Assembly (NCBI GenBank): GCA_017406775.1 | Contig: JAFQXV010000014.1 | Span: forward strand, 22,962-86,961 | Origin: Candidatus Saccharimonadota bacterium | Lineage (GTDB): Bacteria > Patescibacteriota > Saccharimonadia > Saccharimonadales > Saccharimonadaceae | Reading direction: 5' to 3' | Length of the DNA: 64,000 nt | In this document: one piece after another, positions 1-64,000 of the stretch | Layout: the number at the start of each line of letters is the position of its first letter | Position numbering within the stretch: the stretch's first letter is position 1 | Notes under the pieces: model-generated | Database searches by the model: none | Told to the model about the DNA's origin: nothing | Seen by the model: only the letters and a program-made list of their open reading frames with translations | Position numbers and translations under genes: made by a program

Positions 1-156
1 CACATATTCCCCATCATCCGGTTCGGCTTCTTCGTAATTCTTTATGCTAACCGCAATAATATTAGAAATAATTAGCCCAATTGTTAAAATACCAAGACCA
101 ATAATCGCAGCTTTATTATTTTGCCAAATACTTCTAATTAAATCTCTAAAATTCAT
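1..156 (-). CDS. Partial (runs off window) membrane-anchored hypothetical protein
   Basis: Hand translation from ATG at 156: MNFRDLIRSIWQNNKAAIIGLGILTIGLIISNIIAVSIKNYEEAEPDDGEYV; ATGA overlap with stop of upstream ORF; N-terminal hydrophobic helix. Confidence 0.75.
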   Translation of the reverse strand, partial: MNFRDLIRSIWQNNKAAIIGLGILTIGLIISNIIAVSIKNYEEAEPDDGEYV

Positions 157-860
157 CTGTCTCCCCCTGTAAATGGATTAACAAAATTGATGTATCTAAT
201 ATTATATTCCGCTGATTCACACTCGCAAAGATTATGAATTACCGTTAAAGCATTTTTTCGATCCGTTGCATCTATCGCAGAAATCTCTATTACTGGAATA
301 TCCGATCCTTCCTCGTAAAGATAAGAAATATTAAGATTATCGGATGCGTACGGTAATACTGATATTAAAGGGTATTTATTTAAAGGGTTAGCCGACGCAT
401 TTGCTATCGTGGCTAAATATTCAGTAATATATTTATTTTTATTACGAACTTCACTTATAACTCGATCAGGAATATCGGCTTCTTTTAAAACGTCTTCAGT
501 ATAAACCTGACCATTATACAAAATATCATATTCATTCCCCTCCTCCTTTACAATCAACAAGGAGCTATCACCATATTCATCCGCCGTAATGCTTGTCACT
601 AAAATAATCGTATAGTCACCAACTTTTGATATTTGATGCATTACATAATCATCAACATCAGATTCATATTCATCTTCAATTGTTTGCATTAATGTAGCAT
701 CTATATCAGATCGCAAAGCCTCTTCTTCAGAAATTGAGATTTCTTCCTGTGTAAGATTAGTTACCAGCAACACAACTAATGGCACAATAATAAATAGACT
801 ATAACAAATTATTAAACCCCACCTAACCAATAAGCTTCTTCTTTCCTCTATAGTTATCAT
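153..860 (-). CDS. Hypothetical protein with N-terminal membrane anchor
   Basis: 235-aa ORF, one TM segment near N-terminus followed by acidic soluble domain. Confidence 0.7.
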   Translation of the reverse strand: MITIEERRSLLVRWGLIICYSLFIIVPLVVLLVTNLTQEEISISEEEALRSDIDATLMQTIEDEYESDVDDYVMHQISKVGDYTIILVTSITADEYGDSSLLIVKEEGNEYDILYNGQVYTEDVLKEADIPDRVISEVRNKNKYITEYLATIANASANPLNKYPLISVLPYASDNLNISYLYEEGSDIPVIEISAIDATDRKNALTVIHNLCECESAEYNIRYINFVNPFTGGDR

Positions 861-892
861 ATATTATTATTTTAACATAATCTTCATTATAT

Positions 893-3800
893 TTAATGAC
901 CAAACCACCAAACTGAAGACCCAGCCCTAAATAGTTTATATAAATCATCTTCAGTGTAACCAATTGAAGAAACTTTTACACTTGGAGCAGAATCTTTTAC
1001 CCAATACTTACCATTTTCATATTTGTAAAACATAATTGCGTGACTACTACGTGTTCTAGTTGGCCCACCAGTGTTTAACAAAAACAGTGGACGAACACCA
1101 TTCTTTTCAAATATACTCGCCACTATCATGTGCCCACTTTGTAAATGACTTCTTAAAGTGCTAATTTTACGGGCATTAGCTTTACCAGTAAACACTTCAC
1201 CAGACCTTAGACCGTACAATTTAGGAGCACTTTCTCGTAATGCCCACCAGTTAATATCATCACTATGTCCATTACCATAATCATGCCATCCAGATACCTC
1301 ACTCTTTATTTTTTGTGACACTGCCATTGGAGTAAGACTCTGATCGTTATTTAATATCGCAATGGCCATCGTTGTAGCTATTAAACCACAAGCCGATGTT
1401 GCACCAAATTTCGCAGAGTCACACGACCCACTACACTGTCTAAACATTAACGATTCACCCCAGGAATTTAGCACTGCACCAATCTCGGCTGTCGCTCCTT
1501 CAGTATTTCTAAATACATGATAACCTTCATTTATATATTGAGAAATATCCGACGCATAATCTGATGTTGGCCACCACTGACAATAAGAAGCCGATGCCAT
1601 CGGACTACTAAATCCAATGTCACCAACATATATTAATACATGTCCAATAGTATAACTTGGGCATGTAATCCCCGCAGCATTATTACAAATAATCACATCG
1701 CCAGGCATTGCATCACTGTTATTCTTTATTTTAGATGTCACATCATCCCATTTATCAGATTTTCGCAAATATGGTACCTGATCATAAGTTCCGCTAGGTA
1801 CATAATCTGTATCCCATCCGCTTTCGTATATCAGATTATAAACAAAAGAACCGCAATCTTTTCCAGCCAAGCCACAAGCGCCCGCCCCCGGATGCTTTGT
1901 ATGCTTCATTACATTAGCATAAGCCGTCTTAGGAGTATTTAATTTACTATTAAAATCTTCGTAGGCCCATTCCTTTACTAGTGCTTGCAAACCACTTGCA
2001 TCCTTTGCTACATATGTAGAGCAAGAACCCGTACTATCACCACAACCTACTGCACCGAATTGCGCCACCACCGCCTGGCCCTCTGGACTATTAATATATT
2101 CAGTTAAAGAGTTGATAGAATTCTTCATTCCATCAATCGTACTATATCCAGGACCATTAGAGTCACCCTGCACCCACACTGGACCTAAGGCCTTTAGATA
2201 TTCAAATGGATCAGTTTGTTTTAGCGCAACATCGTAATACCCATTATGAATCGTTTTTCCATACAGCTCAAATCCCTCACCCAAATTAGTGACATTGGAA
2301 CCACCACCAGTACCAGTGCCAGGGTAGCAGGCTATACCCCAGAAATTATTATTACCACACACCGCTTTAGGATCTTCATATCTACCTTGTACCAATATAG
2401 CAATCCACGGAATTCCATAAGCGTTACCAGTCCGATAAGCCAAATCACCATAATTTTCTAACAATGTCTTCATAGATGCATTATCACCATCCCCGAATGT
2501 TAGCGGTCCTACCTCGTTTGCTTGTTTTTCAGCATTTTTTGCACCAGATATACTATCTTCATTTGTACTTAAGTTACAATCGCTTCTACTGAGTGCCGCC
2601 TGTACAAATGGCCAAATATTACCAGTATCATTATGATTATTTATACCCGGTACGTGCATATGTGCTAAAATTCCCGTCGCCTTTTTAAAGGCACTTTCCG
2701 TCATTCTTAATTTATTCACATCTCCCTTCCAAGATACAGGAGTTGTCAATGGAAGATTAGCGCCATTAGCACTCCCCCATTTGTTAATAGCTGTTAATAG
2801 TTTTCCTAAATAATTCCAGCCATCTACGCTTATTTTAGAAAAACAATATTTACTACCAGTATAATCAGTACCGTCTATTATGCATTTAGAAGTTTCACTA
2901 GGGTTATCCGGATTATCTGCCTGAAAGCCAAATCCCACAATTTCTATCTGAATATTATCCATCACATCAGCTGAGTCCACTAAAGCTCCAGATGGCACGC
3001 TTATAGGATAGTGTTGTGATACCTTTTTATTTAATAAATCAATCGTAAAATGCGCGGCTGCCCTCTTGTCGCCATATGCCGCCAATCCCGCCGTCTCACC
3101 TTGAGTATAGTGAAGGATAATTTTGTTTGGTTTACCACCATCATATTTAGTATTAAGAGCAGGCGCTTCTTCTTTGGTGTATCCCTCCATACCCCCAGTA
3201 ATCCAGCCTTCCGTGCTCCATTCTACATTACTCGCCGAATCATCCGACTCAACCGTAGTTAACCCCACTGATTGGCTACCGCCACATTGAGATTTCATAC
3301 TATCGCTCCAAGTTTCCGTATTATCCCATCCCCAGCATTCCCAACCACTATTAATATTACCACCTGCAGCACTTATCATTTCCGAACACATTCCACCATT
3401 TTTATACGGCGATGAATCATAATCTAAATCTTTACACTCACCGCCATTTTCATTATCACTATTCACCCATAGACAAGAGAGGTGTCCTCCCGTACCAGCA
3501 TCTCCACCCGGATACCAAGATGCATTTCCAGTTGCAAAATTTGTTACGTTACTTCCAGCTAAGGCCTTCTCTATCCATCTTTGCTCTCTTTCCGAAATAC
3601 TATGACTACCAGAACACGGCTGCCCTCCCCTAAATGCGCCACATAAGCCATTTAACCAACCATTCAGATTGCCATTAGACCTGGCTATCACCTGGTTCAT
3701 ATAACCTTCTATTCCAGCCAATGAGTCATTTTCGTGCGACACCACATACATAAAGTTTTCTTTATCTTTGTCGGATGCACTATCCCACATCGCCGTTCTC

Positions 3801-4027
3801 AGCTCAGCTAATTTAGTACACCCGCCCTCCGCCGTCGTCATCTTCCTCGCCAAGCTAGAACCTCCATCACACGGGTCATAGAAATAAATATCGTTTTGAG
3901 AAAATATCCCACCTAACCCATTTCTTTGTAGATAATTCCAGTCCGCATAAACATCATTAGTATTAAAGCCAAACAGGCATAAAAAACCGAGCAAACATAA
4001 CCCACCAATAAGATTCTTAGCCTTCAC
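893..4027 (-). CDS. Secreted multi-domain peptidoglycan hydrolase/peptidase (amidase_2, GH73-like, NlpC/P60-CHAP-like, C39-like)
   Basis: Signal peptide; IILHYTQG..AAHFTID..AHMHVP..HNDTG (Zn amidase); QGRYE..NNFWGI (glucosaminidase-like); DCGSFV..PGDVII..GHVLIYVG (NlpC/P60); SACGLIA..HAIMF..WVKDS (C39-like). Confidence 0.75.
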   Translation of the reverse strand: MKAKNLIGGLCLLGFLCLFGFNTNDVYADWNYLQRNGLGGIFSQNDIYFYDPCDGGSSLARKMTTAEGGCTKLAELRTAMWDSASDKDKENFMYVVSHENDSLAGIEGYMNQVIARSNGNLNGWLNGLCGAFRGGQPCSGSHSISEREQRWIEKALAGSNVTNFATGNASWYPGGDAGTGGHLSCLWVNSDNENGGECKDLDYDSSPYKNGGMCSEMISAAGGNINSGWECWGWDNTETWSDSMKSQCGGSQSVGLTTVESDDSASNVEWSTEGWITGGMEGYTKEEAPALNTKYDGGKPNKIILHYTQGETAGLAAYGDKRAAAHFTIDLLNKKVSQHYPISVPSGALVDSADVMDNIQIEIVGFGFQADNPDNPSETSKCIIDGTDYTGSKYCFSKISVDGWNYLGKLLTAINKWGSANGANLPLTTPVSWKGDVNKLRMTESAFKKATGILAHMHVPGINNHNDTGNIWPFVQAALSRSDCNLSTNEDSISGAKNAEKQANEVGPLTFGDGDNASMKTLLENYGDLAYRTGNAYGIPWIAILVQGRYEDPKAVCGNNNFWGIACYPGTGTGGGSNVTNLGEGFELYGKTIHNGYYDVALKQTDPFEYLKALGPVWVQGDSNGPGYSTIDGMKNSINSLTEYINSPEGQAVVAQFGAVGCGDSTGSCSTYVAKDASGLQALVKEWAYEDFNSKLNTPKTAYANVMKHTKHPGAGACGLAGKDCGSFVYNLIYESGWDTDYVPSGTYDQVPYLRKSDKWDDVTSKIKNNSDAMPGDVIICNNAAGITCPSYTIGHVLIYVGDIGFSSPMASASYCQWWPTSDYASDISQYINEGYHVFRNTEGATAEIGAVLNSWGESLMFRQCSGSCDSAKFGATSACGLIATTMAIAILNNDQSLTPMAVSQKIKSEVSGWHDYGNGHSDDINWWALRESAPKLYGLRSGEVFTGKANARKISTLRSHLQSGHMIVASIFEKNGVRPLFLLNTGGPTRTRSSHAIMFYKYENGKYWVKDSAPSVKVSSIGYTEDDLYKLFRAGSSVWWFGH

Positions 4028-4035
4028 AATTTTAA

Positions 4036-6969
4036 TTATAACACGATTTTCCGCAAATATTCACCAGTAGGCGTTTTTGCACTTTTGGCTAATTCTTCCG
4101 GCGTGCCAGCTGCTACTACCATTCCACCTTTTTGTCCACCTTCAGGGCCCATATCAATCACATAGTCTGCCGATTTAATAACATGTAAATTATGTTCAAT
4201 TATAATCATCGTGTTTCCGCCGTCCACTAATCTATTCAAAATCCCGAGTAACCTTTTTACATCATCCGTATGTAAACCTGTAGTTGGTTCATCTAGAATA
4301 TATAAAGTTTTACCGGTAGAACGTCTTGCGAGCTCAGTAGCCAACTTAATTCTTTGTGCCTCACCGCCACTAAATGTTGTAGCCGGTTGCCCTAGCTTAA
4401 TATAACCCAATCCTACCTCTTGGATCGTTTTTAATTTGCCTGCAATCGATGGGATATTTGCAAAAAACTCCACCGCCTCATCAATTGTCATATCTAGCAC
4501 CTGTGAGATGTCTTTACCTTTATATTTAATCTCCAAAGCCTCTGCATTATATCTCTTACCGTGACATTTTGGACATGTCACATAAACATCTGGCAAAAAA
4601 TGCATCTCAATCTTATTTACACCATCTCCCTGACAATTTTCACATCTACCACCTTTAACATTGAAAGAAAATCTACCGGCTTTATATCCACGCACCTCCG
4701 CTTCTGGTTGCCCCGCAAATAATTCGCGAATTTGCGTAAATACACCAGTGTATGTAGCTGGATTACTTCTCGGCGTCCTCCCAATCGGTGATTGATCAAT
4801 TACAATTACCTTATTAATATTTTCAATTCCGTCAATCCTTTCATGCGTACCAGACACCGTCTGCGCACGATGTAATCTCGCCAATAATTCATTTGCAAGT
4901 ATACTATTAACCAATGTAGATTTGCCAGATCCAGACACACCAGACACTACCGTCATTACTCCAAGCGGAAAATGCACATCAATGTTTTTCAAATTATTTT
5001 CCCGCGCACCTACTACTACCAATTCCTGCCCCCGTTTTGCTTTTCTCCTCTTTTTAGGTACTGGAATCTTCTCTTCTCCACGTAAATATTTACCGGTAAT
5101 AGAATTCGGATTGTTCATAATTTCTTCCGGTGTGCCAGCCGCCACTAAACGTCCACCCTGTTTTCCAGCTCCTGGACCAATATCAATAATATAATCCGAC
5201 GCCAACATCGTGTCCTCATCATGTTCAACCACCAGCACGGTATTCTTAAGATCTCTCAAGTGTTTAAGCGTTGAAATTAATTTATCATTATCCCTTTGGT
5301 GTAATCCGATCGAAGGTTCATCAAGCACATAAAGTACGCCTTGCAATCCCGAGCCAATCTGAGTTGCTAAGCGAATTCTTTGCGCCTCGCCACCAGACAA
5401 TGTATTCGCCGCCCTTCCTAATTCCAAATAGCCTAATCCCACATCCTGCATAAACTTTACTCGTTCTCTTATTTCTTTTAAGATGGGTTTAGCAATCAAA
5501 TCTTCCGACTCACTGAATCCTAAATCTTGATTTAATACTTCTAACGTAGAATCCACATCCAAATTACACATGTCCATAATATTTAAGTCATGCACTGTGA
5601 CTGCTAGTACCGCCGGTTTCAATCTAGCGCCATGGCACTCCTGACATTCCCTTACCCGCATAAACCTTTCAATATCTTTTTTCATAAATTCAGAAATTTT
5701 TGGATCATTATAACGTCTTTCCAGTGTCGGTATTACTCCTTCATAGGTGGTTTGGTATACAGTTCCATCTGCAAATCTACCAGAACCACTAATTCGCATT
5801 TCATACTTTTCCTCACCTGTACCATATAAAATAATTTGTCGTTGTTCTTCCGTGAGCTCTCCAATTGGCACGTGTAAAGAAAATCCGTGTTTTGCGCCCA
5901 CACCAGCCAATCTTTTCATCCACCAGGAATCTTGCTGCACTCGATTAAAAGGCCTAATTCCACCTTCAGCAATTGTTAAATTTTTGTTAAAAACCAAACT
6001 CGGATCAATTTCCATCCTAGAACCAAGCCCAGTGCAAACCGGACAGGCCCCTTCTGGGGCATTAAAACTAAAAAGTCTAGGAGTTAACTCTGGGATCAGT
6101 TCATCTGGATGATCCGGACAAGCATAACGCTGAGAATATACCAAGACCTCCGCCTTATTCGGGTCTATTTTTGATTCTCCTACAGCCGTAGTTGTATCAT
6201 TTATCTTTAATAACTGGATCACTCCCTGTCCAATTTCTAAGGCCTGTTCTATAGAACCAGCAATCCTCGTCTTTAATTCCGGATTCAATACAAATCTATC
6301 GATTACGATTTCAATATTGTGCCGTTCATTTTTATTTAATTCTGGAAATTCGTCTAAAGCGTAAATAATCCCGTCCACTCTTACCCTGGAAAAACCCTTT
6401 GCCGAATATTGTTCCGGCACGTGCAAAAATTCGCCTTTTTTGGATTGAATAATTGGTGCAAGTAACATTAATTTAGAGCCTAGAGGTAATTTAAGGACTT
6501 CGTTCACGATATCCTCAACCGATCTTTTAGAGACGGGCTTATGACAAACCGGACAATGAGGCACCCCCACTCGCGCAAATAATAACCTTAAATAATCGTA
6601 AACTTCCGTTACCGTAGCTACTGTAGAGCGCGGATTTCTAGATGTTGATTTTTGATCTATTGAAATTGCCGGCGAAAGTCCCGTAATAGAATCTACGTCC
6701 GGTTTATCCATAATCCCCAAAAACATTCTTGCATAGGAACTCAAAGACTCCACGTATCGTCTTTGCCCTTCCGCATAGACAGTATCAAAGGCGAGCGACG
6801 ATTTACCAGAACCAGAAAGACCAGTAATGATTACTAGTTTATCTCTCGGAATATCCACATCTAAATTTTGCAAGTTGTTTTGTCTTGCCCCACGCACCCG
6901 AATCACATTATCATTACCAAAAATTTCCCCCTTCAAATCCCTGTCTTTTATCTCTTTATCCGTATCCAT
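4036..6969 (-). CDS. uvrA: Excinuclease ABC subunit A
   Basis: Two ABC modules [14 protein letters not shown] / [21 protein letters not shown], Zn-finger Cys motifs. Confidence 0.99.
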
Positions 6970-7046
6970 TTTTCCTGCCTTCGCTTAAAATAAACGCGTA
7001 TATTATACCAAAATATTCAAGTTTTGTCTATGATATAATAGACAAT

Positions 7047-7553
7047 GTGAAACAAAACGAAAGACCAACGCAGGATGTCAAAACCAGCCAGCATGCTCTT
7101 AGGTATTTTTTTGTCGGCGTCGGAATCACCCTGTTCAATTACGTTCTTTTCGCCATCATCGCCAATTTAATTATAAAAAACAACAATTTTCTTTGGCTCT
7201 CCAATCTAATTGCCACTTCAATTACCGTTATCGTAGCTTATATCGCACATTCCAAAATCACTTGGAAAGAACGCGATGTTACAAAATATTCAATCATGAG
7301 ATTTTTCATCTGGAATGCCCTCCTTGCTATTCTTATTAGCCCTGCCCTTACCCAGTTATTCAGTTTTTTTACTCCACTTTATGAGCTCGCCTTTAATATC
7401 ACCAACGCAATTCATCTATCTTTTTCTTATGAATTCATTCTCACTACTGGCGCCTTTGCTTTGACTTCTGTTGTTATTATGGTTTTAAATTTCCTATTTT
7501 ACGACAAGTTTGTTTTTCAAAGGAATAAACAAACAGAGAAAAAAGATGAATAA
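7047..7553 (+). CDS. GtrA-family flippase-like membrane protein
   Basis: LRYFFVGVGITLFNY...NFLFYDKFVF; 4 TM; start moved to GTG 7047 downstream of TGATATAAT. Confidence 0.8.
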   Translation: MKQNERPTQDVKTSQHALRYFFVGVGITLFNYVLFAIIANLIIKNNNFLWLSNLIATSITVIVAYIAHSKITWKERDVTKYSIMRFFIWNALLAILISPALTQLFSFFTPLYELAFNITNAIHLSFSYEFILTTGAFALTSVVIMVLNFLFYDKFVFQRNKQTEKKDE

Positions 7554-8493
7554 ACCCATAGTTACAATCATAGTTCCAGTTTATAATACAGCCAAATATA
7601 TTTCTCGATGCTTAGACTCCATCATTAACCAAACTTATTCTTTTCTCGAAATCATCTGTGTTAACGATGGCTCCAACGATAATTCCGCCAAAATCCTTCA
7701 AGAATACTCAAAAAAAGACAGCCGTATTAAGATTATTAATCAAGAAAATCAAGGATTATCGTCTGCTCGCAACACAGGCCTCAAGCACGCAACCGGTAAA
7801 TTTATCACTTTTGTTGATTCTGATGACGAAATAACTCCATCTATGGTTTCTGATTTATTAAATGCTATTAAATCAACTAACTCCGACATTTCTATCTGTT
7901 CTTTTATAGAAACATTTCAAAACGGAAAAACGAAACCATTCCCACATGTTGTAAAACAAAAAACCTATTCCACTGTGCAGGCCATTAGAGCAATGTTAAA
8001 AGAAGAGAATTTCAATCTAACCGCCACCATGAAATTATATAAAGCTAGTATTGTAAAAAATCTCACGTTTCCCGTAGGCAAACTTCACGAAGATGTTGGT
8101 TTTACTTATCAAGCTTTTACAAAAGCTTCAAAAATTGTCTTCACTCCAAACGACGATTACATTTATCATCATCACGGTAATTCTATTGTTTCTAAATTTG
8201 ACAGCCGTAAATTCGATCTTATTGAGCTCACCGATAAAATGTGTAGAGAAATAGACGCAAGTTTTCCTCAACTCAAGAATTCTACCCACGAACGCCGCAT
8301 GCGCGCCAGGTTTTCAATTCTTCGACAAATCCCACTAGACCATCCACGCAAAAAAGAACTTATAGATTACCTAAAAACCCACAAAACCTTCATCACCAAA
8401 AATCCAGAAGCCAGCCTTAAAGACAAACTCGCCCTAAGGCTCGCGCTTCTTAGTCCAAAACTTTTTCAAAAATCTTATAAATTATTCAAATAA
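7546..8493 (+). CDS. Glycosyltransferase family 2
   Basis: IIVPVYN, VNDGSND, GLSSARNTG, FVDSDD; start at ATG 7546. Confidence 0.95.
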   Translation: MNKPIVTIIVPVYNTAKYISRCLDSIINQTYSFLEIICVNDGSNDNSAKILQEYSKKDSRIKIINQENQGLSSARNTGLKHATGKFITFVDSDDEITPSMVSDLLNAIKSTNSDISICSFIETFQNGKTKPFPHVVKQKTYSTVQAIRAMLKEENFNLTATMKLYKASIVKNLTFPVGKLHEDVGFTYQAFTKASKIVFTPNDDYIYHHHGNSIVSKFDSRKFDLIELTDKMCREIDASFPQLKNSTHERRMRARFSILRQIPLDHPRKKELIDYLKTHKTFITKNPEASLKDKLALRLALLSPKLFQKSYKLFK

Positions 8494-9473
8494 GTAATCG
8501 TATCACGCATCGCATCTTCTACTGTCAATTCAGTTTTCCAACCAAGTTCTCTTTCAGCCTTCGACGGATCCGCATAAATCTCCGCTAAATCACCGGCTCT
8601 TCGCCCAACTACCTTATATGGTAATTTCTTTTTACTTGCTTTTTCAAACGCCTTAATCATCTCAAAAACCGACGTTCCTTTACCAGTCCCAAGATTATAA
8701 ATCGACACGCCAGGCTTAATACCGTTAATCGCAGCTACATGTCCCTTTGCAAGATCCACTACATGAATATAATCACGTAAACATGTTCCATCCAAAGTTG
8801 GATAGTCATCACCGAATACCGACAACTCTTTTATTTCTCCTCGTGCCACTTTCATAATGATTGGCATTAAATTATTCGGAATGCCCTTCGGATCTTCTCC
8901 TATAAGTCCAGATTCATGGTTACCTACTGGATTAAAGTATCGCAAAATCACGACTTCAAATTCTGGGTCAGACTCCACAATATCCTTCAAAATTTCTTCA
9001 ATCATGTGCTTAGTTTCGCCATAAGGATTTGTAATACCAATTCCTGTTGGCATTGTTTCCACTAACTTAGCTACCGGCTGTTCACCATATACTGTCGCTG
9101 AAGACGAAAAGATAATTTTTTTCACGCCATATGCTTTCATGCACTTTAGTAGATTAATTGTTCCGCCAATATTATTTTCATAATATCTCAATGGTTGTTC
9201 TACCGATTCGCCTACCGCTTTCAGTCCCGCAAAATGAATTACTAAATCATATTGATTTTCTTCAAATATTTTTTTCAACGCATCATAATTAAGTAAATCA
9301 ACTTCGTAAAAATTCGGCTTCTTCCCAGCAATCTCCTTAATCTTATCTAAAACTTCAATTTTAGAATTTACCAGATTATCTATTACGTCAATCTCGTAAT
9401 CTTGCTTATATAATTCAATAATTGTATGTGAACCAATATATCCGGTTCCTCCCGTTACTAGTATCCTCTTCAT
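8475..9473 (-). CDS. galE: UDP-glucose 4-epimerase
   Basis: GGTGYIGSHT, HFAGLKAVGES, FSSSATVYG, YGETK, LRYFNPVG. Confidence 0.97.
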   Translation of the reverse strand: MKRILVTGGTGYIGSHTIIELYKQDYEIDVIDNLVNSKIEVLDKIKEIAGKKPNFYEVDLLNYDALKKIFEENQYDLVIHFAGLKAVGESVEQPLRYYENNIGGTINLLKCMKAYGVKKIIFSSSATVYGEQPVAKLVETMPTGIGITNPYGETKHMIEEILKDIVESDPEFEVVILRYFNPVGNHESGLIGEDPKGIPNNLMPIIMKVARGEIKELSVFGDDYPTLDGTCLRDYIHVVDLAKGHVAAINGIKPGVSIYNLGTGKGTSVFEMIKAFEKASKKKLPYKVVGRRAGDLAEIYADPSKAERELGWKTELTVEDAMRDTITYLNNL

Positions 9474-9510
9474 ATGACAATTATACCATTCTATGGTAAA
9501 ATTAATAGGT

Positions 9511-10323
9511 ATGAATATTCCTCACGTGTTGAATAAAAAGAACCGAGTCCTCCTATCCGAGTTAACCAAAACTGATTTTAAACTCCGTTATCAAGGCTCA
9601 GTTCTTGGCTATCTATGGGCTTTACTTCGCCCTTTAATGATGTTTGCTATTCTTTATATTGTTTTTGCAAAATTACTTCGCTTTGGCGGCGATATTCCTC
9701 ATTACCCAGTCTACCTTCTTACCGGCACAACAATGTGGAGCTTCTTTACCGAATGTACTTCCCAAGGTATTCAAGCCATGGTTGTACGTGGCGATCTTAT
9801 TCGTAAAATTTCTTTTCCTAAATACATAGTTGTAGTCTCCGCAACATTAACCGCAGTCATCAATATGCTCATCAATCTAGTCGTTGTCGTAATTTTTGCT
9901 CTTATCAACGGAGTCGAACCTAGCTGGACCTGGTTACTAGTGCCGCTATCTCTCGTCGAATTATATACCCTGGCCCTTGGCATTTCTTTCCTGCTTGGCG
10001 CCATTAACGTCAAATATCGTGATATTACGTCAATCTGGGACGTCTGTATCCAAGCTCTTTTCTACGCCGTGCCAATCATCTATCCTATCACTATGGTAGC
10101 AAGCACCAGCACTATCGCCGCCAAAATTATCCTTATCAATCCTATCGCCCAGGCCATCCAAGACATCCGCTATAATCTCATTACGCATGAAACCATCACA
10201 ACCTGGAATTACGTAAGCAATTTTTGGCTGCAAATTCTTCCAATCATAATCATCGTTCTTATTCTCGTTTTTGCAACAATATATTTCCGTAAGAAGTCAA
10301 AATATTTCGCGGAGAATGTATAA
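9511..10323 (+). CDS. wzm: Polysaccharide ABC transporter permease
   Basis: DFKLRYQGSVLGYLWALLRPL, YRDITSIW; start at ATG 9511. Confidence 0.93.
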   Translation: MNIPHVLNKKNRVLLSELTKTDFKLRYQGSVLGYLWALLRPLMMFAILYIVFAKLLRFGGDIPHYPVYLLTGTTMWSFFTECTSQGIQAMVVRGDLIRKISFPKYIVVVSATLTAVINMLINLVVVVIFALINGVEPSWTWLLVPLSLVELYTLALGISFLLGAINVKYRDITSIWDVCIQALFYAVPIIYPITMVASTSTIAAKIILINPIAQAIQDIRYNLITHETITTWNYVSNFWLQILPIIIIVLILVFATIYFRKKSKYFAENV

Positions 10324-11573
10324 TGAAAAAAATAATAGGAACGCGAATTGAAGTAAACGACCCAAACAACGATACCGTTATTAAAGTCGACGGACTTTCC
10401 AAATCATTTAAGCTTCCAACCGAACGTTCAGATAGTCTTAAGGGCTCAGTTTTTAATTTCATTCGTGGCATTAAAGGATACAAAAAACAAACTGTCCTTA
10501 AAAACATTAATTTTGAAGTCAAACGTGGCGATTTTCTTGGTATCGTTGGCCGCAACGGCTCGGGCAAATCCACCTTACTTAAGATTCTCGCTGGCGTCTA
10601 TTATCCAGAAAAAGGCCGAATCACCGTTAATGGTAATTTAATTCCTTTTATCGAACTTGGCGTTGGTTTTAATCCAGAACTCACTGGACGTGAAAATGTC
10701 TATCTTAATGGCTCACTCTTAGGTTTTTCTAATAAAGAAATGGACGCCATGTACGACGAAATTGTCGAGTTCGCCGAACTCGAAGATTTTATGGACCAAA
10801 AACTTAAAAACTTCTCTTCCGGCATGCAGGTCCGTCTAGCCTTTTCTATTGCCATCAAAGCCCAGGGTGATATTTTAGTACTCGATGAAGTCCTTGCCGT
10901 TGGCGACGAAGCCTTCCAGACTAAATGCAATCAATTTTTTAATAAAATAAAAAAAGACAAGACTAAAACCGTTATTCTCGTTACTCATTCTATGGAAAAC
11001 GTTCGCCAATATTGCAATCGCGCCATCCTCATTCGTGATGGAATCGTCAAAATCGATGGTAGTCCAGAAGACGTTGCTAATAGTTATAGCCTAGAAAATG
11101 CCGAACGCTCTAAATCCAATAAAAATGGAGGCGGAATTTTTAAAGATAATCCGATCAAAAACCTCAAAGTAAAACTAGACTCGCCAAAACAAATCAGCCA
11201 AAAAGATACCTTAAAAATTAATATCACTTATGACGTAGAAGAAAACATTAATACTTTTGCTGCTATCACGCTATGGGATATAGCTCGTAGTCAAACCTTG
11301 ATTAATAGTAATTCCAGAAACAAACCTTGTAAAGGAAAAGGTCAAAAATCTCTAAGTTTTAATTTTGACTTATCCGCCCTAAATGATACAAATATTCGCA
11401 TTTATTGTTCCGTCCGAGATATCGATGGCTCCATTCTCTCCTATAGCCTAGATGAACTATCTCCAACCATTGTCTTCCGACGTGACGATTATGAAAACAT
11501 GAATAAGAAAACTACAGATGCTATATTATTCAATCGTGGAGAATACTCAAACCATGAAAAAAACAGATCATAA
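10323..11573 (+). CDS. wzt: Polysaccharide ABC transporter ATPase with C-terminal extension
   Basis: GRNGSGKSTLL, FSSGMQVRLAFS, LDEVLAVGD; about 150-aa C-terminal domain. Confidence 0.95.
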   Translation: MKKIIGTRIEVNDPNNDTVIKVDGLSKSFKLPTERSDSLKGSVFNFIRGIKGYKKQTVLKNINFEVKRGDFLGIVGRNGSGKSTLLKILAGVYYPEKGRITVNGNLIPFIELGVGFNPELTGRENVYLNGSLLGFSNKEMDAMYDEIVEFAELEDFMDQKLKNFSSGMQVRLAFSIAIKAQGDILVLDEVLAVGDEAFQTKCNQFFNKIKKDKTKTVILVTHSMENVRQYCNRAILIRDGIVKIDGSPEDVANSYSLENAERSKSNKNGGGIFKDNPIKNLKVKLDSPKQISQKDTLKINITYDVEENINTFAAITLWDIARSQTLINSNSRNKPCKGKGQKSLSFNFDLSALNDTNIRIYCSVRDIDGSILSYSLDELSPTIVFRRDDYENMNKKTTDAILFNRGEYSNHEKNRS

Positions 11574-12777
11574 TTTAGCTATAGTATTTGACGATCTAAC
11601 CGAATTCTTTGTCATGCAACCAGCAATCAATGCTATGGAAAAAACAAACATCAAAGTTGATATTATTGTTCCATACGATAGTGGTTATAATCATCTTGCA
11701 GAATATACTTTTAAAAAAATCAAATCTCTGGGTTATTCTCCCCTCAAAGACGCCCCCAACAACGTTCGCTATAAAATATTACTTACTCCATATCCTGGAC
11801 TAGATATTGTTAAACGCTTAAACTACGTATATCATATCCGATACCCTTATGGGGCCTTTTCTGCAAAACCTAACCCCACTTATCTTCCGGAATGCAAAAT
11901 CGATTATGATGCTATTTTTTCTTTTAATAAATACGAAACATTTCTTAATGCTTACGGACCAATCATATATCCTCTACCATATTGGAGATATCATAATTTT
12001 AAAAGACAAGCAACAAACAACAAAAAACCCACGCTTCTTCTTTTACCCACTTTTGGTACGGACGTTAGCTTTATTAAGCATTTTACCACCAAGACTATGG
12101 AAGATATTAAGCAGCATTTTCATATTATTGCAAAAGCCCACCATGCCGTTCATTTTGGTATAGACGGAGAAGAATCTCTTGAAATACTTGAGAATTTGTC
12201 TGACGAATTTTATGATTCGAGTGTTGCTATCGATACGCTTTTAAGTAAAGCTAATGTTGTTTTATCCGACAACTCCGGAGCAATCTTCGAAGCTATTTGC
12301 GCTGGCGTCCCTATTGCAATTTTTACTGACGATCCTAACGCTAGACACTTGAATAAATTAAACACCATGCAATACGAACTTGTACAAGAAAAAGTTATTC
12401 CTCAAGCAAAAAAACCCAACGAAATATTACCAATACTTTTAAATATCAAGAAGTATGCTAAAAAACAAGCAGAAACTAAAGAAAAACTCTTTATCTGTGA
12501 TTACAAAAACCCATATAAAGATTTTCTAGATATCATCAATCATTATCTAGAAATCGACGAAAACACAGACAAGCGCAAAATCTTACACGACATTCTTTTA
12601 GAAAAATTATCAGAACAAGAACTCAGAATCAAAAAACTAGAACAAGAGATTATTAAAAAAGACGAAATATCCGCAAATCTTACTAAGCACATAGAGGCTA
12701 TTTATAATTCTACTAGTTGGAAGATTACTAAACCTTTACGCATAATAAAAACAAAAGGCCAATCAAATGCTAAATAA
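11554..12777 (+). CDS. CDP-glycerol glycerophosphotransferase-like (TagB/F-like) protein with coiled-coil tail
   Basis: KPTLLLLPTFG, LLSKANVVLSDNSGAIFEA resemble the TagF-family C-terminal fold; ends in coiled coil + NSTSWKITKPLR. Confidence 0.6.
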   Translation: MKKTDHNLAIVFDDLTEFFVMQPAINAMEKTNIKVDIIVPYDSGYNHLAEYTFKKIKSLGYSPLKDAPNNVRYKILLTPYPGLDIVKRLNYVYHIRYPYGAFSAKPNPTYLPECKIDYDAIFSFNKYETFLNAYGPIIYPLPYWRYHNFKRQATNNKKPTLLLLPTFGTDVSFIKHFTTKTMEDIKQHFHIIAKAHHAVHFGIDGEESLEILENLSDEFYDSSVAIDTLLSKANVVLSDNSGAIFEAICAGVPIAIFTDDPNARHLNKLNTMQYELVQEKVIPQAKKPNEILPILLNIKKYAKKQAETKEKLFICDYKNPYKDFLDIINHYLEIDENTDKRKILHDILLEKLSEQELRIKKLEQEIIKKDEISANLTKHIEAIYNSTSWKITKPLRIIKTKGQSNAK

Positions 12778-14062
12778 TAAACGTTTTCTTATTACTCAAC
12801 CAATCATTCGCTCAATCAATGGTTCTACCGTAGTCACTTTAGAACTAGCACAAGAATTAAAAAAACGTGGAGCCAAAGTTACAGTTTACACTTGCGATTA
12901 TGCCGATCCCGCCAAAACAATATTCAAAAACTCTGGCATACAAGTTGATCAAGCTAAAGACAATCCAAATTATCAACTATCAAATTTTGATTATATCTGG
13001 GTTCATTCTCAAATCATCCCGTTAAGTATTATCAAGCATTTATCCAAAAAACTTCCTGCCAAATTACCTTCTTTTATCTTCTTGCATATGTCTGGAATGG
13101 ATTGGATTCCAGATGAAAAACCATGGATTTATAATTTAGAAAACCAGCTCAGTAGTATGTCGTTATTTATCTGCGAAGAAGTAGAAAATGTTAATCAACC
13201 ACTTCTTAACTCTAAAATACCTACAGACTACTTCAGAAACCCTGCCCCCGCTATTTATAAAGACCGCTCGCTAAAGCCTAACGAACAACTTCAAAAACTA
13301 CTCATAGTATCTAGTCACCCTCCAGAAGAAGTTCTGGAAGCAAAACAAATCCTCCAATCCAAATATAATATCAAAGTCGATGTACTTGGTGAAGGTCAAG
13401 AAAAGTACGAGCTCTTTAGTAAAAAACTTCTGGAGCAATACGATGCAGTTCTCACCATCGCAAAAACCGTTCAATACTGTCTGCTCTCTGGTACACCAGT
13501 TTATGTTTATGATGCCTATGGCGGCGGACCAGGTTGGCTCAATAAAAAAAATATTAAAGACTCTAAAATACGTAATTTTTCTGGCTACCAAAATGATAAA
13601 TATCCCAATTACGAAGGCGGCATTTTTCATTACAAAACCGCTAATCAAATTGTCACCGAATTATTGAACGGATATCATGACAGTCTTTTATTTCATCAAA
13701 AACACAAAAACGATTTTACAACAGATTTTTCAATCGACTCAGTATTACCAAAAATCTTCACTAAATTAAAACCTCACAAAATAACTCCATTCTCCTCGGA
13801 ATACGCCAAGTCGGTAATTGCCGCTGAGCTATTCGCTGCAAGTAAATTCGAAATCGGTGGTCGTCTCTACGAAAAGGACCAAACCATCCGTTCATTAATT
13901 CAAGAAATAGACCGTCTAACTCAAGAAAACTCTCACCTTCTCACTTTCAAACAAAACGCCGAGGCGGTTTTTAATTCAAAATCATATAAATTATTTGATA
14001 AAGCTATTAAACCGTATAAAAAATTAAAAGAAAGGAACCTTCATCGTGTCAAATTCCAATAA
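12767..14062 (+). CDS. Putative GT-B fold glycosyltransferase with coiled-coil tail
   Basis: GSTVVTLELAQELKKRGAKVTVYT GT-B-like start; tail NSKSYKLFDKAIKP; locus context. Confidence 0.55.
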   Translation: MLNNKRFLITQPIIRSINGSTVVTLELAQELKKRGAKVTVYTCDYADPAKTIFKNSGIQVDQAKDNPNYQLSNFDYIWVHSQIIPLSIIKHLSKKLPAKLPSFIFLHMSGMDWIPDEKPWIYNLENQLSSMSLFICEEVENVNQPLLNSKIPTDYFRNPAPAIYKDRSLKPNEQLQKLLIVSSHPPEEVLEAKQILQSKYNIKVDVLGEGQEKYELFSKKLLEQYDAVLTIAKTVQYCLLSGTPVYVYDAYGGGPGWLNKKNIKDSKIRNFSGYQNDKYPNYEGGIFHYKTANQIVTELLNGYHDSLLFHQKHKNDFTTDFSIDSVLPKIFTKLKPHKITPFSSEYAKSVIAAELFAASKFEIGGRLYEKDQTIRSLIQEIDRLTQENSHLLTFKQNAEAVFNSKSYKLFDKAIKPYKKLKERNLHRVKFQ

Positions 14063-14489
14063 TCTAGTAATCGGATACGTTTCTGGCGCATGGGATATGT
14101 TTCATATCGGCCATTTAAACCTCCTCAGAAAAGCAAAAACCCATTGCGACTATCTAATAGTAGGAGTAAACACTGACAAGCGCATTATCGAACAAAAGAA
14201 ACGAACGCCAGTTTTTCCATATAAAGATCGTGCCGCTATAGTCAAAGCTTGTAAATATGTCGATAAAGTTATCCCTCAAAACGATAGCGATAGGCTCTCC
14301 ACTTGGAAAAAATATCACTTTAATAAACTTTTCGCTGGCTCTGACTGGAAAAATACACCAAGATGGAATGAATACGCAGAGCAGCTTAACCCTCTTGGCG
14401 TCGAAATCGTTTTCTTTCCTAGAACCAAAGGTATCTCAAGTACTAAAATTAGAGAAACTATTCAAAAAATATCTGAAAAAGAATTATAA
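14046..14489 (+). CDS. tagD: Glycerol-3-phosphate cytidylyltransferase family
   Basis: GAWDMFHIGHLNLL (HxGH), RTKGISST. Confidence 0.85.
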   Translation: MSNSNNLVIGYVSGAWDMFHIGHLNLLRKAKTHCDYLIVGVNTDKRIIEQKKRTPVFPYKDRAAIVKACKYVDKVIPQNDSDRLSTWKKYHFNKLFAGSDWKNTPRWNEYAEQLNPLGVEIVFFPRTKGISSTKIRETIQKISEKEL

Positions 14490-14495
14490 AGTCAA

Positions 14496-15518
14496 ATGAA
14501 AAGAATTAAAGATATAGATATCCTCAGGGCAATCGCTATCATTCTAGTTATAGTAGGGCACACACCATATCCAGGATTTAACCCAGAATTACATAAATGG
14601 ATTTACGCTTTTCATATTCCTCTTTTTTTCTTCGTCTCTGGTTTATCTTTATATTTCACCAATTATCATAACCTAAACTTAAAAAAGAATTTTAAAAAAC
14701 GTTTCAATCGTATTTATTTACCATATTTAATATGGAGTATAGCTTTAGCTTTACCTAGTATTTCCGTAATGACTATACCTAAAATTCTCTATGGCACTCA
14801 CCAGTCAATCGCCTCAGTTAGTAATAGCTCTCTCTGGTTTCTTCCAGTTTTATTCTTTGCGACAATCTTTTTAGATCTTATTCTATTTTTTTCCTACAAG
14901 AAAAACTGGCAAAAATATCTTCCATTTTTACTGATTATCTTTTTCCTTATCGTTCTACTCATACCATCTCAATCCTCTATTCAATACCTGTTAGGTGGAC
15001 ATAACTTACCTTTTGGTATAGATGTAGTGCCTATGGCCATTTTATTTATGTTGTCTGGTTATCTTTTTCAAATCCATCGCAAAACAAAAGAACTAAAAAT
15101 ACCAATTTTAATTTCCGTACCATTAATTATCTTATCTATAACAATATTGACATACTTTAGTCTTCATAATAATACTAATTATGTCCTTATGGCGGAAAAT
15201 CGCTACGGCAACTATTTGTATTTCTTTATTGCCGCTTTTTCAGGAATTATCGCTAGCTTCTTGATTTCTTTTACTATAGCCAGACACACCTCTAAATTAT
15301 CAAAACTAATGCAAAAAATCGGTTCAGATACTATGATTATTTTCATATTACATAAATACCCCCTTCAATTAATTAATGACCTTATTTTACTAATCCCAGT
15401 TGCGCATATTTCAAATTATTTTATCATTCCACTTTATTTAATTTTCGCATTAATCATATGTATACCAATTTCATCACTCATCAAAAAACATGCTTCGATC
15501 CTGATTGGTAAATTATAA
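14496..15518 (+). CDS. Acyltransferase family 3 (O-acetyltransferase)
   Basis: IDILRAIAIILVIVGH, FHIPLFFFVSG, LWFL; multi-TM. Confidence 0.9.
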   Translation: MKRIKDIDILRAIAIILVIVGHTPYPGFNPELHKWIYAFHIPLFFFVSGLSLYFTNYHNLNLKKNFKKRFNRIYLPYLIWSIALALPSISVMTIPKILYGTHQSIASVSNSSLWFLPVLFFATIFLDLILFFSYKKNWQKYLPFLLIIFFLIVLLIPSQSSIQYLLGGHNLPFGIDVVPMAILFMLSGYLFQIHRKTKELKIPILISVPLIILSITILTYFSLHNNTNYVLMAENRYGNYLYFFIAAFSGIIASFLISFTIARHTSKLSKLMQKIGSDTMIIFILHKYPLQLINDLILLIPVAHISNYFIIPLYLIFALIICIPISSLIKKHASILIGKL

Positions 15519-15530
15519 TATTATCACCAC

Positions 15531-16700
15531 CTAGGAAAGCCTACTAATATTTCGCACATTCAGTAAATCTTTTGCTAGTTCCAATGCGTTTTTAATTGCC
15601 TTATCCATGTCCCAATATTGATATGCCCCCAACCTTCCACCTAGCACCATATTCGGATACTTTTTTTTGCATAGCTCAACATATTTATTATATAATTCAC
15701 GCGATTCTTCACTATCTACCGGATAATATGCTTCTCCACCTTTTTCAAAATCCACCGGATATTCCCTCGCAATATAAGAAATTTTTTGTTCGATTACTTC
15801 TGGTTGATGAATTTGATAATATTTATAATCATGCGTTCTAGTATAGGGCACATTCTTGTCCGCTTCATTAATTACAGCTTCACCCAACCCATCTTCGGTT
15901 TTTTCTTCTTCAAATCTTAGAGATCGCCACGGCAAGACTCCAAATTCATAATCGAGTAGTTCGTCCACTTGTCCACAATAAATAATCTTTATATTTATTG
16001 GCAGATCTTTTTTAATATCTTTAAAATTCGTATTTAATTTTACTTCAATGTTTTCTGAATAAAGCATATTTTTGATCATTTTAGTATATCCATCTTTTGG
16101 TATACCTTGATGTTTAGCTGTCATAAAATATCGGTTATCATGCGAAAACCTTACCGGAATCCGACTTAAAATTTCGGCCGATAAGTTAGTCGCCGAAGTA
16201 TTCCATTGCTTTTCGGTATAATTTTTAAGAAACGCCGTATAAAGTTTCTCCCCCACCAAACTAATCCCCTTTTCCTCAAAATTTTTTGGCTCAACAATTC
16301 CATACTTCTCGCTACCCTTTCTGGCCTCTTCAGTAATAAATTTCTCCGCTTCTTCTGCCGACATCTCCGTTCCGTATAATAGATTAACTGTATCAAGATT
16401 AATTGGCATCGGATAAAGTTTGCCTTCATGTCTAGTATTCACTGTATGGGTATAATTATTAAACTCAGTAAATTCAGTAATGTAATCCCAGACCTCATTC
16501 ATCTCGGTATGAAAAATATGTGAACCATATTTATGAATTTCAATACCGGTTTCTTCGTCTGTATAGGAATAAATATTTCCCGCCAAATGAGAACGCCTAT
16601 CAATTACTAAAACCTTTTTACCAGCCGAAGCTAATCTTTCCGCTACAGTAGCCCCAAATATCCCCGCCCCCACAATTAGATAGTCCTTATTAATTTCCAT
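15531..16700 (-). CDS. glf: UDP-galactopyranose mutase
   Basis: IVGAGIFG, HKYGSHIFHT, WRSL, YYPV, GGRLGAYQYWDMDKAI. Confidence 0.95.
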   Translation of the reverse strand: MEINKDYLIVGAGIFGATVAERLASAGKKVLVIDRRSHLAGNIYSYTDEETGIEIHKYGSHIFHTEMNEVWDYITEFTEFNNYTHTVNTRHEGKLYPMPINLDTVNLLYGTEMSAEEAEKFITEEARKGSEKYGIVEPKNFEEKGISLVGEKLYTAFLKNYTEKQWNTSATNLSAEILSRIPVRFSHDNRYFMTAKHQGIPKDGYTKMIKNMLYSENIEVKLNTNFKDIKKDLPINIKIIYCGQVDELLDYEFGVLPWRSLRFEEEKTEDGLGEAVINEADKNVPYTRTHDYKYYQIHQPEVIEQKISYIAREYPVDFEKGGEAYYPVDSEESRELYNKYVELCKKKYPNMVLGGRLGAYQYWDMDKAIKNALELAKDLLNVRNISRLS

Positions 16701-17793
16701 CTAGCTCTCCTTCAACTTCATTTACTTTTTCTGACATATCATAAACGTTTTGCTCTAATTGCTCAATATTCTTATTTATAAAATCTTGCTGTTTATAAGC
16801 AATGTTTATTTTACGATATATTCTACTCATTTTCACTTTTACGCCACGAATTATTTTATGCACCAAATCATTACGTAATATTATAAAAATTTTTTTCTTC
16901 ACCTTAGGGTTATTGATTTGATATTTTTCAATATTCTTTATTATAAAATCTTTTGCAATCTTATGGATCTCCCCATGAAACTTCCTCGCAGAATGTTCAT
17001 ATGAAAACCAATAACTTTCCGAAAACTGGTTCCAAAAAAAATCTATATGTTTTTCTAAAAACCCATGCTTTTTATAAAAATTAAACAATTCCTTCACGAC
17101 TAGCAGATGATCAGGCGAATATGACTGTTTATCAAAATTTTCCGACATAATTGAATTCTCATGACGAATATACGTATATAACTTTCGATTAACAAAGAAG
17201 ATTGTTTTTGCTACGCTCATATATGCGTTATAAAAATAGTAATCCTCATTATTCAATTTATCCGGAAAAGCAATTTTATACTTCCTAACAATTTCCGCTT
17301 TAAAGAGTTTATCACATACCGAAACATCAGTCTGTAGAGTTATTGCTTCATTAATATAATTTTTTCCAAAAAACTTTATCCGGTAATAATTCTTATCGCT
17401 CTCCGCAATTTCAGAATGAGCATCATACTCCACTTCTGTACCGCAAGCAACAATATCTACTTTTTCTCGCTCAATGGCTTGAACCATTATCTCGCACATT
17501 TCATTATCAAACTCATCATCCGCATCACAAAACATTAAGTAAGATGAGTTCGCATTTTTAATACCAGTATTTCGGGCAGAAGATAATCCACCATTCTTCT
17601 GATTAACTATTTTTATCCGTTTGTCTTTTTTTGCCCACGCTTCAAGAATTTCAAGAGACCCATCCGTAGAACCATCATTTACGCAAATAATTTCTATATC
17701 TTTCAAAGTTTGGTTTGTTAATTTTTCGAGACTACGATTAACCAATTTTTCACAATTATAAACTGGCACAATCACACTGACCTTACTGCTCAT
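16690..17793 (-). CDS. Glycosyltransferase family 2
   Basis: VIVPVYN, VNDGSTD, GGLSSARN, FCDADD. Confidence 0.93.
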   Translation of the reverse strand: MSSKVSVIVPVYNCEKLVNRSLEKLTNQTLKDIEIICVNDGSTDGSLEILEAWAKKDKRIKIVNQKNGGLSSARNTGIKNANSSYLMFCDADDEFDNEMCEIMVQAIEREKVDIVACGTEVEYDAHSEIAESDKNYYRIKFFGKNYINEAITLQTDVSVCDKLFKAEIVRKYKIAFPDKLNNEDYYFYNAYMSVAKTIFFVNRKLYTYIRHENSIMSENFDKQSYSPDHLLVVKELFNFYKKHGFLEKHIDFFWNQFSESYWFSYEHSARKFHGEIHKIAKDFIIKNIEKYQINNPKVKKKIFIILRNDLVHKIIRGVKVKMSRIYRKINIAYKQQDFINKNIEQLEQNVYDMSEKVNEVEGELDGN

Positions 17794-18935
17794 TTTTTAT
17801 TATTCCTTTTTTCGATATTCTCAATTTTACTCGCTAGTTCTTCCTGCGCTACCCTCAACCTATCCAAAGCATCTATCGTCTTTAGCCTTTGTCGATACCG
17901 TGGCGAAATAGCTTTAACTACTTTAGAAACCGACGGCCTAATCTTATTACGTAAATCATGTAAAGGTCGAAACAGAATATATATTTTTGGATATCGGATA
18001 GCAAACATTTTTGAGTTATGTTTTCCGACTTCATCTAATTTTGCAGAATCCAAATAACCACCCTCTTTTGCCCGCTTATAATCCGCTTTAACAACACTCG
18101 AAAACTTCAGAGCTGCTTTCCTATTCAATCTATGTAAATTCCAAATATACCCACCAAATCTACAAGTAAAAGCAACTGAACCGAGTTCATCCATTAAACC
18201 TTTTTCTTCCAAAAATTTTTCTACAGAATCGTATTCATCTTTTACGCAATAAATTTTACTTGCATCCTTAACCGACGAATTAGCATTATCCTGCCGATAA
18301 TGTAAAAATGCTTTTTTTACAAAATAAGCTTTCCTTGCTACCGACCATACTTTAAAATTAAAACCAGCATCCTGATAAGCCGCTCCAGGAGTCGGCAAAA
18401 AATTAATTCCGTTTTCTTTTAAAAAACTATTTTTATATATTGCTGCCCAAATACATGGTGGTTGATAGAAAATTTCTCTATGTTTCCTTGGATCAATTAC
18501 CCTCCCTATCTGATCAGGCAAAAACATATCACTAACTGCACTGTCTTTTTTAGTTTCACCATAATATTCATAAAAATTTGATTTTATTACTTCTACATCA
18601 TATTTTTCCGCAATTCGATATAACTCCAAAAACGCATCCTTATCAATAAAATCATCCGATTCGACAATTCCAACATATTCTCCAGTTGCCTTCTTTAACC
18701 CTTGATTTATCGAATCACCATAGCCAGAATTTTTCTTATCTATTATTACTATTCGTTTATCATTTTTTGCATAATCTTTTATTATTTTTAAAGAATTATC
18801 CTTAGAACCATCATTTATACAGATTATTTCAATTTCTTTTAACGTTTGGTTAACTAAACTATCCAAACACTCCGGCAAAAATTTTTCTACGTTATAAATC
18901 GGCACCAACACTGATACCTTTACTCTACTCTTCAT
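17790..18935 (-). CDS. Glycosyltransferase family 2
   Basis: VLVPIYNVEKFL, INDGSKD, GYGDSIN, IVESDD. Confidence 0.93.
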   Translation of the reverse strand: MKSRVKVSVLVPIYNVEKFLPECLDSLVNQTLKEIEIICINDGSKDNSLKIIKDYAKNDKRIVIIDKKNSGYGDSINQGLKKATGEYVGIVESDDFIDKDAFLELYRIAEKYDVEVIKSNFYEYYGETKKDSAVSDMFLPDQIGRVIDPRKHREIFYQPPCIWAAIYKNSFLKENGINFLPTPGAAYQDAGFNFKVWSVARKAYFVKKAFLHYRQDNANSSVKDASKIYCVKDEYDSVEKFLEEKGLMDELGSVAFTCRFGGYIWNLHRLNRKAALKFSSVVKADYKRAKEGGYLDSAKLDEVGKHNSKMFAIRYPKIYILFRPLHDLRNKIRPSVSKVVKAISPRYRQRLKTIDALDRLRVAQEELASKIENIEKRNNKK

Positions 18936-18979
18936 ACCTCTATTATAGCATAAATGCTACTCTTATCATATAGACTATT

Positions 18980-19903
18980 CTATTTTTTATTTCGAATATC
19001 AATCAATCTTTGTTCAAAATCCTGCCTATCTTTTTGCCTCAGAGTTTTTAAGATTAATCCTGCAAAAAAAGCCTGAATTGCTGTTAAAAAGACAAAACCA
19101 CATACAATCAACGTCGGAAAATTTGGCACCAACCCAGTATTAATATATTCAATTAAAATTGGGATGAAAAAAACCGTCGCCACAAGTGTTAGCAAAAATG
19201 CAATTATTCCAAAAAAAGCCATCGGTCTATAGTTTCTAAATAATCGGATTATCATCATAATAACTTTAAACCCATCCGAATAAGTATTTAGTTTTGAATC
19301 ACTTCCTTTTGGACGATCCCTGTAATTAATTGGTATACTTTTAACTAACATATTTTTATCTATAGCCCAAATACTCATTTCCGTCTCAACCTCAAACCCT
19401 TGCGAAAGAACTGGGAAGCTTTTAACAAACTGATAATTAAATGCCCTACAACCAGTCATAATATCCTTTATATCACTCCTAAAAAACGTATTGATAGCCC
19501 AACGTACTGCTGTATTTCCAATATTATGAAATGGCCTTTTATTCTCTTTAAAGTAAGTTGAAGATAAGCGATCACCCACAACCATGTCCGCTCCATCACT
19601 GAAAACAGCATCAATCAACTCTTTTGATGAGTCCGCAGGATAAGTATCATCACCGTCAATCATAATATAGCATTGCGCATCTACCTCACGAAACATTTTT
19701 CTAATTACATTTCCCTTACCTTGTTGTTTTACATATCTCACTATCGCACCAGCTTTTTTAGCTATTTCATCGCTTCCATCAGAAGAATTATTGTCATACA
19801 CATAAATTACCGCCTTAGGTAATGCTTTTTTCCAATCTGTCACGACTTTACGTATTGTTTTTGCTTCATTATAACAAGGTATCAAAACAGCTATCTTATC
19901 CAT
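18980..19903 (-). CDS. Polyprenol-phosphate glycosyltransferase (GtrB/DPM1-like GT2)
   Basis: LIPCYNEA, YDNNSSD, QGKGN, IDGDDTY, two C-terminal TM helices. Confidence 0.9.
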   Translation of the reverse strand: MDKIAVLIPCYNEAKTIRKVVTDWKKALPKAVIYVYDNNSSDGSDEIAKKAGAIVRYVKQQGKGNVIRKMFREVDAQCYIMIDGDDTYPADSSKELIDAVFSDGADMVVGDRLSSTYFKENKRPFHNIGNTAVRWAINTFFRSDIKDIMTGCRAFNYQFVKSFPVLSQGFEVETEMSIWAIDKNMLVKSIPINYRDRPKGSDSKLNTYSDGFKVIMMIIRLFRNYRPMAFFGIIAFLLTLVATVFFIPILIEYINTGLVPNFPTLIVCGFVFLTAIQAFFAGLILKTLRQKDRQDFEQRLIDIRNKK

Positions 19904-21167
19904 TTTTCCCTTTTCCCCATTCTTTTTTCTTGTTTAATTCCAATAAACTAACAATATAGCAACCAATTGCAAATACAAATATGCTAAGAGTTCTATAAGT
20001 AAAGAACATATGCCAATACGAATGATTAGCTATCACTAAGTACCAAATTACTGAAATTAGTGAAACTAAAAGTATCCACAAATTATCGACCACCTTTTTA
20101 CGATTAATTTTTATCTTTTTCATTAATAAAAACGCTACTATCATGATTATTAAAAACATTACTATAAACCAAAACGGCCCCGTGAATACATTCTTAAATG
20201 CTTCTTCTATAGCTGCAGTTCGAGATATATCTTCGATTTCAGTAGCAGATGACGCCCTTGTTTCTGCCGCCTTAATAGCAGCATCAAATAAGTTCTTTCC
20301 AGTAATAATACTTCCAAGCGCCCATTTTCCCACCCATATCCCAAAATATCCCAAACACCATGCAATACTCCCAAAAATCAGCTGCTTGATGTTTTCCACT
20401 ATAGTCCTTGATTCCTTTTTACTACAAAGCATCAACCATATAAGTAGCGGTATCCCCAGTGTTACAACGGGATAAGTCAAAAGATCAAAATAACAAGTCA
20501 TCATACCTATAATTAGGAACACAAAAACATAATTATTTGACTGCTTAATTTTTTCATAAGATAATAGTTCTATCATTATAGCTAAATTGCAAATAGCAAA
20601 AACCGTAAAATATTGCATTGACCAAGACACTACGGCTGGAAACATAATCGTCATTGCTAATGTATAAGGAATAATATATTTATCCATTTTCCGTTTTCCT
20701 AGCAAATATATCACTCCAACTATTAATAAGATCACTAAAACGGATATTATAATTTGAATTTGATTATAACTAAAAAACATCAAGAGGGGTTTTAAAAATA
20801 ATAAATACCCATGCCAATAACGACTATATGCTTGATGCTTATTCAATGGATTTTCTAAGTCATTTATTATATCATAAGGATCTTTTCCATCTTGTCCTAT
20901 ATGGTAAGAATATATCGAAGCGGTAAAAGGATTTCTATCATTTTCATTTTCTGCCGTAAGAAGCATCAAGGCATCAGTATAGTCATCAGTTTTCGTCGTA
21001 ATAAAATCATTTACTAATATATGATACCCATTTTCAAAAGATGGAGCAGATTTTACTACATTTTCGCGTATCCTTCCGAGCGGTAAACAAAAAACCATTA
21101 CTAGTAGTAAATATCCAGCAAAAACACCTCCAAATAAAAATAGTAATACCCTTAAAACCAATTTCAT
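19896..21167 (-). CDS. Multi-pass membrane protein, probable GT-C glycosyltransferase
   Basis: About 10 TM, YSRYWHGY loop, YFDLLTYP; next to GtrB-like gene; start moved to ATG 21167. Confidence 0.6.
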   Translation of the reverse strand: MKLVLRVLLFLFGGVFAGYLLLVMVFCLPLGRIRENVVKSAPSFENGYHILVNDFITTKTDDYTDALMLLTAENENDRNPFTASIYSYHIGQDGKDPYDIINDLENPLNKHQAYSRYWHGYLLFLKPLLMFFSYNQIQIIISVLVILLIVGVIYLLGKRKMDKYIIPYTLAMTIMFPAVVSWSMQYFTVFAICNLAIMIELLSYEKIKQSNNYVFVFLIIGMMTCYFDLLTYPVVTLGIPLLIWLMLCSKKESRTIVENIKQLIFGSIAWCLGYFGIWVGKWALGSIITGKNLFDAAIKAAETRASSATEIEDISRTAAIEEAFKNVFTGPFWFIVMFLIIMIVAFLLMKKIKINRKKVVDNLWILLVSLISVIWYLVIANHSYWHMFFTYRTLSIFVFAIGCYIVSLLELNKKKEWGKGKNG

Positions 21168-21200
21168 TATATTAATTATAACACCAAAAAACAATAATCC

Positions 21201-23381
21201 TTACAATTTCTTCAGGGACCACTTTTGTGCTTTCGTCCCATTAGCTTCCCACAATTGAACATTGGTACCATTTTGTTTTTTTGCGCCGTCAACATCTAGA
21301 ACCAAATTAGAACACGCAGAGCTAATTATATAACTATTATTTCCACCGTCATATATAGTCCATTTCTGAGCACACGTATTATTAGTAGACCATAAATGAA
21401 TATTCGTACCTTTACTTATACCAGCCGCCTCCACGTCAAGAGCTTTTTTAGTATTAGGATTTACTATATTGTAATAATCGCTTTTTGGATCATATTCGAT
21501 ATTCCACTTTTGTGCTACCGTACCATTACTCTCCCATATCTGAATATTGGTACCGTTTAAATTTTGATTTGCGTTTATATCTACCACTTTATTATCATCT
21601 AGAACTGGAGCTATTTCATATTCCCCATCTTTTATTACACCAATTTCTTTAAGTAACCATTGTTGCGCCTTCGTATCATTTGCACCATATAGCTGAATAT
21701 TTTGACCATTCATCGCCAAACCAGCCTCAAGATCAATCACTTTATTAGAACAGGCAGAGATAAAAGTATAATAATTATCATTTTTTAATATACTCCATTT
21801 TTGTGCACATGAATTGTTATTATCCCATACCTGTATATTAGTGCCATCACTGCTTAAGCCTGCATCAACATCAATTGTTTTTTTACTTTGATAATTGACT
21901 ATCCTGTAATATCCATCATTTGTTTTCTCAATTTGCCATCTCTGCGCGCCAGTATTATTGTTATTCCATATTTGAATATTTGTTCCATTTCGCGCATTTT
22001 TTATTCCACCACTAATATCGATCACCTTCTTCTCATTTACTCTTGATTGAATCGTATATAATCCATCTTTTTCTAAACTATTTACCGGAATAATATTCCA
22101 TCCTTGAGTAGTTTTTTCTTGATATTGCATTATGGCTATATTTGGAGATTCATCTTTTTTAACATCTTCAACGCTTATAGCTTTTTCCGAACAAGCAGAT
22201 AAAAATGCAACCAATCCATTCCCTTTATCAACTATTTTCCACCGCTGGGCACAAGTTTCGTTTGACTCCCATAATTGAATATTAGTTCCATCCTCAATGC
22301 CAGCCCCTTCTACATCCAATGCTTTTCCACTTAAAGTATTAAAAATGGTATAATCCTGAGTTGCTGAATTATATTTTAAATACCATTTTTGTGCGTCAGA
22401 ATCATTTTTTTCGAATACTTGAATATTCGTACCATTTATATTTCTATTTGCATAAACATCAATTACTTTATTTATTTCTTTTTCCATTCTTATATAGTAT
22501 GTACCGTCTGGAACTCTCATTCCGGTATATGTTTTTAACGACCCACCGAACCAATCTTCAAAATATCTATAAAAGTTCAAATTTCCATAAGCGCTACAAT
22601 TATCACTTCCACCCGCCAAAGTCACTGCATTTGGTTGATACGGCGTATAACGATATAAAGCCGATGTAGCCAAGTTTCTAATATTTACCACCGATCCACC
22701 GCAAGACGCATTTGGGTTATATTGTATATAATTATTACCTAATGGATAATTAGTCCATCCACCATCAAGTACCGTCCTAAACATTGCCGCAGCATTCCTA
22801 ATTTGATTTTTTAGCCCATAATATTTAGAGGAACATTCTGCCGTATCCGGGCACCCATACCCAGTAGCCGAACGATATTGTTGACTATGTGGAAAGGTAT
22901 CTCTTACTAGACTCTGCTCTTTTTCAAGTAAAACCAATAAAACTTGTGGATTAATCCGGTAATCCTGCGCCGCTTGATAAATAATGTGCGCCGCCGTACC
23001 ACCATCAAATACCTCATCCGCCATACAAACAAAATGACCATCCTTAATGTGCCAAGTCCTTGGTGGCGACATTTCCGAAAAATACCCAACCTTTTCCCCA
23101 ACCGTATATCTTCCAATGCTAGTATCATTACAGGAATTTTTTGATTTTAAAAATGCCTGTATCTGCGACTCATCCATTGAATTATAATTACTCATTTGAT
23201 AATCGGAAATAATATACCCTGGATCGAATTTTGCTAGATTAACTGCCTCCACTTCTTCATCTAATACCTTACCCCGCTGGACTAAAAATGAAAATACAAA
23301 CACTGCCACAAACACCAAACCAACAAAATACCATGCTCTTTTATTTCTTCGTCTCACTGTCTTCTGCTCCATTTTAATCAT
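21201..23381 (-). CDS. Secreted protein: lysozyme-like N-terminal domain plus three ricin-B lectin domains
   Basis: N-terminal TM; AAQDYRINPQVLLVLLEKEQSL..YRYTPY; nine QxW subdomains. Confidence 0.8.
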   Translation of the reverse strand: MIKMEQKTVRRRNKRAWYFVGLVFVAVFVFSFLVQRGKVLDEEVEAVNLAKFDPGYIISDYQMSNYNSMDESQIQAFLKSKNSCNDTSIGRYTVGEKVGYFSEMSPPRTWHIKDGHFVCMADEVFDGGTAAHIIYQAAQDYRINPQVLLVLLEKEQSLVRDTFPHSQQYRSATGYGCPDTAECSSKYYGLKNQIRNAAAMFRTVLDGGWTNYPLGNNYIQYNPNASCGGSVVNIRNLATSALYRYTPYQPNAVTLAGGSDNCSAYGNLNFYRYFEDWFGGSLKTYTGMRVPDGTYYIRMEKEINKVIDVYANRNINGTNIQVFEKNDSDAQKWYLKYNSATQDYTIFNTLSGKALDVEGAGIEDGTNIQLWESNETCAQRWKIVDKGNGLVAFLSACSEKAISVEDVKKDESPNIAIMQYQEKTTQGWNIIPVNSLEKDGLYTIQSRVNEKKVIDISGGIKNARNGTNIQIWNNNNTGAQRWQIEKTNDGYYRIVNYQSKKTIDVDAGLSSDGTNIQVWDNNNSCAQKWSILKNDNYYTFISACSNKVIDLEAGLAMNGQNIQLYGANDTKAQQWLLKEIGVIKDGEYEIAPVLDDNKVVDINANQNLNGTNIQIWESNGTVAQKWNIEYDPKSDYYNIVNPNTKKALDVEAAGISKGTNIHLWSTNNTCAQKWTIYDGGNNSYIISSACSNLVLDVDGAKKQNGTNVQLWEANGTKAQKWSLKKL

Positions 23382-23929
23382 ATCCTAATTTCACCTTTTA
23401 TACTACCAATCTTATCACCTGAAGAAAGTTTTATTACAATATCATAGTTGCCTTCACCCATATTAGAAACCGGGATATCAAAACCTTCACAGGTAGCAGT
23501 AGAAGCCGAATTTATAATCTTAACATTTTCATTATATACTACAGTTTCATCACTTATTAAACTTAGGGTACAATTTCCTTCACTCAAATATTGGTCGATA
23601 TTTACTCTAATAGTAATTTTATCATTCATTATTCCGGCATAAGTCACCGAACCAGATAATTCTTCGTTTAAATTTGGGTCATTCCCCTCATACTGAACTA
23701 CCTTTTTTTCATCATTCTCGCCATTAGATTTAGCCTCATCTTCTTCATTAATTATATTCTCATTCTCTTTTTTATCTTTTTCAACATACTTAGATTCCCC
23801 TATTTCTATAGTTTTGTCGTTGAAGTAATTATCCCATACTAAATAACAAATTGCTCCAGCTACAATTACCAAAACCAAAAACAATAACCATATGATCCAA
23901 TTTTTATTTCTTTTACGTCTATTTACCAT
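23378..23929 (-). CDS. Membrane-anchored hypothetical protein
   Basis: Basic N-terminus + TM, acidic linker, beta-rich C-terminal domain; AGGAG upstream. Confidence 0.75.
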   Translation of the reverse strand: MVNRRKRNKNWIIWLLFLVLVIVAGAICYLVWDNYFNDKTIEIGESKYVEKDKKENENIINEEDEAKSNGENDEKKVVQYEGNDPNLNEELSGSVTYAGIMNDKITIRVNIDQYLSEGNCTLSLISDETVVYNENVKIINSASTATCEGFDIPVSNMGEGNYDIVIKLSSGDKIGSIKGEIRI

Positions 23930-23983
23930 TAATTACAATACTCCTATCATTATCATACCATAACAACTTTAAAATAAAAGATT

Positions 23984-25282
23984 TCACAGTGAGTTTATAT
24001 AATTAGCACCATGCCAACCATATTGCAATTCAAAATGTTCAAACCTTCTCTTAACCCAGTCCTTCATTTCTTCTTTTTCAGATTGAAATTGTTTTTTATC
24101 CCATTTCCTAACATCAACCTCTGCACTCTTTTGTATATCATTTAATCTTTCGTAAAGGATAGTTAAATATTCTATTTTCCTCCCTGATATTTTTTGATTA
24201 AAAATTTTTAAAACCTCATCCTTAAAATCACTAATTTCCATTAAATAATAAAATATCCTTGCAATGCTTAAATCTTCCATTAAGCCGCCTTCACCAAAAG
24301 CCTCTTTTTTTCTAACCATATCTTCGGATGGTGAATAAAAGTCATCCCATATTTGTCCCCACCTCCAATCTTTATTTCCGAATGCTAAATCAAAATCCCA
24401 TACTGGCCCAGCATAGATTTTATTATTTTTTCCATCCTGATATAAATAAAAACTCGATGAGTACGCATCTGGATCTACGGCGAATTCACTTACTAAAAAG
24501 AATTCCGCAAACGATTTTACATCAATCAAGTTCTTAATAGTCTCATAATCACCTTTTTCAGCCGCTATTTCGAACCTATTAAAAACATCAATAAATGCAC
24601 CTACGTTTTTTATAACATCCCCACTGTCATTATAGTCTTTTAGTATTAAACAATTCCCAGCATAAGTCCAATAACAATTACCATCATTATGTAAATTATC
24701 TAGCTCAAATAATAAACCATCATCCTCTCGTATATCAACAGAAGCCTTTGATATTTCTATTTTTTCAATTAAATAATATAAACCTTCATATTCATTATTA
24801 AAGTAAACTTCAACAAATTTTCCTAAATTATTATATTTCATACCCAACATATCAGCAAACACAAAAGCCGCGTCATTTCGAATATAGCTCCCATCAAGAT
24901 AATTAGCTAAAAGAATCCATTTTTTAGTCTTCCCAAGATCAAACAATTGAGTACTTTTAGAAAATGTAATTTGATAAGATTTTTTTGGTTGATCCCAGCT
25001 CAGGTTTCCTCTTCCCTTGATTTCTACTCCTCTATACCTCAAAATTTCTTCGTTGTCATATATCTGTAAATCATTTCCTTTATATTTTATATCTTTCGGC
25101 CCTTCTTTTATTTCGCTCAGCGTGACTCCATTCAGGTCAATATTAATTCTTGCTACACCCCTATCAGGAAAATAATTATATAGAGCTCTATCAATTATAT
25201 TTTTAATCAAAATACCACCCAATAATACAATCATCAAAAACAATCCAACCGAATACGCCATCCACCTTCCCCTGTCATTCAT
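23984..25282 (-). CDS. CotH kinase family protein
   Basis: IKGRGNLSW..KKSY, WILLANYLD, GPVWDFDLAFGN. Confidence 0.88.
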   Translation of the reverse strand: MNDRGRWMAYSVGLFLMIVLLGGILIKNIIDRALYNYFPDRGVARINIDLNGVTLSEIKEGPKDIKYKGNDLQIYDNEEILRYRGVEIKGRGNLSWDQPKKSYQITFSKSTQLFDLGKTKKWILLANYLDGSYIRNDAAFVFADMLGMKYNNLGKFVEVYFNNEYEGLYYLIEKIEISKASVDIREDDGLLFELDNLHNDGNCYWTYAGNCLILKDYNDSGDVIKNVGAFIDVFNRFEIAAEKGDYETIKNLIDVKSFAEFFLVSEFAVDPDAYSSSFYLYQDGKNNKIYAGPVWDFDLAFGNKDWRWGQIWDDFYSPSEDMVRKKEAFGEGGLMEDLSIARIFYYLMEISDFKDEVLKIFNQKISGRKIEYLTILYERLNDIQKSAEVDVRKWDKKQFQSEKEEMKDWVKRRFEHFELQYGWHGANYINSL

Positions 25283-25304
25283 ACCATTATTCTATCATAT
25301 AAAA

Positions 25305-25634
25305 TTAATCTTCTAGATCTAATCTCAATATCTCTGCCGCCTTCTTTAATATCGTCTTCTGCTCCTCCGTACACAAAGTCATTCGCTCTTTAAACAATTC
25401 CACTGTTTCCTCATGCTTATAATCTAATATCTCGAGTGATCTAGCCGCACCAGGAACTTTTTTTAGTACACCCTTATTCACTAAATTATCAATATGCTCA
25501 GCCACCGCCGATACGCTAGACAGCCCCATTCCACTCATGATTTCACGATATGAAGGAGAATAATTGTTTTCTGCTGTAAAATTTTCCAAAAACTCCAATA
25601 ATGCTAATTGTTTTTTCGTTAACTTAAGACCCAT
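25305..25634 (-). CDS. lexA: LexA-like winged-helix DNA-binding protein (no S24 peptidase domain)
   Basis: LTKKQLALLEFL..YSPSYREI..GLSSVSAVAEHIDNLVNKG..GAARSLEI; only 109 aa. Confidence 0.75.
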   Translation of the reverse strand: MGLKLTKKQLALLEFLENFTAENNYSPSYREIMSGMGLSSVSAVAEHIDNLVNKGVLKKVPGAARSLEILDYKHEETVELFKERMTLCTEEQKTILKKAAEILRLDLED

Positions 25635-25652
25635 ATGATATAATTATACCCA

Positions 25653-27335
25653 ATGGATAAGAATAAATCAATTGATGGGCTTAAACCTCGACAGTCCCAA
25701 AAAAAATCTACCCCTAAAAAAACTACTTCACCAAAAAAAGTAGCCTCTAATAAGAAGTCCGTTAAAAAATCAGCCGCCATAAACAAAACTACCCAAAAAA
25801 CAGTCAAAAAAACTAAGGATAATATTTCATTAACTACCACCCAATTAAATAACCTAGATGATTCTTTAACTAATAATACCCCTCAAACCACAAATCCAGT
25901 CGAAGATTTTCTGAACCCAGTTCAAACCTTTGATTTTGATGAAGTAAGTGGTAATCTTAAAGCCACAGCTCCAACCAACCAAACAAAAGTTAAAAAACAT
26001 CAACCAAAAGTCAAAAAACCTATGTCTAAAAAGCGTAAAATTATTTTAATTATCATTCTAGTTATTCTTTTATTACTATTAGCTGCTGGTGTTGGTTTTA
26101 TTTTGTGGGGTAATGATATTATTGCTAAAATCACTGGCGGACAAGGTAATGTCTTTGATTTAGTTTTTCAGAATGACGTATATAAACCACTTAAAACCGA
26201 TTCAAACGGTCGCACTAATATATTAGCCTTTGGTACTAGCGGCTACAATATGGATGGCGAAGAAGGTAATGGAGTACACGACGGTGCACAACTTACTGAT
26301 TCCATAATGGTAATAAGCCTCGATCAAGAAACTGGCGACATTGCTATGTTAAGTCTACCTCGTGACCTTAAAGCCTCACCTACTTGTACCGCAACCGGCA
26401 AAATTAATGAAGTCTACTGGTGTAATAATATGGATGGAGACAATGAATCCGCCGGCGCCAACGCCTTAATGGAGGAAGTTAACCGTATTTTAGGTATAGA
26501 TTTTCAGTATTATGCTCACCTAAACTGGGGGTCACTCATCCAAATCGTAGATGCACTTGGTGGTATCACTGTTACTTTAGATGAAGACATCTCGGACTAC
26601 TATTATACCGGCGCAGTTTTTGAAGCCGGTAAAGAGTACACTATTAATGGCGACCAAGCCTTAGGTTTAGCTCGCGCCCGCCACGGCACCGAATCTGGCG
26701 ATTTTTCTCGTGGCGCTTCTCAACAAAAAATCCTTGTCGGGATTAAAGATAAGGTCATAGAAAAAGGACTTTCTATTACCGATATTATCAATCTAGCTAG
26801 TGCACTAGGTGATAATCTTCGTACAAATTTTTCTATTGATGAAATAAAAACTTTAGCCCACTTATCATCCGAATTAGACTTTAATAGTATTCGTCAAGTT
26901 TCACTCATTGAGCCAGAAATACTTATGACCACTGGCACTATAAATGGTATCTCTTATGTTCTTCCAGTAGGTGGAGCTGGTTATTATACTAGAATTCAAG
27001 ATTACGTTGCAAAAATGTTTAGTAGTGATCCTAGAAATTACGAAGATTACACTATTATTGTCTTAAACGCCTCGGAAACTCCTGGTATCGCAGCGTCCGA
27101 AAAAACCTCCCTAGAAGAGGATGGTTACAGTAATATCGAAACTGGCGATACTACCATGGAAGATACTAGCGAAGAATATATCCTTTATTCACTCACAGAC
27201 ACCGCACCAGGCGTCAAAAAACTTCTCGAAGAAAAATATAATACCACCTCTAAAACCGCAGAGGAACTCCCGCAAACCATTCCACACGAATACGATTTTA
27301 TAATCATCATCAACAACACCCCAGAAACCAATTAA
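25653..27335 (+). CDS. LCP (LytR-CpsA-Psr) glycopolymer ligase with LytR C-terminal domain
   Basis: TNILAFG, LTDSIMVI, MLSLPRD, LARARH..DFSRGASQQ; IVLNASETPGIA. Confidence 0.92.
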   Translation: MDKNKSIDGLKPRQSQKKSTPKKTTSPKKVASNKKSVKKSAAINKTTQKTVKKTKDNISLTTTQLNNLDDSLTNNTPQTTNPVEDFLNPVQTFDFDEVSGNLKATAPTNQTKVKKHQPKVKKPMSKKRKIILIIILVILLLLLAAGVGFILWGNDIIAKITGGQGNVFDLVFQNDVYKPLKTDSNGRTNILAFGTSGYNMDGEEGNGVHDGAQLTDSIMVISLDQETGDIAMLSLPRDLKASPTCTATGKINEVYWCNNMDGDNESAGANALMEEVNRILGIDFQYYAHLNWGSLIQIVDALGGITVTLDEDISDYYYTGAVFEAGKEYTINGDQALGLARARHGTESGDFSRGASQQKILVGIKDKVIEKGLSITDIINLASALGDNLRTNFSIDEIKTLAHLSSELDFNSIRQVSLIEPEILMTTGTINGISYVLPVGGAGYYTRIQDYVAKMFSSDPRNYEDYTIIVLNASETPGIAASEKTSLEEDGYSNIETGDTTMEDTSEEYILYSLTDTAPGVKKLLEEKYNTTSKTAEELPQTIPHEYDFIIIINNTPETN

Positions 27336-27338
27336 TAC

Positions 27339-27518
27339 AAATAATAATAAAATACTAAATTATTACATAATGAGATTTAGACCAGATTTATTTGATGCAT
27401 TTTTTACAACTTAACAATGAAAAAATCTCCTAAATTATAAGGAGATTTTTTCTTGACTTATGTTGTAAACAAATACATCAAATAAGTCCAGTAATAATTT
27501 AGTATTTTATTATTATTT
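27339..27518. repeat. 180-bp nested imperfect inverted repeat filling the LCP/jag convergent intergenic region
   Basis: 27339-27366 is the exact reverse complement of 27491-27518 (28 bp); inner 12-bp perfect stem 27420-27431/27440-27451; middle arms near-identical. Confidence 0.92.
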
Positions 27519-27968
27519 CTTACTAATTATCAACTTTCTTTCTCTTCCCTCCCCCTCAGAGTGTGTATCAATATCCGAATAATCTTGAGCTAATTTATGC
27601 ACTACTCTTCTATCAGCCGCATTTAAATTAATTTCCATTGGCTCACCAGTTTCGCGTACTTTTTTAATCCATCCCTCTGCCTTTTCAGCAATTCTATCCG
27701 CTCTTTGTTTTTTATAGTTAGCAACGTCAACGTTAACTCTAGTTATTTCGGCTTCTTTAGATACTAATGCCATCGAAACAATATGCTGCAAAGCACGCAA
27801 ATTATCCGCATTACGCCCAATCAGAAGTGAGTTAAGTGAAGTAGATGGTACCGATAATTGAATCACCTCATCATCTATCGTAGAATAAACTGCCACATTG
27901 ATGCCAAAAAAGCTCAACAAGTCTTCTAGGTATTTAGCTGCAAACCTAATTGATTCATCTTTATTCAT
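27513..27968 (-). CDS. jag: Jag/KhpB-like RNA-binding protein (KH + R3H)
   Basis: LLIGRNADNLRALQHI, LNAADRRVVHK..SEGEGRERKLII; downstream of yidC. Confidence 0.88.
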   Translation of the reverse strand: MNKDESIRFAAKYLEDLLSFFGINVAVYSTIDDEVIQLSVPSTSLNSLLIGRNADNLRALQHIVSMALVSKEAEITRVNVDVANYKKQRADRIAEKAEGWIKKVRETGEPMEINLNAADRRVVHKLAQDYSDIDTHSEGEGRERKLIISKK

Positions 27969-27971
27969 TTA

Positions 27972-29072
27972 TTATCTCCTTTTCTTTTTAATATCACGTG
28001 CGGAGATTCTAGTAATTTTTGTTCCTGTTTTTTTATTTTCCACCACCTGAGTTTCTTTAATATTTTTAAGTTCTTTTAATACTGCCTTATCAGTCATATC
28101 ATCTATTTCTTTATCAATTCCCTTTAAAATAATTTTTTGTTGAATAACGGTAATAATATTACTTAAAAAGTAATAAAAAGCCAATGCGCCATTCAAATTA
28201 AACATGATTAAAAACATCATCACTGGCATCATATAGGACATCTGACTAGTAGTCATACTGCTAATATCAGATTCATCAAGTTCTTTACCATCTTTTGCTT
28301 CTTTAAGTAGATCACGGAATTTCTTTTTCTTTTCGGATTTACCTGATGGCATTTGTTGTTTTGTTGCTAAATATTGCACCACAGACGCTAATATTGCGCA
28401 AATTAAAATAAATAATGCACTGGGGCTAAACTTTCCAGTTAGTACATCACTTGCCTTTACATCTAATTTTATCCATCCAAATAATTCAGGATGAAAATCA
28501 TATTCACTTTTTTCTTCTACAGGGATTTCCTCATTAGCTAAATCATTTAAGTATATTTCCTGCTTTTCTTCTAGCGCTCTTATTTCCGAGCCCTCATAAG
28601 CCACAATATCGTACGCTCGGTTCATTAAATTATCAATTGGAAGTGGTGTAGCTATTACTCTAATTGCTGAAAAAATTGCAATAAAGATTGGTAACTGAAT
28701 AAATAAGGTTAAAATCGATGCGAATGGTTTTACGTTATATCTCTTATAAAGATCCATCGTTTGCAACGATTCGAGCTGTTTATTACCATTACAATTCTTC
28801 TTAATTTGCGTTAATTCTGGCTGCAACTTACGCATTAATTTTGTTTGATTAAGCTGTCTTTTCGTAAGCGGCCACATTAGTAGCTTCACTAAAATCGTAA
28901 AGATAATAATAGCTAGACCAAAATCGTGTACTAAATTAAAAATGACAAATAGTATATTAACTATCGGTCTTACAATGATAAAATCAATGAACTCAAATGG
29001 GCCTCCAGTAATAATTGAACCTACCACAAAAGCAATTAATACACCCCACAGAATAACCTTTTTTACACTCAT
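27972..29072 (-). CDS. yidC: Membrane protein insertase
   Basis: DFGLAIIIFTILVKLLMWPL, KLQPEL, IQLPIF; synteny. Confidence 0.95.
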   Translation of the reverse strand: MSVKKVILWGVLIAFVVGSIITGGPFEFIDFIIVRPIVNILFVIFNLVHDFGLAIIIFTILVKLLMWPLTKRQLNQTKLMRKLQPELTQIKKNCNGNKQLESLQTMDLYKRYNVKPFASILTLFIQLPIFIAIFSAIRVIATPLPIDNLMNRAYDIVAYEGSEIRALEEKQEIYLNDLANEEIPVEEKSEYDFHPELFGWIKLDVKASDVLTGKFSPSALFILICAILASVVQYLATKQQMPSGKSEKKKKFRDLLKEAKDGKELDESDISSMTTSQMSYMMPVMMFLIMFNLNGALAFYYFLSNIITVIQQKIILKGIDKEIDDMTDKAVLKELKNIKETQVVENKKTGTKITRISARDIKKKRR

Positions 29073-29080
29073 ATTATATA

Positions 29081-29425
29081 TTATATCACACCTTTACTTT
29101 GTTCTACTAGCTCTCCCAGTCTACACTCTAATTCATTAAAAGGAATTTTTAGTACATCCTTAGAATAAACTACGAAAATATAATCTCTTTTTTTAGGTAA
29201 TAGATCAAAATTATTTCTGATAGCCTCATATATTCGCCGCCTTATCCTATTTCTACCTACTGCAGTTTTTTCAACTTTTTTAGATACCACCACACCAACT
29301 CTTGTAAAGCCACGCTCATTATCAACAAAAACCAATGACATCTTTGGCGATCTTACGGTCTCCCCTTTTTGATATACATATCTAACTCCACCTCTAGAAT
29401 GGAATCGATATTTTTTATTTAGCAT
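29081..29425 (-). CDS. rnpA: Ribonuclease P protein
   Basis: VVVSKKV..AVGRNRIRRRIYE (RNR motif). Confidence 0.95.
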   Translation of the reverse strand: MLNKKYRFHSRGGVRYVYQKGETVRSPKMSLVFVDNERGFTRVGVVVSKKVEKTAVGRNRIRRRIYEAIRNNFDLLPKKRDYIFVVYSKDVLKIPFNELECRLGELVEQSKGVI

Positions 29426-29440
29426 AATATATATTATACA

Positions 29441-29578
29441 CTAAGCAGTTAAACGTGCGCGTCCTTTAATCCGACGACGTTTTAAAACTTTCTGACCATT
29501 CTTAGTGGCATTTCTTTTCATGAAACCATGTTCAACTTTGCGTTGCCTTTTATGAGGCTGATATGTTCGCTTTGGCAT
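29441..29578 (-). CDS. rpmH: 50S ribosomal protein L34
   Basis: Hand translation [45 protein letters not shown] (absent from ORF track). Confidence 0.97.
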
Positions 29579-29630
29579 ATTATTCCTTAAACTTTAATTT
29601 ATTTCAAAAACTTATTATAGTATAACTCAT

Positions 29631-29758
29631 TTTTCCACATTTTTCAATATCTTTTCCACATCATTAATAGAGGAAGCCCTTTTTATGTGGAAAACTATTA
29701 ATCTGTTTATTCAAAACCAAATTATGACATATTTTTAAAAAAATAAACCTGTGGAAAA
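29631..29758. promoter_or_regulatory. DnaA box cluster (oriC part 1)
   Basis: TTTTCCACA at 29631 and 29652; TGTGGAAAA at 29686 and 29750. Confidence 0.88.
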
Positions 29759-29802
29759 CTTCATTTTTTCGTGCTATACTCTTTTAAAAGGAGGTTGGAA
29801 GA

Positions 29803-31161
29803 ATGTACGATGTTTGGCAAAATGCCTTAGCTGAGATCGAGCAACAAATATCCGTTGCTAATTTTTCCACCTGGTTTCAAGATACTTCACTTATTACCGC
29901 CGAAGACGGAAATATTAAAATCGGTGTAAAAAACTCCTTCTATGTTAAACAACTACGTGCTAGATATTACGACATTATCGCTAATGCTTTAAAAAACAAC
30001 AACACCCAAGTTAATAACATAGAATTTGAAGTAGTATCCACTAATAAACCCAAAATCAAACCTAGAGAAATCAGCACAGTTCAACCCATCAAGACTCAAA
30101 TTAAAACCATTCGTAAGAATAACCACGAAATAAAATCTTTTAGTAATGGCTTAAATCCAAAATATACTTTAGATAATTTCGTAATTGGTTCTAATAATGA
30201 ATTAGCGGTGGCAGCGGCTAAAAGTATTATTAACTCTCCAGGCGATAAATATAATCCCTTCTTCCTTTATGGTGGACCAGGCTTAGGTAAAACTCATCTA
30301 GTTCAGGCTATCGGTAACGAGCTTTTAAGGAATAATCCAGACTGCAAAATCCTCTACACTCCAATTTCGCATTTTTATTCAGATTTTATTGATGCAATTC
30401 AAAATGGCAAAGGTAAAGAGTTTAACTTAAAATTTCAGAAATTAGACTGTTTAATTATTGATGATTTTCAATTTATTGTTAACAAAGAAAAGAGCCAGGA
30501 AGAATTTTTTAATATCTTTAATGATCTGTATCAATTAAATAAACAAATTATCGTTACGTCCGATCGTTTACCTAGCCAAATTAAAACCGTAGATGAGCGT
30601 CTCTCCACTCGTTTAACCTGGGCTGGCGCCTTTGATATACAATTACCAAAATTTGAGGATAAATGCGCCATCTTACGCGCCAAAGCTGAACTTCAGGGTG
30701 CAGAAATTGAGCCAGAAGCTATTGAATATATTGCGGAAAACGTCAACACTAACATCCGTGACCTTGAAGGAGAGTTATCAACTATTCTCTTAATGTCAGA
30801 AGTTCGCGGCTTAACACCTTTAGAGTTAATTAATAACGGTTCAGTTTCCGTTAATAAAACCTCTAAACTCCGTCCGGTTTCCGCCAAACAAATCGTAGAC
30901 AAAACTGCCAAATATTACAATTTATCCACCAAAGAGATGTGTGGAAAATCGCGTATTGCCAATATAAAAAACGCTCGTCAGGTTACCATGTTCTTATTAT
31001 CTAAAGAACTAAATTTAAGTACAAATAAAATTGCGGCTGAAGTTGGAGTTAAAGATCACACCACTGTAATGCATGGAATTAAAAAAATCGAAAAAGATTT
31101 AAAACTTAACTTTATTTTACGCGATCAAATTGAAGAAATTAAGGAAAAAATCTATGGCTAA
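29803..31161 (+). CDS. dnaA: Chromosomal replication initiator
   Basis: YNPFFLYGGPGLGKTHL, LIIDDFQ, QEEFFNIFN, KDHTTVMH. Confidence 0.99.
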   Translation: MYDVWQNALAEIEQQISVANFSTWFQDTSLITAEDGNIKIGVKNSFYVKQLRARYYDIIANALKNNNTQVNNIEFEVVSTNKPKIKPREISTVQPIKTQIKTIRKNNHEIKSFSNGLNPKYTLDNFVIGSNNELAVAAAKSIINSPGDKYNPFFLYGGPGLGKTHLVQAIGNELLRNNPDCKILYTPISHFYSDFIDAIQNGKGKEFNLKFQKLDCLIIDDFQFIVNKEKSQEEFFNIFNDLYQLNKQIIVTSDRLPSQIKTVDERLSTRLTWAGAFDIQLPKFEDKCAILRAKAELQGAEIEPEAIEYIAENVNTNIRDLEGELSTILLMSEVRGLTPLELINNGSVSVNKTSKLRPVSAKQIVDKTAKYYNLSTKEMCGKSRIANIKNARQVTMFLLSKELNLSTNKIAAEVGVKDHTTVMHGIKKIEKDLKLNFILRDQIEEIKEKIYG

Positions 31162-31401
31162 AGTGGAAAAGATGTGTATAAAAATGTTAATTACTTTGTG
31201 TATAAAAAAAGTAAAACTCTGTGTAAAAAATATCAAAAATAATTATTCATGTGCAAAAAATAGTTTATTCACTAAGTTTTCCATTATTTTGCACCACTTT
31301 TTACCCAGCCTAACACTCCCTGTTATTAATCAATCTTTTCCACTATTCCACATACCCTACTATAACTACTACGATTATTATTTAATAGAAAGGATTAATA
31401 A
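31162..31401. promoter_or_regulatory. oriC part 2: degenerate DnaA boxes plus DnaA-trio-like tract
   Basis: TTTTCCACT 31337, TATTCCACA 31344, then ACCC and TAC TAT AAC TAC TAC GAT TAT TAT 31358-31381. Confidence 0.75.
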
Positions 31402-32502
31402 ATGAAAATAAAAGTCACACAAGAAAAACTAAGCAAAGCTCTTAACAATATTAGTCGCGTTGCGATCAGTAAAGCCACTTTACCGATATTAAATAATGTA
31501 CTCATTCGTGTAGATAGTAAAAAGGTCTCCCTAACCACCACTAATCTAGATATGGCAATAATTGACTTTTTACCAGTATCTAGTTCAGAAGACGGAGTCA
31601 TCACTATACCAGCTAGATTATTAGCTGAATTTGTCTCTAATCTACCAAGAGGTGAAAATATTGAAATTGAATCTAAAAACGATAAGGTTACCATCAGTGC
31701 TGGTAAATATTCCTCCACCATAAACGGTGCTCCTGCTGACGACTTCCCTGAACTTCCAGAGATTAACGAAAAGAATGCTGTTATTTATAAAATTGGTGTA
31801 GACGATTTTAAAACTAGCGTTAGCCAAGTTGTTGTAGCTAGCTCCAATGATCTTACCCGTCCCGCTCTCACTGGTGTATTTTTTAATACAGATGGAAGCA
31901 TATTAAGAATTGCCGCTACTGATGGTTATCGTCTTGCCGAGAAAAAAATCATAGACAATGTAGAAAGTGAGGTCAAAGCTATTGTTCCCACTAATTCACT
32001 TCAGGAAGTACTAAGATCAATTAGTGATGACGTGGAGGAAATTGAGATTTCATTTAATGACGACTTAGTACGTTTTCGTTTAGGTGAAGTAGAAATTATA
32101 TCAAAGCTTATCGATGCTAGCTTCCCTGATTATCAAAAATTAATACCTAAAAATCCAGAAATTAAAGTTATTTTGAACCGTGAAGAATTAACTCGTGTTA
32201 CTAAACTAGCGGCCCTCTTTTCTAAATCGGTTGGTGGCTCAATTATTTGCGAATCCAAAACCCCAGATACTTTTCTAGTTAAATCCATCGCAAATGAATT
32301 TGGTGAAAATGATTCTAAGATAGAAACCGAAGTAGAAAAAGACGGCAAAATTAATCTTAATTCTCGCTTCTTATTGGATGCACTTAATGCTTTGGAAGAT
32401 TCCGAGGTTAACTTTCAATTTTCCGGTCATGTTGCCCCAGTTATACTAAAAAATCAACATAACGATAAATATATTCACATTATAATGCCATTAAATTCAT
32501 GA
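31402..32502 (+). CDS. dnaN: DNA polymerase III beta clamp
   Basis: PILNNVLI, AATDGYRLA, FPDY, IIMPL. Confidence 0.98.
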   Translation: MKIKVTQEKLSKALNNISRVAISKATLPILNNVLIRVDSKKVSLTTTNLDMAIIDFLPVSSSEDGVITIPARLLAEFVSNLPRGENIEIESKNDKVTISAGKYSSTINGAPADDFPELPEINEKNAVIYKIGVDDFKTSVSQVVVASSNDLTRPALTGVFFNTDGSILRIAATDGYRLAEKKIIDNVESEVKAIVPTNSLQEVLRSISDDVEEIEISFNDDLVRFRLGEVEIISKLIDASFPDYQKLIPKNPEIKVILNREELTRVTKLAALFSKSVGGSIICESKTPDTFLVKSIANEFGENDSKIETEVEKDGKINLNSRFLLDALNALEDSEVNFQFSGHVAPVILKNQHNDKYIHIIMPLNS

Positions 32503-33485
32503 TTATAAAATCCATCAAACTAATTAATTTTCGTAATCATAGTAGTTATAATTTACAATGCAAAGAAGATACTACTTTAATATTGGGGGAAAACGGCTCT
32601 GGTAAAACTTCCGTATTAGAGGCTATCTATATCTTAACTCAAGGTAAAAGTTTTAGGGCTACTGATCAAGAAATTATTAAAAGAGGCACTGATTTTTATC
32701 GGATAGAATTAAATTATTATAACGGCGACACTAACATAGCTACATATGATCATAAAAATAAAAATTTTATTATTCATGATCAAAAAACTAAACGCTTGCC
32801 TAAGAAAAATAAATACCCAGTAGTATTATTTTTGCCTTCAGATCTGAATTTAATTAGTCATTCCCCTAGTCGTCATCGTGATTATTTTGATCGAGTTTAT
32901 AATGAATTTAACGAAAAATATCACGAATCTTTATTAAAATATAATAAAACATTAAAACAGAGGAATGAGCTATTAAAAAAAGAATTTATTTCAAAAGATG
33001 CTATTTTTTCATGGAATCTATTATTGGCTAAGTTTGGCACAGAGCTATATAATTATAGAAATAATTATACAAAAGAAATAAATACTGAATATACCAACTA
33101 TTACCGGTCAATCACTAAAAATCAAGATGAAGTGAGTATTAAATATAAAACCGAAGTTGATAATTTTACCGAAGAAAAATATCTTAAATATCTAGAGCAA
33201 AACTACGAAAAAGACACTTATCTTGGATACACTAGTTTCGGTATTCATCGTGACGATTATCTATTTAAACTTAATCATCAACCTGCGGATGGTTCTGCCT
33301 CTAGAGGCGAAACCCGCTCCATGATTTTAGCTCTAAAATTCATAGAGGCTAAACTCATTGAAGAAAAAAATCATCGCAAACCATTAATTCTTCTGGATGA
33401 TGTATTTTCGGAGCTAGATGAGACTCATAGAAATAGTTTAATTAAAAATTTTAAGGATCATCAGATTATTCTAACCAGCGTATGA
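32499..33485 (+). CDS. recF: DNA replication/repair protein RecF
   Basis: INFRNH, GENGSGKTSVLEAI, SRGETR, LLDDVFSELD. Confidence 0.95.
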   Translation: MIIKSIKLINFRNHSSYNLQCKEDTTLILGENGSGKTSVLEAIYILTQGKSFRATDQEIIKRGTDFYRIELNYYNGDTNIATYDHKNKNFIIHDQKTKRLPKKNKYPVVLFLPSDLNLISHSPSRHRDYFDRVYNEFNEKYHESLLKYNKTLKQRNELLKKEFISKDAIFSWNLLLAKFGTELYNYRNNYTKEINTEYTNYYRSITKNQDEVSIKYKTEVDNFTEEKYLKYLEQNYEKDTYLGYTSFGIHRDDYLFKLNHQPADGSASRGETRSMILALKFIEAKLIEEKNHRKPLILLDDVFSELDETHRNSLIKNFKDHQIILTSV

Positions 33486-33497
33486 TATAATCACAGA

Positions 33498-34745
33498 GTG
33501 ATAAAGATAGAAAAAATAATCCCTGGCGGTCAGGCTTTGGGGCAAATGGAAGACGGCAAAAAAATCCTCTTTTGGAATGCCTTGCCAGGAGAAAATGTAA
33601 TAGAATATAATATAACTAAGCAAAAATCTCATTACTGTGAGGCTATTGCTACGTCAGTCATTAATCAATCAGATAAACGTATTACACCTAAAGATGATTG
33701 TTTTTTATCTACTTCCCCTTGGCAGATTATTGACTGGGATTATGAAAATGATCTCAAAACAGATTTAATAGTTGAAATTTTCCGTGAACACGGAATTATT
33801 ATAGATAAACCTAATAATTTTTCGGATAACCAAGAATATTTTTACCGTAATAAAATGGAATATGCACTTTATTGGGATCAACAAACTTCTAAGATTCAAC
33901 TAGCTTTTCGTCATAGAGGAAGCCATAAGAAATTACCTATCTTTAAATCTTCCATAGAGCGTCCAGAGATTTTTGCTGCCGCTCAAAATATCATAGACGA
34001 ACTCAATCAAAAACATGAAGAAGCTCGCAGATACCAAACCCTTCTCTTACGCTCTAATCAAAAAGGTGAAGTTTCCGGCGGCCTTTACGAAAATCATCAG
34101 CCACATCCTAAATTTAAAAATTTAAGTGATGAAATTTTAGGCTATCATTATTCTTATTCTCCTAATGGATTCTTTCAAATTAATTTACCAGTTTATGAAC
34201 TCGCTCTTAAAGAAATAAAAAAAATCATTAAAACGGACGAAGTTTTAGATTTATACGCAGGTGTTGGCACAATCGGTCTTTCTATTGCTCGTGATAGAAA
34301 ACTCACTCTTGTAGAGGTAGATAAATTTGCCTTTGAGGAATTAAATAAAAATGTTATAAATATAATTCACGCTGAGAACATAGAGCGAGTGTCAAGCTGG
34401 CACGAGCAGAAGGCGCCTCCCGTAAAGACGGGCGGGCGACTGGGTTCTCGGAGTGAATTAATTAATACTGTCTTATCAAGATCCGAAGAAGCTTTAGATT
34501 ATATTAAGCAAAACCAAACTGTAATTTTGGATCCTCCCCGTTCTGGCTGCGATGATAAACTTATCGAGAAATTAAACACCATTAAACCAACTACTATTAT
34601 TTATTTATCCTGCAATCCTTCTACTCAAGCTAGAGATGTTAAGAAATTGCTAGATAATTACAAAATAAAAGATATAAAAACATTCAATTTTTTTCCACGT
34701 ACACCACACATCGAAAATCTAGTAATTTTAAATAAATCATGCTAG
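33498..34745 (+). CDS. rlmD: RNA (uracil-5)-methyltransferase, RlmD/TrmA family, with internal insertion
   Basis: [44 protein letters not shown]. Confidence 0.8.
34364..34459 (+). repeat. In-frame palindromic insertion (family A) in rlmD-like gene
   Basis: Terminal IR AATTCACGCTGAGAAC / GTTCTCGGAGTGAATT (14/16); internal CAGAAGG and CCCGT-AAAG-ACGGG hairpin; 96 bp, ORF stays open. Confidence 0.85.
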
Positions 34746-34758
34746 AATAACAAGAGAC

Positions 34759-34848
34759 GGAAAGGTGGCCGAGTGGTTGAAGGCGCACGCTTGGAAAGCG
34801 TGTGTGCGAGCAATCGTACCGCAGGTTCGAATCCTGTCCTTTCCGCCA
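34759..34848 (+). tRNA. tRNA-Ser(GGA)
   Basis: GGAAAGG/CCTTTCC acceptor, CACGC-TTGGAAA-GCGTG, long variable arm, GGTTCGAATCC, CCA. Confidence 0.97.
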
Positions 34849-35009
34849 AATTAGCTAAAATAGAACTTGTTCTATTTTAGGAGATTTGAAGGAATGAAAT
34901 GGGATTATTTTATCCTGTCCTTTCCGCCAAATTAGCGACAGAAGAGCTTGCTCTTCTGGAGGTAATTTAAAGGAATGGATCTAGGATCAATATCCTGTCC
35001 TTTCCGCCA
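34831..35009 (+). repeat. Tandem copies of tRNA-Ser(GGA) 3' end
   Basis: ATCCTGTCCTTTCCGCCA at 34831, 34912, 34992 (period 81, 80). Confidence 0.95.
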
Positions 35010-35034
35010 TTTTTTCAGACAAATAGGAGTATAA

Positions 35035-35793
35035 GTGAGCGAAAATATTTTAATTGAGTTGAAAGGTTTAACCAAAAGTTATGGGTATGGCGATACGAAA
35101 TATTTCGCTCTAAAAGATTTTGACCTCACCATTAAACGCGGCGAATTTATTATGATTATGGGGCCATCGGGTTGTGGCAAAACTACACTACTGAATATCA
35201 TTGGCCTACTAGATCGTGCTACCAGAGGTGAATATATTTTAAATGGCGAAAATGTTGCCAATATTTCTATGCGTCGTCAAGCCAAACTTCGTGCTAAAAA
35301 GATTGGCTTTGTCTTTCAGAATTTTAATCTAATAGAAGATTTACCGATTATTGATAATGTTTCCCTCCCTTTAGTTTATACTGGCTATTCTAAAACCGCA
35401 CAACTCAAAAACGCCTCATCTGCGCTCAGGCGCTTTCATCTTCAAGAAAAAGAATACTACTTACCATATCAACTATCCGGTGGTCAGCAGCAAAGAGTAG
35501 CAATAGCACGTGCTATTGTGAATGACCCTGAAATTATTTTGGCAGATGAGCCTACTGGTAACCTAGACTCACGCTCGTCTCATGTTGTGATGGAAGAGCT
35601 AAAGGCCATCCATGAAGAAGGCAACACTATTATTATGGTTACCCATAATCCGGCACTTACTGTTTATGCTACCCGTGTTATTAATATGTTGGATGGTCAA
35701 ATTGATACCGATATTAAAACTGTAGAAGATCAAAACCTTCCCCAACCCATTAGCGTCAAAATTAAAAAACGTAAAAAATCTCGGAGAAAATAA
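35035..35793 (+). CDS. ABC transporter ATPase (MacB/LolD-like)
   Basis: [33 protein letters not shown]. Confidence 0.95.
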
Positions 35794-37026
35794 ATGGCTA
35801 CTTTATTTAGGACTCATCTTAGATTGGCACGTACTTCTATCAAAGAGAATCGTACTCGTTCATTTTTAACTTGTCTCGGTATTGCTATTGGGGTGGCAAG
35901 TATAGTACTAATACTTTCTCTTATGGGTGGGATTTCGAATCTTATTAAAAACGAAATTAGTGAAATAGGTTCAGACTTAATTGTGGTCAGACCAAACTCC
36001 ACTAAAGACTCCGTTACTAGTGTAATAGAAGAATTAACATCATCAAATTCCTTCCAAAATAGTAGTCTTAGTATTAAAGATGTAGATGAAATAAAAAAAT
36101 TAGAAGATATTTCCGCCGTTGCACCAATCGCTATTTCGAATAATAAAATTGATTCGGAAAAAAACAATCTTTCCTCGGTTCAAATTTTAGGGACCAATTC
36201 TGATTTTATTAAGATACAACCTATAGCCCTCCACTACGGCTCATTCTTAAACGATGAGAACGAGGAGAAAACTGTTGTCCTTGGTCGTACATTATCTTTA
36301 GCATTATTTAACACAATCAATAGTACTATAGGTAAAACGATTACTATTATGGGCGAAAAATTCATGATAGTAGGTGTTTTAGATGAAGTGGATAAATCAA
36401 TTAATTTCGATAATATAGATTTCGATAACGCTGCAATCATTAATATCAAACATCTTAATAAAATTGCCGAAACCGCCCAAATTCAACAAATTAATATAAA
36501 AGCTAAAAATACTGATAGTCTCGGCCAAATTTCTGATAATATCAGGAATACTCTCACTAATCAAAAGTTGGGTGATCAAAATTTTACCGTCTCTTATGGT
36601 GATAGTATTATGCATCCCGCCAGTTCACTATTTATGATAGTGTCAGGTATGCTTACTCTGGTGGCCGCAATTTCACTTATTGTAGGTGGAATTGGAGTAA
36701 TGAATATTATGTTGGTATCTGTAGCCGAAAGATCACATGAAATTGGTGTAAGAAAGGCCGTGGGGGCTTCTTCGCGTAATATTTTAATGCAATTCTTATT
36801 TGAGGCTCTTATTTTATCTCTTATGGGCGGCATTTTAGGCCTTCTGCTTGGCTATATTTTGGCATTTATTCTATCCACTATTACCCCATTTTCACCATAC
36901 ATTAGCTGGCATATTATTGCTGTCACTTTTCTTACCACTACATTAATAGGAATTATTTTTGGTATCTATCCCGCAATTAAAGCGGCGGCCAAAAATCCCA
37001 TCGATTCCCTTAGACATTATCGCTAG
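35794..37026 (+). CDS. ABC transporter permease (MacB/FtsX-like)
   Basis: RSFLTCLGIAIGV, GGIGVMNIMLVSVAER..EIGVRKAVGA. Confidence 0.93.
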   Translation: MATLFRTHLRLARTSIKENRTRSFLTCLGIAIGVASIVLILSLMGGISNLIKNEISEIGSDLIVVRPNSTKDSVTSVIEELTSSNSFQNSSLSIKDVDEIKKLEDISAVAPIAISNNKIDSEKNNLSSVQILGTNSDFIKIQPIALHYGSFLNDENEEKTVVLGRTLSLALFNTINSTIGKTITIMGEKFMIVGVLDEVDKSINFDNIDFDNAAIINIKHLNKIAETAQIQQINIKAKNTDSLGQISDNIRNTLTNQKLGDQNFTVSYGDSIMHPASSLFMIVSGMLTLVAAISLIVGGIGVMNIMLVSVAERSHEIGVRKAVGASSRNILMQFLFEALILSLMGGILGLLLGYILAFILSTITPFSPYISWHIIAVTFLTTTLIGIIFGIYPAIKAAAKNPIDSLRHYR

Positions 37027-37048
37027 TTTACGTGCTATAATATCTCTT

Positions 37049-38293
37049 ATGAAGAAGTTATTAGAAAAATTACCATTTTATAATACTGCCGTCCTACCAT
37101 ATCATTTTCTGCAATCAGTTGCGGCCGGCATTAAATATAATTTTCCAGGCAAAAAAATTCATGTTATAGGTGTAACTGGCACCAATGGTAAGACCACTAC
37201 TTGTTTTATGATTTGGCACATGTTAAATCAGGCTGGTATTAAAACCGGCATCATGACAACGGTAGCATGGGGTATAGATCATCTGCAGCCAGAATTAGCA
37301 CACATGACTACAGTGGATGCCTTCACTCTTAATCAAAGAATTTCAAAAATTCAAAAAAAAGGTGCAAGATATTTAGTGTTAGAGATAACATCTCATGCCC
37401 TTGCAGAATTTCGTACGTTAGGTATCCCAGTTGATATTGCGGTATTTACTAATCTCACACACGATCACCTAGATTACCACAAAACTTTTGAAAAATATCG
37501 CAATGCTAAAGGTAAGTTATTTAAAAAAGCGAGTTACTCTATCTTAAACGCAGACGATAAAGCCACAAGCTATTATCAGAAATTATCTAAGCAATATACC
37601 ACATACGGTATAAATAAGGGAGAAAATCAAGCTAAAAATATAGAATTAAGTGTGAAAGGTGTTAAATATACTTTTGGTGATATGGAGATATCAACAAGTA
37701 TACCAGGAGAATTCAATGTATATAATTCATTAGCCGCGGCTTTAGTAGGTAAAAAAGTTGGTTTGACTAATAAAAATATCATAAATGGTATAAAATCTCT
37801 AGAATCCGTTGAAGGTCGTATGAATATTATAGATGAAGGGCAACCTTTTACAGTGATAGTGGACTATGCTCATGCTCCAGATGCTTTGGAGAAAGTTTTT
37901 GAATCAGTTAAAGGTCACCAAGGTAAGATTATATCCGTACATGGTGGAGCCGGACGTCGTGATCCGTCAACTCGTCCAATAAGAGGAGAAATACTAGCTA
38001 AAAACTCCGATTTAGTAATTATTACAGAGGATGATTCACGTGATGAAGACCCAGAAAAAATCGCTGCGGGTTTTATTGAAGGTGCAATTAAAGCCGGCAA
38101 GACTCTCGGTAAAGATCTGATTAAAGAATTAAATCGAGAAAAAGCAATTCAAATAGCGATAGATAGTGCTAAAAAAGGTGATTTAGTTTTAGTTTTAGGC
38201 AAAGGCCACGAAAAGACTATTCTTAGAGCAGATGGTCCTCATGATTTTGAAGATATTAAAGTAGTGAAAAAAATCCTAAAAGCCAAAAAATAA
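37049..38293 (+). CDS. murE: UDP-MurNAc-tripeptide ligase
   Basis: GVTGTNGKTT, LEITSH, NLTHDHLDYH, VDYAHAPD, DDSRDEDP, GKGHE; start at ATG 37049. Confidence 0.92.
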   Translation: MKKLLEKLPFYNTAVLPYHFLQSVAAGIKYNFPGKKIHVIGVTGTNGKTTTCFMIWHMLNQAGIKTGIMTTVAWGIDHLQPELAHMTTVDAFTLNQRISKIQKKGARYLVLEITSHALAEFRTLGIPVDIAVFTNLTHDHLDYHKTFEKYRNAKGKLFKKASYSILNADDKATSYYQKLSKQYTTYGINKGENQAKNIELSVKGVKYTFGDMEISTSIPGEFNVYNSLAAALVGKKVGLTNKNIINGIKSLESVEGRMNIIDEGQPFTVIVDYAHAPDALEKVFESVKGHQGKIISVHGGAGRRDPSTRPIRGEILAKNSDLVIITEDDSRDEDPEKIAAGFIEGAIKAGKTLGKDLIKELNREKAIQIAIDSAKKGDLVLVLGKGHEKTILRADGPHDFEDIKVVKKILKAKK

Positions 38294-38294
38294 A

Positions 38295-39044
38295 TTATTC
38301 TGGGATATATTCCGCTAAACCATCTACTATCTTATCATTCTCTATTCCTAAAGTATGGGCAATTGCGGTTGCGCAAGCCATATAAGAAACGGCCGTTTCT
38401 CCAGGCACAAATGTTGCTACCGTTAAAATATCAGTCTTGATTGAGAAAGTTGCTTCTGTCCCTTTACTGTAAAGTTTAGAATTGAGAATTTTTACTTCGG
38501 AACTAGATTGTCCGTATGTGATAGTATCATTCTTCCCTCTAAATTCGGCAAAAGTATCATAATTAATATCATCATGATTTAAAACCACTATTTCTGGTTT
38601 CATATCAAATAATGTTTTTTCGTTATCAAGAAATTCTTTTGGTTCCATATCTTTAAGTCCAGAAGTTACGAAATTAGTCATAGCGGCTACCGAAATTGGC
38701 AATCCATAAAAAACGTTATCTCTTAAACCTTCAGCTGGAACAGTTACTACTACATAATTTGCCCCCGCCTTCCAAGCATCACTTAAAAATTTATGAAGCA
38801 TACCAATTTTAAAAGGTTGATCAGACGCAAGTACGGCCACCTGCTCACCGGCCGCTCTAAGAATTTCGTGGACGTAATGAGCTACCGTTGTTTTACCAGT
38901 AGAACCAGTAATAGCGATAAGTTTCATGTCTTTTATCGGATTTCCGTAATACGACTTTAAAATCTTAGCTTTAATTTTTTGTGTTTTATCTTTGAGCCCA
39001 CCATTTTTGTCATTGCGTTTATTGGATTTTTCCCTCTCACTCAT
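38295..39044 (-). CDS. Degenerate Mur-ligase central-domain protein
   Basis: LIAITGSTGKTT P-loop, VLNHDD; lacks the C-terminal domain. Confidence 0.7.
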   Translation of the reverse strand: MSEREKSNKRNDKNGGLKDKTQKIKAKILKSYYGNPIKDMKLIAITGSTGKTTVAHYVHEILRAAGEQVAVLASDQPFKIGMLHKFLSDAWKAGANYVVVTVPAEGLRDNVFYGLPISVAAMTNFVTSGLKDMEPKEFLDNEKTLFDMKPEIVVLNHDDINYDTFAEFRGKNDTITYGQSSSEVKILNSKLYSKGTEATFSIKTDILTVATFVPGETAVSYMACATAIAHTLGIENDKIVDGLAEYIPE

Positions 39045-39143
39045 AATACCCTTATTATATCACTTGTTTATCAGTTTTCAACCTAATTCATCTTGACACT
39101 AATGTGTAATTCAGTTATTAAATAAAGTAGGTTTATAAAAAAA

Positions 39144-40310
39144 ATGGATCCACATTTATCTAATAATACTGAAAACACTCAAGGCGATTTATCTACTGGA
39201 TGGGAAAACATAAAAGATAACGCGCCACCGTTTCATGGGGAGCCGGAATTTAGGGCTGAAAATACTTTTAGTTCATCTTACGAAAAAATACCAGAAGATA
39301 AAAAACACGATATTTTTACAAAATCAAATTTTGGTGATTATTATTTTAAAATAAAAAAAGAATTTCCGGATGATGAGTATACCGATGAGCTACTACGAAT
39401 ATGCAGTCCCGTTTATGCGTTGGAAAAGCTTAATGGTATAAATTTTTACTCGTCCATGCCATTTGAAGCCCATCGCCGCCCTCATATATTACTCTATGCA
39501 GAAACCCCAGATGGAATAAGCGCCCATGTTTTTTACCGAAGTAACTCATCTATGAATTGGAGATTTTTACCTAGGATTGTCGATGGTTGGTATGATAAAA
39601 CTACTAGCCACGAAGATAGCATTAATTTACCAACCGAGATTCAGGCTAAAGTAGAGCATATTTCAGACTCCGAAGATGATAAAATACCTCAAATTAGTAA
39701 TGAATTTATTGGCTATATCGTAAATGACACTTTTGATTCTCGATTATCAACTAAAAATAACAGAACTGATATTTCTAATTTTGTTACGTGCGCTGGTGAA
39801 TTGGCGCTAGGTTATTTTGGGAATGATTATAATAATCCTTTTGAAAATTCATTTTTTGGCGATAACTGGATTCTCCCCGATCCAGAAACTTTAAATATTC
39901 CAGCCGAAAAGGAACCGGATTTTTCCAAATTAATATGTGAATGGCGATCACATAACGAAGAATATATTTTTCTAAGTAAAGATGGCGCACTTACCGCACG
40001 GTGTTTTGATTCTTTAGATCATTCTCTTAGATATTTATTTTATTCCACTCTTGAAGGAAAAACCTGGATTAGTAGTATTGAATGTATTAATTCTAAAACA
40101 AACAACTTAGGGTTAAGAGAAAATTACATCGAACCGGGTGCTCTCACTACTCCCCTTTTAGAATACCATTGTAAGGAGTCGTGTCAGGATGGAAAAAATG
40201 GTGGTGGACATTGGGGTAAAGATAATTTTATGCATTATCCGTATGCAGATATGAGCGATTATTTAGATAAAATACCCATCATTAAAAAATTTCATCAGTA
40301 TTACCAATAA
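39144..40310 (+). CDS. Hypothetical protein
   Basis: 388-aa ORF, no recognisable motif. Confidence 0.7.
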   Translation: MDPHLSNNTENTQGDLSTGWENIKDNAPPFHGEPEFRAENTFSSSYEKIPEDKKHDIFTKSNFGDYYFKIKKEFPDDEYTDELLRICSPVYALEKLNGINFYSSMPFEAHRRPHILLYAETPDGISAHVFYRSNSSMNWRFLPRIVDGWYDKTTSHEDSINLPTEIQAKVEHISDSEDDKIPQISNEFIGYIVNDTFDSRLSTKNNRTDISNFVTCAGELALGYFGNDYNNPFENSFFGDNWILPDPETLNIPAEKEPDFSKLICEWRSHNEEYIFLSKDGALTARCFDSLDHSLRYLFYSTLEGKTWISSIECINSKTNNLGLRENYIEPGALTTPLLEYHCKESCQDGKNGGGHWGKDNFMHYPYADMSDYLDKIPIIKKFHQYYQ

Positions 40311-40331
40311 AAAAAACGGCTTCTGGAGCCG

Positions 40332-40427
40332 TGACGAAGGCGAGAGGATTCGATTGGAGCGAAGCGACAAACGAATCTCGCTTTTTGTGTGTTGCGATAG
40401 CAACATGGCGGAAGCGAGAGGATTCGA
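40332..40427 (-). repeat. Diverged copy of tRNA-Ser(CGA) 3' end 74 nt downstream of the tRNA
   Basis: TGACGAAGGCGAGAGGATTCGA (40332) vs TGGCGGAAGCGAGAGGATTCGA (40406), 19/22. Confidence 0.85.
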
Positions 40428-40495
40428 ACCTCCGAGACTGTTGCCAGCCCACACGATTTCGAGTCGTGCGCCTTCAACCACTCGGCCACGCTTCC
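40406..40495 (-). tRNA. tRNA-Ser(CGA)
   Basis: GGAAGCG/CGCTTCC acceptor, CACGA-CTCGAAA-TCGTG, long variable arm, CCA. Confidence 0.97.
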
Positions 40496-40690
40496 ACCTA
40501 TAATTATATCACAGAGTCTACTCTAATAAACCAATCTAATTTGGCGGTATGCTTATTGTGAATTAAAACAAATTTATAAAAATAATCTCCCAAATTATTC
40601 AAAAATATGTTATAATAAAAACGTCACCTTTTAGGTGATGCTCATTTAATTTCTAGGTGGATGTTTAGGTTAATCTTAGCATCCACATAT

Positions 40691-40767
40691 GTGCCCGTAG
40701 CTCAGCTGGATAGAGCGTTTGCTTGCGGAGCAAAAGGTCGTAGGTTCGAATCCTGTCGGGCATACCA
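40691..40767 (+). tRNA. tRNA-Arg(GCG)
   Basis: GTGCCCG/CGGGCAT acceptor, TTTGC-TTGCGGA-GCAAA anticodon arm, GGTTCGAATCC, CCA. Confidence 0.93.
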
Positions 40768-40852
40768 TAACAGAAAAAACAAGAATTTATTCTTGTTTTT
40801 TGTGTTTTGGGATGGTCGAAAAAGGATCCCCATCCTGTCGGGCATACCATAA
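40750..40852 (+). repeat. Copy of tRNA-Arg 3' end
   Basis: ATCCTGTCGGGCATACCATAA at 40750 and 40832 (period 82). Confidence 0.95.
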
Positions 40853-40912
40853 TAAAAACAAGGCCAAAGGCCTTATTTTTATTTTAAAATTATTTTTTGC
40901 TATAATAAAATT

Positions 40913-41398
40913 ATGCAATGGGATTTAATTACTAATATAATTTTAATATCATCACTTTTAACTTTGGCAACTTTCGCGATTGTTGCTCTAGTGCAATGGA
41001 CTAATCGGAAGTCGTTTATGAAAATCGACCGCGTCTTACGTTGGATCCCATTACCGCTAGCATTAATGACGATAGTTTATTTTATCTTCGACAAACTAAT
41101 TATTTTAAACACTCGTCCAGACGGCTCCAGTGAACCATCCTTCCCTTCTACTCACGTCATGGTGGTCACTACAATCTTCTTTATCGTAATAACAATTTTA
41201 CCAAAATATATTCACTCTAAAGTTGCGCGCGTAATTTTGGATATTCTAATGGCGATTTTAATTTCACTTACTTGTACCGGTCGCGTACTTGCGAATATGC
41301 ATTGGCCGATTGACGTTTTTGGTGGTGTAGCTTTTGCTATTATTTTTACAGAAATCTACTACATAGTTGCTAAAACCAAGAAGAAGGAGAAAAAATGA
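40913..41398 (+). CDS. PAP2-family phosphatase
   Basis: NTRPD, SFPSTH, GRVLANMHWPIDV. Confidence 0.88.
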   Translation: MQWDLITNIILISSLLTLATFAIVALVQWTNRKSFMKIDRVLRWIPLPLALMTIVYFIFDKLIILNTRPDGSSEPSFPSTHVMVVTTIFFIVITILPKYIHSKVARVILDILMAILISLTCTGRVLANMHWPIDVFGGVAFAIIFTEIYYIVAKTKKKEKK

Positions 41399-41772
41399 GT
41401 AGTGTTTTTACTAAAATCATCAATGGTGAAATTCCCTGTTATAAAATTTATGAAGATGATAAAACTTTTGCATTCTTAGATATTCACCCAGAAACCCCCG
41501 GACACACTTTAGTTGTCCCTAAAAAAGAAATAGATCGAATTTATGATTTACCGGAAGAAGATTATAATGCATTAATGTCTACCGTTAAAAAACTTTCCAC
41601 TCACATGGAAAAAATAACTGGTAAACGTACCCTCTGGAAGGTAGTAGGCACAGATGTTCCGCATGCGCACGTTCATTTAGAGCCACTCGATGAAACCTGG
41701 TATCATGGGCGCGAAGTTAAGACTTCACCAGAAGAATTTGAAAAAATCTGTGCCAAGCTACAATATCACTAG
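41395..41772 (+). CDS. HIT-family nucleotide hydrolase
   Basis: VFTKII..FLDIHP..GHTLVVPK, VPHAHVHL. Confidence 0.93.
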   Translation: MSSVFTKIINGEIPCYKIYEDDKTFAFLDIHPETPGHTLVVPKKEIDRIYDLPEEDYNALMSTVKKLSTHMEKITGKRTLWKVVGTDVPHAHVHLEPLDETWYHGREVKTSPEEFEKICAKLQYH

Positions 41773-41790
41773 ATATGATATAATAGCAAT

Positions 41791-44514
41791 ATGAGATTTT
41801 CGAGTAGTTATGAGCCGGGGGAGTACGAATCAGACATTTATGCTGCATGGGAAGCGTCTGGTATTTTTAATCCTAAAGTCCCCACTGTACCAATAGATAA
41901 TAATAGCGATGGCAGTGATGACAGAGTAAAAAAATCCAACCAAACATTTTCAATCGTTATGCCGCCACCAAATGCAAATGGTAATCTTCATATTGGCCAT
42001 GGACTTACTATCGCACTAGAAGACTCTCTTACTCGGTATTACCGACTTAAAGGCGATAGTACTTGGTATATTCCCGGAGCTGATCATGCTGGTTTCGAGA
42101 CCTGGGTAGTTTATGAGCGCGAGCTAGAAAAACAAGGCCATACTAGATTTGAATACTCAAGAGATGAACTATATGCTCGCGTTTGGGACTTTGTGGCTAA
42201 ACAGCGTGGTAATATGGAATTGCAATTACGTGCCCTTGGGGCGTCTTGTTCTTGGGATGATCTCACTTTTACTTTGGACGAAAATGTTATAGACCGTGTT
42301 TATACTACTTTTGAAAAAATGTGGAATGATGGACTAATCTATAGAGGTGAAAAGTTAGTTAATTATTGCCCCAAGCATCAAACTGCCTTTGCAGATATAG
42401 AAGTGGAACATCAAGATGAGAAAGGTACCCTTTGGGATATCGCCTACCAGTATGATGGTGGAGAGATTATAGTTTCCACCACTAGACCGGAAACGCTATT
42501 CGGGGATGCTGCCGTGGCTGTAAACCCAGAGGATAAACGTTATCAAAATTTACTAGGTCAAAAAGTTAAACTGCCACTAACTGATCGCGAAATTCCAATT
42601 ATTGCCGATGAACACGCTGATCCCGAATTTGGCACTGGAGCAGTTAAAATTACCCCAGCACACGATTTTGATGATTTTGAAGTAGGCGAGCGCCATAACC
42701 TTCCCCGCTTACAGGTAATTGCTGAAAACGGCACAATGGTAAACGTTCCAGAAGAATTTAATGGTCTAACTACTACAGAATGTCGCAAAAAAGTCCTTAA
42801 AACTCTAAAAGAGCAAAATCTATTAAGAGGTGAAAGGAAAATTGATCACGCTGTAGCGCATTGCTATAAATGTGGTACTACTATTGAGCCAATGCTTAAG
42901 GAACAATGGTTCATTGATGTAAAACAGTTAGCTAAGTTAGCGATAGACGCCATAGAACAAGATAAAATCAAATTCCATCCTGCCAACAAAAAGAACATTT
43001 TGATTAATTATTATAAAGGGCTTAAAGATTGGAATATTTCACGTCAAATTCCATGGGGTATTGCTATTCCAATGTTTCGCAAAGTTGATTTATCTGCCAC
43101 CGACGAACCAGATTGGATTTTTGATCGTCGTACTAATCTCCAGGAAATTGAAAAAGCTGGTGTTAAATACGTCCGCGATGAAGATACCTTTGATACATGG
43201 TTCTCTAGTTCGCACTGGCCAATAGTTTGTACGGATTGGGACGAAAATAACTTCAGTCCTTACTACCCATTAAATGTTATGGAGACTGGCGCTGATATTC
43301 TATTTGCCTGGGTTGCACGCATGATCATGATGGGGCTTTACGTTACCGGGGAGGTTCCGTTTAAAGAAGTATACCTACACGGCCTAGTTTTGGATGAACA
43401 TGGTAAGAAAATGAGTAAGAGCAAAGGCAACGTTATCAATCCTATGGATCTCGTCACTAAATATGGTTCAGATGCATTTCGTCTGGGTATTTTAAGGGGC
43501 CGTTCCGCTGGCATGAACCAAGCCTTTAGCGAAAACTCCGTCATCGCTGGCCGCAATCTCTGTAATAAACTCTGGAATATTTCTCGCCTCATTCAGTCGA
43601 TGACTGATGAAACTGATATTAATTTTGAAGTTTCAGAGACCGTGCCCCGCGAGGGTTACGACCCGAGCGAAATGAGCGAAGCTCATGACGATGGGTCTGA
43701 GCGAATGGGGTCAAAAAAACTTCAAAATAATATCAATTACACTTCTAATAATATGGGTGAAGACTGGATTTGTCGTGAAATTAACGAGTGTGTTTCTCAA
43801 GTAGAAAAAGACATGAAGGCTTATCGTTTTGCTGAAGCAGTAGAAGTTTTATATCAAACCATCTGGGACAAGTACGCAGATTGGTTCCTGGAAACTCAAA
43901 AGGTTTATAAAAATATCCCATTATTAAAAACCACTCTCGAAACGCTCCTAATCACACTTCATCCCTTTGCTCCATTTGTAACGGAAACCATCTGGCAAAA
44001 TCTCAGTTGGACGGAAGGTTTTATAGCTGCAGCTAAATGGCCCTCTAAGCTAAAATTTGACCCAATTTCGGCCGAAGAATTCGAAAGCATAAGAACAATC
44101 GTGTCTGAGGTTAGAGGCACCTTACAAGCCCTTCCAGGCACCAATAATGTAAAAAAATACGGGCTATTATACGACAATGATAGTATTGTGAATGAAAATA
44201 TGCTAATAATTAAAAATCTCACCAAAGTCCCAAGTATTAATTCGCTAAATGGCAATCCACGTGGCCTTAGAATTGCGTTAGCTAATCATGAAATCTATTT
44301 AGACGTATCAGAAGATATCGTCATGGAATACAAGGAAACTCTTACAGAAAAAATCCTCTCTGTCGGTAAAGAACTGGACGCGCTTAATGCTCGTCTAATG
44401 AATCCTAATTATGTGGATAGAGCCCCCGCTCACCTCGTTAAAGAAACCAGGGATGGCGTCAAAGAGAAAGAGTCCCTAATTAATCGCCTAAAACAACAAT
44501 TAGAGTTAATCTAA
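41791..44514 (+). CDS. valS: Valine--tRNA ligase with internal insertion
   Basis: PPPNANGNLHIGH, DWNISRQ, DTWFSS, KMSKS. Confidence 0.97.
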   Translation: MRFSSSYEPGEYESDIYAAWEASGIFNPKVPTVPIDNNSDGSDDRVKKSNQTFSIVMPPPNANGNLHIGHGLTIALEDSLTRYYRLKGDSTWYIPGADHAGFETWVVYERELEKQGHTRFEYSRDELYARVWDFVAKQRGNMELQLRALGASCSWDDLTFTLDENVIDRVYTTFEKMWNDGLIYRGEKLVNYCPKHQTAFADIEVEHQDEKGTLWDIAYQYDGGEIIVSTTRPETLFGDAAVAVNPEDKRYQNLLGQKVKLPLTDREIPIIADEHADPEFGTGAVKITPAHDFDDFEVGERHNLPRLQVIAENGTMVNVPEEFNGLTTTECRKKVLKTLKEQNLLRGERKIDHAVAHCYKCGTTIEPMLKEQWFIDVKQLAKLAIDAIEQDKIKFHPANKKNILINYYKGLKDWNISRQIPWGIAIPMFRKVDLSATDEPDWIFDRRTNLQEIEKAGVKYVRDEDTFDTWFSSSHWPIVCTDWDENNFSPYYPLNVMETGADILFAWVARMIMMGLYVTGEVPFKEVYLHGLVLDEHGKKMSKSKGNVINPMDLVTKYGSDAFRLGILRGRSAGMNQAFSENSVIAGRNLCNKLWNISRLIQSMTDETDINFEVSETVPREGYDPSEMSEAHDDGSERMGSKKLQNNINYTSNNMGEDWICREINECVSQVEKDMKAYRFAEAVEVLYQTIWDKYADWFLETQKVYKNIPLLKTTLETLLITLHPFAPFVTETIWQNLSWTEGFIAAAKWPSKLKFDPISAEEFESIRTIVSEVRGTLQALPGTNNVKKYGLLYDNDSIVNENMLIIKNLTKVPSINSLNGNPRGLRIALANHEIYLDVSEDIVMEYKETLTEKILSVGKELDALNARLMNPNYVDRAPAHLVKETRDGVKEKESLINRLKQQLELI
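43614..43735 (+). repeat. In-frame palindromic insertion in valS
   Basis: TGATATTAATTTTGAAGTTT / AAACTTCAAAATAATATCA terminal IR; internal GGGT-TACG-ACCC and ATGAGC-GAA-GCTCAT hairpins. Confidence 0.85.
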
Positions 44515-44522
44515 ATCAAATG

Positions 44523-44818
44523 TCAACCATTGCTCAGACTTGTTAGTACTGTATATCTTTGCTGTTTTTGGTGCATATTCGTTAACCGCCTTATTGAGTT
44601 TTTGGTCATAAAGGTAATATTCCTCTTCTTCATGTTCCCTGCTATGTGCGTAGTATCTATTACGAGCGAGCCTTTCTCGCCAATCATCACCATAGCAGCT
44701 GGTTTAAAACCAATCAATACCTCAAGAATCGAAGAAATTATACTAGTAGCTTTATTGGGGGTACTAGCAAAATCTCAAATAGTAGATCTTCTAGCTGTAA
44801 AAATAAATGATTATTCAT
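44523..44818 (-). pseudogene. Possible frameshifted gene remnant
   Basis: ATG 44818 gives only 26 codons; a second frame continues to 44523; no recognisable family. Confidence 0.3.
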
Positions 44819-45029
44819 GCTCTTTCTTTCTATCGTAATTATTAAGATTAAATAAAGGCCTATTTTCCCCATCAATAATTTTCTGTGCCCGCCGAATTAA
44901 TTTTTCCAATGCGTTAGTCGAGGAAGCCGATCCAATGTGAATAGTTTTTACTACTCTTCCCTGTTCTTTATAACAGACCTGGACTCCAGTTGCTCCAGAA
45001 GTCGTTTTAAACCGTCTAATATAAGCCAT
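44811..45029 (-). mobile_element. Stand-alone IS1634-like transposase N-terminal fragment (72 aa)
   Basis: MAYIRRFKTTSGATGVQV..IHIGSA resembles IS1634-family N-termini; no DDE domain. Confidence 0.55.
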
Positions 45030-45157
45030 ATCTTAATTGTAGCATACTGGAGCCGAAGAAATTTACACAACAATTCCCCCACTTTTTTCCACCAAAGCAT
45101 AAGCAAAAATGATGATAATTCCCTATTAATTAGCATCCGCAACCGCTGGCAACCTGC

Positions 45158-45410
45158 TTGACAAACCAAACTGCTCGCGCTAAAATTAGGTCAACAACTG
45201 AGCGAGTGGGCGAAGTTGGGAGACGTTTTAGCAACCGTGAACTTAGGGTAGATCTGATAGCGCCGTAGCTAAAACAAATATTAGCCAACGACAGGGAAGC
45301 AATCCTGACGAATAATGTTTATGTATAAAATATTGTACATAAGTAGTCAATGGCTAAATAATCATAATTATTATAAATCAACCTAAAACACGTGTCTAAC
45401 AGGGGACGTG
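45158..45410 (+). ncRNA. Candidate structured non-coding RNA with sigma70 promoter
   Basis: TTGACA 45158, 17-nt spacer, TAAAAT 45181; stems GTTTTAGC/GCTAAAAC, GTTGG/CCAAC, CAGG/CCTG, TTATGTA/TACATAA; no ORF. Confidence 0.4.
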
Positions 45411-45435
45411 AGTATTTACGTGGTATAATATTGAC

Positions 45436-46383
45436 ATGGAAATTCCGATTACGCAGAGTAAAGAATGGGCAAACTTACAATCTGAACTTGGTGAAAAATA
45501 TTTTTTTGAAGTAGGGAACAACTACCAATTCTTAGCTATCTTAAAAAATACACCTCTGGGTAAATATCTTTATTTGCCATATGGACCGTTTATTGAGCCT
45601 GGTAAAAATCCACAAAAAATCATCATAGCTCGCGTTATGCGTAAAATTCGTAAAATTGCCAACAATAACAAGGTTTTTTTTATTCGTATTGAGCCTCAAA
45701 TCTCTGATTTTACCAAAAATCTTCCTTATAAGATGAAGAAATCTACCGATCTCAACCCTAAAGAGACTTGGATTTTAGATTTAGCCGGTAATGATGATGA
45801 ATTAAAATCTAAGCTCCCATCAAGACTCTGTCGTTACCATAAAAATGCCGAAAAGAATGGTCTTACGATAGAAATTTCACACAATCCAGACGATATAGAT
45901 TATTTAATTAATCTCCAGAAAGCCCTTGCAAATAAAAAAGGCATTAATACTTTTTCAAAAGAATATCTTAAAACGGAGTTATCCCAACCTTTCGCATCGC
46001 TATATTTAGTTAAATACCAACCACCGGAACAAAATATCTCAGAAGTAGTTGCAGCAGGTTTAGTATTTGATTATTCTAAAACAAGGTATAATCTTCAGGG
46101 TGCTCAATCTGAGCAGGGAAGAAAACTACACGCTACCGGAATTCTAACTATTCAACTTATCAAAGATGCCAAAGCTAAAAATCTTAAATATTTTGATTTT
46201 TGGGGTATTGCCCCAGATGATGCGTCGGACAATCACCCATGGAAAGGTTTTACTAACTTCAAAAAAACATTTGCAGGCCGCGAAGTTAAATATCACGGCA
46301 CCACAGATATTATTTTGAAACCATTAAAATACAATGTTTATCGCGTCATCAGGAATATCAATAGATTACTAAGGAGAGTATAA
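45436..46383 (+). CDS. FemAB/MurM-family aminoacyl transferase
   Basis: ITQSKEW, YLPYGP, FIRIEP, YFDFWGI, GFTNFKKTF. Confidence 0.9.
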   Translation: MEIPITQSKEWANLQSELGEKYFFEVGNNYQFLAILKNTPLGKYLYLPYGPFIEPGKNPQKIIIARVMRKIRKIANNNKVFFIRIEPQISDFTKNLPYKMKKSTDLNPKETWILDLAGNDDELKSKLPSRLCRYHKNAEKNGLTIEISHNPDDIDYLINLQKALANKKGINTFSKEYLKTELSQPFASLYLVKYQPPEQNISEVVAAGLVFDYSKTRYNLQGAQSEQGRKLHATGILTIQLIKDAKAKNLKYFDFWGIAPDDASDNHPWKGFTNFKKTFAGREVKYHGTTDIILKPLKYNVYRVIRNINRLLRRV

Positions 46384-47445
46384 ATGAAGTTTATTCATCT
46401 AAACGCAACCGAATACTCTAAATTTGCCGATAAAAGCCCCTATAAATCGTTTCTCCAGACTGCAGAAATCGCCAAATTAAGAGAAGAGAATGGTTGGGTA
46501 GCATATTATTTTGGGGTAGAAAAAGACAACAAGATAATCGCTGCAGCTATGGTGGTAGCTAAACCCACTTTTCTTGGTAAATCCACCTATTATATTCCAG
46601 GTGGACCACTCTTAGATTACGAGGATACGGCCGTAGTAAACTTTTTCTTTAAAAATCTCAAAAATTATGCTAAATCTCACAATGGCTATTTACTTCATAT
46701 CGAACCATATTACGAATTAATTGAACGCGATCGTGATGGCAAGAAAAAACCAGATGGCTTCAATCATCAAAAGGCTCTCGGTAACCTAAAAAAACTTGGT
46801 TTTCTACCTACGCATTCAGATAATCCAAAATATCTATTTGTTTTAAATATCAAAAATAAAAAAGAAGACGAACTATTTGCTAGCTTTAAACAAAATACCC
46901 GTAACCTTATTAGTCGCGCTACTAGAAAGGGGGTTGTAGTTCGTGAGATTGGCAGGGAAGAGCTGAATAGTTTTAAGCAAATTACCGCATCAACCTCAGA
47001 GCGTCGTCACTTTAGTGATAAATCTTTAGATTATTACGAAACGATGTATGATTTATTTGCAAAAAAAGACGAAGTTAAATTTATCATTGCAGAAATAAAC
47101 GACAAAAAGCCAATCCCAGTAGCCGCCGCCATGTTTATGACTTACGGCGATGAAGTTATCTATCTATTTTCTGGTAGCGATGAAAAATATATGAAAGAAT
47201 ACAATGCCCAATATGCTATTCAATGGTATATGATTAAATATGCCATCAAAAATAACTTCAAACGCTATAATTTCTATGGCATTCAAGGCCTCCCAGATCC
47301 AAATAAACCAGGTTACGGTATCTATAAATTTAAAAAAGGCTTTGGTGGTCACGTGGTAGAACTAATCGGCGCTTATGAATTGCCATTAAATAGATTTTTT
47401 TATAATACTCACAAAATTTTATCAAAAATAAAGCATCTAAAATGA
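46384..47445 (+). CDS. FemAB/MurM-family aminoacyl transferase
   Basis: FLQT, YIPGGPLLDY, FKQNTRNLI, YNFYGI, GIYKFKKGF. Confidence 0.92.
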   Translation: MKFIHLNATEYSKFADKSPYKSFLQTAEIAKLREENGWVAYYFGVEKDNKIIAAAMVVAKPTFLGKSTYYIPGGPLLDYEDTAVVNFFFKNLKNYAKSHNGYLLHIEPYYELIERDRDGKKKPDGFNHQKALGNLKKLGFLPTHSDNPKYLFVLNIKNKKEDELFASFKQNTRNLISRATRKGVVVREIGREELNSFKQITASTSERRHFSDKSLDYYETMYDLFAKKDEVKFIIAEINDKKPIPVAAAMFMTYGDEVIYLFSGSDEKYMKEYNAQYAIQWYMIKYAIKNNFKRYNFYGIQGLPDPNKPGYGIYKFKKGFGGHVVELIGAYELPLNRFFYNTHKILSKIKHLK

Positions 47446-49835
47446 ATTTATCAGGTCTCACATCTAAACAAGTTAAAGTAAAAAAAGAACAGGGAAGAAT
47501 TAACCGTGTTCCAGGTAAAAACACCAATTCAATTGGCAAAATAATACTAAAAAACACCTTAACCATTTTTAATTTAGTTAATATCATCCTAGCCATATTG
47601 ATCATTTCTGTTGGTGCCTATAAAAACCTCCTCTTTGTTCTAATTGCTATAGCAAACACCCTAATTAGTATAATTAACGAAATTCGTGCCAAGAAAACCG
47701 TCGATAAAATGCGTCTAATTGCCGAAAAACAACCTACGGTGATTAGAGAAGGTAAAAACATCCAGATTAAACAATCCGAAATCGTAGACGGCGACCTCAT
47801 AGTCTATGGTTTTGGGGATCAGGTTGTGGTGGATGCGCAAATTGAACAGGGAAGCGTAGAAGTTAATGAGTCTTTTATCACTGGTGAGCAAGACAATGTC
47901 CTTAAAAAACCAGGCGATAAATTGATTTCCGGTAGTTTTATAGTTTCAGGAACATGTAAAGCTACTGTTACCGCTGTTGGGGCCGAAAACTTCATCAATA
48001 AGCTAGAATCGAGCGCGCATACCATAAAAACCGCAGATTCTAAACTTTTTACTATTATGAATAACATCGTCAAATATATTTCAATTATACTTATTCCAAT
48101 TGGCGTTCTTCTGCTTTGGGCACGTTTTCGTGTACCAGACACTACTCCTGAAGTTGCAGTCACTAGTACAGTCGCTTCACTTATCAATATGATTCCAGAG
48201 GGTCTAATCCTCCTCACCTCATCCGTTCTCGCACTAGCCACTATTCGTCTTTCACGTCAAAAAGTTTTAGTCCAAGATCTTTACTCAATTGAAACTCTAG
48301 CCCGTATAGACTGCATAGCACTAGATAAAACTGGTACGCTTACCACCGGCAGAATGACCGTAAAAGATATAATTCCAGCAGAAGGCCACACAAAAAATGC
48401 CCTAGAAAAAGCACTCAAGCTTATTTTAAGCGCAACAGCTACCGATAACGCTACAAGTACCGCCTTAAAAGAAAAACTGCTTAAAAAGGCAAAATTTAAG
48501 CCCACGGAGCAAATCATAGAATTTATTCCATTTTCATCCGATCGAAAATATTCCGGTGTTCGTACCAAAGATGCTACTTACCTTATGGGGGCTCCCGAAA
48601 TTATTGCTGGTAATACACCAGATTTTCCAGGCACTTTCCGCATCCTCGCGGTAGTGAAAGACGAACACCAAAAAGGTGGTTTAGAGGAATCTGTCGGAGG
48701 TTACGACCGAGACAGAAGGAGCGCGTCCCCCGTAACGACGGGCGAGCGCGACTCCGTGTCCGATAAACCACCTTTTGATGTTTTAGGTTATATTCTCCTC
48801 GAAGACGAACTTCGAAAGGATGCCGAAGAAATTATAAATTATTTTTACAAAAACGATGTTGATATTAAAATTATCTCTGGCGACAATTTAAAAACAGTAG
48901 AAACCATTGCTAAAAATACTGGCATTAAAAACATCTCCGGTATCGATCTTTCCACTATAAAAGGCGATATTAATTATGAAAAATTAGTCAAAAATTATAA
49001 TATTTTTACTCGTGTTAAGCCCGCCCAGAAGAAATCATTGATTCTAACCCTTAAAAAGCTAGGTAAGACCGTTGCTATGACCGGTGACGGCGTTAATGAT
49101 ATTCTGGCTATGAAAGAAGCTGATTGCTCTATCGCAATCGGAGAGGGCTCCGATGCTGCTAGGCGTTCCGCTAAACTTGTTCTTTTAAGTAATGATTTTG
49201 CTGGCGTACCCAAAATAATCGCTGAGGGTCGTCAAACCATCAATAATCTAGAGCGTTCTACTACTTTGTTTATCGCTAAAACTGTTTACGCCTCCATTTT
49301 GGCAGTAGTTTTTATCTTCTTACCATTCAGGTCTCCATTTGCTTCACCCGTAGAAATGTCGCTTCTCAATTTTGCCTGCATTGGCTTTCCGGGCCTTATA
49401 CTCGCCCTAGAACACAATACTAGCCGCATTAAAAATCTCTTTGTTAAAAACATCCTGCAATACTCTGTTCCGGTCGGTCTTACTATCTCTATAGCAATGA
49501 TCGTTTTGTCTTGTCTTACCCATAATAATTTTTTCCCAGTACACGAATTGTCCACCATTGCCATTTTTGTTACCTTTATCGTTGATTTAGCCTTGATTTA
49601 TCGTATCTCTAGACCGCTTACTCCGCTCCGTAGTGCACTCCTGATTACTATTATCGGTATTATAGTCGCCGCTTTTGTTATTCCATTTTTACATGATTTC
49701 TTTGATTTTATTTATCTTGGCCGCAATGGGATTATTATCCTTGCAGTCACAGCTGTCCTGTCACTAGTAATTTTTGAAGTCATCCATCATTTAGTTCGCT
49801 ATTTCTCGTTACGTTTTGATAAAAAATCTTACTAA
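47442..49835 (+). CDS. P-type cation-transporting ATPase with internal insertion
   Basis: ESFITGE, IPEGL, DKTGTLT, ISGDN, MTGDGVND. Confidence 0.96.
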   Translation: MNLSGLTSKQVKVKKEQGRINRVPGKNTNSIGKIILKNTLTIFNLVNIILAILIISVGAYKNLLFVLIAIANTLISIINEIRAKKTVDKMRLIAEKQPTVIREGKNIQIKQSEIVDGDLIVYGFGDQVVVDAQIEQGSVEVNESFITGEQDNVLKKPGDKLISGSFIVSGTCKATVTAVGAENFINKLESSAHTIKTADSKLFTIMNNIVKYISIILIPIGVLLLWARFRVPDTTPEVAVTSTVASLINMIPEGLILLTSSVLALATIRLSRQKVLVQDLYSIETLARIDCIALDKTGTLTTGRMTVKDIIPAEGHTKNALEKALKLILSATATDNATSTALKEKLLKKAKFKPTEQIIEFIPFSSDRKYSGVRTKDATYLMGAPEIIAGNTPDFPGTFRILAVVKDEHQKGGLEESVGGYDRDRRSASPVTTGERDSVSDKPPFDVLGYILLEDELRKDAEEIINYFYKNDVDIKIISGDNLKTVETIAKNTGIKNISGIDLSTIKGDINYEKLVKNYNIFTRVKPAQKKSLILTLKKLGKTVAMTGDGVNDILAMKEADCSIAIGEGSDAARRSAKLVLLSNDFAGVPKIIAEGRQTINNLERSTTLFIAKTVYASILAVVFIFLPFRSPFASPVEMSLLNFACIGFPGLILALEHNTSRIKNLFVKNILQYSVPVGLTISIAMIVLSCLTHNNFFPVHELSTIAIFVTFIVDLALIYRISRPLTPLRSALLITIIGIIVAAFVIPFLHDFFDFIYLGRNGIIILAVTAVLSLVIFEVIHHLVRYFSLRFDKKSY
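48671..48776 (+). repeat. In-frame palindromic insertion (family A) in P-type ATPase
   Basis: Perfect 13-bp IR AAAAGGTGGTTTA / TAAACCACCTTTT; arms TCTGTC..GGT-TACG-ACC..GACAGA and CCCGT-AACG-ACGGG. Confidence 0.9.
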
Positions 49836-50063
49836 TAATCCATTTATGTTAAATAAAAATATGGAAAATAACAACTTCGAAAAACAATTCAAGCGCAGTA
49901 TAGATAATGCTACTCTCGATTCAAATATCTATAAACCAGCGAAGAAGATACTTCACTTGAAAATAACACCAATGATGAAAAGTTTTTTATTATAACTACG
50001 CCTCAATAGCTGATGACCTCACTATTTATAATTGTGGGGAAGATACTGAGGAATAATTTAATT

Positions 50064-51353
50064 CTATTCTTCGATTGATATTCTGGGATAAATATTTAAG
50101 CTATAGGGGTCAACTGGCTTAACTCCAGTTTGTATCTCAAAATAACAAGCTGCTGCTACCATTGCTCCATTATCACCAGAAAGAGAAGTAGCGGGGAAAA
50201 ATACAGGGACATTCGGGGATGTTTCATTTTGTGCCATAAGTTTCGGCGAGCGCCCCTGAGCGTGTTCCGTATTAAATATTTCGAGTATTTGATTCCTGAG
50301 TTCTTGATTCGCACTCACCCCTCCAGCAATTACGATCGATTGTGTTTCGGGATATTCTTCTAGCGCCATCTCCAATTTTTCACATAAAATATCTACCGCA
50401 GTTTTCTGGAACGATGCTGCAAAATCACACACCTGTTGCGGAGTTAATAAGTCTTTTAATTTATGAGATGGATAAGAGATCGGCACTTTGGCCTCTTTTT
50501 GTACAGCCCTCAGTACTGCAGTTTTTAATCCGGAAAACGAAAAATCCAACCCCTCAACCTTTGGATGTGGCAACCTGTATTTATTGAGATCGCCCGGCCG
50601 AAGGTTAGTGTGTTCTTTGAGGACCATAAGCTTGACCGAACGGCCTTGAGTGTGTCCGAGAAGAACACACTGACCTTCGGCTGCCATACTAATACTAGGT
50701 CCTCCAGGATAAGGTAGCCCTAAAATTTTTGCCACCTTATCAAAACACTCTCCCACCGCATCATCATGAGTAGTGCCTATAATCTCAAACTGATTATGAC
50801 CACGCATATATAAAATTTGTGTATGTCCCCCTGATATTACTAAAGCCAACAAGGGGAATTGCGGGTGTTTAAGAATAGTGCTTTGAGGGGGCTCTTGGAG
50901 GCTACTGCCGAGAGCGTAGGACGCCGAGCCTCGTGAGGACGGGCGTGAGGACGTCCGGTCCCAAGAAACACTATTCCGAGCATCTGTGCTTAACCAGTTT
51001 GCATACACATGTGATTTCAGATGATGTACGGCGTATAAAGGCTTATTGTGTAGTATTGCTAAAGTTCTTGCCGTTAATGTCCCAATCAAAAGAGAACCGA
51101 GCAGCCCCGGTGCATGAGTTACCGCAATGGCATCTATATCATCCCAATTACATGACGCATTGGCAAGGGCCTTATTAATAACCGGCATAATCGCTTCAAG
51201 ATGCGATCTTGCGGCTACTTCGGGAATTACACCACCATACTCAGCAAAAATATCAATTTGACTCACAACCACATTAGAGAGGATAGAAACCCCATCTTCT
51301 ACTACGGCTGCTGCTGTCTCGTCGCAACTGGTCTCAATTCCCAAAATTTTCAT
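50064..51353 (-). CDS. tsaD: t6A synthesis protein TsaD with three internal insertions (429 aa)
   Basis: ILGIETSCDET, EVAARSH, HHLKSH, VISGGHT, DDAVGECFDKVA, FSFSGLKT, AGGVSAN, DNGAMV; start at ATG 51353. Confidence 0.96.
   Translation of the reverse strand: MKILGIETSCDETAAAVVEDGVSILSNVVVSQIDIFAEYGGVIPEVAARSHLEAIMPVINKALANASCNWDDIDAIAVTHAPGLLGSLLIGTLTARTLAILHNKPLYAVHHLKSHVYANWLSTDARNSVSWDRTSSRPSSRGSASYALGSSLQEPPQSTILKHPQFPLLALVISGGHTQILYMRGHNQFEIIGTTHDDAVGECFDKVAKILGLPYPGGPSISMAAEGQCVLLGHTQGRSVKLMVLKEHTNLRPGDLNKYRLPHPKVEGLDFSFSGLKTAVLRAVQKEAKVPISYPSHKLKDLLTPQQVCDFAASFQKTAVDILCEKLEMALEEYPETQSIVIAGGVSANQELRNQILEIFNTEHAQGRSPKLMAQNETSPNVPVFFPATSLSGDNGAMVAAACYFEIQTGVKPVDPYSLNIYPRISIEE
50211..50286 (+). 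repeat. Decayed palindromic insertion (family B) in tsaD
   Basis: Core CCATAAGTTTCGGCGAGCGCCCCTGAGCGTGTTCC aligns with the copy inside 50595-50683; degenerate flanking IR; ends approximate. Confidence 0.7.
50595..50683 (+). repeat. Palindromic insertion (family B) in tsaD
   Basis: GCCGAAGGTTAGTGTGTTCTT / AAGAACACACTGACCTTCGGC (20/21); core CCATAAGCTTGACCGAACGGCCTTGAGTGTGTCC. Confidence 0.88.
50864..50984 (+). repeat. Palindromic insertion (family A) in tsaD, antisense to the ORF
   Basis: GAATAGTG / CACTATTC stem with G-T extension; core GGAGGCTACTGCCGAG and CTCGT-GAGG-ACGGG. Confidence 0.8.
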
Positions 51354-51465
51354 ATCAAAATTATACCACATACCCCTATTTATTACCACTTAAAATTGAC
51401 TAGAAACAGGAAATATGCTATAATTAATATTACTATTCGTTTTCGTTTTGTAAGGGGTGAGATAA

Positions 51466-51825
51466 TTGCAAAAACCGCACGAACGTACTTTGAAAATGAT
51501 GGAAAACTATGTCAGACTACACGAAGAAGGGAGGAGTGTCTCAGAGATTGCCAAACTATACGGCCTGAGCGCCAGTACAGTGTACGGCCGTCTGGCTGAG
51601 ATCGCAAACAAGGCAGGAGTGTCCAGAGAGTCTCTTCTGGAAAAGCCTTTCACGGCGAATCACTCTGGACGTAACTTTACACCCGTTAAGCCGGTCAATA
51701 CTACGGAGCTCGAGAGGCGCTTTAATGAGGTTCTAGATAACCTCAAAAAAGTGCGTGCGGAGCTCAGTCTGTGCATCGCTAAGCAAGAAGAAAACGCAAA
51801 AATTCTGACCATCAGGAAGGAGTAG
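51466..51825 (+). CDS. Helix-turn-helix protein with coiled-coil tail
   Basis: LHEEGRSVSEIAKLYGLSASTVYGRL; start codon uncertain; GC-rich. Confidence 0.7.
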   Translation: MQKPHERTLKMMENYVRLHEEGRSVSEIAKLYGLSASTVYGRLAEIANKAGVSRESLLEKPFTANHSGRNFTPVKPVNTTELERRFNEVLDNLKKVRAELSLCIAKQEENAKILTIRKE

Positions 51826-51827
51826 GT

Positions 51828-52676
51828 ATGAATTTTCGCACTGCCACCAGTAGAAAGATCAAAACCCTCATCAAACAAGGGTTTACGAACGAAGAACTCT
51901 GCGAACGCTTTGAATGTACGGAGGAGGAGCTAGAAGGACATATCCGCCTACTGTTTAAGACTGGCGCCGACGGTGTTTTAAGGGATTTAGGCGCTAATCG
52001 CAAGAAGGCGCGCCCTAAGCTTCGCGAAGAAGCGAGCAATCTTTCAGAGCAGTCTGAACTGGAATCTAATTCTGAGTCAGAACCTGAATGCGTGGTCGTA
52101 CCTACTTTGGTACAAGAGTCACCTACTAAGCCAACTCTTGACGAACTCATTCAGAAAGAGCATGCCCTAAGTAATGACGTAATATCTCTAGAGGTTACCC
52201 ATACGGAACTGACCGGAAAGCACCGTGTCATCATAAAACGACTTCGTGAGATTGACGACGAACTAGAAGGGCTCGAGCGGCAGACTCAATCCTGTCGCGA
52301 CCGCGCCACTCAGCTAGACACCCAGGCAAACGAAATCGTCACCGAGATGAACGATATCTCAGATCAGCGCCACACCAAGCTCGCGGAGCTCGATACGGTT
52401 CGCAAAAAGATCGAAGAGATGAGTACCGTATCAATCTACGTCTTCTCAGACGGTCGCATTGGTGCTCCGGACAATCCAGACTTTATCCTGGAGGATGAGG
52501 GATACCAGGTCCTAAAGGATGAGCTCCTCACGCGTGAGGAATGCCTGGATCTTCGGGTGCGAGATATTGTCACGCTAGCCCGTCTCAAGATCATTAGCGA
52601 AAAAGCCACAAAGTTTTCGCTGGTTTTCGAGGATCAGTCTCTAGAATCTGTCTATACTATGCTCTTTGTAGAGTAG
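51828..52676 (+). CDS. Coiled-coil hypothetical protein, possible N-terminal HTH
   Basis: GFTNEELCERFECTEEEL; long heptad region; AAGGAG upstream. Confidence 0.7.
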   Translation: MNFRTATSRKIKTLIKQGFTNEELCERFECTEEELEGHIRLLFKTGADGVLRDLGANRKKARPKLREEASNLSEQSELESNSESEPECVVVPTLVQESPTKPTLDELIQKEHALSNDVISLEVTHTELTGKHRVIIKRLREIDDELEGLERQTQSCRDRATQLDTQANEIVTEMNDISDQRHTKLAELDTVRKKIEEMSTVSIYVFSDGRIGAPDNPDFILEDEGYQVLKDELLTREECLDLRVRDIVTLARLKIISEKATKFSLVFEDQSLESVYTMLFVE

Positions 52677-52696
52677 TAGACGACAAGCTTTTCATT

Positions 52697-52722
52697 AAAA
52701 GTGCCGCATCTGTGGCACTTTT
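52697..52722. terminator. Bidirectional intrinsic terminator
   Basis: AAAAGTGCC-GCATCTGT-GGCACTTTT between convergent genes. Confidence 0.7.
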
Positions 52723-52752
52723 TGTATCTAAAATATATCACCAAATGAATAA

Positions 52753-53184
52753 TTACTCGTGATGATACGGACCATTAATGGCGATTTGTGAAGCTCTGTA
52801 AACCTGTTCAGCTACAACCAGCCTTGCAATCATATGAGGGAATACTAATTTAGAAAAACTCCATACAAAATCCGAACGTAAACGTACCTCATCTATAAAC
52901 CCATACGCTCCCCCAATCAAAATGACGATATTTTTTCCTTCCAAAAACACCTTTTCTAATCTCTGAGATAATTCAGGTGATGATATATTTTGTCCACGCT
53001 CATCACAGCAAATTACATAGTCATCACTTTTAAAAGGCCACTCCACCAATTTCCGTGCTAACTTCTCTTCCTCCAAAAAATCCCAGGTTATATCGTACGG
53101 TTTCCTCAGTCTTTTTTCGTATTCGGAGCAAGCCTCTGCACACCAACCAACATTCTTCTTTCCCCCAGCAATTATTTTTATCAT
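52753..53184 (-). CDS. rlmH: 23S rRNA (pseudouridine1915-N3)-methyltransferase
   Basis: CDERGQNISS, LIGGAYG, VFPHMIARLVVAEQVYRA..PYHH; start at ATG 53184. Confidence 0.95.
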   Translation of the reverse strand: MIKIIAGGKKNVGWCAEACSEYEKRLRKPYDITWDFLEEEKLARKLVEWPFKSDDYVICCDERGQNISSPELSQRLEKVFLEGKNIVILIGGAYGFIDEVRLRSDFVWSFSKLVFPHMIARLVVAEQVYRASQIAINGPYHHE

Positions 53185-53216
53185 GCAAAGATTATACCAT
53201 AACCTTTGCAAAAAAA

Positions 53217-53381
53217 TGGCTGGACCGGCAGGATTCGCACCGAGCTTTAGCGAGGTCCGAATCCTCGTTTTTACAGTTTTTTACATAAAAAAATGGCTGG
53301 ACCGGCAGGATTCGATTCGAAGAACGAATCCTCGCTTTTCCAGTGTATCTGAAAGAGACATGGCTGGACCGGCAGGATTCG
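53217..53381 (-). repeat. Tandem copies of tRNA-Gln 3' end
   Basis: TGGCTGGACCGGCAGGATTCG at 53217, 53294, 53361 (period 77, 67). Confidence 0.95.
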
Positions 53382-53435
53382 AACCTGCGAATGCTGGGAC
53401 CAAAACCCAGTGCCTTACCGCTTGGCGACGGTCCA
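53361..53435 (-). tRNA. tRNA-Gln(TTG)
   Basis: TGGACCG/CGGTCCA acceptor, CTGGG-TTTTGGT-CCCAG, GGTTCGAATCC, CCA. Confidence 0.97.
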
Positions 53436-53553
53436 ATATCAATTATTCTATCACAATCAGTCTGCCCCGTCAAAACTTCACAAAAGCAGGGAAAAATGAT
53501 ATAATATGCAATCATCCGTTAACCGTATCGATACTCAACCGAGAGGAGCAAAA

Positions 53554-53820
53554 ATGGATGTTGGTTCTTTAGATTGGGCAGAAACCAGGCTTGAGATTAT
53601 CCGTAATAAGTACATGCACTACGCCAAAAAGGCGGAAACAGAGCATACTACTATTAGGGAGGCCGCCGGGCGAGAAAATCTAGAAGGTATGCTTGAAGAG
53701 ATAGAGGATATAAGCAGCTACATTGCGGCATATCAAAAACAATACGACCGCTACAATACCATTCGAAATCTCGCCGAAGTCCTCGGCTGCGAACTTAACG
53801 AAGCTCGGCATGGTCATTAG
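53554..53820 (+). CDS. Small hypothetical protein
   Basis: GAGGAG SD before ATG 53554; helical 88 aa; hairpin GGCCCCGG/CCGGGGCC at 53827-53848. Confidence 0.6.
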   Translation: MDVGSLDWAETRLEIIRNKYMHYAKKAETEHTTIREAAGRENLEGMLEEIEDISSYIAAYQKQYDRYNTIRNLAEVLGCELNEARHGH

Positions 53821-53910
53821 CCCACCGGCCCCGGCACAGTCCGGGGCCATATCCTTTTATGAGACCTGATTCCTCTTGTGTTTTTCTCTAAAGTGTGCTA
53901 TAATTACTCT

Positions 53911-56103
53911 ATGGCTACCAAAAGGCGAAAATCAACAAGAAAGACCAAAAAGCGCACCAAAGAAGCGCCAGTAGAGTACGAGTTGCCGGGCGGTTTTTGG
54001 CGTCAAATTGCCGCAATTTTAATGATCGCCTTAGCATTATTTTGCGTGATTACTTGGTTTGGTCAAGGCGGCACTATCCTTAATAGTATCCATAAATTTA
54101 TTCTTAATGTTCTTGGTTTTGCTACTTATTTTATTCCAGTTCTTCTGGTTTATCTCGCTATTAAGAAACTTCGTACCGAAGACAATCGCCTTGCAGCCCC
54201 AGTCTACGTTGCTGGGTTTTTAATGATTATTTGGATATCCGGTATTGCTGCCATTTGGAAAAATGGCGGCGTTATTGGTGAGTGGCTTAATTCTCTAACC
54301 ACTAAAGTCTTAAGTCAAGGCGTAGTAATCTTTATCTATTTTATTCTAATTTTTATCACTACTGCATTCTTGCTCCAGCTTTCACCTGTAACCTTCTTTA
54401 AAGGAACCAAAAATTTAGTCAAACACGGCAACCGCGCGGATTTAGAAGAACCTAAAAAGAACAAAAAACTTGGCCAACTCGATATTAAAGTTAATTCAGG
54501 CGTTGGCCCAATCGAGCCTTCACCAAAAATTAATCGTATGGCAAAAGCTACGCCAAAGGCCGAGCCTGTTAAAGTGGAAGAAAAAGCTCTTGTGGCTGTC
54601 TCTGACCCAGACTGGAAAATGCCGTCTACTAACCTTCTTTCCAAGAAACAATCTCCAGCCGATGCTGGCAATATTCAACAAAATGCCTTCATTATTAAAA
54701 ATACTTTTGCCGAATTTGGCATAGATGTAGAAATGGAAGGTGCTAATGTCGGTCCTCGTGTTACACAATATACCTTGCGCGCCCCTGGTGGTATTAACTT
54801 AGCTAAAATTGCAGCTCGCGATAAAGAACTTGCCTATAAATTATCTGCTACTACGGTACGTATTGAGGCACCAATCCCAGGTACTCAATTAATCGGCGTG
54901 GAGGTGCCTAACACTAGATCTGCCTCCGTTTCATTACGCGGCATCATAGAATCAGACGAATGGCGTAAAAGCAACGGCCCGCTCACTTTTGCGGTAGGAA
55001 AAGATATTTCCGGTAAACCAGTTGTGGCTGATTTAGCTGATATGCGTCACTTACTAATCGCCGGTACTACTGGTTCTGGTAAGTCCGTCATGACGAATAC
55101 CCTAATCATGTCACTGCTTTATCGTAATTCACCCGCCGATATGCGTCTAATTATTGTAGATCCAAAACAGGTAGAAATGGTAGCATATAATAATATTCCA
55201 CACCTCTTAACTCCAGTAATTACCGATACTACTAAGGCTCTTTCTGCCATGAAATGGGCTGCTGGAGAAATGGATCGCCGGTACAAACTAATGGCCGAGG
55301 AAAAAGTCAAAAAGATTTCTGATTACAACAAAAAAATGCAGAAAAAATCTTCCGAAGATTCATCTACCACTGACGATGCCGAAAAAGATTCTAAGGGAGG
55401 CAAAATGCCATACATTGTTATCGTGATTGATGAAATGTCCGATCTTATGATGCAGGCTGGCAAGGAGCTAGAGCCTTTGATTGTGCGTATTGCCCAGCTT
55501 GGGCGTGCCGCAGGCATGCACCTGGTACTTGCCACCCAGAAACCAGTTGTAAAGGTTATTACTGGTCTTATTAAAGGAAATATTCCTTCCAGGATTGCTT
55601 TCCGTGTACTTACTTCGATGGAATCTCGTATTATTCTTGATCTGTCAGGTGCCGAAAAATTACTAGGTCAGGGTGATATGCTACTTTCCACCGAAGAAAC
55701 CCAAAACGGTCCAGAACGTATTCAGGGTGCCTGGACCCCAGACGAGGACATCGAAAAGGTTACCAACTTCTTACGTAGCCAGCGACCCGCTGATTACAAT
55801 GATGAGGTTATCGCTCAAACCGTAGCTATTAAAGGTATGGGTGGTGGTGGCGACATGGATGGCCTTGGTCGTACATTCGACCCTAATGATCCACTAGTAC
55901 GTAAAGCCGTAGAAATTTCTATTAATAATGGTAAATTCTCCACTGGTATGCTTCAGACTCGTCTCAGTAAAGGTCATGGTTGGGTTTCTGGTCTAGGTTT
56001 TTGGCTAGAAGATATTGGCGTAGTTGGCCCTGTTAATGGCAATAAACCTCGTGATCTTCATGTTACTTCCATGGAAGAATTCGACGAAATGGCCGGACTA
56101 TAA
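53911..56103 (+). CDS. ftsK: DNA translocase
   Basis: N-terminal TMs, GPRVTQY, RIEAPIPG, HLLIAGTTGSGKS, IDEMSDLM, ATQKP; start at ATG 53911. Confidence 0.97.
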   Translation: MATKRRKSTRKTKKRTKEAPVEYELPGGFWRQIAAILMIALALFCVITWFGQGGTILNSIHKFILNVLGFATYFIPVLLVYLAIKKLRTEDNRLAAPVYVAGFLMIIWISGIAAIWKNGGVIGEWLNSLTTKVLSQGVVIFIYFILIFITTAFLLQLSPVTFFKGTKNLVKHGNRADLEEPKKNKKLGQLDIKVNSGVGPIEPSPKINRMAKATPKAEPVKVEEKALVAVSDPDWKMPSTNLLSKKQSPADAGNIQQNAFIIKNTFAEFGIDVEMEGANVGPRVTQYTLRAPGGINLAKIAARDKELAYKLSATTVRIEAPIPGTQLIGVEVPNTRSASVSLRGIIESDEWRKSNGPLTFAVGKDISGKPVVADLADMRHLLIAGTTGSGKSVMTNTLIMSLLYRNSPADMRLIIVDPKQVEMVAYNNIPHLLTPVITDTTKALSAMKWAAGEMDRRYKLMAEEKVKKISDYNKKMQKKSSEDSSTTDDAEKDSKGGKMPYIVIVIDEMSDLMMQAGKELEPLIVRIAQLGRAAGMHLVLATQKPVVKVITGLIKGNIPSRIAFRVLTSMESRIILDLSGAEKLLGQGDMLLSTEETQNGPERIQGAWTPDEDIEKVTNFLRSQRPADYNDEVIAQTVAIKGMGGGGDMDGLGRTFDPNDPLVRKAVEISINNGKFSTGMLQTRLSKGHGWVSGLGFWLEDIGVVGPVNGNKPRDLHVTSMEEFDEMAGL

Positions 56104-56171
56104 AGCCCCACTCTTAAAAACCTCTTTTATTTATTGTAAAATTATGCTATAATCAATCCAATATTAGCTCA

Positions 56172-56213
56172 ACAGGTGTGTCAACCCGAGAGAAAACGGA
56201 GAACAGCACTTGT
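56172..56213 (+). promoter_or_regulatory. Possible S6:S18 autoregulatory leader hairpin
   Basis: ACAGGTGT/GCACTTGT stem enclosing AACCCG..CGG just before the rpsF SD. Confidence 0.4.
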
Positions 56214-56231
56214 TTTAACCAAAGGAGTTTT

Positions 56232-56597
56232 ATGAAAGACTATGAACTCACAGTCCTCTTTCATCCTGATTTAGAGATGAATCTGGAACCCGCCTTGGAT
56301 AAGGTCAAAAAAATCATTGAGACTAGTGGCGGCAAAATCACCAAGGAAAGCAACGAAGGCAAGAAGCACATTGCTTATACCATCAAAGGCCAAGATTTTG
56401 CTGTTTACTATTACATTGATTTATCCTTACCCGCAGAGGCGCCAGCTAAAATTTCCTCCACTTTCAATATTACGGATGAAATTTTACGCTACTTATTAGT
56501 TCGCGTAGATGGGCGTAAGGCTAAATTAGCTGCTCGTCGTGCGGCTGAAGCCCCCAAAGAAGAGGAAAAATCATCAACTGCAGAAAAAGGAGAATAG
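56232..56597 (+). CDS. rpsF: 30S ribosomal protein S6
   Basis: MKDYELTVLFHP, AYTIK, DEILRYLLVR; AAGGAG SD. Confidence 0.96.
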   Translation: MKDYELTVLFHPDLEMNLEPALDKVKKIIETSGGKITKESNEGKKHIAYTIKGQDFAVYYYIDLSLPAEAPAKISSTFNITDEILRYLLVRVDGRKAKLAARRAAEAPKEEEKSSTAEKGE

Positions 56598-56600
56598 ATA

Positions 56601-57050
56601 ATGCGCGGTTTTAGCAAAGCAATTATTACTGGTAATCTTACGCGTGATCCAGAACTTCGTACCACACCAAATGGTGCCTCTGTGTGTAGTTTCTCGGTAG
56701 CCGTAAATCGTACCTATCGTGATGCCAGCGGGGAACAAAAGGAAGACGTTTCCTTTATTGATTGTTCTGCTTGGGGCAAACTGGGTGAGATGATTAATCA
56801 ATACGCTAAGAAAGGTTCTGGCGTATTAGTATCAGGCCGCTTAGATCAACGCAGTTGGGAAGACAAGGCCACCGGTCAAAAACGCTCCCGCGTAGAAATA
56901 GTCGCAGAAGACTTTAATTTTACCGGTTCAGCTCGAGATAATGCTGGCGGCAGTTCTAGTAGCTTTAGTTCTGCTAACGATGCCGTAGATGCTGGCATGC
57001 CAGACGACATCCCAGACGAAGAAATCGACCTCAGTGATGTCCCATTTTAA
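56601..57050 (+). CDS. ssb: Single-stranded DNA-binding protein
   Basis: GNLTRDPELRTT, acidic tail DVPF. Confidence 0.98.
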   Translation: MRGFSKAIITGNLTRDPELRTTPNGASVCSFSVAVNRTYRDASGEQKEDVSFIDCSAWGKLGEMINQYAKKGSGVLVSGRLDQRSWEDKATGQKRSRVEIVAEDFNFTGSARDNAGGSSSSFSSANDAVDAGMPDDIPDEEIDLSDVPF

Positions 57051-57077
57051 TATAAATTTAACGAAGGAGAAAGATTC

Positions 57078-57275
57078 ATGAAAAAGATCAAAAGTGACCC
57101 AAATCTTTATTTCGATTATCGTGACGCAAAAACCTTACAACGATACATCGACGTTTACGGGCGTATTGAGCCAATCTCGAAAACTGGCCTATCCGCCAAG
57201 CAACAACGCCAACTAGCGGTAGCTATTAAGCGTGCTCGTCATTTAGCGCTTTTGCCATTTGTTTCTAATAGTTAA
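57078..57275 (+). CDS. rpsR: 30S ribosomal protein S18
   Basis: [31 protein letters not shown]. Confidence 0.97.
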
Positions 57276-57284
57276 GGAGTGGAT

Positions 57285-57845
57285 ATGTACGGACCAACGG
57301 ATTTAAAGAAAAATACACTAATTACCCTAGATGGGCAGCCATACAAAGTAGTAGAGTATTCTCAAAAAGTCATGGGGCGTGGTGGTTCGATCGTTAATGT
57401 AAAAGTTAAGAATTTAATCACTGGCGCCTTGCTCCCGAAGACTTTTAAGGGCCAAGAAAAAATAGAACCTGCAGAAGTTACCACTAAAAAGGTTCAGTAT
57501 CTTTACAAGGATGATGCTAAGTTCTATTTTATGGACCCAGAAAGTTTTGAGCAATACGAGCTTACTTCTGATATGGTTGGCGATTCCAAAGATTTTATGA
57601 AGGACGGCGATGAAATGGAAATCCAGTTCTATAATGGCACCCCAATTAATCTCGTTCTACCTAAAAATATTTGGCTTACGGTAACCTATACAGAAACTGC
57701 CGTTAAGGGGGATACTTCAACTTCTGTCATGAAAGATGCAACTCTAGAAACTGGCGTAGTTATAAAAGTCCCAGCTTTTATTAAAGAAGGCGATATCGTA
57801 TCAGTGGATACAGAAACCTATGCATACCGTGAACGCAAAAAATAG
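57285..57845 (+). CDS. efp: Elongation factor P
   Basis: LYKDD..FYFMDPESFEQ, KGDT, ATLETG..VPAFIKEGD. Confidence 0.96.
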   Translation: MYGPTDLKKNTLITLDGQPYKVVEYSQKVMGRGGSIVNVKVKNLITGALLPKTFKGQEKIEPAEVTTKKVQYLYKDDAKFYFMDPESFEQYELTSDMVGDSKDFMKDGDEMEIQFYNGTPINLVLPKNIWLTVTYTETAVKGDTSTSVMKDATLETGVVIKVPAFIKEGDIVSVDTETYAYRERKK

Positions 57846-58488
57846 AGGTTATTACAAAATTGAAGGCGCCGCTCGCGCCTTTAATTTTGATTTTAGAGAT
57901 AAAACCGTTTTAGACATCGGTTCTTCTACCGGTGGTTTTACGGAATATGCCCTAGAACATGGCGCAAAAAAAGTCATCGCCATAGAAAAGGGAACTAATC
58001 AAATGATAAAACCACTTCGTTACGATAAGCGTATCGAACTTCACGAAAAAACCAACATCTTCTCAGTGGGAACACAAGATAGTTCCAATCGAGGGAATCC
58101 GGAGGCTGGCAAGCCGAGGACGAGCGCCGGCCGCCCGTGGCGACGGGCCGGCCGGACGCGGCCCGAGATGGAACTATCTTGTGTTCCAGACGTGATCGTT
58201 GCAGACGTTTCATTCATTAGTCTCAAAAAAGTTTTATTACACGCAAAATTCCACTTATCAAACCAAAAAACCACTTTCCTCGTTATGCTTAAACCCCAAT
58301 TCGAAGCTAGGCCAGATCAGCTCAGCAAGGGGATTGTTAAAAACGAAAAAATCCGCCGTGAAATTATCAAAGAATTTGAGCAATGGCTAAAACAAAATAA
58401 TTTTATCATCGTAAAAAAACGCGACAACAGCCTGGAGGGAAAACACGGCAATTTAGAAAGATTTTACTGGCTAAATTTGTCAAAGTAA
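57820..58488 (+). CDS. tlyA: TlyA-family rRNA methyltransferase (no S4 domain) with internal insertion
   Basis: LDIGSSTGGFT, DVSFISL, LKPQFE, GKHGNLE; start uncertain. Confidence 0.85.
   Translation: MHTVNAKNRGYYKIEGAARAFNFDFRDKTVLDIGSSTGGFTEYALEHGAKKVIAIEKGTNQMIKPLRYDKRIELHEKTNIFSVGTQDSSNRGNPEAGKPRTSAGRPWRRAGRTRPEMELSCVPDVIVADVSFISLKKVLLHAKFHLSNQKTTFLVMLKPQFEARPDQLSKGIVKNEKIRREIIKEFEQWLKQNNFIIVKKRDNSLEGKHGNLERFYWLNLSK
58069..58187 (+). repeat. In-frame palindromic insertion (family A) in tlyA
   Basis: Perfect 19-bp IR GGAACACAAGATAGTTCCA / TGGAACTATCTTGTGTTCC; core CGGAGGCT-GGCA-AGCCGAG and GCCCGT-GGCG-ACGGGC. Confidence 0.92.
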
Positions 58489-58535
58489 CGGTTTTTTAAT
58501 TGACATTTAATAAACATGAGCATATAATCATAAGT

Positions 58536-59582
58536 ATGAATTTATTGCATGGCGTGGGCGATTTCTTCTCTCTAGATATTGGGACGAAATCGATACGTAT
58601 TATTCAACTTTCTGGCGGAAGCCAGCGCGGGTGGACTCTTCAAAAGTTCGCATTTGTGCCGATTGATCAAAAACTCGCTCAAGACTCGTCCGAACTTGGT
58701 CGTAAACGTTTTGGTGAGGCTATTATGGGCGCCGTAGAACAAGCTGGGATAAAGACTAAAAACGTAGCCCTAGGCTTGCCAGCTGGTAAAACCTTTACTT
58801 CTATTGTAGAAACAGAGACATTGCCAGAAAAAGAACTTCGTAAAACTTTTCAATACGAAATGAGTAAATATGTTCCTATGGCTATGAGTGATGCTAAAGC
58901 AGACTTTATAATACTTGGCCCTAATCCTAGCGATCCAGCCAAAACCGAAGTGTTAGTTTCATCAGTAGCCAAAGATTATGCCGAATCCACTATGGAGATG
59001 ATTGAAAAAACTGGTCTTAACATTGTTGCTATGGAACCAGAGCCACTGGCGGCCGCCAGGGCACTGAATGTTCCGGGCGCCATTGACGCAACCATGGTAG
59101 TAGATTTTGGTGAACAATCCACCGACCTAGTTATTATATATAAAGACCGCCCTCGCCTAGTGCGCAGTATTCCAGGTGGACTTAGCGTATTGGACCGCGC
59201 CGTAGCGAGCGGATTAAATATTAGCAGCGAGCAAGCTCGTCAAATTATTTTTAAATTCGGCTTGGATCAAAACCAACTCAATGGTCAGATAACTTCTATT
59301 TTAAGTTCCTACCTAGATAATTTTGCTTCTGAACTAACCAAATCGGCCCGCTTTTTCCAGACTAAATACATTAACGGTAAAGTTGGTGGAATTGTTCTAT
59401 CTGGTTATGCGAGTATTATTCCTCTATTTGCAGAATATATCGAATCAAAAACCAATGTATCTACTATGCGTGGCAATCCATGGCAATTTGTTCGTACCAC
59501 CGCGGAGCAACAACGCGCCTTAATGAGTGTATCTGGCGAATTCGCCGTAGCAATTGGTTTATCCGAAAGGAGTAACGAGTAA
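58536..59582 (+). CDS. pilM: Type IV pilus assembly protein PilM
   Basis: LDIGTKSIR, VVDFG, LSGGY-like IVLSGY, VAIGLS; start at ATG 58536. Confidence 0.9.
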   Translation: MNLLHGVGDFFSLDIGTKSIRIIQLSGGSQRGWTLQKFAFVPIDQKLAQDSSELGRKRFGEAIMGAVEQAGIKTKNVALGLPAGKTFTSIVETETLPEKELRKTFQYEMSKYVPMAMSDAKADFIILGPNPSDPAKTEVLVSSVAKDYAESTMEMIEKTGLNIVAMEPEPLAAARALNVPGAIDATMVVDFGEQSTDLVIIYKDRPRLVRSIPGGLSVLDRAVASGLNISSEQARQIIFKFGLDQNQLNGQITSILSSYLDNFASELTKSARFFQTKYINGKVGGIVLSGYASIIPLFAEYIESKTNVSTMRGNPWQFVRTTAEQQRALMSVSGEFAVAIGLSERSNE

Positions 59583-60733
59583 TGGCAAAAGAAATCAACC
59601 TAGTACCAGACGTCAAAGCAGAAATGATCAAAACTCTTAAACTTAGGAATTTTATCTTTTTCCTTTGCATTGTTGTAACTGCTGCCAGTATCGGCGTTAC
59701 CGCAATTTTCTGGTTAACTGCAAGTGGTCAACAACTCGCAATTGATAGTAAGAAAAACACCATTGATAGTCTTTCTTCTAAAATCAATTTGTATGGCGAT
59801 CTTAATGATTTCCTCACTATCAAAGATCAACTTAATAAAATTAATACCTTAACCGAACAAAAGCAGGTCTTGTCACGTACTTTCAATATTTTATCTGCAA
59901 TCATTCCGGCGGCCGGAAATAATGATGACCAAATTACTATCTCAGAGTTAAACGTTAATCTTTCCGAAGAAAAACCTAGTTTTACCTTTGACGCACAGGC
60001 GGATGCCCGCAAAGAGCCATTTATCGACTACAACGTTCTGGACGCCTTCAAAAAAAGTATGCAATATATGCACTATGATTACGGTAGATACGTTGATAAA
60101 GAAGGTAATAATATTCCAGCTTATTGTATTATAGAATCTAATTCTGATGGTATGTTCAAAGATTCCAGCCGTGGTAGATATGCTTATTGGACTATCGACG
60201 CCGAAGGATGTAACCAAAATGAATCAACTGGTTATACTACGGAAACCTACGAAGGTCAAAACGTAGTTAAAATTTGGCGTACCCCACAGTTTACTGAATG
60301 GTATAAAGAAAACCCAACCGATGATCAGCCATCGATTAGTCTAGACGGTACAATCAAAAATGTTCCACATTTTAAGAGCTCGTGTATTACCTATTCTGGA
60401 AACAACAGTAAATCATCATCCAGTCCAGAATGGAGTGAGATTAATAGTTGTAAGCTAGTGCCCGAAGGTACAGAAGGGATTAGAATCAGTGATTCTTCTA
60501 ACGGCCGCGGTGCTTCTGGCGAACTTGTCCTTAGGTTTTCCGCAGTAATCGAATTTGCGCCGGAAGTATACAAATTCTCGAATTATCATATGGTAGCAAT
60601 CGGCCCATCCGGGCGTTATAATGTGACGGATTCCTATGTCCAGGTCCAAGCTATGTTCGGAGAAAGAGCTGCCGATTGTGCAAAAGATGACACTGCATGT
60701 AATTCAACAAATAATGGAGGCAACAATGGCTAA
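59582..60733 (+). CDS. PilN-like membrane protein with large extracytoplasmic domain
   Basis: EINLVP N-terminus, TM, coiled coil; position after pilM. Confidence 0.65.
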   Translation: MAKEINLVPDVKAEMIKTLKLRNFIFFLCIVVTAASIGVTAIFWLTASGQQLAIDSKKNTIDSLSSKINLYGDLNDFLTIKDQLNKINTLTEQKQVLSRTFNILSAIIPAAGNNDDQITISELNVNLSEEKPSFTFDAQADARKEPFIDYNVLDAFKKSMQYMHYDYGRYVDKEGNNIPAYCIIESNSDGMFKDSSRGRYAYWTIDAEGCNQNESTGYTTETYEGQNVVKIWRTPQFTEWYKENPTDDQPSISLDGTIKNVPHFKSSCITYSGNNSKSSSSPEWSEINSCKLVPEGTEGIRISDSSNGRGASGELVLRFSAVIEFAPEVYKFSNYHMVAIGPSGRYNVTDSYVQVQAMFGERAADCAKDDTACNSTNNGGNNG

Positions 60734-61595
60734 AGAAATCGCAATTGGAAAGCGGGCTAAAATTTCAGAAGCTCAACAATACATGTTCTTTGCTGTTACC
60801 GTTGCGGCTATATTCCTCGGTATTGCCTTATCGTTAATCTCTCATTTTGTTCAGCAAATCTCATTTAATATTGATGTTATTATGGCCTCCGATCAATCAA
60901 TCGTAGCCTATTCAGATGCCATCAAAACCATCGGTATTTGTAAAAAACCCAGCGGCAGTGTCTACTCCGATGATGAATTAAAAAAATGTAATCCAAATAC
61001 CATTACGACTTCGGAAATCCCTGGCACTCTAAGAGCAAACATCTTAGAGAATATCGCCGCAAGCGAAGCTCTAGATTCCGTTCCCAACAAAAATGTATCT
61101 AGCTGTATCAATCCATCTACTGGCAAAAACTACACCTACAAGGAGCTAAACGACAATTATAATCAGGCCGAAGGTGCCGAAGCTTTAAGTGCCGCTAGTC
61201 AATTAATTAAAAGTTGCTCTGCTTTACGTGTAATTCCAGACGCTTTGCCAGCCTTTAAAAATGAAGAAGCTCTCCTTGCCAGCCTTAACAAGTTATTTAT
61301 TGAATCAAATTGGGAGCCAGAATCAATCAGTCCAAGCGGTTCGGCCTCGCAGTCTACATCCACTAATGGACTAAATACTATATCTCTTAGACTCCCGTTT
61401 GAGGCGGATACTAACACTACAATGACGATTTTAAACAATATAGAACGCTCAATTCGTGAGTTTAATATTACTCGCGCTACTATTAGTTGGGAAAACGACA
61501 ACAGGTTGTCTATTTCTGCACACGCCGATGCCTACTATACAGATGAATCCACCATTAAGGAATCTACCAAAACCATTAAAGCGGAGGGAAAATAA
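60726..61595 (+). CDS. PilO-like membrane protein
   Basis: TM then LNNIERSIREFNI; position; start at ATG 60726. Confidence 0.6.
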   Translation: MAKEIAIGKRAKISEAQQYMFFAVTVAAIFLGIALSLISHFVQQISFNIDVIMASDQSIVAYSDAIKTIGICKKPSGSVYSDDELKKCNPNTITTSEIPGTLRANILENIAASEALDSVPNKNVSSCINPSTGKNYTYKELNDNYNQAEGAEALSAASQLIKSCSALRVIPDALPAFKNEEALLASLNKLFIESNWEPESISPSGSASQSTSTNGLNTISLRLPFEADTNTTMTILNNIERSIREFNITRATISWENDNRLSISAHADAYYTDESTIKESTKTIKAEGK

Positions 61596-61949
61596 ATGAA
61601 AAAAGATTTAGCCGCATCTATTGTAGTAGCCATAATTGGAGCTACAATTGCATTTTTTGTCACTAATCTTTTTATTGGTCCCATAGAAGATGCTACTATT
61701 AAGACTATTACTTCCACGGTGGATGCCAACCTGGCCGAGCCAAACCCAGAGTTGTTTAATTATAAAGCCTTGAACCCAACCGTAGAAGTATATGTGGGTA
61801 ATTGTACAGAATTCGACGCTAACGGGAACTGCATCAACATGATAGAAGAAAATACCGAAACGTCCAACGACGTCGAATCCGCAAAAGATAACTCGTCATC
61901 CAATTCGGGCAGTTCCAGTAATAGCCAAACTAATCAGGGCAATTTGTAA
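61596..61949 (+). CDS. Small PilP-like pilus-associated protein
   Basis: TM, FNYKALNP motif; position before pilB. Confidence 0.45.
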   Translation: MKKDLAASIVVAIIGATIAFFVTNLFIGPIEDATIKTITSTVDANLAEPNPELFNYKALNPTVEVYVGNCTEFDANGNCINMIEENTETSNDVESAKDNSSSNSGSSSNSQTNQGNL

Positions 61950-63709
61950 TGGCGCAACTAACTGAAGCGGCCGAAAGAAGAATCCTAGATCTTCTAATTG
62001 GAGAAGGTCTAGCTGATGCTAATTTGGTACAGGCAGTGCAACAGCAGCCAATTCCAGAAGGAAAAACATTTTTACAGAATCTAGTAGAACGCAGAATTAT
62101 TAATGACGATATGGTGGCCCGTGGCACGGCAGCTATTTTGGGTGTACCGTATGTAGAATTAAAAAATATCACTATAGATCAGGATATTTTAGCTAAAATT
62201 CCTAGTGAAGCTTCTAGTCGCGTTCTAGCAGTACCACTAGGCGAAAAAGACGGCATGCTAAACGTTGCCATGGTGGATGTAACTAATGTCCAAGCTACTG
62301 ATTATTTGGCTAGTCTAGTTAACCAACCAATTCGGGTCTGGATGTCTTCAGAACGCGGAATTAAAGAAGCCTTGGAACAGTATCATGGCGATTTTTCTGG
62401 TGTTAATGAGGCGGTTCGTGAAACTGGTGAGGAAGCTGAAAGCGAGCAAAAAGACGTTAAAACAATCGTTCAAGACTCACCAATCTCCAAGGCTCTTACC
62501 ACTATCTTAAGCTATGCTGCCAAAACCAAAGCTTCTGATATCCATATAGAACCGCTCGAAGATTCTCTTATTATTCGTTGTCGTATTGATGGCGTGCTTA
62601 GAAAAATTATGGATCTGCCCAAAACCGTAGCTCCAGCTTTAGTTTCGAGGGTAAAAATTTTAGCCAACCTCAAGATCGACGAACACCGTATTCCTCAAGA
62701 TGGTCAATTTACCGTATTAGTGGATGGACAGGAAATCGATTTACGTATCGCTATCGCTCCAGTCACCTGGGGTGAACAAGTCGTAATTCGTTTGCTCGAT
62801 AAAACCGGTGTATCTATGGAAATAGAAAAAATGGGCATGACTGGGCATGCGTTAAGAGATGTTCTAGAAGGTATCAAAAAACCAAACGGCATGATTCTAA
62901 CTTCTGGACCTACTGGCTCCGGTAAGTCTACTACCCTCTACGCCTTGATTCAACAAATCAAATCTGAGCAAATTAATATTGTAACCCTAGAAGACCCAGT
63001 TGAGTATAAGATGGACGGGATTAATCAAATCCAAGTTAACGAAGATGCCGGACTTACCTTTGGTTCGGGGCTTCGCTCAATTTTGCGTCAAGATCCAGAT
63101 GTTATCATGGTGGGTGAGATTCGTGATTCCGAAACCGCCGGTTTGGCTGTCCAGGCAGCCCTCACTGGTCACCTTGTGTTTTCTACTCTTCATACTAACT
63201 CCGCCGCCGGTATTCTACCACGTCTCCTGGATATGGGTATAGAACCATTCTTGCTTTCCTCGACTCTAAACGTAGTAATTGGTCAAAGACTAGTTCGCCG
63301 TATTACCGAAAAACGTGAGATGATTAAATCAACCGAAGTAGAAACCAAAGGTATTAATAGTATTGTTGGCGATCTCCTACCTACTACCAAAGAAGATGTT
63401 GCTAAAATTAGCGAGGATCTCGGCTATCCAGGTTTACCAGTTAAAAATGACGAGCATTACATGCTGGCTCGTGGTGTAGATTCAAAAGAAACTCCACATG
63501 GCTACTCTGGTCGTACTGGTTTGTATGAAACTATCGTAGTTGATGAGGATATTCAGAAACTAATCATTTCCGAAGCTACCGCTGGCGAAATCATGCGTAC
63601 GGCCAAAGCTAAAGGCACTGTTACTATGCGTCAGGACGGTGTACTTAAAGCTTTGTCTGGAATAACAACTATAGAGGAGGTAAACCGCGTGGCCAGTGAT
63701 TTATCATAA
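61949..63709 (+). CDS. pilB: Type IV pilus assembly ATPase
   Basis: ASDIHIEP, PQDG, GPTGSGKST, TLEDPVE, LRQDPD, GEIRD, TGHLVFSTLHTN. Confidence 0.95.
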   Translation: MAQLTEAAERRILDLLIGEGLADANLVQAVQQQPIPEGKTFLQNLVERRIINDDMVARGTAAILGVPYVELKNITIDQDILAKIPSEASSRVLAVPLGEKDGMLNVAMVDVTNVQATDYLASLVNQPIRVWMSSERGIKEALEQYHGDFSGVNEAVRETGEEAESEQKDVKTIVQDSPISKALTTILSYAAKTKASDIHIEPLEDSLIIRCRIDGVLRKIMDLPKTVAPALVSRVKILANLKIDEHRIPQDGQFTVLVDGQEIDLRIAIAPVTWGEQVVIRLLDKTGVSMEIEKMGMTGHALRDVLEGIKKPNGMILTSGPTGSGKSTTLYALIQQIKSEQINIVTLEDPVEYKMDGINQIQVNEDAGLTFGSGLRSILRQDPDVIMVGEIRDSETAGLAVQAALTGHLVFSTLHTNSAAGILPRLLDMGIEPFLLSSTLNVVIGQRLVRRITEKREMIKSTEVETKGINSIVGDLLPTTKEDVAKISEDLGYPGLPVKNDEHYMLARGVDSKETPHGYSGRTGLYETIVVDEDIQKLIISEATAGEIMRTAKAKGTVTMRQDGVLKALSGITTIEEVNRVASDLS

Positions 63710-63730
63710 TGCCTGTGGTATAATAGAATT

Positions 63731-64000
63731 ATGGAAAATAGTGGGCAACCAGTAAATACAGCAAATGCGATGAATACGGCAAGCGTAGTAAACACTGCTA
63801 ACGCCGTAAATGCTGTTAAGATAGAAACTTTATTAGAAGAGTGTGTTCGTAGAAATGCTTCTGATCTACATATTCAATATGGGCTCCCTCCAATCTTACG
63901 TATTGATGGCGTTTTAACGCCAGTTCCAGGCACTCAGGCCCTCAATGAGGGGGATCTCCAGAGACTGATTTTTGCAACTCTAGACGCAGAACAACAAAAA
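63731..64000 (+). CDS. pilT: Type IV pilus retraction ATPase (partial)
   Basis: Hand translation ..IETLLEECVRRNASDLHIQYGLPPILRIDGVL..; not in ORF track. Confidence 0.88.
   Translation, partial: MENSGQPVNTANAMNTASVVNTANAVNAVKIETLLEECVRRNASDLHIQYGLPPILRIDGVLTPVPGTQALNEGDLQRLIFATLDAEQQK

Follow-up and report, generated by a model that had tools for sequence, protein, structure and literature searches.

RPE-like palindromic elements with site-specific terminal stems in housekeeping genes of Saccharibacteria

Ruminant-gut Saccharibacteria of the Ca. Nanosyncoccus (G3) type contain a superfamily of small GC-rich elements, inserted in frame in housekeeping genes, in which a three-way-junction core is conserved and the terminal stem that closes it differs from copy to copy. 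The elements are described here from a window, i.e., the whole stretch of 64,000 nucleotides that was analysed, belonging to a Ca. Nanosyncoccus-like Saccharibacterium (TM7), together with related genomes and metagenome contigs. We favour, with fair though far from complete confidence, the interpretation that they are non-autonomous selfish DNA elements similar to Rickettsia palindromic elements (RPEs), moving as single-stranded or hairpin DNA in a manner coupled to replication. No prior description of these elements was found in the literature.

Seven segments had been singled out in a sequence-only reading of the window, and all of them lie where it had placed them, each within an ORF that remains open (Table 1). 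They reside in rlmD, valS, a P-type ATPase gene, tsaD (three copies) and tlyA, and exhibit a GC content of 0.45–0.66 compared with 0.30–0.45 in their flanks. Their description as palindromic holds for six of them, which fold more strongly than shuffled sequence as RNA or DNA (z = -5.1 to -9.7, with 0/200 shuffles equal), whereas 50211-50286 is a degraded remnant without a fold that retains 31/36 identity to the intact family B cores of L014 and L037 (alignment score 50–51 against these copies, shuffled maximum 30). The segments at 50595 and 50211 form a second, shorter family (family B) with the same outer architecture, and that at 43614 is a divergent Y-shaped family member. Each of the four family A copies contains CCCGTNNNGACGGG with no more than one mismatch (15 matches when two mismatches are allowed, versus 3.8 expected), the rlmD element contains an exact CCCGTAAAGACGGG at 34419-34432, and the family B element at 50595-50683 is composed of a 24-bp stem, tandem G.A and the short core GAGGACCATAAGCTTGACCGAACGGCCTTGAGTGTGTCCGAG. 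Alignment to solved structures identifies residues 123-161, 228-257 and ~358-385 of TsaD as extra peptides, and likewise residues 81-121 of TlyA as extra compared with PDB homologues, while the valS profile match is interrupted at ~aa 611.

Table 1. Features of the window, with fold scores and covariance-model (CM) scores of the elements
Feature	Position	Strand	Context	Fold z	CM score (bits)
DnaA-box-like site cluster	29319-29758	+	DnaA box search
dnaA, then dnaN and recF	29803-31161	+	Pfam
Family A element	34363-34460	+	In frame, sense in rlmD (33498-34745)	-5.1	20.7 (R1)
Divergent Y-shaped element	43614-43735	+	In frame, sense in valS (41791-44514)	-6.6	23.2 (R1; E = 2e-4)
ATPase insert: ~20-nt inverted downstream-flank copy, then family A core	48663-48764	+	102 nt, 34 codons		46.7
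ATPase element terminal stem, 3' arm	48765-48784	+	Codes KPPFDV; kept in element-free allele
Decayed family B core	50211-50286	+	Antisense in tsaD loop 3	+0.45
Family B element	50595-50683	+	Antisense in tsaD loop 2	-9.7	16.4 (R1)
Family A element	50864-50984	+	Antisense in tsaD loop 1 (tsaD 50064-51353, minus strand)	-5.3	24.6
Family A element, perfect 19-bp terminal stem	58069-58187	+	In frame, sense in tlyA (57820-58488)	-8.9	130

The core has many further copies: covariance model R1 finds 109 in the window and 80 related loci (1.44 Mb), and the stems covary heavily. Over the 1.44 Mb of related sequence, a strict motif yields 84 copies; R1 detects 36 copies in metagenome contigs L081-L160 and 8 further ones in L161-L200. 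Within the window, the covariance model with filters off places copies at 58072, 48665, 50868, 43617, 34362 and 50600, all on the + strand. Elements measure ~80–125 nt, some reaching ~190 nt. Folded on one strand, the core forms a three-way junction (Y-shape) in which a short closing helix meets a small hairpin and a long GC hairpin; the closing helix is bounded by conserved tandem G.A mismatches (CGAG...CGAG), and the long hairpin contains conserved bulges and an invariant CCCGU-RRCG-ACGGG tip. In this proposed structure 84% of the cells are paired versus 67% in shuffles, 201 cells exhibit double changes, a number that 0/500 shuffles reach, and pairing support falls sharply once partners are slid. 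In the P4 stem, base pairs alternate, e.g., between GC (37) and CG (35), and the unpaired G.A, A52, C77 and A85 are conserved in ~85–92% of the copies.

Of the 146 scored copies, 143 (97–98%) are located within intact ORFs and may point either way relative to the gene; counted by set, 106/110 copies of one set and 36/36 of another lie inside long ORFs. Mainly four of the six possible host frames are used (sense 48/28/4, antisense 28/20/2). Only about half of the frames through a copy are stop-free, those with UAA or UGA in the loop are avoided, and copies survive almost exclusively where the host frame stays open. The same 75-nt core is shared by genes of unrelated proteins, where it is read in different frames and from both strands, and the resulting peptides differ (e.g., SPVTTG versus ARGDGP). 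The location in ORFs in either orientation and in several frames therefore identifies the nucleic-acid structure, and not the peptide, as the conserved entity, as had been proposed from the sequence alone. Copies recur in a small set of housekeeping-protein loops and, judging from the frame and stop-codon conservation, the inserts are probably not spliced out but translated, giving additional peptides in these loops.

These properties bear directly on two other explanations. Lineage-specific protein loops under protein-level selection, with shared nucleotide motifs arising as a coincidence of low-complexity GC-rich coding sequence, would agree with the Arg/Gly/Pro/Ser/Ala-rich composition of the inserts and their position in loops between conserved blocks; nevertheless, the recurrence of one core in unrelated proteins, frames and strands refutes this explanation, covariation keeps base pairs and not residues, and presence or absence varies among close relatives, so that it retains practically no probability. 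Functional structured RNAs (introns, ribozymes or RNase III-excised intervening sequences) removed from the mRNA would instead leave proteins without extra peptides. The strong covariation, the conserved bulges and tandem G.A of a three-way junction, and the UNCG/GNRA-like loops are what such RNAs would display, and the long perfect stems would suit RNase III as substrates. However, ~40% of the copies run antisense to the host gene, whose mRNA therefore has the complement, without the G.A pairs, and the nearly universal open frame and avoidance of loop-stop frames would be a pointless constraint on a sequence that is spliced out. Moreover, indels within elements have lengths divisible by three (102 nt, 33 nt), and Rfam 15 yields nothing at gathering score across the window and no match at E ≤ 1 for 47.5–59 kb, all of which renders excision from the mRNA very improbable.

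Among relatives, the in-frame copies are variably present, both in TsaD and ATPase orthologues and, for the ATPase gene, at the strain level. TsaD orthologues measure 340–475 aa, carry 0–63 extra residues at the same three loops and harbour in them different families, nested copies and half remnants. Loop 1 of tsaD (the site of 50864-50984) is occupied in most relatives, and in strains X5/X6 its element is replaced by one whose core and stem are both different. These ~95% identical strains also lack the ATPase element, their contigs joining 48662 directly to 48765; the loop concerned is filled in ~35 species and empty in 27. Since the element-free allele of X5/X6 exceeds the common empty form by 4 aa, it may be a deletion remnant, and some "empty" alleles may be deletion products because half-element remnants occur elsewhere. 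The rlmD element is kept with a few substitutions in the ~95% identical strains X5-X7, and strains X6/X7 contain a further 33-nt insert in the P4 loop of the tlyA element, flanked by a 4-nt direct duplication (CGAC). In the same valS loop, independent insertions are found in opposite gene orientations. Two sites of a single genome can have cores with as much as 100% identity, which could be due to gene conversion instead of transposition, and cores are more alike within a genome than between orthologous sites.

The claim that the terminal stem differs in every copy and is generated at or from the target agrees, at least for part of the stem, with five comparisons of filled and empty sites, in which one arm is the native flank and the other an inverted copy. 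In the ATPase gene, the 5' end of the element, GAACACCAAAAAGGTGGTTT, is nearly the reverse complement of 48765-48784; in valS, one arm of the filled L037 site is native in the empty L074 allele of normal length; and the remaining cases are L059:6704 versus L072, L059:10928 versus L050/L072, and L014:14429. No direct target duplication was found at these five junctions, an inverted copy of one flank being present instead. Three of the five cases have the copied flank on the 5' side of the core and two on the 3' side, which does not fit a simple polar mechanism, and the few junctions examined (GAC|AAA, TAG|GCT and GTC|GTT) reveal no clear common motif. At one old site, L059:6812 versus L050, the empty allele has neither arm. 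Seven intra-genome pairs possess cores at least 91% identical, and in six of them the terminal stems are identical only at chance level; for pairs with cores at least 90% identical, terminal-stem identity is mostly below 0.5, the background being 0.32. Two L014 copies have core and inner stem in common and a different outer stem. Conversely, at orthologous sites terminal stems are conserved between species and the cores differ. No published description of such a target-copied-stem insertion signature was found for bacterial mobile DNA.

The window includes the replication origin, with the order dnaA-dnaN-recF (Pfam), and, left of the origin, its GC skew is negative, whereas right of it the skew is approximately zero. 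The position of the origin and the skew thus define the + strand to the right of ~29.5 kb as the lagging-strand template. At 13/13 distinct sites near tsaD, the element is on the same chromosome strand irrespective of the strand of the host gene; these include tsaD itself, whose gene is on the opposite strand, and in valS of L014/L056/L068 the gene is inverted and the element strand unchanged. Near the origin, in one chromosomal neighbourhood and one replichore, the G-rich strand of the element is always on the lagging-strand template. Likewise, 12/12 family B copies share one chromosome strand. Mixed orientations occur in 2/8 multi-copy metagenome contigs, namely L125 (+ - +) and L082.

Consistent with the earlier statement that no cognate transposase is encoded in the window, no transposase, reverse transcriptase or HUH domain was detected in the ORFs scanned (most window ORFs from 150 aa upwards and, against NCBIfam, the host genes). 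No mobilising enzyme and no RAYT were found, each genome being represented by a ~20-kb sample. In the interpretation favoured here, the element would move or be copied in single-stranded or hairpin form while the chromosome replicates, and would be inserted via a hairpin or fold-back intermediate, candidates for which are a hairpin-capped break opened off-centre and snap-back priming with a template switch. The insertion step would copy 9–20 nt of one flank in inverted form, thereby building the outer stem, and existing stems could become landing pads for new cores. A HUH-type nuclease would be the obvious candidate enzyme, with host replication and repair alone as the alternative. More tentatively, and with the odds rather against it, the elements may represent a new mode of DNA movement, in which a single-stranded core is inserted at forks and the terminal stem is self-built from the inverted target flank; the flank would then be copied by hairpin transfer or snap-back, rendering each stem site-specific and later a landing pad.

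Two further explanations have to be weighed against this mobile, hairpin-based origin. The insertions might be old and immobile, their cores homogenised by gene conversion and their stems kept paired by compensatory change, with orientation and hot spots reflecting ancestry and selection. Stems conserved across species around different cores, the greater likeness of cores within a genome than between orthologues, and the confinement of all 13 sites to one conserved neighbourhood would then be accounted for; nonetheless, ~95% identical strains differ in the presence of the ATPase element and in the whole tsaD element, the valS loop received independent insertions in opposite gene orientations, the 33-nt mini-insert is polymorphic between close strains, and gene conversion would not predict one-arm-native junctions, making this history unlikely. 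Ordinary MITEs or REPINs, i.e., deletion derivatives or satellites mobilised at fixed ends by an IS or RAYT transposase whose gene lies elsewhere in the genome, are suggested by the small size, palindromic structure, high copy number and lack of coding capacity, as well as by an orientation bias like that of IS200/IS605 and REP systems, where HUH enzymes act on single-stranded DNA. We regard this origin as improbable as well, given that conserved terminal inverted repeats are absent and the ends differ per copy, that the five junction comparisons display an inverted flank copy and no direct target duplication, that 97–98% of the copies are intragenic whereas REP/REPIN sequences are extragenic, and that the window ORFs scanned contain no transposase.

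Comparison with known systems leads to a similar picture. Insertion of IS200/IS605 elements and their miniature derivatives is reportedly tied to the lagging-strand template, with an orientation bias relative to replication (Ton-Hoang et al. 2010). Their two ends bear separate subterminal hairpins, and they insert on the 3' side of a fixed tetra- or pentanucleotide with no copying of the flank. The Saccharibacteria elements resemble them in their structure-defined ends, in the absence of terminal inverted repeats and direct target duplication, and in a fixed strand relative to replication (lagging-strand template at 13/13 sites near oriC, 2/8 metagenome contigs being mixed), but consist of one global hairpin with an inverted flank duplication. 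MITEs such as Correia, ERIC, BOX and Nezha display, in agreement with a parent IS, both direct target-site duplications and conserved terminal inverted repeats. They are likewise non-autonomous, palindromic, ~100–150 nt in length and occasionally intragenic; in contrast, common terminal inverted repeats and direct target-site duplications were not found in the present elements, apart from the CGAC of the P4 mini-insert. In parvovirus-type T/Y hairpins, a HUH Rep protein nicks at a set distance from the structure it recognises, and unfolding and copying generate an inverted copy of the adjacent sequence. A GC-rich three-way-junction hairpin with an inverted copy recalls this hairpin transfer as an analogy only, which illustrates one established route to an inverted flank duplication.

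REP/REPIN sequences are mobilised by RAYT (HUH, Y1) transposases and are thought to move as single-stranded DNA. According to PMC3733652, REPINs are extragenic, with the whole sequence conserved within a genome and GTAG/CGTC heads. The present elements are also hairpin-forming, abundant and provided with a short conserved motif at the hairpin foot; unlike REPINs, they are intragenic, and this motif is (Y)CGAG on both sides with tandem G.A, without a GTAG/CGTC head. The analogy with RPEs, drawn at the outset, stands for the lifestyle and implies no family membership. According to the summary in PMC10969869 (Ogata et al. 2000, 2002), RPE families are conserved in sequence along their full length and are said to code for one conserved peptide per family. 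Both groups are small palindromic repeats of a reduced genome, in frame in unrelated housekeeping genes, presumably translated as surface loops and with no transposase known. In the Saccharibacteria elements, however, only the core is conserved, the stem is site-specific, four main frames and both orientations are used, and no conserved peptide was found; the Patescibacteria lineage, three-way-junction core and inverted flank duplication further set them apart. GC-rich hairpins are also tolerated in genes of AT-rich, reduced organellar genomes, as with mitochondrial GC clusters and double-hairpin elements. In Nematomorpha mitochondria, perfect inverted repeats in coding genes have both arms translated and encode conserved protein regions (PMC6649704); unlike these organellar repeats, which share no mobile core, the present elements have a conserved core dispersed over a bacterial chromosome.

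The target-derived stems and the strand rule point to a single-stranded or hairpin mechanism unlike the known MITE, REP and IS605 signatures. In practical terms, short-read assemblies break at the element hairpin tips, the protein lengths of MAGs are inflated, and the elements could be used as strain markers. The genomes of Saccharibacteria and other Patescibacteria rank among the smallest and most streamlined in bacteria. This lineage tolerates a load of approximately one GC-rich hairpin insert per 13 kb, mostly in essential genes (valS, tsaD, rRNA methyltransferases and the P-type ATPase), and thus offers a second natural system, independent of Rickettsia, for studying how selfish DNA creates new protein loops. 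If the new mode of movement were true, it would amount to a self-propagating hairpin without fixed ends that seeds surface loops in the essential proteins of an ultra-small symbiont.

All seven segments that the sequence-only reading had placed within conserved genes do lie inside ORFs, five in number (see the table), and a local GC content of 0.45-0.66, against 0.30-0.45 in the flanks, agrees with their description as GC-rich. Six of them form hairpins of high stability, whether folded as RNA or as single-stranded DNA (z = -5.1 to -9.7, with no shuffle as good). The palindromic character ascribed to all seven does not extend to 50211-50286, which has no fold and is a decayed core of family B, with 31/36 identity to intact copies. 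The extra peptides attributed to the segments were located by alignment to solved structures at TsaD residues 123-161, 228-257 and ~358-385 and at TlyA residues 81-121, where they fall between conserved blocks. TlyA can be aligned to its solved homologues only from about homologue residue 60 on, and the start of its ORF overlaps the end of efp (57279-57845); for these reasons its N-terminal S4-like domain seems to be missing. A weak covariance-model match in pilB (62389-62481) has no fold and was discarded.

Host genes in the window, and sites of two further insert types in related tsaD loci and one metagenome contig (L125)
Feature	Position	Strand	Remark
rlmD	33498-34745	+	host of 34364-34459
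valS	41791-44514	+	host of 43614-43735
P-type ATPase	47442-49835	+	host of 48671-48776
tsaD	50064-51353	minus	host of 50211-50286, 50595-50683 and 50864-50984
tlyA	57820-58488	+	host of 58069-58187
Mini-insert	L018:10430; L059:1760; L029:3135; L017:10428 and 10485; L125:361		corresponding window position 58141-58144
Family C	L004, L022, L043, L045, L052, L055, L057, L063, L080		tsaD loop 1, ~10360-10560 in most loci

Family A, a Y-shaped element, was defined from its strict core motif, of which 84 copies occur in the window and 80 related tsaD loci (1.44 Mb in total). From a plain MAFFT alignment, in which the outer helices were misaligned, RNAalifold retrieved a single hairpin (P4), and its result was replaced by a structure given by hand on a gap-free subfamily alignment of 23 copies; hairpin ends called automatically on flank-inclusive MFE folds proved unreliable, and junctions were read by eye. 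In this structure the long terminal stem P1 is separated from P2 (3-5 bp) by a symmetric internal loop of tandem G.A pairs (5'-CGAG / 5'-CGAG), and P2 leads to a three-way junction bearing P3, a short hairpin with loops GGCA, UACG or UGCU, and P4, a long GC hairpin that is interrupted by single-nucleotide bulges and ends in an invariant tip, CCCGU-RRCG-ACGGG. The structure pairs 84% of alignment cells, compared with 67% in shuffles, and 201 cells are changed on both sides, a number reached by none of 500 shuffles; the pairing score collapses when partners are slid by 1-3 columns, and in a larger alignment P4 pairs alternate freely (e.g., GC 37 vs CG 35). Moreover, the conserved fold is strand-specific, since nucleotides outside canonical pairs (the G.A pairs, A52, C77, A85 and G89) are conserved too. 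The CGAG/G.A foot and the P4 tip are candidate protein recognition sites.

That the segments belong to a family, as had been proposed, is borne out by this covariation and by a scan of relatives with a covariance model (R1), which recovers six of the seven segments, every one on the + strand, and 109 copies in 55 of 81 sequences. A further 36 + 8 copies came from metagenome contigs picked up with a degenerate pattern and then filtered with the model. Family B (12 copies, among them 50595 and the 50211 remnant) has a shorter core, GAGGACCATAAGCTTGGSCGARCGSCCTTGAGYGTGTCCGAG, in the same P1 / G.A / P2 frame, while family C, of ~190 nt, consists of conserved TTGAATTTTCAACACGTATATTCCTG and CCCAGCGTATGACGTGCTTGAAAATTCAAGTC flanking a variable GC hairpin, all enclosed by a further site-specific stem. 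Rfam gave no match at gathering or permissive (E <= 1) thresholds. Nothing points to carriage by phages, since the covariance model confirmed none of the 27 IMG/VR stretches with the core pattern. In the species-level genome collection, the nearest tsaD loci all come from gut MAGs of Candidatus Saccharibacteria / Ca. Nanosyncoccus (hosts: sheep, goat, yak, buffalo and deer), one being the named genome Ca. Nanosyncoccus alces; their best-segment identity is <=73%, and the assembly collection holds no exact match to the window's TsaD.

The terminal stems are site-specific and derived from the flanks, in line with the earlier suggestion that they are generated at or from the target. In five comparisons of alleles with and without an element, one arm is native and the other is its inverted copy. 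Contigs from runs X5 and X6, which contain strains ~95% identical to the window, are missing 102 nt of the ATPase element; this element-less allele retains the 3' arm (AAACCACCTTTTGATG..., coding KPPFDV), and the first part of the extra 102 nt repeats that arm almost perfectly in inverted form. At the valS N-terminus, the linker of L074 has normal length (DDR-LASRN-TYS), and L037 reads DDR-[27 aa]-LAGRS-TYS, the 27 aa opening with an inverted copy of the arm that codes LAGRS; next come a short stem belonging to the element and then the core. An independent insertion into the same valS loop (L014:14429) has a native arm that again codes xGRS. At L059:6704, compared with L072, the native flank is GTTTCAGCTTC, with an imperfect inverted copy across the core, and at L059:10928, compared with L050/L072, the native arm lies 5' of the core. 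Judged from these five cases, the outer stem consists of 9-20 nt of one flank duplicated in inverted orientation, and either side can be the one copied. The 'empty' ATPase allele exceeds the common empty form by 4 aa, 3'-half remnants are known elsewhere, and this allele may have arisen by deletion; at one ancient site the empty allele lacks both arms. Runs X5-X9 provided no further empty sites for the rlmD, valS and tlyA elements. The metagenome contigs L197/L175, considered as a filled/empty pair, come from a GC-rich organism and differ by a 110-nt deletion flanked by AGAC repeats, with no relation to the elements.

Elements survive almost exclusively in frame. They lie inside long ORFs in 106 of 110 cases in the tsaD neighbourhoods and in all 36 in unrelated metagenome contigs, with near-random orientation to the host gene (63 sense vs 43 antisense and 21 vs 15, respectively). 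Of the six frames through a copy, just about half are stop-free; the host frames used (sense 48/28/4, antisense 28/20/2) comprise four common ones and two avoided ones that read stops in conserved parts, and alleles differ in length by multiples of three (102 nt, 33 nt). Such a filter makes sense only with ribosome read-through, from which we infer that the inserts are translated, and it speaks against a structured RNA that is spliced out, which we regard as very unlikely. No RNA run matched valS, and the one metatranscriptome found via ftsK had zero coverage over the elements. Plain protein loops hardly come into consideration: rather than loops of equal length, the three TsaD loops show anything from 0 to 63 additional residues among orthologues, with all intermediate lengths. 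These loops are hot spots, and other species have family C or half-element remnants instead of family A in loop 1. In the ATPase, the loop that follows 'AVVK' has no insert in 27 species and is occupied in ~35, by inserts of up to 88 aa in differing frames.

The core itself is mobile or homogenising. Seven intra-genome pairs have cores at least 91% identical, one of them 100%, and in six of the seven the identity of the terminal stems is at chance level (0.22-0.50 vs a background of 0.32). Two family B copies in L014 have a core and a 12-nt inner stem in common and different outer stems, and in runs X5 and X6 the core in TsaD loop 1 matches the window's ATPase core, not its tsaD core, and the stem differs. 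Orthologous sites in different species have a conserved stem and differing core subfamilies, which suggests that incoming cores re-use stems already in place. Gene conversion among old copies, by which inert old inserts would be homogenised, is the main alternative to insertion of new cores, although an improbable one. An ordinary MITE or REPIN has no better prospects, since the elements possess no fixed terminal repeats, show no direct target duplication at the five junctions compared and are intragenic; they are neither extragenic nor headed by GTAG/CGTC, the marks of REP/REPIN sequences (PMC3733652).

Truncated and nested copies have their breakpoints at the P4 loop. Half-element remnants at L019, L020 and L078 (tsaD loop 1), L072:2943-3116 and L059:3668-3903 keep the 3' half alone, broken at or near this loop, and partial direct duplications of halves also occur; together they suggest breakage or template switching at the hairpin tip. 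A mini-insert of ~29 nt, with motif GCCCCTTGGGACGC and then a small hairpin, is found in family A elements, within the loop of P4 or P3. The tlyA element of runs X6/X7 contains it (+33 nt, in frame, with a 4-nt duplication, CGAC), and that of the window lacks it. In runs X5-X7, short-read contigs stop and restart at the P4 tip (58131-58152) with a 22-nt overlap; therefore, the elements fragment de Bruijn assemblies of these genomes.

A cluster of five DnaA-box-like sites (29319-29758) upstream of dnaA, with two more at 31173-31205, the order yidC (minus), DnaA-box-like sites, dnaA, dnaN and recF at 27972-33485, and a GC skew of -0.2 to -0.4 left of this region and ~0 to its right all indicate that the window spans oriC. 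All of its elements are to the right of the origin, in the replichore whose lagging-strand template is the + strand, and no palindromic element turned up on either strand of the left replichore (1-27335). The left replichore holds uvrA, a 1044-aa ORF without Pfam match, a cell-envelope polysaccharide cluster (GT2 glycosyltransferases, UDP-galactopyranose mutase, acyltransferases, ABC-2 exporter), a 726-aa ricin-type lectin repeat protein, a CotH kinase-like protein and a LytR-CpsA-Psr protein. Near the origin, in the spacer that separates the LytR gene from the following ORF, 27339-27518 is an AT-rich perfect 28-bp inverted repeat with arms 124 nt apart and a nested 21-bp repeat (27385-27405 / 27468-27488), non-GC and distinct from the hairpin elements. 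Two consecutive imperfect hairpins with the common word TCCGCCAAATTAGC immediately downstream of tRNA-Ser(GGA) (34841-34979) and a 31-nt imperfect palindrome over the tRNA-Arg 3' end (40756-40819) may be terminators or repeated tRNA-flank modules. Adjoining tRNA-Gln (53361-53435), 144 nt (53215-53360) are absent in run X6, with the joint within a 22-nt stretch fitting either side; this suggests that direct repeats gave rise to a deletion or duplication, one unrelated to the hairpin elements.

Regional strand bias is evident. The 106 in-ORF copies of the tsaD neighbourhoods reduce to 13 distinct sites, and at all 13, which sample one replichore segment, the element is on one chromosome strand, that of the window's + strand and the lagging-strand template there (chance ~2 x 0.5^13, assuming independent random orientation). 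The rule is kept where the host gene is on the opposite strand (tsaD) and in L014, L056 and L068, where valS is inverted relative to tsaD and the element is not; two of eight multi-copy metagenome contigs show mixed orientation. IS200/IS605-type single-strand transposition is known for the same behaviour, an orientation tied to the lagging-strand template; structure-defined recognition and replication bias are thus in common, whereas the anatomy differs. In line with the earlier remark that the window has no cognate transposase, no transposase, reverse transcriptase or HUH domain turned up in those of its ORFs that were scanned.

We propose that the core would enter the lagging-strand template as single-stranded or hairpin DNA, and that insertion would then pass through a fold-back stage copying the neighbouring flank. 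This could proceed via a hairpin-capped break, a nick ~10-20 nt away, unfolding and fill-in, as in hairpin transfer at parvovirus-type termini, or via run-off synthesis, after which snap-back priming would be followed by a return to the template. Both routes would yield U-D'-core-D or U-core-U'-D, the arrangements observed.

Rickettsia palindromic elements have a similar lifestyle. According to PMC10969869 they are conserved along their whole length and reportedly encode conserved peptides, whereas here only the core is conserved, the stem is site-specific, several frames are used and the peptides are not conserved. Looser parallels are the hairpin elements of organelles and the coding palindromes in hairworm mitochondria (PMC6649704), and full-text searches yielded no description in Saccharibacteria or Patescibacteria. 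The elements are in-frame palindromic selfish DNA, a kind already known, and there is a substantial chance that their insertion mechanism is new.

Follow-up and report, generated by a model that had tools for sequence, protein, structure and literature searches.

tRNA genes and downstream units

The window, that is the whole stretch of 64,000 nucleotides analysed, contains exactly four tRNA genes, Ser-GGA, Ser-CGA, Arg-GCG and Gln-TTG, as found with ARAGORN and Rfam. The host is a ruminant-gut, Nanosyncoccus-like Saccharibacterium. All four tRNAs are followed by units of 67-82 nt that end in a copy of the last 18-22 nt of the tRNA, as a first-pass annotation had correctly reported. This copy is designated X. 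An inverted partial copy (AGGAT, GGATTCG or GCGAGAtTCG), designated X', is found a few bases 5' of the direct copy in every window unit. The features are listed below.

34759-34848, plus strand: tRNA-Ser(GGA); reference X is the last 18 nt, ATCCTGTCCTTTCCGCCA (34831-34848, positions 59-76)
34849-34929, plus strand: Ser-GGA unit 1, 81 nt; trailer hairpin 34849-34886, minihelix 34891-34925, exact 18-nt X copy 34912-34929 with the GCCA tail free
34930-35009, plus strand: Ser-GGA unit 2, 80 nt; trailer hairpin 34930-34967 with core CAGAAGAGCTTGCTCTTCTG, minihelix 34972-35005, exact X copy 34992-35009, then a T-run and an ABC-transporter start at 35035
40316-40332, minus strand: canonical intrinsic terminator, ACGGCTCCAGAAGCCGT and T-run, beyond the Ser-CGA unit
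40332-40405, minus strand: Ser-CGA unit, 74 nt; small hairpin, then long stem GCGAGAtTCG...CGAATCcTCTCGC
40406-40495, minus strand: tRNA-Ser(CGA); reference X 40406-40427
40691-40767, plus strand: tRNA-Arg(GCG); reference X 40750-40767
40768-40849, plus strand: Arg unit, 82 nt; A/T-rich trailer hairpin, then inverted copy TGGgATGgTCGA..GGAT and exact X copy 40832-40849
40860-40874, plus strand: canonical intrinsic terminator, AAGGCCAAAGGCCTT and T-run, beyond the Arg unit
53217-53293, minus strand: Gln unit 2, 77 nt; stem GAGGATTCG/CGAATCCT around gacctcgctaaagctcggtg (fold z -2.5), exact X copy 53217-53237, then a T-run and the rlmH promoter and start
53294-53360, minus strand: Gln unit 1, 67 nt; hairpin, then minihelix CTGGA..GAGGATTCG-loop-CGAATCCTGCC..TCCAG with CCA free (fold z -3.2), exact 21-nt X copy 53294-53314, then a T-run
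53361-53435, minus strand: tRNA-Gln(TTG); reference X 53361-53381, 21 nt, positions 56-76
53473-53445, minus strand: promoter-like TTGACG-17-TAGAAT, immediately upstream of tRNA-Gln

The sequence ATCCTGTCCTTTCCGCCA is found exactly at 34831, 34912 and 34992 on the strand of Ser-GGA, ATCCTGTCGGGCATACCA at 40750 and 40832 on the strand of Arg-GCG, and CGAATCCTGCCGGTCCAGCCA at 53361-53381, 53294-53314 and 53217-53237 on the minus strand at the Gln locus. The Ser-CGA unit has a single decayed X copy (40332-40353) in which 19/22 bases are retained and CCA is changed to TCA. The earlier description of a copied 3' end behind each tRNA is accordingly exact for Ser-GGA, Arg and Gln and only approximate for Ser-CGA. 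At two loci, Arg and Ser-CGA, the last copy precedes a canonical terminator.

The first 32 nt of Ser-GGA unit 1 are identical in a unit of a related species (L037), unit 2 is 92% identical to a unit of another (L009), and the Ser-CGA unit belongs to family D3 (86%). A fifth tRNA of the same genome, Ser-GCT, located just outside the window (L100, 16795-16887), also has a downstream unit, giving 5/5 unit-bearing tRNAs in about 104 kb of the host genome.

Folding, conservation and covariation of the units

In minimum-free-energy folds the inverted partial copy pairs with the direct copy in 6/6 window units, in agreement with the earlier proposal that an inverted complement rebuilds a T-stem-like hairpin. 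All six fold as a trailer hairpin and an acceptor/T-arm-like minihelix, with z from -2.5 to -4.8: -3.1 for Ser-GGA unit 1 (-21.2 kcal/mol), -4.4 for Ser-GGA unit 2 (-30.3 kcal/mol), -4.0 for the Ser-CGA unit and -4.8 for the Arg unit. The minihelix is about two layers longer than the real acceptor/T-arm stack and has no T-loop. A free (N)CCA tail or longer is found in 5/6 units, CCA being paired in the Arg unit. The X' of the Arg unit takes in the complement of CCA, so the sequence inverted here is X, not the tRNA 5' strand; this unit contains the inverted repeat I1, with arms of 31 nt that are 84% complementary. Its first hairpin has a T-run and may halt most transcripts ahead of the minihelix.

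Unit interiors are 0.67-0.92 identical between species, against 0.56 for both shuffled sequences and a tRNA-tRNA spacer. In the adjacent ABC gene, four-fold sites have reached saturation between species, their identity being 0.29-0.43 wherever the ortholog could be aligned. Pairing in the long hairpin is 81.7%, compared with 66% in shuffles, and its 97 double-change cells (36 +/- 4 in shuffles) were reached by 0/500 shuffles. The G-U (17) and A-C (10) mismatches do not tell a sense-strand RNA structure from a DNA palindrome, and the complementarity could be a product of the origin of the units by inverted duplication and not of selection. Variants of X' (GGAAtGG..CTAGGAT) are common to several species and are not perfect local complements. 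Where the tRNA has changed (L012, L070) the changes in X' are compensatory.

Occurrence in related species

The window and 80 related loci from about 80 related species were searched for copies of the last 18 nt of each tRNA with at most 5 mismatches and at most 260 nt downstream, counting only tRNAs with full flanks. Such a copy was found for 55/148 tRNAs and was perfect in 38 of these 55. Upstream copies were found for 0/148, the best upstream match always having at least 6 mismatches. The downstream copies are therefore far above chance. No reverse-complement copies of the last 16 nt (at most 2 mismatches) were found on either side. The pattern extends to other tRNAs of the host and its relatives and is not an assembly duplication. 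The wording that every tRNA is followed by units holds for this genome and not for the lineage, in which about 37% of tRNAs carry a copy. About 63% of the orthologous tRNAs in relatives lack a unit, the presence of which is patchy across species, and some copies are decaying (Ser-CGA in the window, Ser-GCT in L100); the units are therefore dispensable.

The copies begin sharply at one of two tRNA positions, 59 (giving 18 nt) or 56 (giving 21 nt), with a length of 17-19 nt in 39/60 units and 21-22 nt in 18/60. They match the tRNA variant of their own species at 32/33 variant sites. Unit sizes form three narrow classes, with no kb-size forms or relatives, and the interiors between copies are palindromic and only 44-165 nt long. 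Class B units have their junctions within the centre of the T-loop palindrome. Interior families are common to different tRNAs, class C occurring at Arg, Gln and Ser-CGA, class D at Ser-GGA and Ser-CGA, and the S-core hairpin at both Ser-GGA and Ser-GCT. In L008, the 3' end that closes a unit behind tRNA-Arg is Ser-like. Many arrays of related species repeat the same locus-specific hairpin behind every X.

Comparison with the tRNA-linked repeats of E. coli

The tRNA-linked repeats (TLRs) of E. coli K-12 are reportedly described in Egan & Landy 1978 and Rudd 1999. The loci are the tyrT/tyrV repeats (RtT RNA, rttR, Rfam RF00391) and rrA/rrB/rrF between rrn T1 and T2, TLRs lying downstream of the 5S genes of rrnA, rrnB and rrnD and of tyrT. 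TLRs are defined as located just downstream of a tRNA or rRNA gene in 1-5 copies per locus and as repeating, in their final 18-19 bp, the exact 3' sequence of the adjacent gene; they are transcribed through T1 read-through and processed beside the repeat (PMC8144298).

At tyrT-tyrV of strain MG1655 the X sequence ATCCTTCCCCCACCACCA (positions 59-76) has six occurrences, with units of 175-178 nt and GGGGAAGGAT as X'. The rrnB layout is X-T1-insert-X-T2, in which a locus-specific hairpin recurs behind each copy. The 5S-linked TLR has the same 18-bp repeat; 5S genes have no T-loop.

The layout of the Saccharibacterial units is formally identical. In both systems one to several tandem units are located immediately downstream of a stable-RNA gene in the same orientation, the final 18-19 bp of the unit reproduce the 3' end of the upstream RNA with a 58/59 boundary at tRNAs, and an inverted partial copy pairs with the copy. 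The order of copy, hairpin or terminator, insert, copy, hairpin or terminator is also the same. One general architecture at unrelated tRNAs had rightly been recognized before, and the window pattern is the known TLR phenomenon of E. coli, an identity that the first-pass annotation missed. The function of the E. coli TLRs is likewise unexplained.

A covariance model built from the E. coli tyrT TLRs alone, its E-values being weak and rough as a link between the two organisms, ranked rrnB at the top (24.7 bits, E 0.002), followed by the class C units of L041 (20.9 bits, E 0.015) and L006 (E 0.13), full length and in register. The reverse, Saccharibacterial, model matched the window Ser-GGA and Arg units (E 1e-4 and 1e-3) and, with the same roughness, all four tyrT TLRs, each match stopping precisely at CCA (E 0.01-0.9). 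The longer class C relatives of the window units are thus weakly linked to the E. coli TLRs in both directions (E about 0.01). The motifs GGTTCG-N3-CGAGCGAA(A)GCGAG and, as seen by eye, GGATGAGAA(G/C)C are common to both organisms. Rfam RtT (RF00391) gave no match to any Saccharibacterial unit.

The window units are much shorter than the E. coli TLRs (67-82 nt versus about 100-178 nt) and consist of a bare hairpin plus minihelix, the multi-branched core being absent. Unlike in E. coli there is a second copy class of 21 nt, the density is much higher (5/5 tRNAs in 104 kb) and the host is a candidate-phyla-radiation bacterium, which may use a different set of nucleases for RNA processing.

Function and origin of the units

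With moderate confidence we regard the units as TLR-like RNA modules, transcribed together with the tRNA, whose mimicry of the tRNA 3' end serves processing. Each would be a small non-coding part of the tRNA transcription unit, placed after the CCA end of the tRNA and before the real terminator or next gene. In order, it has a trailer hairpin, X' as a degenerate inverted copy, a loop and a direct copy X (positions 59-76 or 56-76). The loop is short, with a structured insert of about 110 nt instead in relatives. Transcription from the tRNA promoter would read through, X' and X would pair into an acceptor/T-arm-like minihelix with (N)CCA free, and this would display the determinants found at the end of the tRNA itself. 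RNase P, acting on the 5' side, and 3' trimming nucleases may then cut the read-through transcript at every copy, freeing small CCA-ended RNAs and parting the tRNA from the downstream RNA. Slippage or unequal exchange between X copies would let arrays grow and shrink and keep the copies identical to the neighbouring tRNA.

Plant mitochondrial t-elements, the MALAT1 mascRNA and 3'ETS-leuZ, a bacterial tRNA-trailer sRNA, are cases in which part of a tRNA or its spacer is imitated within a longer transcript, and they are used by or derived from tRNA-end processing. They are neither copies of the end of a neighbouring tRNA nor tandem arrays, unlike the units, but resemble them in the proposed working (general knowledge and the introduction of PMC8144298). 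Among the interpretations offered earlier, that of CCA-ended tRNA mimics or small RNAs is favoured by the minihelices in 6/6 units (five with free (N)CCA), by the terminators after the last copy and by the transcription and processing of the E. coli counterparts (PMC8144298). Against processing it can be said that a tRNA-like end is needed, yet identity with the neighbouring tRNA is not.

Somewhat unlikely, in our estimate, is a neutral origin, in which template switching or snap-back at the trailer hairpin and the palindromic T-loop (TTCGAA) gives a direct-inverted-direct triplication of the tRNA 3' end, comparable to tandem inversion duplication, that slippage then remodels and multiplies into functionless units. 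The direct-inverted-direct order, the long palindromes that extend from X across the hairpin into X' (I1/I2 at Ser-GGA, I1 at Arg), the Arg X' as an inverted X copy and the same locus-specific hairpin behind X in many arrays all agree with such an origin, as do the class B junctions at the T-loop centre, the decayed copies and the many unit-free orthologs. However, the conservation of the interiors far exceeds saturated neutral divergence, X' variants are common between species and compensatory in L012 and L070, and the same interior families occur at different tRNAs. Furthermore, unit-free species have no post-CCA hairpin for snap-back at Ser-GGA, and the 18-nt boundary is found in E. coli even at 5S genes, which have no T-loop.

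Cargo-less miniature mobile or integrative elements, or their scars, with a T-loop att site and a crossover at 58/59 or 55/56, are improbable; such elements might be folded single-strand hairpins, with the X/X' stem mimicking the tRNA gene for a tyrosine recombinase acting in trans. The attL/attR sites of phages and genomic islands likewise form a direct repeat from the T-loop to the tRNA 3' end downstream of an intact tRNA, and tandem arrays are possible in both. Sharp identity boundaries at 18 and 21 nt are what a site-specific crossover predicts, and the sharing of interior families between tRNAs, the Ser-like end of the Arg unit in L008, the patchy distribution and a Xer-type tyrosine recombinase encoded about 6 kb past the window end (L097, 17837-18775) point the same way. 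In contrast to attL/attR, no integrase, transposase or cargo adjoins any array, the arrays being directly flanked by housekeeping genes, and the interiors are conserved, covarying and of discrete sizes without kb-size relatives. The units are therefore not island scars, and the two earlier options of minimal integrative elements and scars of excised islands lack support. The sequence after each copy is duplicated host sequence, a locus-specific hairpin in many arrays of related species as in E. coli rrnB, which is not the pattern of foreign DNA. X and X' always suit the local tRNA, a fit beyond the reach of a transposing element unless selection or copying is involved, and an 80-bp double-stranded circle is an implausible recombination substrate. 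The unit motifs searched for were not found in a Saccharibacterial or phage context among viral contigs. A role as decoy att sites is conceivable but has no support.

Retroviral plus-strand strong-stop DNA halts at m1A58, which gives an 18-nt primer-binding site. By a very improbable analogous route, a terminated pre-tRNA trailer snaps back beside CCA and primes a reverse transcriptase, the tRNA 3' end is copied to position 58, and a second snap-back gives X'-loop-X cDNA that recombines into the tRNA locus. This would fit the copies of exactly the last 18 nt, beginning just after A58, in the largest class and E. coli (the length of the retroviral primer-binding site), the location of X' immediately next to the U-tract side of the trailer hairpin and the CCA complement in the Arg unit. 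However, no reverse transcriptase turned up in the 104 kb that were examined, the 21-nt class extends past position 58, m1A58 is not known for the host, and the E. coli 5S-linked TLR has its 18-bp repeat without tRNA modification.

The sequences are metagenome assemblies, but an assembly or binning artefact duplicating tRNA ends can be dismissed, because the repeats (18-22 nt) are below the assembler k-mer length and independent contigs agree: unit interiors are unique, independent runs, strains and about 30 independently assembled species concur, the same arrays occur on five independent metagenome contigs, and both Ser-GGA units are spanned by independent Logan contigs (without differences where the strain is the same, and with 3 SNPs in a strain of about 97% identity).

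With the units read as TLR-like modules, the TLR layout, long known in E. coli, is now found in small size in a very distant bacterium with a tiny genome.

Units downstream of the tRNA genes

The source of the window is a Saccharibacterium (TM7) belonging to the ruminant-gut group Candidatus Nanosyncoccus. The ValRS encoded in it shares 62-80% identity with those of 80 species-level genomes of the group, and gut metagenome scaffolds carry proteins identical to those of the window. Four tRNAs are found in it with ARAGORN and Rfam. The survey comprised the window and 85 fetched loci, together 1.5 Mb with 167 tRNAs (ARAGORN).

The first-pass annotation had described each tRNA as followed by short units that end in a copy of its own 3' end. 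The copy is exact in five of the six window units and decayed in the one at Ser-CGA.

Units downstream of the tRNAs of the scaffold
Ser-GGA: two units, 81 and 80 nt long, both with the last 18 nt of the tRNA at their end
Arg: one unit, 82 nt, ending in the last 18 nt of the tRNA
Gln: two units, 67 and 77 nt long, both with the last 21 nt of the tRNA at their end
Ser-CGA: one unit, 74 nt, ending in a decayed copy with 19/22 bases and CCA changed to TCA
Ser-GCT (fifth tRNA, about 6 kb beyond the window start): one unit, ending in a decayed copy

All six window units, and all 60 units of at most 200 nt in the window and related loci, start at the CCA of the tRNA and lie on the same strand. A downstream copy of the last 16 nt on the same strand (at most 2 mismatches, within 400 nt) was found for 57 of the 167 tRNAs; there were no upstream copies at this threshold and no reverse-complement copies in either flank. 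When the last 18 nt were used, a downstream copy with at most 5 mismatches was present at 55 of the 148 tRNAs with full flanks, 38 of the copies being perfect, and the best 18-nt match in the upstream flanks of the same tRNAs always had at least 6 mismatches. The wider survey of tRNAs advised in the first-pass annotation thus found the pattern at 5/5 tRNAs examined in this genome and at only part of those in the relatives, the 55 of 148 including the window.

In L002 (17664-17738), a near-identical metagenome contig, the T-loop of tRNA-Gln has TTGAATCC in place of TCGAATCC, and CGAATCC is unchanged in the two copies downstream. Either the strain differs at an otherwise invariant T-loop position or the contig has an error there. 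The apparent two-copy Gln array of this contig is merely the result of the base change and was rejected as a lost unit.

A probable replication origin region (window 26000-33500) was placed by dnaA (29803-31161), dnaN (31402-32502) and recF (32499-33485), which stand at the point where the GC skew, strongly negative over the first 26 kb, levels off. All tRNA arrays of the window are at most 25 kb from it.

Anatomy and folding of the units

The length of the copied segment, X, is sharply bimodal: 18 nt in 25 units, with a further 9 one base longer, or 21 nt in 14 units, with a further 4. The extension in the 9 copies corresponds to the chance expectation. Across the 60 units the copy measured 17-19 nt in 39 and 21-22 nt in 18. 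The copy therefore begins just after tRNA position 58 or position 55. Unit lengths, from X end to X end, cluster at 62-67, 75-85 and 165-183 nt, and no forms of kb size were found.

The order within a unit is a hairpin directly 3' of the CCA, a degenerate inverted copy of X (X'), a short loop and X. X' reads AGGAT or GGATTCG, often after the complement of the acceptor strand. In the Arg unit it also contains the complement of CCA, which shows that X, and not the 5' strand of the tRNA, is the segment inverted. X' can pair backward with the upstream X, giving long palindromes with arms of 26-31 nt, or forward with the downstream X. In many arrays of relatives a similar hairpin specific to the locus (T) comes after each X, be it the one in the tRNA or a copy, and the arrays read X-T-I-X-T, where I is an insert holding X'.

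Folded alone, the six window units gave one common structure of two domains, a trailer hairpin and a minihelix with X as its 3' arm (z-scores -2.5 to -4.8). A single-stranded (N)CCA or longer tail is present in five of the six; in the Arg unit the CCA is paired.

The heptamer GCGAAGC (or GCGAAAGC) is about threefold enriched in the 250 nt downstream of tRNAs over all loci (0.47 vs 0.15 per kb) and recurs in the E. coli TLRs (L110). GCGAAGC forms an unusually stable DNA mini-hairpin, and its enrichment could hint at a single-stranded-DNA stage.

Position in transcription units and proposed processing

A terminator scan of the tRNA strand called terminators only after the Arg and Ser-CGA units and none inside units. 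The canonical G+C-rich terminators at these two loci stand 3' of the last copy, and the predicted promoter of Gln lies directly 5' of the tRNA, which together place the units inside the tRNA transcription units; at Arg and Ser-CGA this position follows from the predicted terminators. T-runs occur after the CCA at the second Ser-GGA unit and at both Gln units, but at least 3-4 nt from the stem. At Ser-GGA the tRNA begins 13 nt after the upstream methyltransferase gene (window 34746-35035), the end of which is overlapped by a -10-like box, TGCTAGAAT. An ABC-transporter gene begins with a GTG 25 nt past the final copy of the 3' end, and neither a terminator nor a promoter lies in those 25 nt. The tRNA, its units and the ABC/FtsX operon may form one transcript. 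A search of RNA-seq runs found none that contains the locus.

In the mechanism proposed here, read-through transcripts would fold into a trailer hairpin and a CCA-ended minihelix, and the machinery that matures tRNA ends would cut at each copy. The cuts would free small RNAs and insulate the tRNA from the downstream RNA. Slippage between X copies would alter the number of units and keep the copies identical to the tRNA.

Conservation and covariation

At four-fold degenerate sites of the adjacent ABC gene, divergence between species has reached saturation (identity 0.29-0.43 for orthologs that can be aligned), and the similarity of tRNA-tRNA spacers, 0.56, is no higher than that of shuffled sequence. 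The unit interiors have identities of 0.67-0.92 between species, and the first 32 nt of the first window Ser-GGA unit are identical in a unit of the related locus L037. The hairpin core AGAAGAGCTTGCTCTTCT (at most 2 mismatches) occurs across the 1.5 Mb solely in units downstream of tRNAs, namely of Ser-GGA in several species and of Ser-GCT in the window's own genome. A metagenome scan with the core CAGAAGAGCTTGCTCTTCTG gave 7 matches, and the three loci with a called tRNA all adjoin tRNA-Ser(GGA). Two matches on unrelated high-GC contigs were rejected, and no new tRNA types or free forms were seen among the five of seven matches examined.

The long hairpin of 19 aligned class A units is 81.7% paired, compared with 66% in shuffles, and has 97 double-change cells against 36 +/- 4, a value reached by 0/500 shuffles; slid controls score far lower. 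At variant sites of the tRNA 3' end the copy has the species' own variant in 32 of 33 cases, a figure somewhat biased by the way copies are detected. X' changes along with the tRNA variant, for example in the related locus L012, with GGGAGCG opposite CGCTTCC.

The rival explanation with most weight is that the units are neutral products of template switching or tandem inversion-duplication. It would have to account for interiors conserved beyond neutral saturation. Against constraint stand the absence of units from most orthologous tRNAs and the existence of decayed copies, and the complementarity may come partly from an origin by inverted duplication. The mismatches (17 G-U, 10 A-C) do not discriminate an RNA structure from a DNA palindrome.

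Tests for integrative elements

The first-pass annotation had considered minimal integrative elements or scars of excised islands. These readings are not borne out, as no integrase, transposase or cargo adjoins the arrays and housekeeping genes lie on both sides: tRNA methyltransferase, ABC/FtsX, Mur ligases, PAP2, HIT, ValRS, FemAB, P-type ATPase, TsaD, RlmH and FtsK. Ten neighbouring ORFs were scanned with Pfam for integrases and transposases; apart from one small HTH protein, all matches were to housekeeping domains. The tyrosine recombinase to be looked for was seen once, as an Xer-like gene about 6 kb past the window end and more than 15 kb from the nearest array; none adjoins an array. 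This gene encodes 312 aa (fetched contig L097, 17837-18775), and a sister contig (L098, 15419-16356) has it in two pieces, ORFs of 90 and 213 aa.

No foreign cargo was found between the repeats, the interiors being 44-165 nt of hairpin-forming non-coding sequence, and no copy of the same tRNA end was found at kb distance, save matches to other tRNAs. In species without units at Ser-GGA the CCA runs straight into the ribosome-binding site of the ABC gene, and compared with these the Ser-GGA unit is a clean insertion of about 80 nt. A phage attP for the Ser-GGA 3' end was sought and rejected: the three viral contigs found were one phage tRNA array and two matches inside large ORFs, and were uninformative. 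In viral contigs the search for the class C core (class C units being the longer forms of relatives, with a structured insert of about 110 nt) matched nothing but an unrelated repeat of giant viruses. With the pattern GAACCGTAGGTTCNNCCGGAC, a dispersed repeat, GGGAACCGTAGGTTCCCCCGGACGCCCCCTCCC, came up in giant-virus-like, AT-rich IMG/VR contigs (L089-L096); it has no relation to the tRNA units.

Cargo-less mobile or recombining elements rank second among the rivals. The sharp boundaries of the copies and the interior families common to different tRNAs agree with such elements. So does a class C unit in the related locus L008 (about 7140-7290), which lies 3' of a tRNA-Arg and ends in ATCCTGTCTATTCCGCCA, a tRNA-Ser-like and not an Arg 3' end, suggesting that units have been exchanged between tRNA loci. 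An origin of the units by reverse transcription, suggested by the 18-nt copy length, comes third. An assembly artefact is effectively excluded: the repeats are shorter than assembler k-mers, DNA runs confirm the assembly, and both Ser-GGA units are spanned by Logan contigs of independent runs, with no differences in the same strain and 3 SNPs in a strain of about 97% identity. Logan joints that skip part of the first unit were rejected as polymorphism; their short sides are 20-26 nt and they probably belong to other species.

Window 45436-47445 and 36959-39044 contain two adjacent FemAB-family genes and, nearby, two Mur-ligase-like genes, one of them on the opposite strand. FemAB enzymes use aminoacyl-tRNA for cell-wall cross-bridges, and it is conceivable that CCA-ended minihelices serve Fem enzymes. 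Two large ORFs have no Pfam domain on record, one at 893-4027 (minus strand, 1044 aa) and one at 39144-40310 (388 aa).

Comparison with the tRNA-linked repeats of E. coli

Tandem units of this kind are known from E. coli K-12 as tRNA-linked repeats (TLRs), with 22 units at ten loci and 1-5 per locus (PMC8144298; Egan & Landy 1978; Rudd 1999). They have been known since 1978, without an assigned function. Transcripts of the three 5S-linked TLRs arise by read-through of terminator T1 and undergo processing beside the repeat; the authors propose that the repeat is a processing signal (PMC8144298). The literature found on TLRs discusses essentially only E. coli and its relatives, and a search on minihelices and tRNA trailers gave nothing relevant.

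The Saccharibacterial units lie downstream of a stable RNA in the same orientation, as TLRs do, and like them end in a copy of the 3' end of the upstream RNA (18-19 bp in TLRs; 17-19 or 21-22 nt in most units here). By the detection criterion used, loci of the window have 1-2 units and those of relatives 0-2, where TLR loci have 1-5 tandem units. Layout and boundary are also those of the MG1655 loci. At tyrT-tyrV, X is ATCCTTCCCCCACCACCA (positions 59-76) with six occurrences, the units are 175-178 nt and an inverted copy, GGGGAAGGAT, precedes each. The rrnB layout is X-T1-insert-X-T2, with one TLR inside the T1-T2 terminator region. The units are in this formal sense identical with TLRs; their boundaries are sharp, their hairpins conserved and covarying, and their folds mimic a tRNA end.

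The class C units at Arg, Gln and Ser-CGA in relatives have in common with the E. coli TLRs the motifs GGATGAGAA(G/C)C, AGGTTCGAC and GGTTCG-N3-CGAGCGAA(A)GCGAG and, as modelled, a fold with a four-way junction that X'/X closes; this core is absent from the short window units. Covariance models gave matches in both directions, with weak and rough E-values. The model of six class C units (R1) matched the Ser-GGA (E 1e-4) and Arg (E 1e-3) units of the window, the Ser-GCT unit outside it (E 3e-3) and 4/4 tyrT TLRs, each ending exactly at CCA (E 0.01-0.9). The model of four tyrT TLRs (R2), run on 490 kb, matched rrnB first (E 0.002), followed by class C units of the relatives L041 (E 0.015) and L006 (E 0.13). 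With nhmmer the E. coli TLRs gave no matches to the Saccharibacterial loci, the query alignment by mistake also containing the 119-nt stretch that carries the tyrV gene. The Rfam family of the tyrT/tyrV repeats, RtT (RF00391), scored 133-137 bits with the four E. coli tyrT units as positive control and had no match in the window at the gathering score; at E <=1 it matched none of the loci L006, L040, L041, L052, L029 and L100 of relatives, nor E. coli rrnB. The tRNAs were the only known RNA families in the window (Rfam). Given the weak E-values and the lack of an RtT match, the window units are classed as TLR-like by architecture; homology to the E. coli TLRs is suggested for the longer forms in relatives only.

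Class C units occur at Gln (L006), Ser-CGA (L041) and in L052, L040 and L050 (Arg). In those at Gln and Ser-CGA the insert is immediately preceded by a T-arm piece of Arg type, CGTAGGTTCGA (tRNA-Arg positions 48-58). They have the appearance of 3' thirds of a tRNA into which about 70-110 nt have been inserted, exactly between positions 58 and 59, and so have the E. coli tyrT units (CTTCGAccAAGGTTCGA). In three relatives tRNA-Ser(CGA) and its downstream unit are covered by weak Rfam matches (26-30 bits; gathering score 70) to sX4, a proteobacterial sRNA:
L040, 6001-6169
L029, 7446-7571
L052, 5405-5554

In a preprint, mobilome sequencing is reported to give raised coverage of the E. coli tyrT-rttR-tpr region under stress, for which the authors offer no mechanism (10.1101/2024.07.17.603846); this might be relevant to excised TLR forms.

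Significance

This kind of element is already known, though obscure and unexplained. What appears to be new is its presence in a bacterium of the candidate phyla radiation, the minimal forms of 67-82 nt, the second class of 21 nt, the density, and the cross-phylum similarity of the longer forms. An improbable reading is that TLRs are ancient phylum-spanning RNA modules that mimic the tRNA 3' end, share a conserved core built on a four-way junction (closing stem X'/X, GAACC..GGTTC hairpin, purine-rich arm and variable hairpins) and pass from one tRNA or 5S locus to another through exchange precisely at the 3'-terminal 18 nt. If this were true, they could be a self-propagating element that uses mature stable-RNA 3' ends in the manner of a retroviral primer-binding site or, alternatively, a general processing or regulatory device kept minimal by small genomes.

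The minimal forms, a hairpin and a CCA-ended minihelix, would be a simple test substrate for the enzymes that process tRNA ends, and species with 0, 1 or 2 units form a natural comparative series. The same architecture and 18-nt boundary in a Saccharibacterium with a reduced genome, at 5/5 tRNAs and conserved beyond neutral saturation, argue that the layout stems from a general mechanism or function connected with stable-RNA 3' ends.

Follow-up and report, generated by a model that had tools for sequence, protein, structure and literature searches.

The question raised by this locus is why a single bacterial TsaD, an essential tRNA-modification (t6A) enzyme, should be 429 amino acids long when solved TsaD structures contain 327–343 amino acids, and what the additional residues are. 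The gene lies within a window of 64,000 nucleotides (the whole stretch of DNA that was analysed) with a GC content of 37%, and the nearest genomes are those of Candidatus Nanosyncoccus sp. and uncultured Candidatus Saccharibacteria. The Pfam profile PF00814 matches the protein as TsaD with an E value of 4.5e-80 in two stretches, and HMMER alignments of solved TsaDs to it are split at exactly three places, leaving query residues ~122–162, ~227–258 and part of ~358–385 unaligned. Empty alleles of relatives have 7, 2 and 7 residues at these three sites (sites 1, 2 and 3), while the protein studied here has 45, 28 and 32. The three extra loops of ~38, 26 and 25 amino acids account for ~89 residues and so explain the excess length, as the first-pass annotation had proposed when it compared the protein with a typical length of ~340 amino acids and attributed the difference to three inserts.

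Three inserts and their relatives

The positions of the inserts and of other elements in the window are given in Table 1. The clearest hairpin is the insert at site 2, which contains an inverted repeat with two 28-nt arms (50597–50624 and 50654–50681) that are 86% complementary, with a stretch of 20/21 paired positions inside, and a conserved core at ~50617–50659. Its DNA fold has a z-score of −4.98, with 0 of 200 shuffles folding as well, and in one gut metagenome the bin containing this core has a word depth of 1807 compared to 23 in the flanks. The insert at site 3 aligns both to the family B core and to its intact orthologue in contig L084, and the two B copies of this gene resemble each other (local alignment z = 5.6), but at site 3 the hairpin is gone (fold z = +0.72). 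The peptides that had been read from these two copies, GHTQGRSVKLM and EHAQGRSPKLM, are both present in the translation, where the B peptides are ...LLGHTQGRSVKLMVLKEH... and ...NTEHAQGRSPKLMAQNE..., and the peptides of the tsaD inserts include GHTQGRSVK and SPKLMAQNETSPNVPVFFPATSLSGDNGAMVAAACYFEIQTGVK. The insert at site 1 forms a GC island of 60–67% at 50880–50970 in the plus strand profile and has a weak outer stem, GAATAGTGCTTTGAGGG / CCCAAGAAACACTATTC, with outer arms of ~13/17 and a weak hairpin (fold z = −1.9). The earlier description of one stem of 20/21 and one decayed stem in the B copies is therefore accurate, while that of three palindromic inserts applies cleanly to site 2, weakly to site 1 and not to site 3.

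Table 1. Location of the tsaD gene, its inserts and further hairpin elements of the window, with the occupancy of the three tsaD sites among 121 TsaDs (the window's protein included; frequencies are biased upward, see text)
Feature	Position	Strand	Location or host gene	nhmmer E	Empty state in relatives	Filled TsaDs
tsaD, host of three inserts	50064–51353	minus	429 aa, ATG at 51353			
tsaD site 1 insert, family A	50870–50982	plus (antisense to tsaD)	residues ~124–162	2e-24	7–10 aa	107/121
tsaD site 2 insert, family B, intact hairpin	50591–50690	minus	net insertion, residues 228–253		1–2 aa	58/121
tsaD site 3 insert, decayed family B	50206–50298	minus	residues ~356–383	6.6e-17	7 aa	57/121
Family A copy	48666–48781	plus	in frame in P-type ATPase gene 47442–49835 (plus)	1.5e-25		
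Family A copy	58063–58193	plus	in frame in FtsJ-like methyltransferase gene 57820–58488 (plus)	1.2e-19		
Short A-like hairpin	34372–34452	plus	in frame in tRNA U5-methyltransferase gene 33498–34745 (Pfam)			
GC-rich hairpin element, 12-nt outer stem	43622–43730	plus	in frame in class I (Val/Leu-type) tRNA synthetase gene 41791–44514			

The same elements are found in frame in unrelated housekeeping genes of the window. The site 1 insert matches the family A copies in the P-type ATPase gene (local alignment z = 10.4) and in the FtsJ-like methyltransferase gene (z = 5.1) in the plus orientation only, and is therefore antisense relative to its host gene tsaD, as had been annotated. These repeats were detected by sensitive local alignment and by nhmmer, the profiles of which recover A and B copies in the window with E values of 1e-17 to 1e-25; blastn-short searches of the inserts against the window returned only self-hits. 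The copy in the ATPase (Pfam E1-E2_ATPase) has an inverted repeat at 48671–48688 / 48759–48776 and a fold z of −7.2, and its host protein has 797 amino acids while orthologues have 738–766. The copy in the methyltransferase (Pfam FtsJ) has 19-nt perfect arms and a fold z of −7.64. Two further elements are related less closely: the short hairpin in the tRNA U5-methyltransferase gene folds as a hairpin and matches the A core weakly (nhmmer E 0.011), its antisense reading RPPVFTG recurring in the TsaD inserts of other lineages, and the element in the tRNA synthetase gene (Pfam tRNA-synt_1) is a weak match to the A profile. Family A elements are 111–131 nt long, and three A and two A-like copies are present in five genes of the window. 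All elements of the window are read only in frames that are free of stop codons, while their other frames carry stops.

Family B is also widely dispersed. The exact B core pattern was found at 74 metagenome loci, and of the 59 copies that could be classified 18 lie within long open frames and ~41 are intergenic, many of the latter resembling giant terminator hairpins. The hosts of the B core, as assigned by Pfam, are TrmD, two class I aminoacyl-tRNA synthetases, MetK, a pseudouridine synthase, QueA, a methyltransferase, TyrRS, GatB and UvrD, and in contig L152, from another lineage, the B core occupies site 1 of tsaD. The core is read in four combinations of frame and orientation, giving the peptides GHTQGRSAELM, SDTLKAVRPSLWSS, THSRPFGQAYG and EDHKLGRTALSVSE. 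It is also present in two GC-rich, actinobacterial-like contigs in which the stems are GC-rich. At the repeated core, metagenome assembly can yield chimeric contigs, an example being L126, which consists of the left flank of L136 and the right flank of L103. A search for a non-orthologous gene or transposase recurring within 2 kb of the 74 B copies found none, and Rfam searches at two thresholds returned no family, the hairpin giving only a chance match to a miRNA precursor.

The three loops of TsaD are recurrent targets. The 120 closest homologues range from 364 to 517 amino acids, and all of the length variation falls at the same three sites, each of which is polymorphic for presence or absence among close homologues. 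All three are filled in 20 of the 121 TsaDs, a share that, like the frequencies in Table 1, is biased upward because the homologues were ranked by similarity to an insert-bearing query. Which site carries a given peptide family, be it A (in two frames), B, B', C ('SSAGLE...') or A-like, varies with the lineage. Among close relatives, the site 1 insert is absent from L083–L086 and L001 and the site 2 insert from L082–L084. Parsimony on a neighbour-joining tree of the core requires at least 13, 38 and 18 changes of presence or absence at sites 1, 2 and 3, counts that are approximate because the tree is shallow and poorly resolved and the list of homologues is biased toward insert-bearing sequences. 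Contigs L083 and L085 have 93.5% core identity, yet the element at site 2 is present in L085 only, where it adds 78 nt. In this one pair of empty and filled alleles no target-site duplication of 3 bp or more was found, and a 5-nt inverted match, GAAGG/CCTTT, is possible. The view of the first-pass annotation that insertion had been repeated and the frame preserved is thus borne out at three polymorphic sites, with at least four families, several frames and both orientations.

We consider it likely, with a probability of about 0.8, that these segments are selfish, GC-rich mobile hairpins of several families, similar to the palindromic elements of Rickettsia, and that the in-frame copies in loops are those that survived selection in essential genes. 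A gut (ruminant-type) Candidatus Saccharibacteria genome would have been colonised by several families of hairpin elements of ~80–130 nt, which may land both in intergenic DNA and in genes. Essential genes would keep only those copies that lie in surface loops, have a length that is a multiple of three and offer a stop-free frame. The three permissive loops of tsaD would now all be occupied, site 1 by family A and the other two by family B, with the enzyme core left intact. Both the selfishness of the elements and the manner of their mobilisation are inferred.

Conserved cores and paired stems

All B copies share ~37 nt, GGACACRCTCRAGGCCGYTCGGCCRAGCTTATGGTCC, together with ~8 bases of the inner stem, and the hairpin is built from a long stem, a 3x3 internal loop and a 4-bp helix, followed by the core. 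The outer 10–30 bp of the stem differ from locus to locus and yet they pair. When the complementarity of the arms was scored by local arm alignment, the outer arms of 32 of 47 distinct B loci were self-complementary above the 99th percentile of cross-locus controls, while the outer arms of different B loci were unrelated to each other (median score 6.0, the same as in the control). What defines family B is its conserved core, with stems that vary, and not a palindrome of fixed sequence; the same layout is found in family A. The copies in TrmD and at site 3 of tsaD share both the stem CTCGAAATG and the peptide LEM.xSGHTQGRSAE, which indicates that stems travel with the element; two lineages have the B core at the same position of QueA, with stems that are unrelated to each other.

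The eight orthologous copies at tsaD site 2 give a gap-free alignment of 85 nt. In these copies 92.7% of the cells pair, four cells being G-U, and compensatory double changes are seen in 13 of the 29 pairs (22 cells). Shuffled controls gave 5.1 ± 1.5, none of the 500 being as high as the value observed; with slid controls the result was 0–5. The intact stem at site 2 is therefore not merely young, but has its pairing actively kept by compensatory changes. Across the B loci, the mismatches of wobble type number 50 on one strand and 56 on the other. This lack of strand bias does not support selection on the stems at the level of RNA from one strand, and points instead to a process at the level of DNA, such as template switching from arm to arm, or to selection on the DNA hairpin.

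Two other readings of the stems were considered and rejected. They are not copied from the target site, as neither arm is present in the empty allele, different families at one site differ in their stems, and TrmD and tsaD share a stem subfamily. Nor are they guides specific to a target, as the same stem subfamily is found in TrmD and tsaD while one site can bear different stems. The mobile unit would be the whole hairpin, consisting of a central core with its own small GC hairpin and of stems that vary by subfamily. The two arms co-evolve, so that pairing is kept; the likely cause would be DNA-level copying between arms by template switching in association with replication, a requirement for the hairpin during mobilisation in trans by a putative enzyme, or both.

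The inserts are also more conserved than the gene that carries them. Between insert-bearing lineages the third codon positions of tsaD are 43–51% identical, while in the same lineages the A insert at site 1 is 86% identical and the B inserts at site 2 are 78–82% identical. Of the 13 third positions in the B core, 10 do not vary among eight lineages. The peak of identity ends exactly at the borders of the element, and third-position identity is at background directly outside the inserts, which excludes the spread of insert alleles together with flanking DNA by homologous recombination. The exception is the window's own copy at site 3, which has 56% identity to the intact orthologue in L084, while the corresponding values at sites 1 and 2 are 78–86%. 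This low identity is consistent with an older or decayed copy, and the suggestion that the two B copies differ in age is plausible but falls short of proof, because the site 3 copy also changes at an abnormally high rate: the near-identical contig L081 differs at 13 positions, all of which fall within site 3, at 50207–50298 only. For the conservation of the cores three explanations remain, namely constraint at the nucleotide level, re-invasion of a site by the same subfamily, or gene conversion of cores. It is not easily explained by a purely selfish element that is decaying.

The higher conservation of the core relative to the synonymous sites of its host is the main reason to weigh a second explanation, in which the hairpins do more than persist passively: either a trans-acting enzyme re-inserts them at cognate sites in a homing-like manner, or the core is a binding site for a protein or RNA that the host selects. 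The near invariance of the core in eight lineages, synonymous positions included and bounded by the borders of the element, speaks for this, as does the maintenance of stems by compensatory change. A cycle of gain, decay, loss and regain would be in keeping with the patchy distribution, for which site 2 requires at least 38 changes, and the core shared with the two actinobacterial-like contigs and the recurrence at the same QueA site with unrelated stems can be read in the same way. Against it, no candidate enzyme recurs within 2 kb of the 74 B copies, some copies such as that at site 3 are clearly decaying, and the stems, being shared between TrmD and tsaD and variable at one site, are not target-specific guides. 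The unbiased wobble pairs argue against a function at the level of RNA, and Rfam gave no match. We regard this explanation as possible but rather less probable than not, and clearly behind that of selfish hairpins filtered by selection. With similar reserve we suggest that the elements might form an undescribed class, namely mobile hairpins of Saccharibacteria with a constrained core and co-evolving stems, moved by a putative structure-recognising enzyme and re-invading the same permissive loops of essential genes in different species in a homing-like manner. Such re-invasion would account for the much higher conservation of resident copies compared with the surrounding synonymous sites.

Translation of the inserts and state of tsaD

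In the 121 TsaDs and in 18 other genes all inserts keep the frame and are free of stop codons in the frame that is used. The regular build of the hairpin could be a signal for processing, and the inserts might then be removed from the mRNA, by an intron-like mechanism or through excision by an endonuclease and ligase at the hairpin, or be passed over by the ribosome in the manner of the 'byp' elements of yeast mitochondria. The constraint on frame and stops argues against removal, since it would be unnecessary if the insert were removed, and it holds although the other frames do carry stops. The decayed copy at site 3, which has no hairpin left, is likewise still in frame in a conserved gene. 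We therefore consider removal or skipping very improbable. The inserts are most likely translated as disordered loops, judging from the statistics of frames and stops.

The predicted structure supports tolerance of the inserts by the enzyme. The AlphaFold2 model of the TsaD has a confident core, with pLDDT of ~90 and means of ~85–97 over blocks of ten residues, and pLDDT falls below 50 over longer stretches only at residues 125–160, 234–245 and 364–375, which coincide with the three inserts. A Foldseek comparison of the model with the TsaDs of E. coli, Salmonella, Aquifex and Thermotoga gave target-normalised TM scores of 0.82–0.86. The features that define a TsaD are all present, including the TsaD/Kae1 domain, the His-His and Asp metal motifs and, by prediction, the ASKHA fold; TsaD is the only Pfam domain in the 429-residue protein, and none is found in the inserts of 25–38 amino acids.

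Three insertions in one gene are unusual, and they could be read as damage to a decaying pseudogene or to a redundant copy, the more so as the view is limited to the window and a second copy elsewhere in the genome is conceivable. Several observations make this highly unlikely. All 429 codons are open, and HHLKSH and SGDNG are among more than 180 columns that are invariant in 57 insert-bearing TsaD homologues. A pair of insert-bearing tsaD relatives has a dN/dS of 0.045, which shows strong purifying selection on the gene. The predicted fold is intact, and TsaDs with three inserts are not confined to this genome, as the 20 cases above include others. The stretch at 50064–51353 is the sole tsaD match within the window, and its synteny with the P-type ATPase gene is kept in relatives. 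The situation that the first-pass annotation had named as contrary to its reading, a second intact tsaD beside a non-functional one, is not seen in the window.

The insert sequences are not an artefact of assembly. The independent assembly L081 carries the tsaD sequence with its inserts, and contigs of four gut-metagenome runs match the tsaD sequence with zero differences; the runs containing this sequence come from gut metagenomes, with bovine, sheep and goat samples among them. Finally, relatives within TsaD/Kae1/Qri7 generally differ by loop insertions, and the three sites are loops, but the reading of the segments as ordinary lineage-specific variable loops and not mobile DNA is refuted by the repeat searches, the same nucleotide sequences being found in unrelated genes and intergenic DNA, one family at different TsaD sites, and the segments being GC-rich hairpins in a genome of 37% GC.

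Known palindromic elements and biological meaning

By description, the closest known analogue of the hairpin elements is the group of Rickettsia palindromic elements (RPE-1 to RPE-8/10; Ogata et al. 2000, 2002; summarised in PMC10969869, PMC1779305 and PMC6649704). Both are dispersed palindromic repeats of ~100–150 bp in several families, found both between genes and, in frame, within unrelated housekeeping genes, tRNA synthetases among them. Both inhabit host-dependent bacteria with small genomes, add a peptide that the fold tolerates and have no known transposase. The elements described here likewise occur as repeats in intergenic and coding DNA, form long hairpins (z of −5 to −7.6 in intact copies) and sit in frame in housekeeping genes. 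As the organism belongs to Candidatus Saccharibacteria, a phylum of the CPR, and the comparison is one of descriptions, they are at most an analogue of the RPEs. They also differ in several respects. Family B has a conserved core and stems that are specific to a locus or subfamily, several families have repeatedly hit the same three loops of a single gene, and conservation of the core exceeds that of synonymous sites in the host gene. RPEs have been reported to lose their repeat identity over time (PMC6649704), while such passive decay of the palindrome is seen here only at site 3, the orthologues of site 2 being 92.7% paired.

Other groups of repeats share some of these properties. MITEs such as the ERIC/RU elements and the QMITE of Coxiella can fuse in frame with host open reading frames (PMC10969869, PMC2759123, PMC5896051), and like the present elements they are small, non-autonomous repeats with inverted-repeat ends that are occasionally intragenic. 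In contrast to MITEs, the terminal arms here are not conserved between copies, neither a target-site duplication (in one pair) nor a parent IS (within 2 kb of the B copies) was found, and a much larger share of the copies sits in frame in essential genes. Coding palindromes in the mitochondria of Nematomorpha and hairpin elements in fungal and sponge mitochondria (PMC6649704, PMC2800124) are also coding hairpins with complementary arms, for which template switching has been proposed, and are gained and lost dynamically between species. Those elements lie in organelle genomes and lack a shared conserved core, and in Nematomorpha both arms encode conserved parts of the protein and not an added loop.

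REP/BIME elements, which are mobilised by RAYT transposases (PMC3733652), are structure-forming palindromic repeats with many copies and are often terminator-like when intergenic. However, REPs are extragenic, 20–40 nt long and marked by a conserved GTAG/CGTC tag, while the elements here are 80–130 nt long and about one third are intragenic; no RAYT was seen with the hairpin elements. Inteins and mini-inteins were rejected, as the inserts have only 25–38 amino acids, lack a Pfam splicing domain and lie in variable loops. TIGR arrays (TIGR-Tas) consist of tandem repeat or stem-loop units beside a tas gene (PMC12045711), and were rejected as the copies here are single and dispersed, with many inside open reading frames. 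Membership of the MITEs, REPs, inteins or TIGR arrays thus in each case misses a defining feature. In the literature searched we found no description of such elements in Saccharibacteria or Patescibacteria, which is not proof of their absence.

To our knowledge, 'coding palindromes' that keep the reading frame have until now counted as something peculiar to Rickettsia. The elements described here are an abundant counterpart with several families in the ultra-small, epibiotic Saccharibacteria, an unrelated phylum. Their inserts inflate protein lengths, and the repeated core breaks assemblies of Saccharibacteria MAGs. The insertion sites provide a natural map of permissive loops in TsaD, aminoacyl-tRNA synthetases, MetK, QueA and other proteins. 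With a conserved core, compensatory stems and patchy recurrence, the elements offer a tractable case for studying how such elements move and how palindromes persist in coding DNA. They suggest that even the most essential genes of reduced genomes can harbour selfish DNA, and that such DNA may shape these genomes.

Divergence confined to tsaD site 3

Aligning the window with L081, a near-identical independent assembly of the same region, over 2291 nt (window 49979-52269) gave 13 differences, all 13 of which lie inside the decayed family B copy at tsaD site 3 (50207-50298, 13 in 92 nt). Zero differences were found in the remaining 2199 nt aligned, the site-1 and site-2 inserts of tsaD included. 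Each of the two site-3 alleles has some states in common with the intact orthologous copy in the outgroup contig L084 (7 versus 5). The pattern suggests that the site-3 element alone has been hypermutated locally or has undergone patch conversion.

Possibly inserted features and palindromes of the window

Coordinates of the features discussed (window positions unless a contig is named)
Feature	Position	Strand	Setting
Nested, nearly perfect hairpin	27385-27488		23% GC, between two convergent genes
Two-gene stretch	51466-52676		between tsaD and SPOUT methyltransferase gene (52753-53211)
tRNA-Gln	53361-53435	minus	
Copies of TGGCTGGACCGGCAGGATTCG	53217-53237, 53294-53314, 53361-53381		
B' copy	L085 10925-11050		tsaD site 3 of P0004/P0078
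B-core region	L089 1-3700		GC-rich contig, actinobacterial-looking genes

The two genes next to tsaD look like a small inserted pair. They are approximately 50% GC, against 37% across the window. L081 and L082 also have them; in L083, L085, L086 and L163 nothing separates tsaD from the methyltransferase gene. One product is a helix-turn-helix protein of the HTH_7 type, and the other, of 282 amino acids, has no Pfam match.

The 3′ end of the tRNA-Gln gene, TGGCTGGACCGGCAGGATTCG, recurs in two further copies right beside the gene, each followed by a T-arm-like hairpin. Past integrations into the gene may have left these extra copies behind as scars. Comparable duplicated tRNA 3′ ends occur at 34831-34977 and 40750-40861.

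The window also has nested palindromes without a GC-rich core. In the AT-rich hairpin an outer stem of 21 bp encloses a terminator-like inner hairpin, and the fold of 27375-27500 is −42.9 kcal/mol with RNA parameters.

Relatives and range of the family B core

A sister family, B′, is identical in kind of build to family B and has a different core, CGGGAGCGCTCCGGGGCGCTAGCCCAAGTCTTACTCCC. It occupies site 3 in 9 of 121 TsaDs (the window protein and its 120 closest homologues), and in L085 it has an almost perfect 23-bp stem and encodes the peptide ...FCRERSGALAQVLLPPKN....

Contig L126 carries on its left the flank and stem arm seen in L136 and on its right the arm and flank seen in L103, the two halves meeting at the B core. 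Either B copies have recombined or the assembly is chimeric at this repeat, which calls for caution with MAGs from this clade.

The exact family B core is also present, with GC-rich stems, in L087 and L089, two 61% GC contigs whose gene content is actinobacterial in look (universal-stress protein, NlpC/P60/CHAP-like). The usual hosts of Saccharibacteria are Actinobacteria, and so the family B element may, on the evidence of these contigs, cross between epibiont and host.
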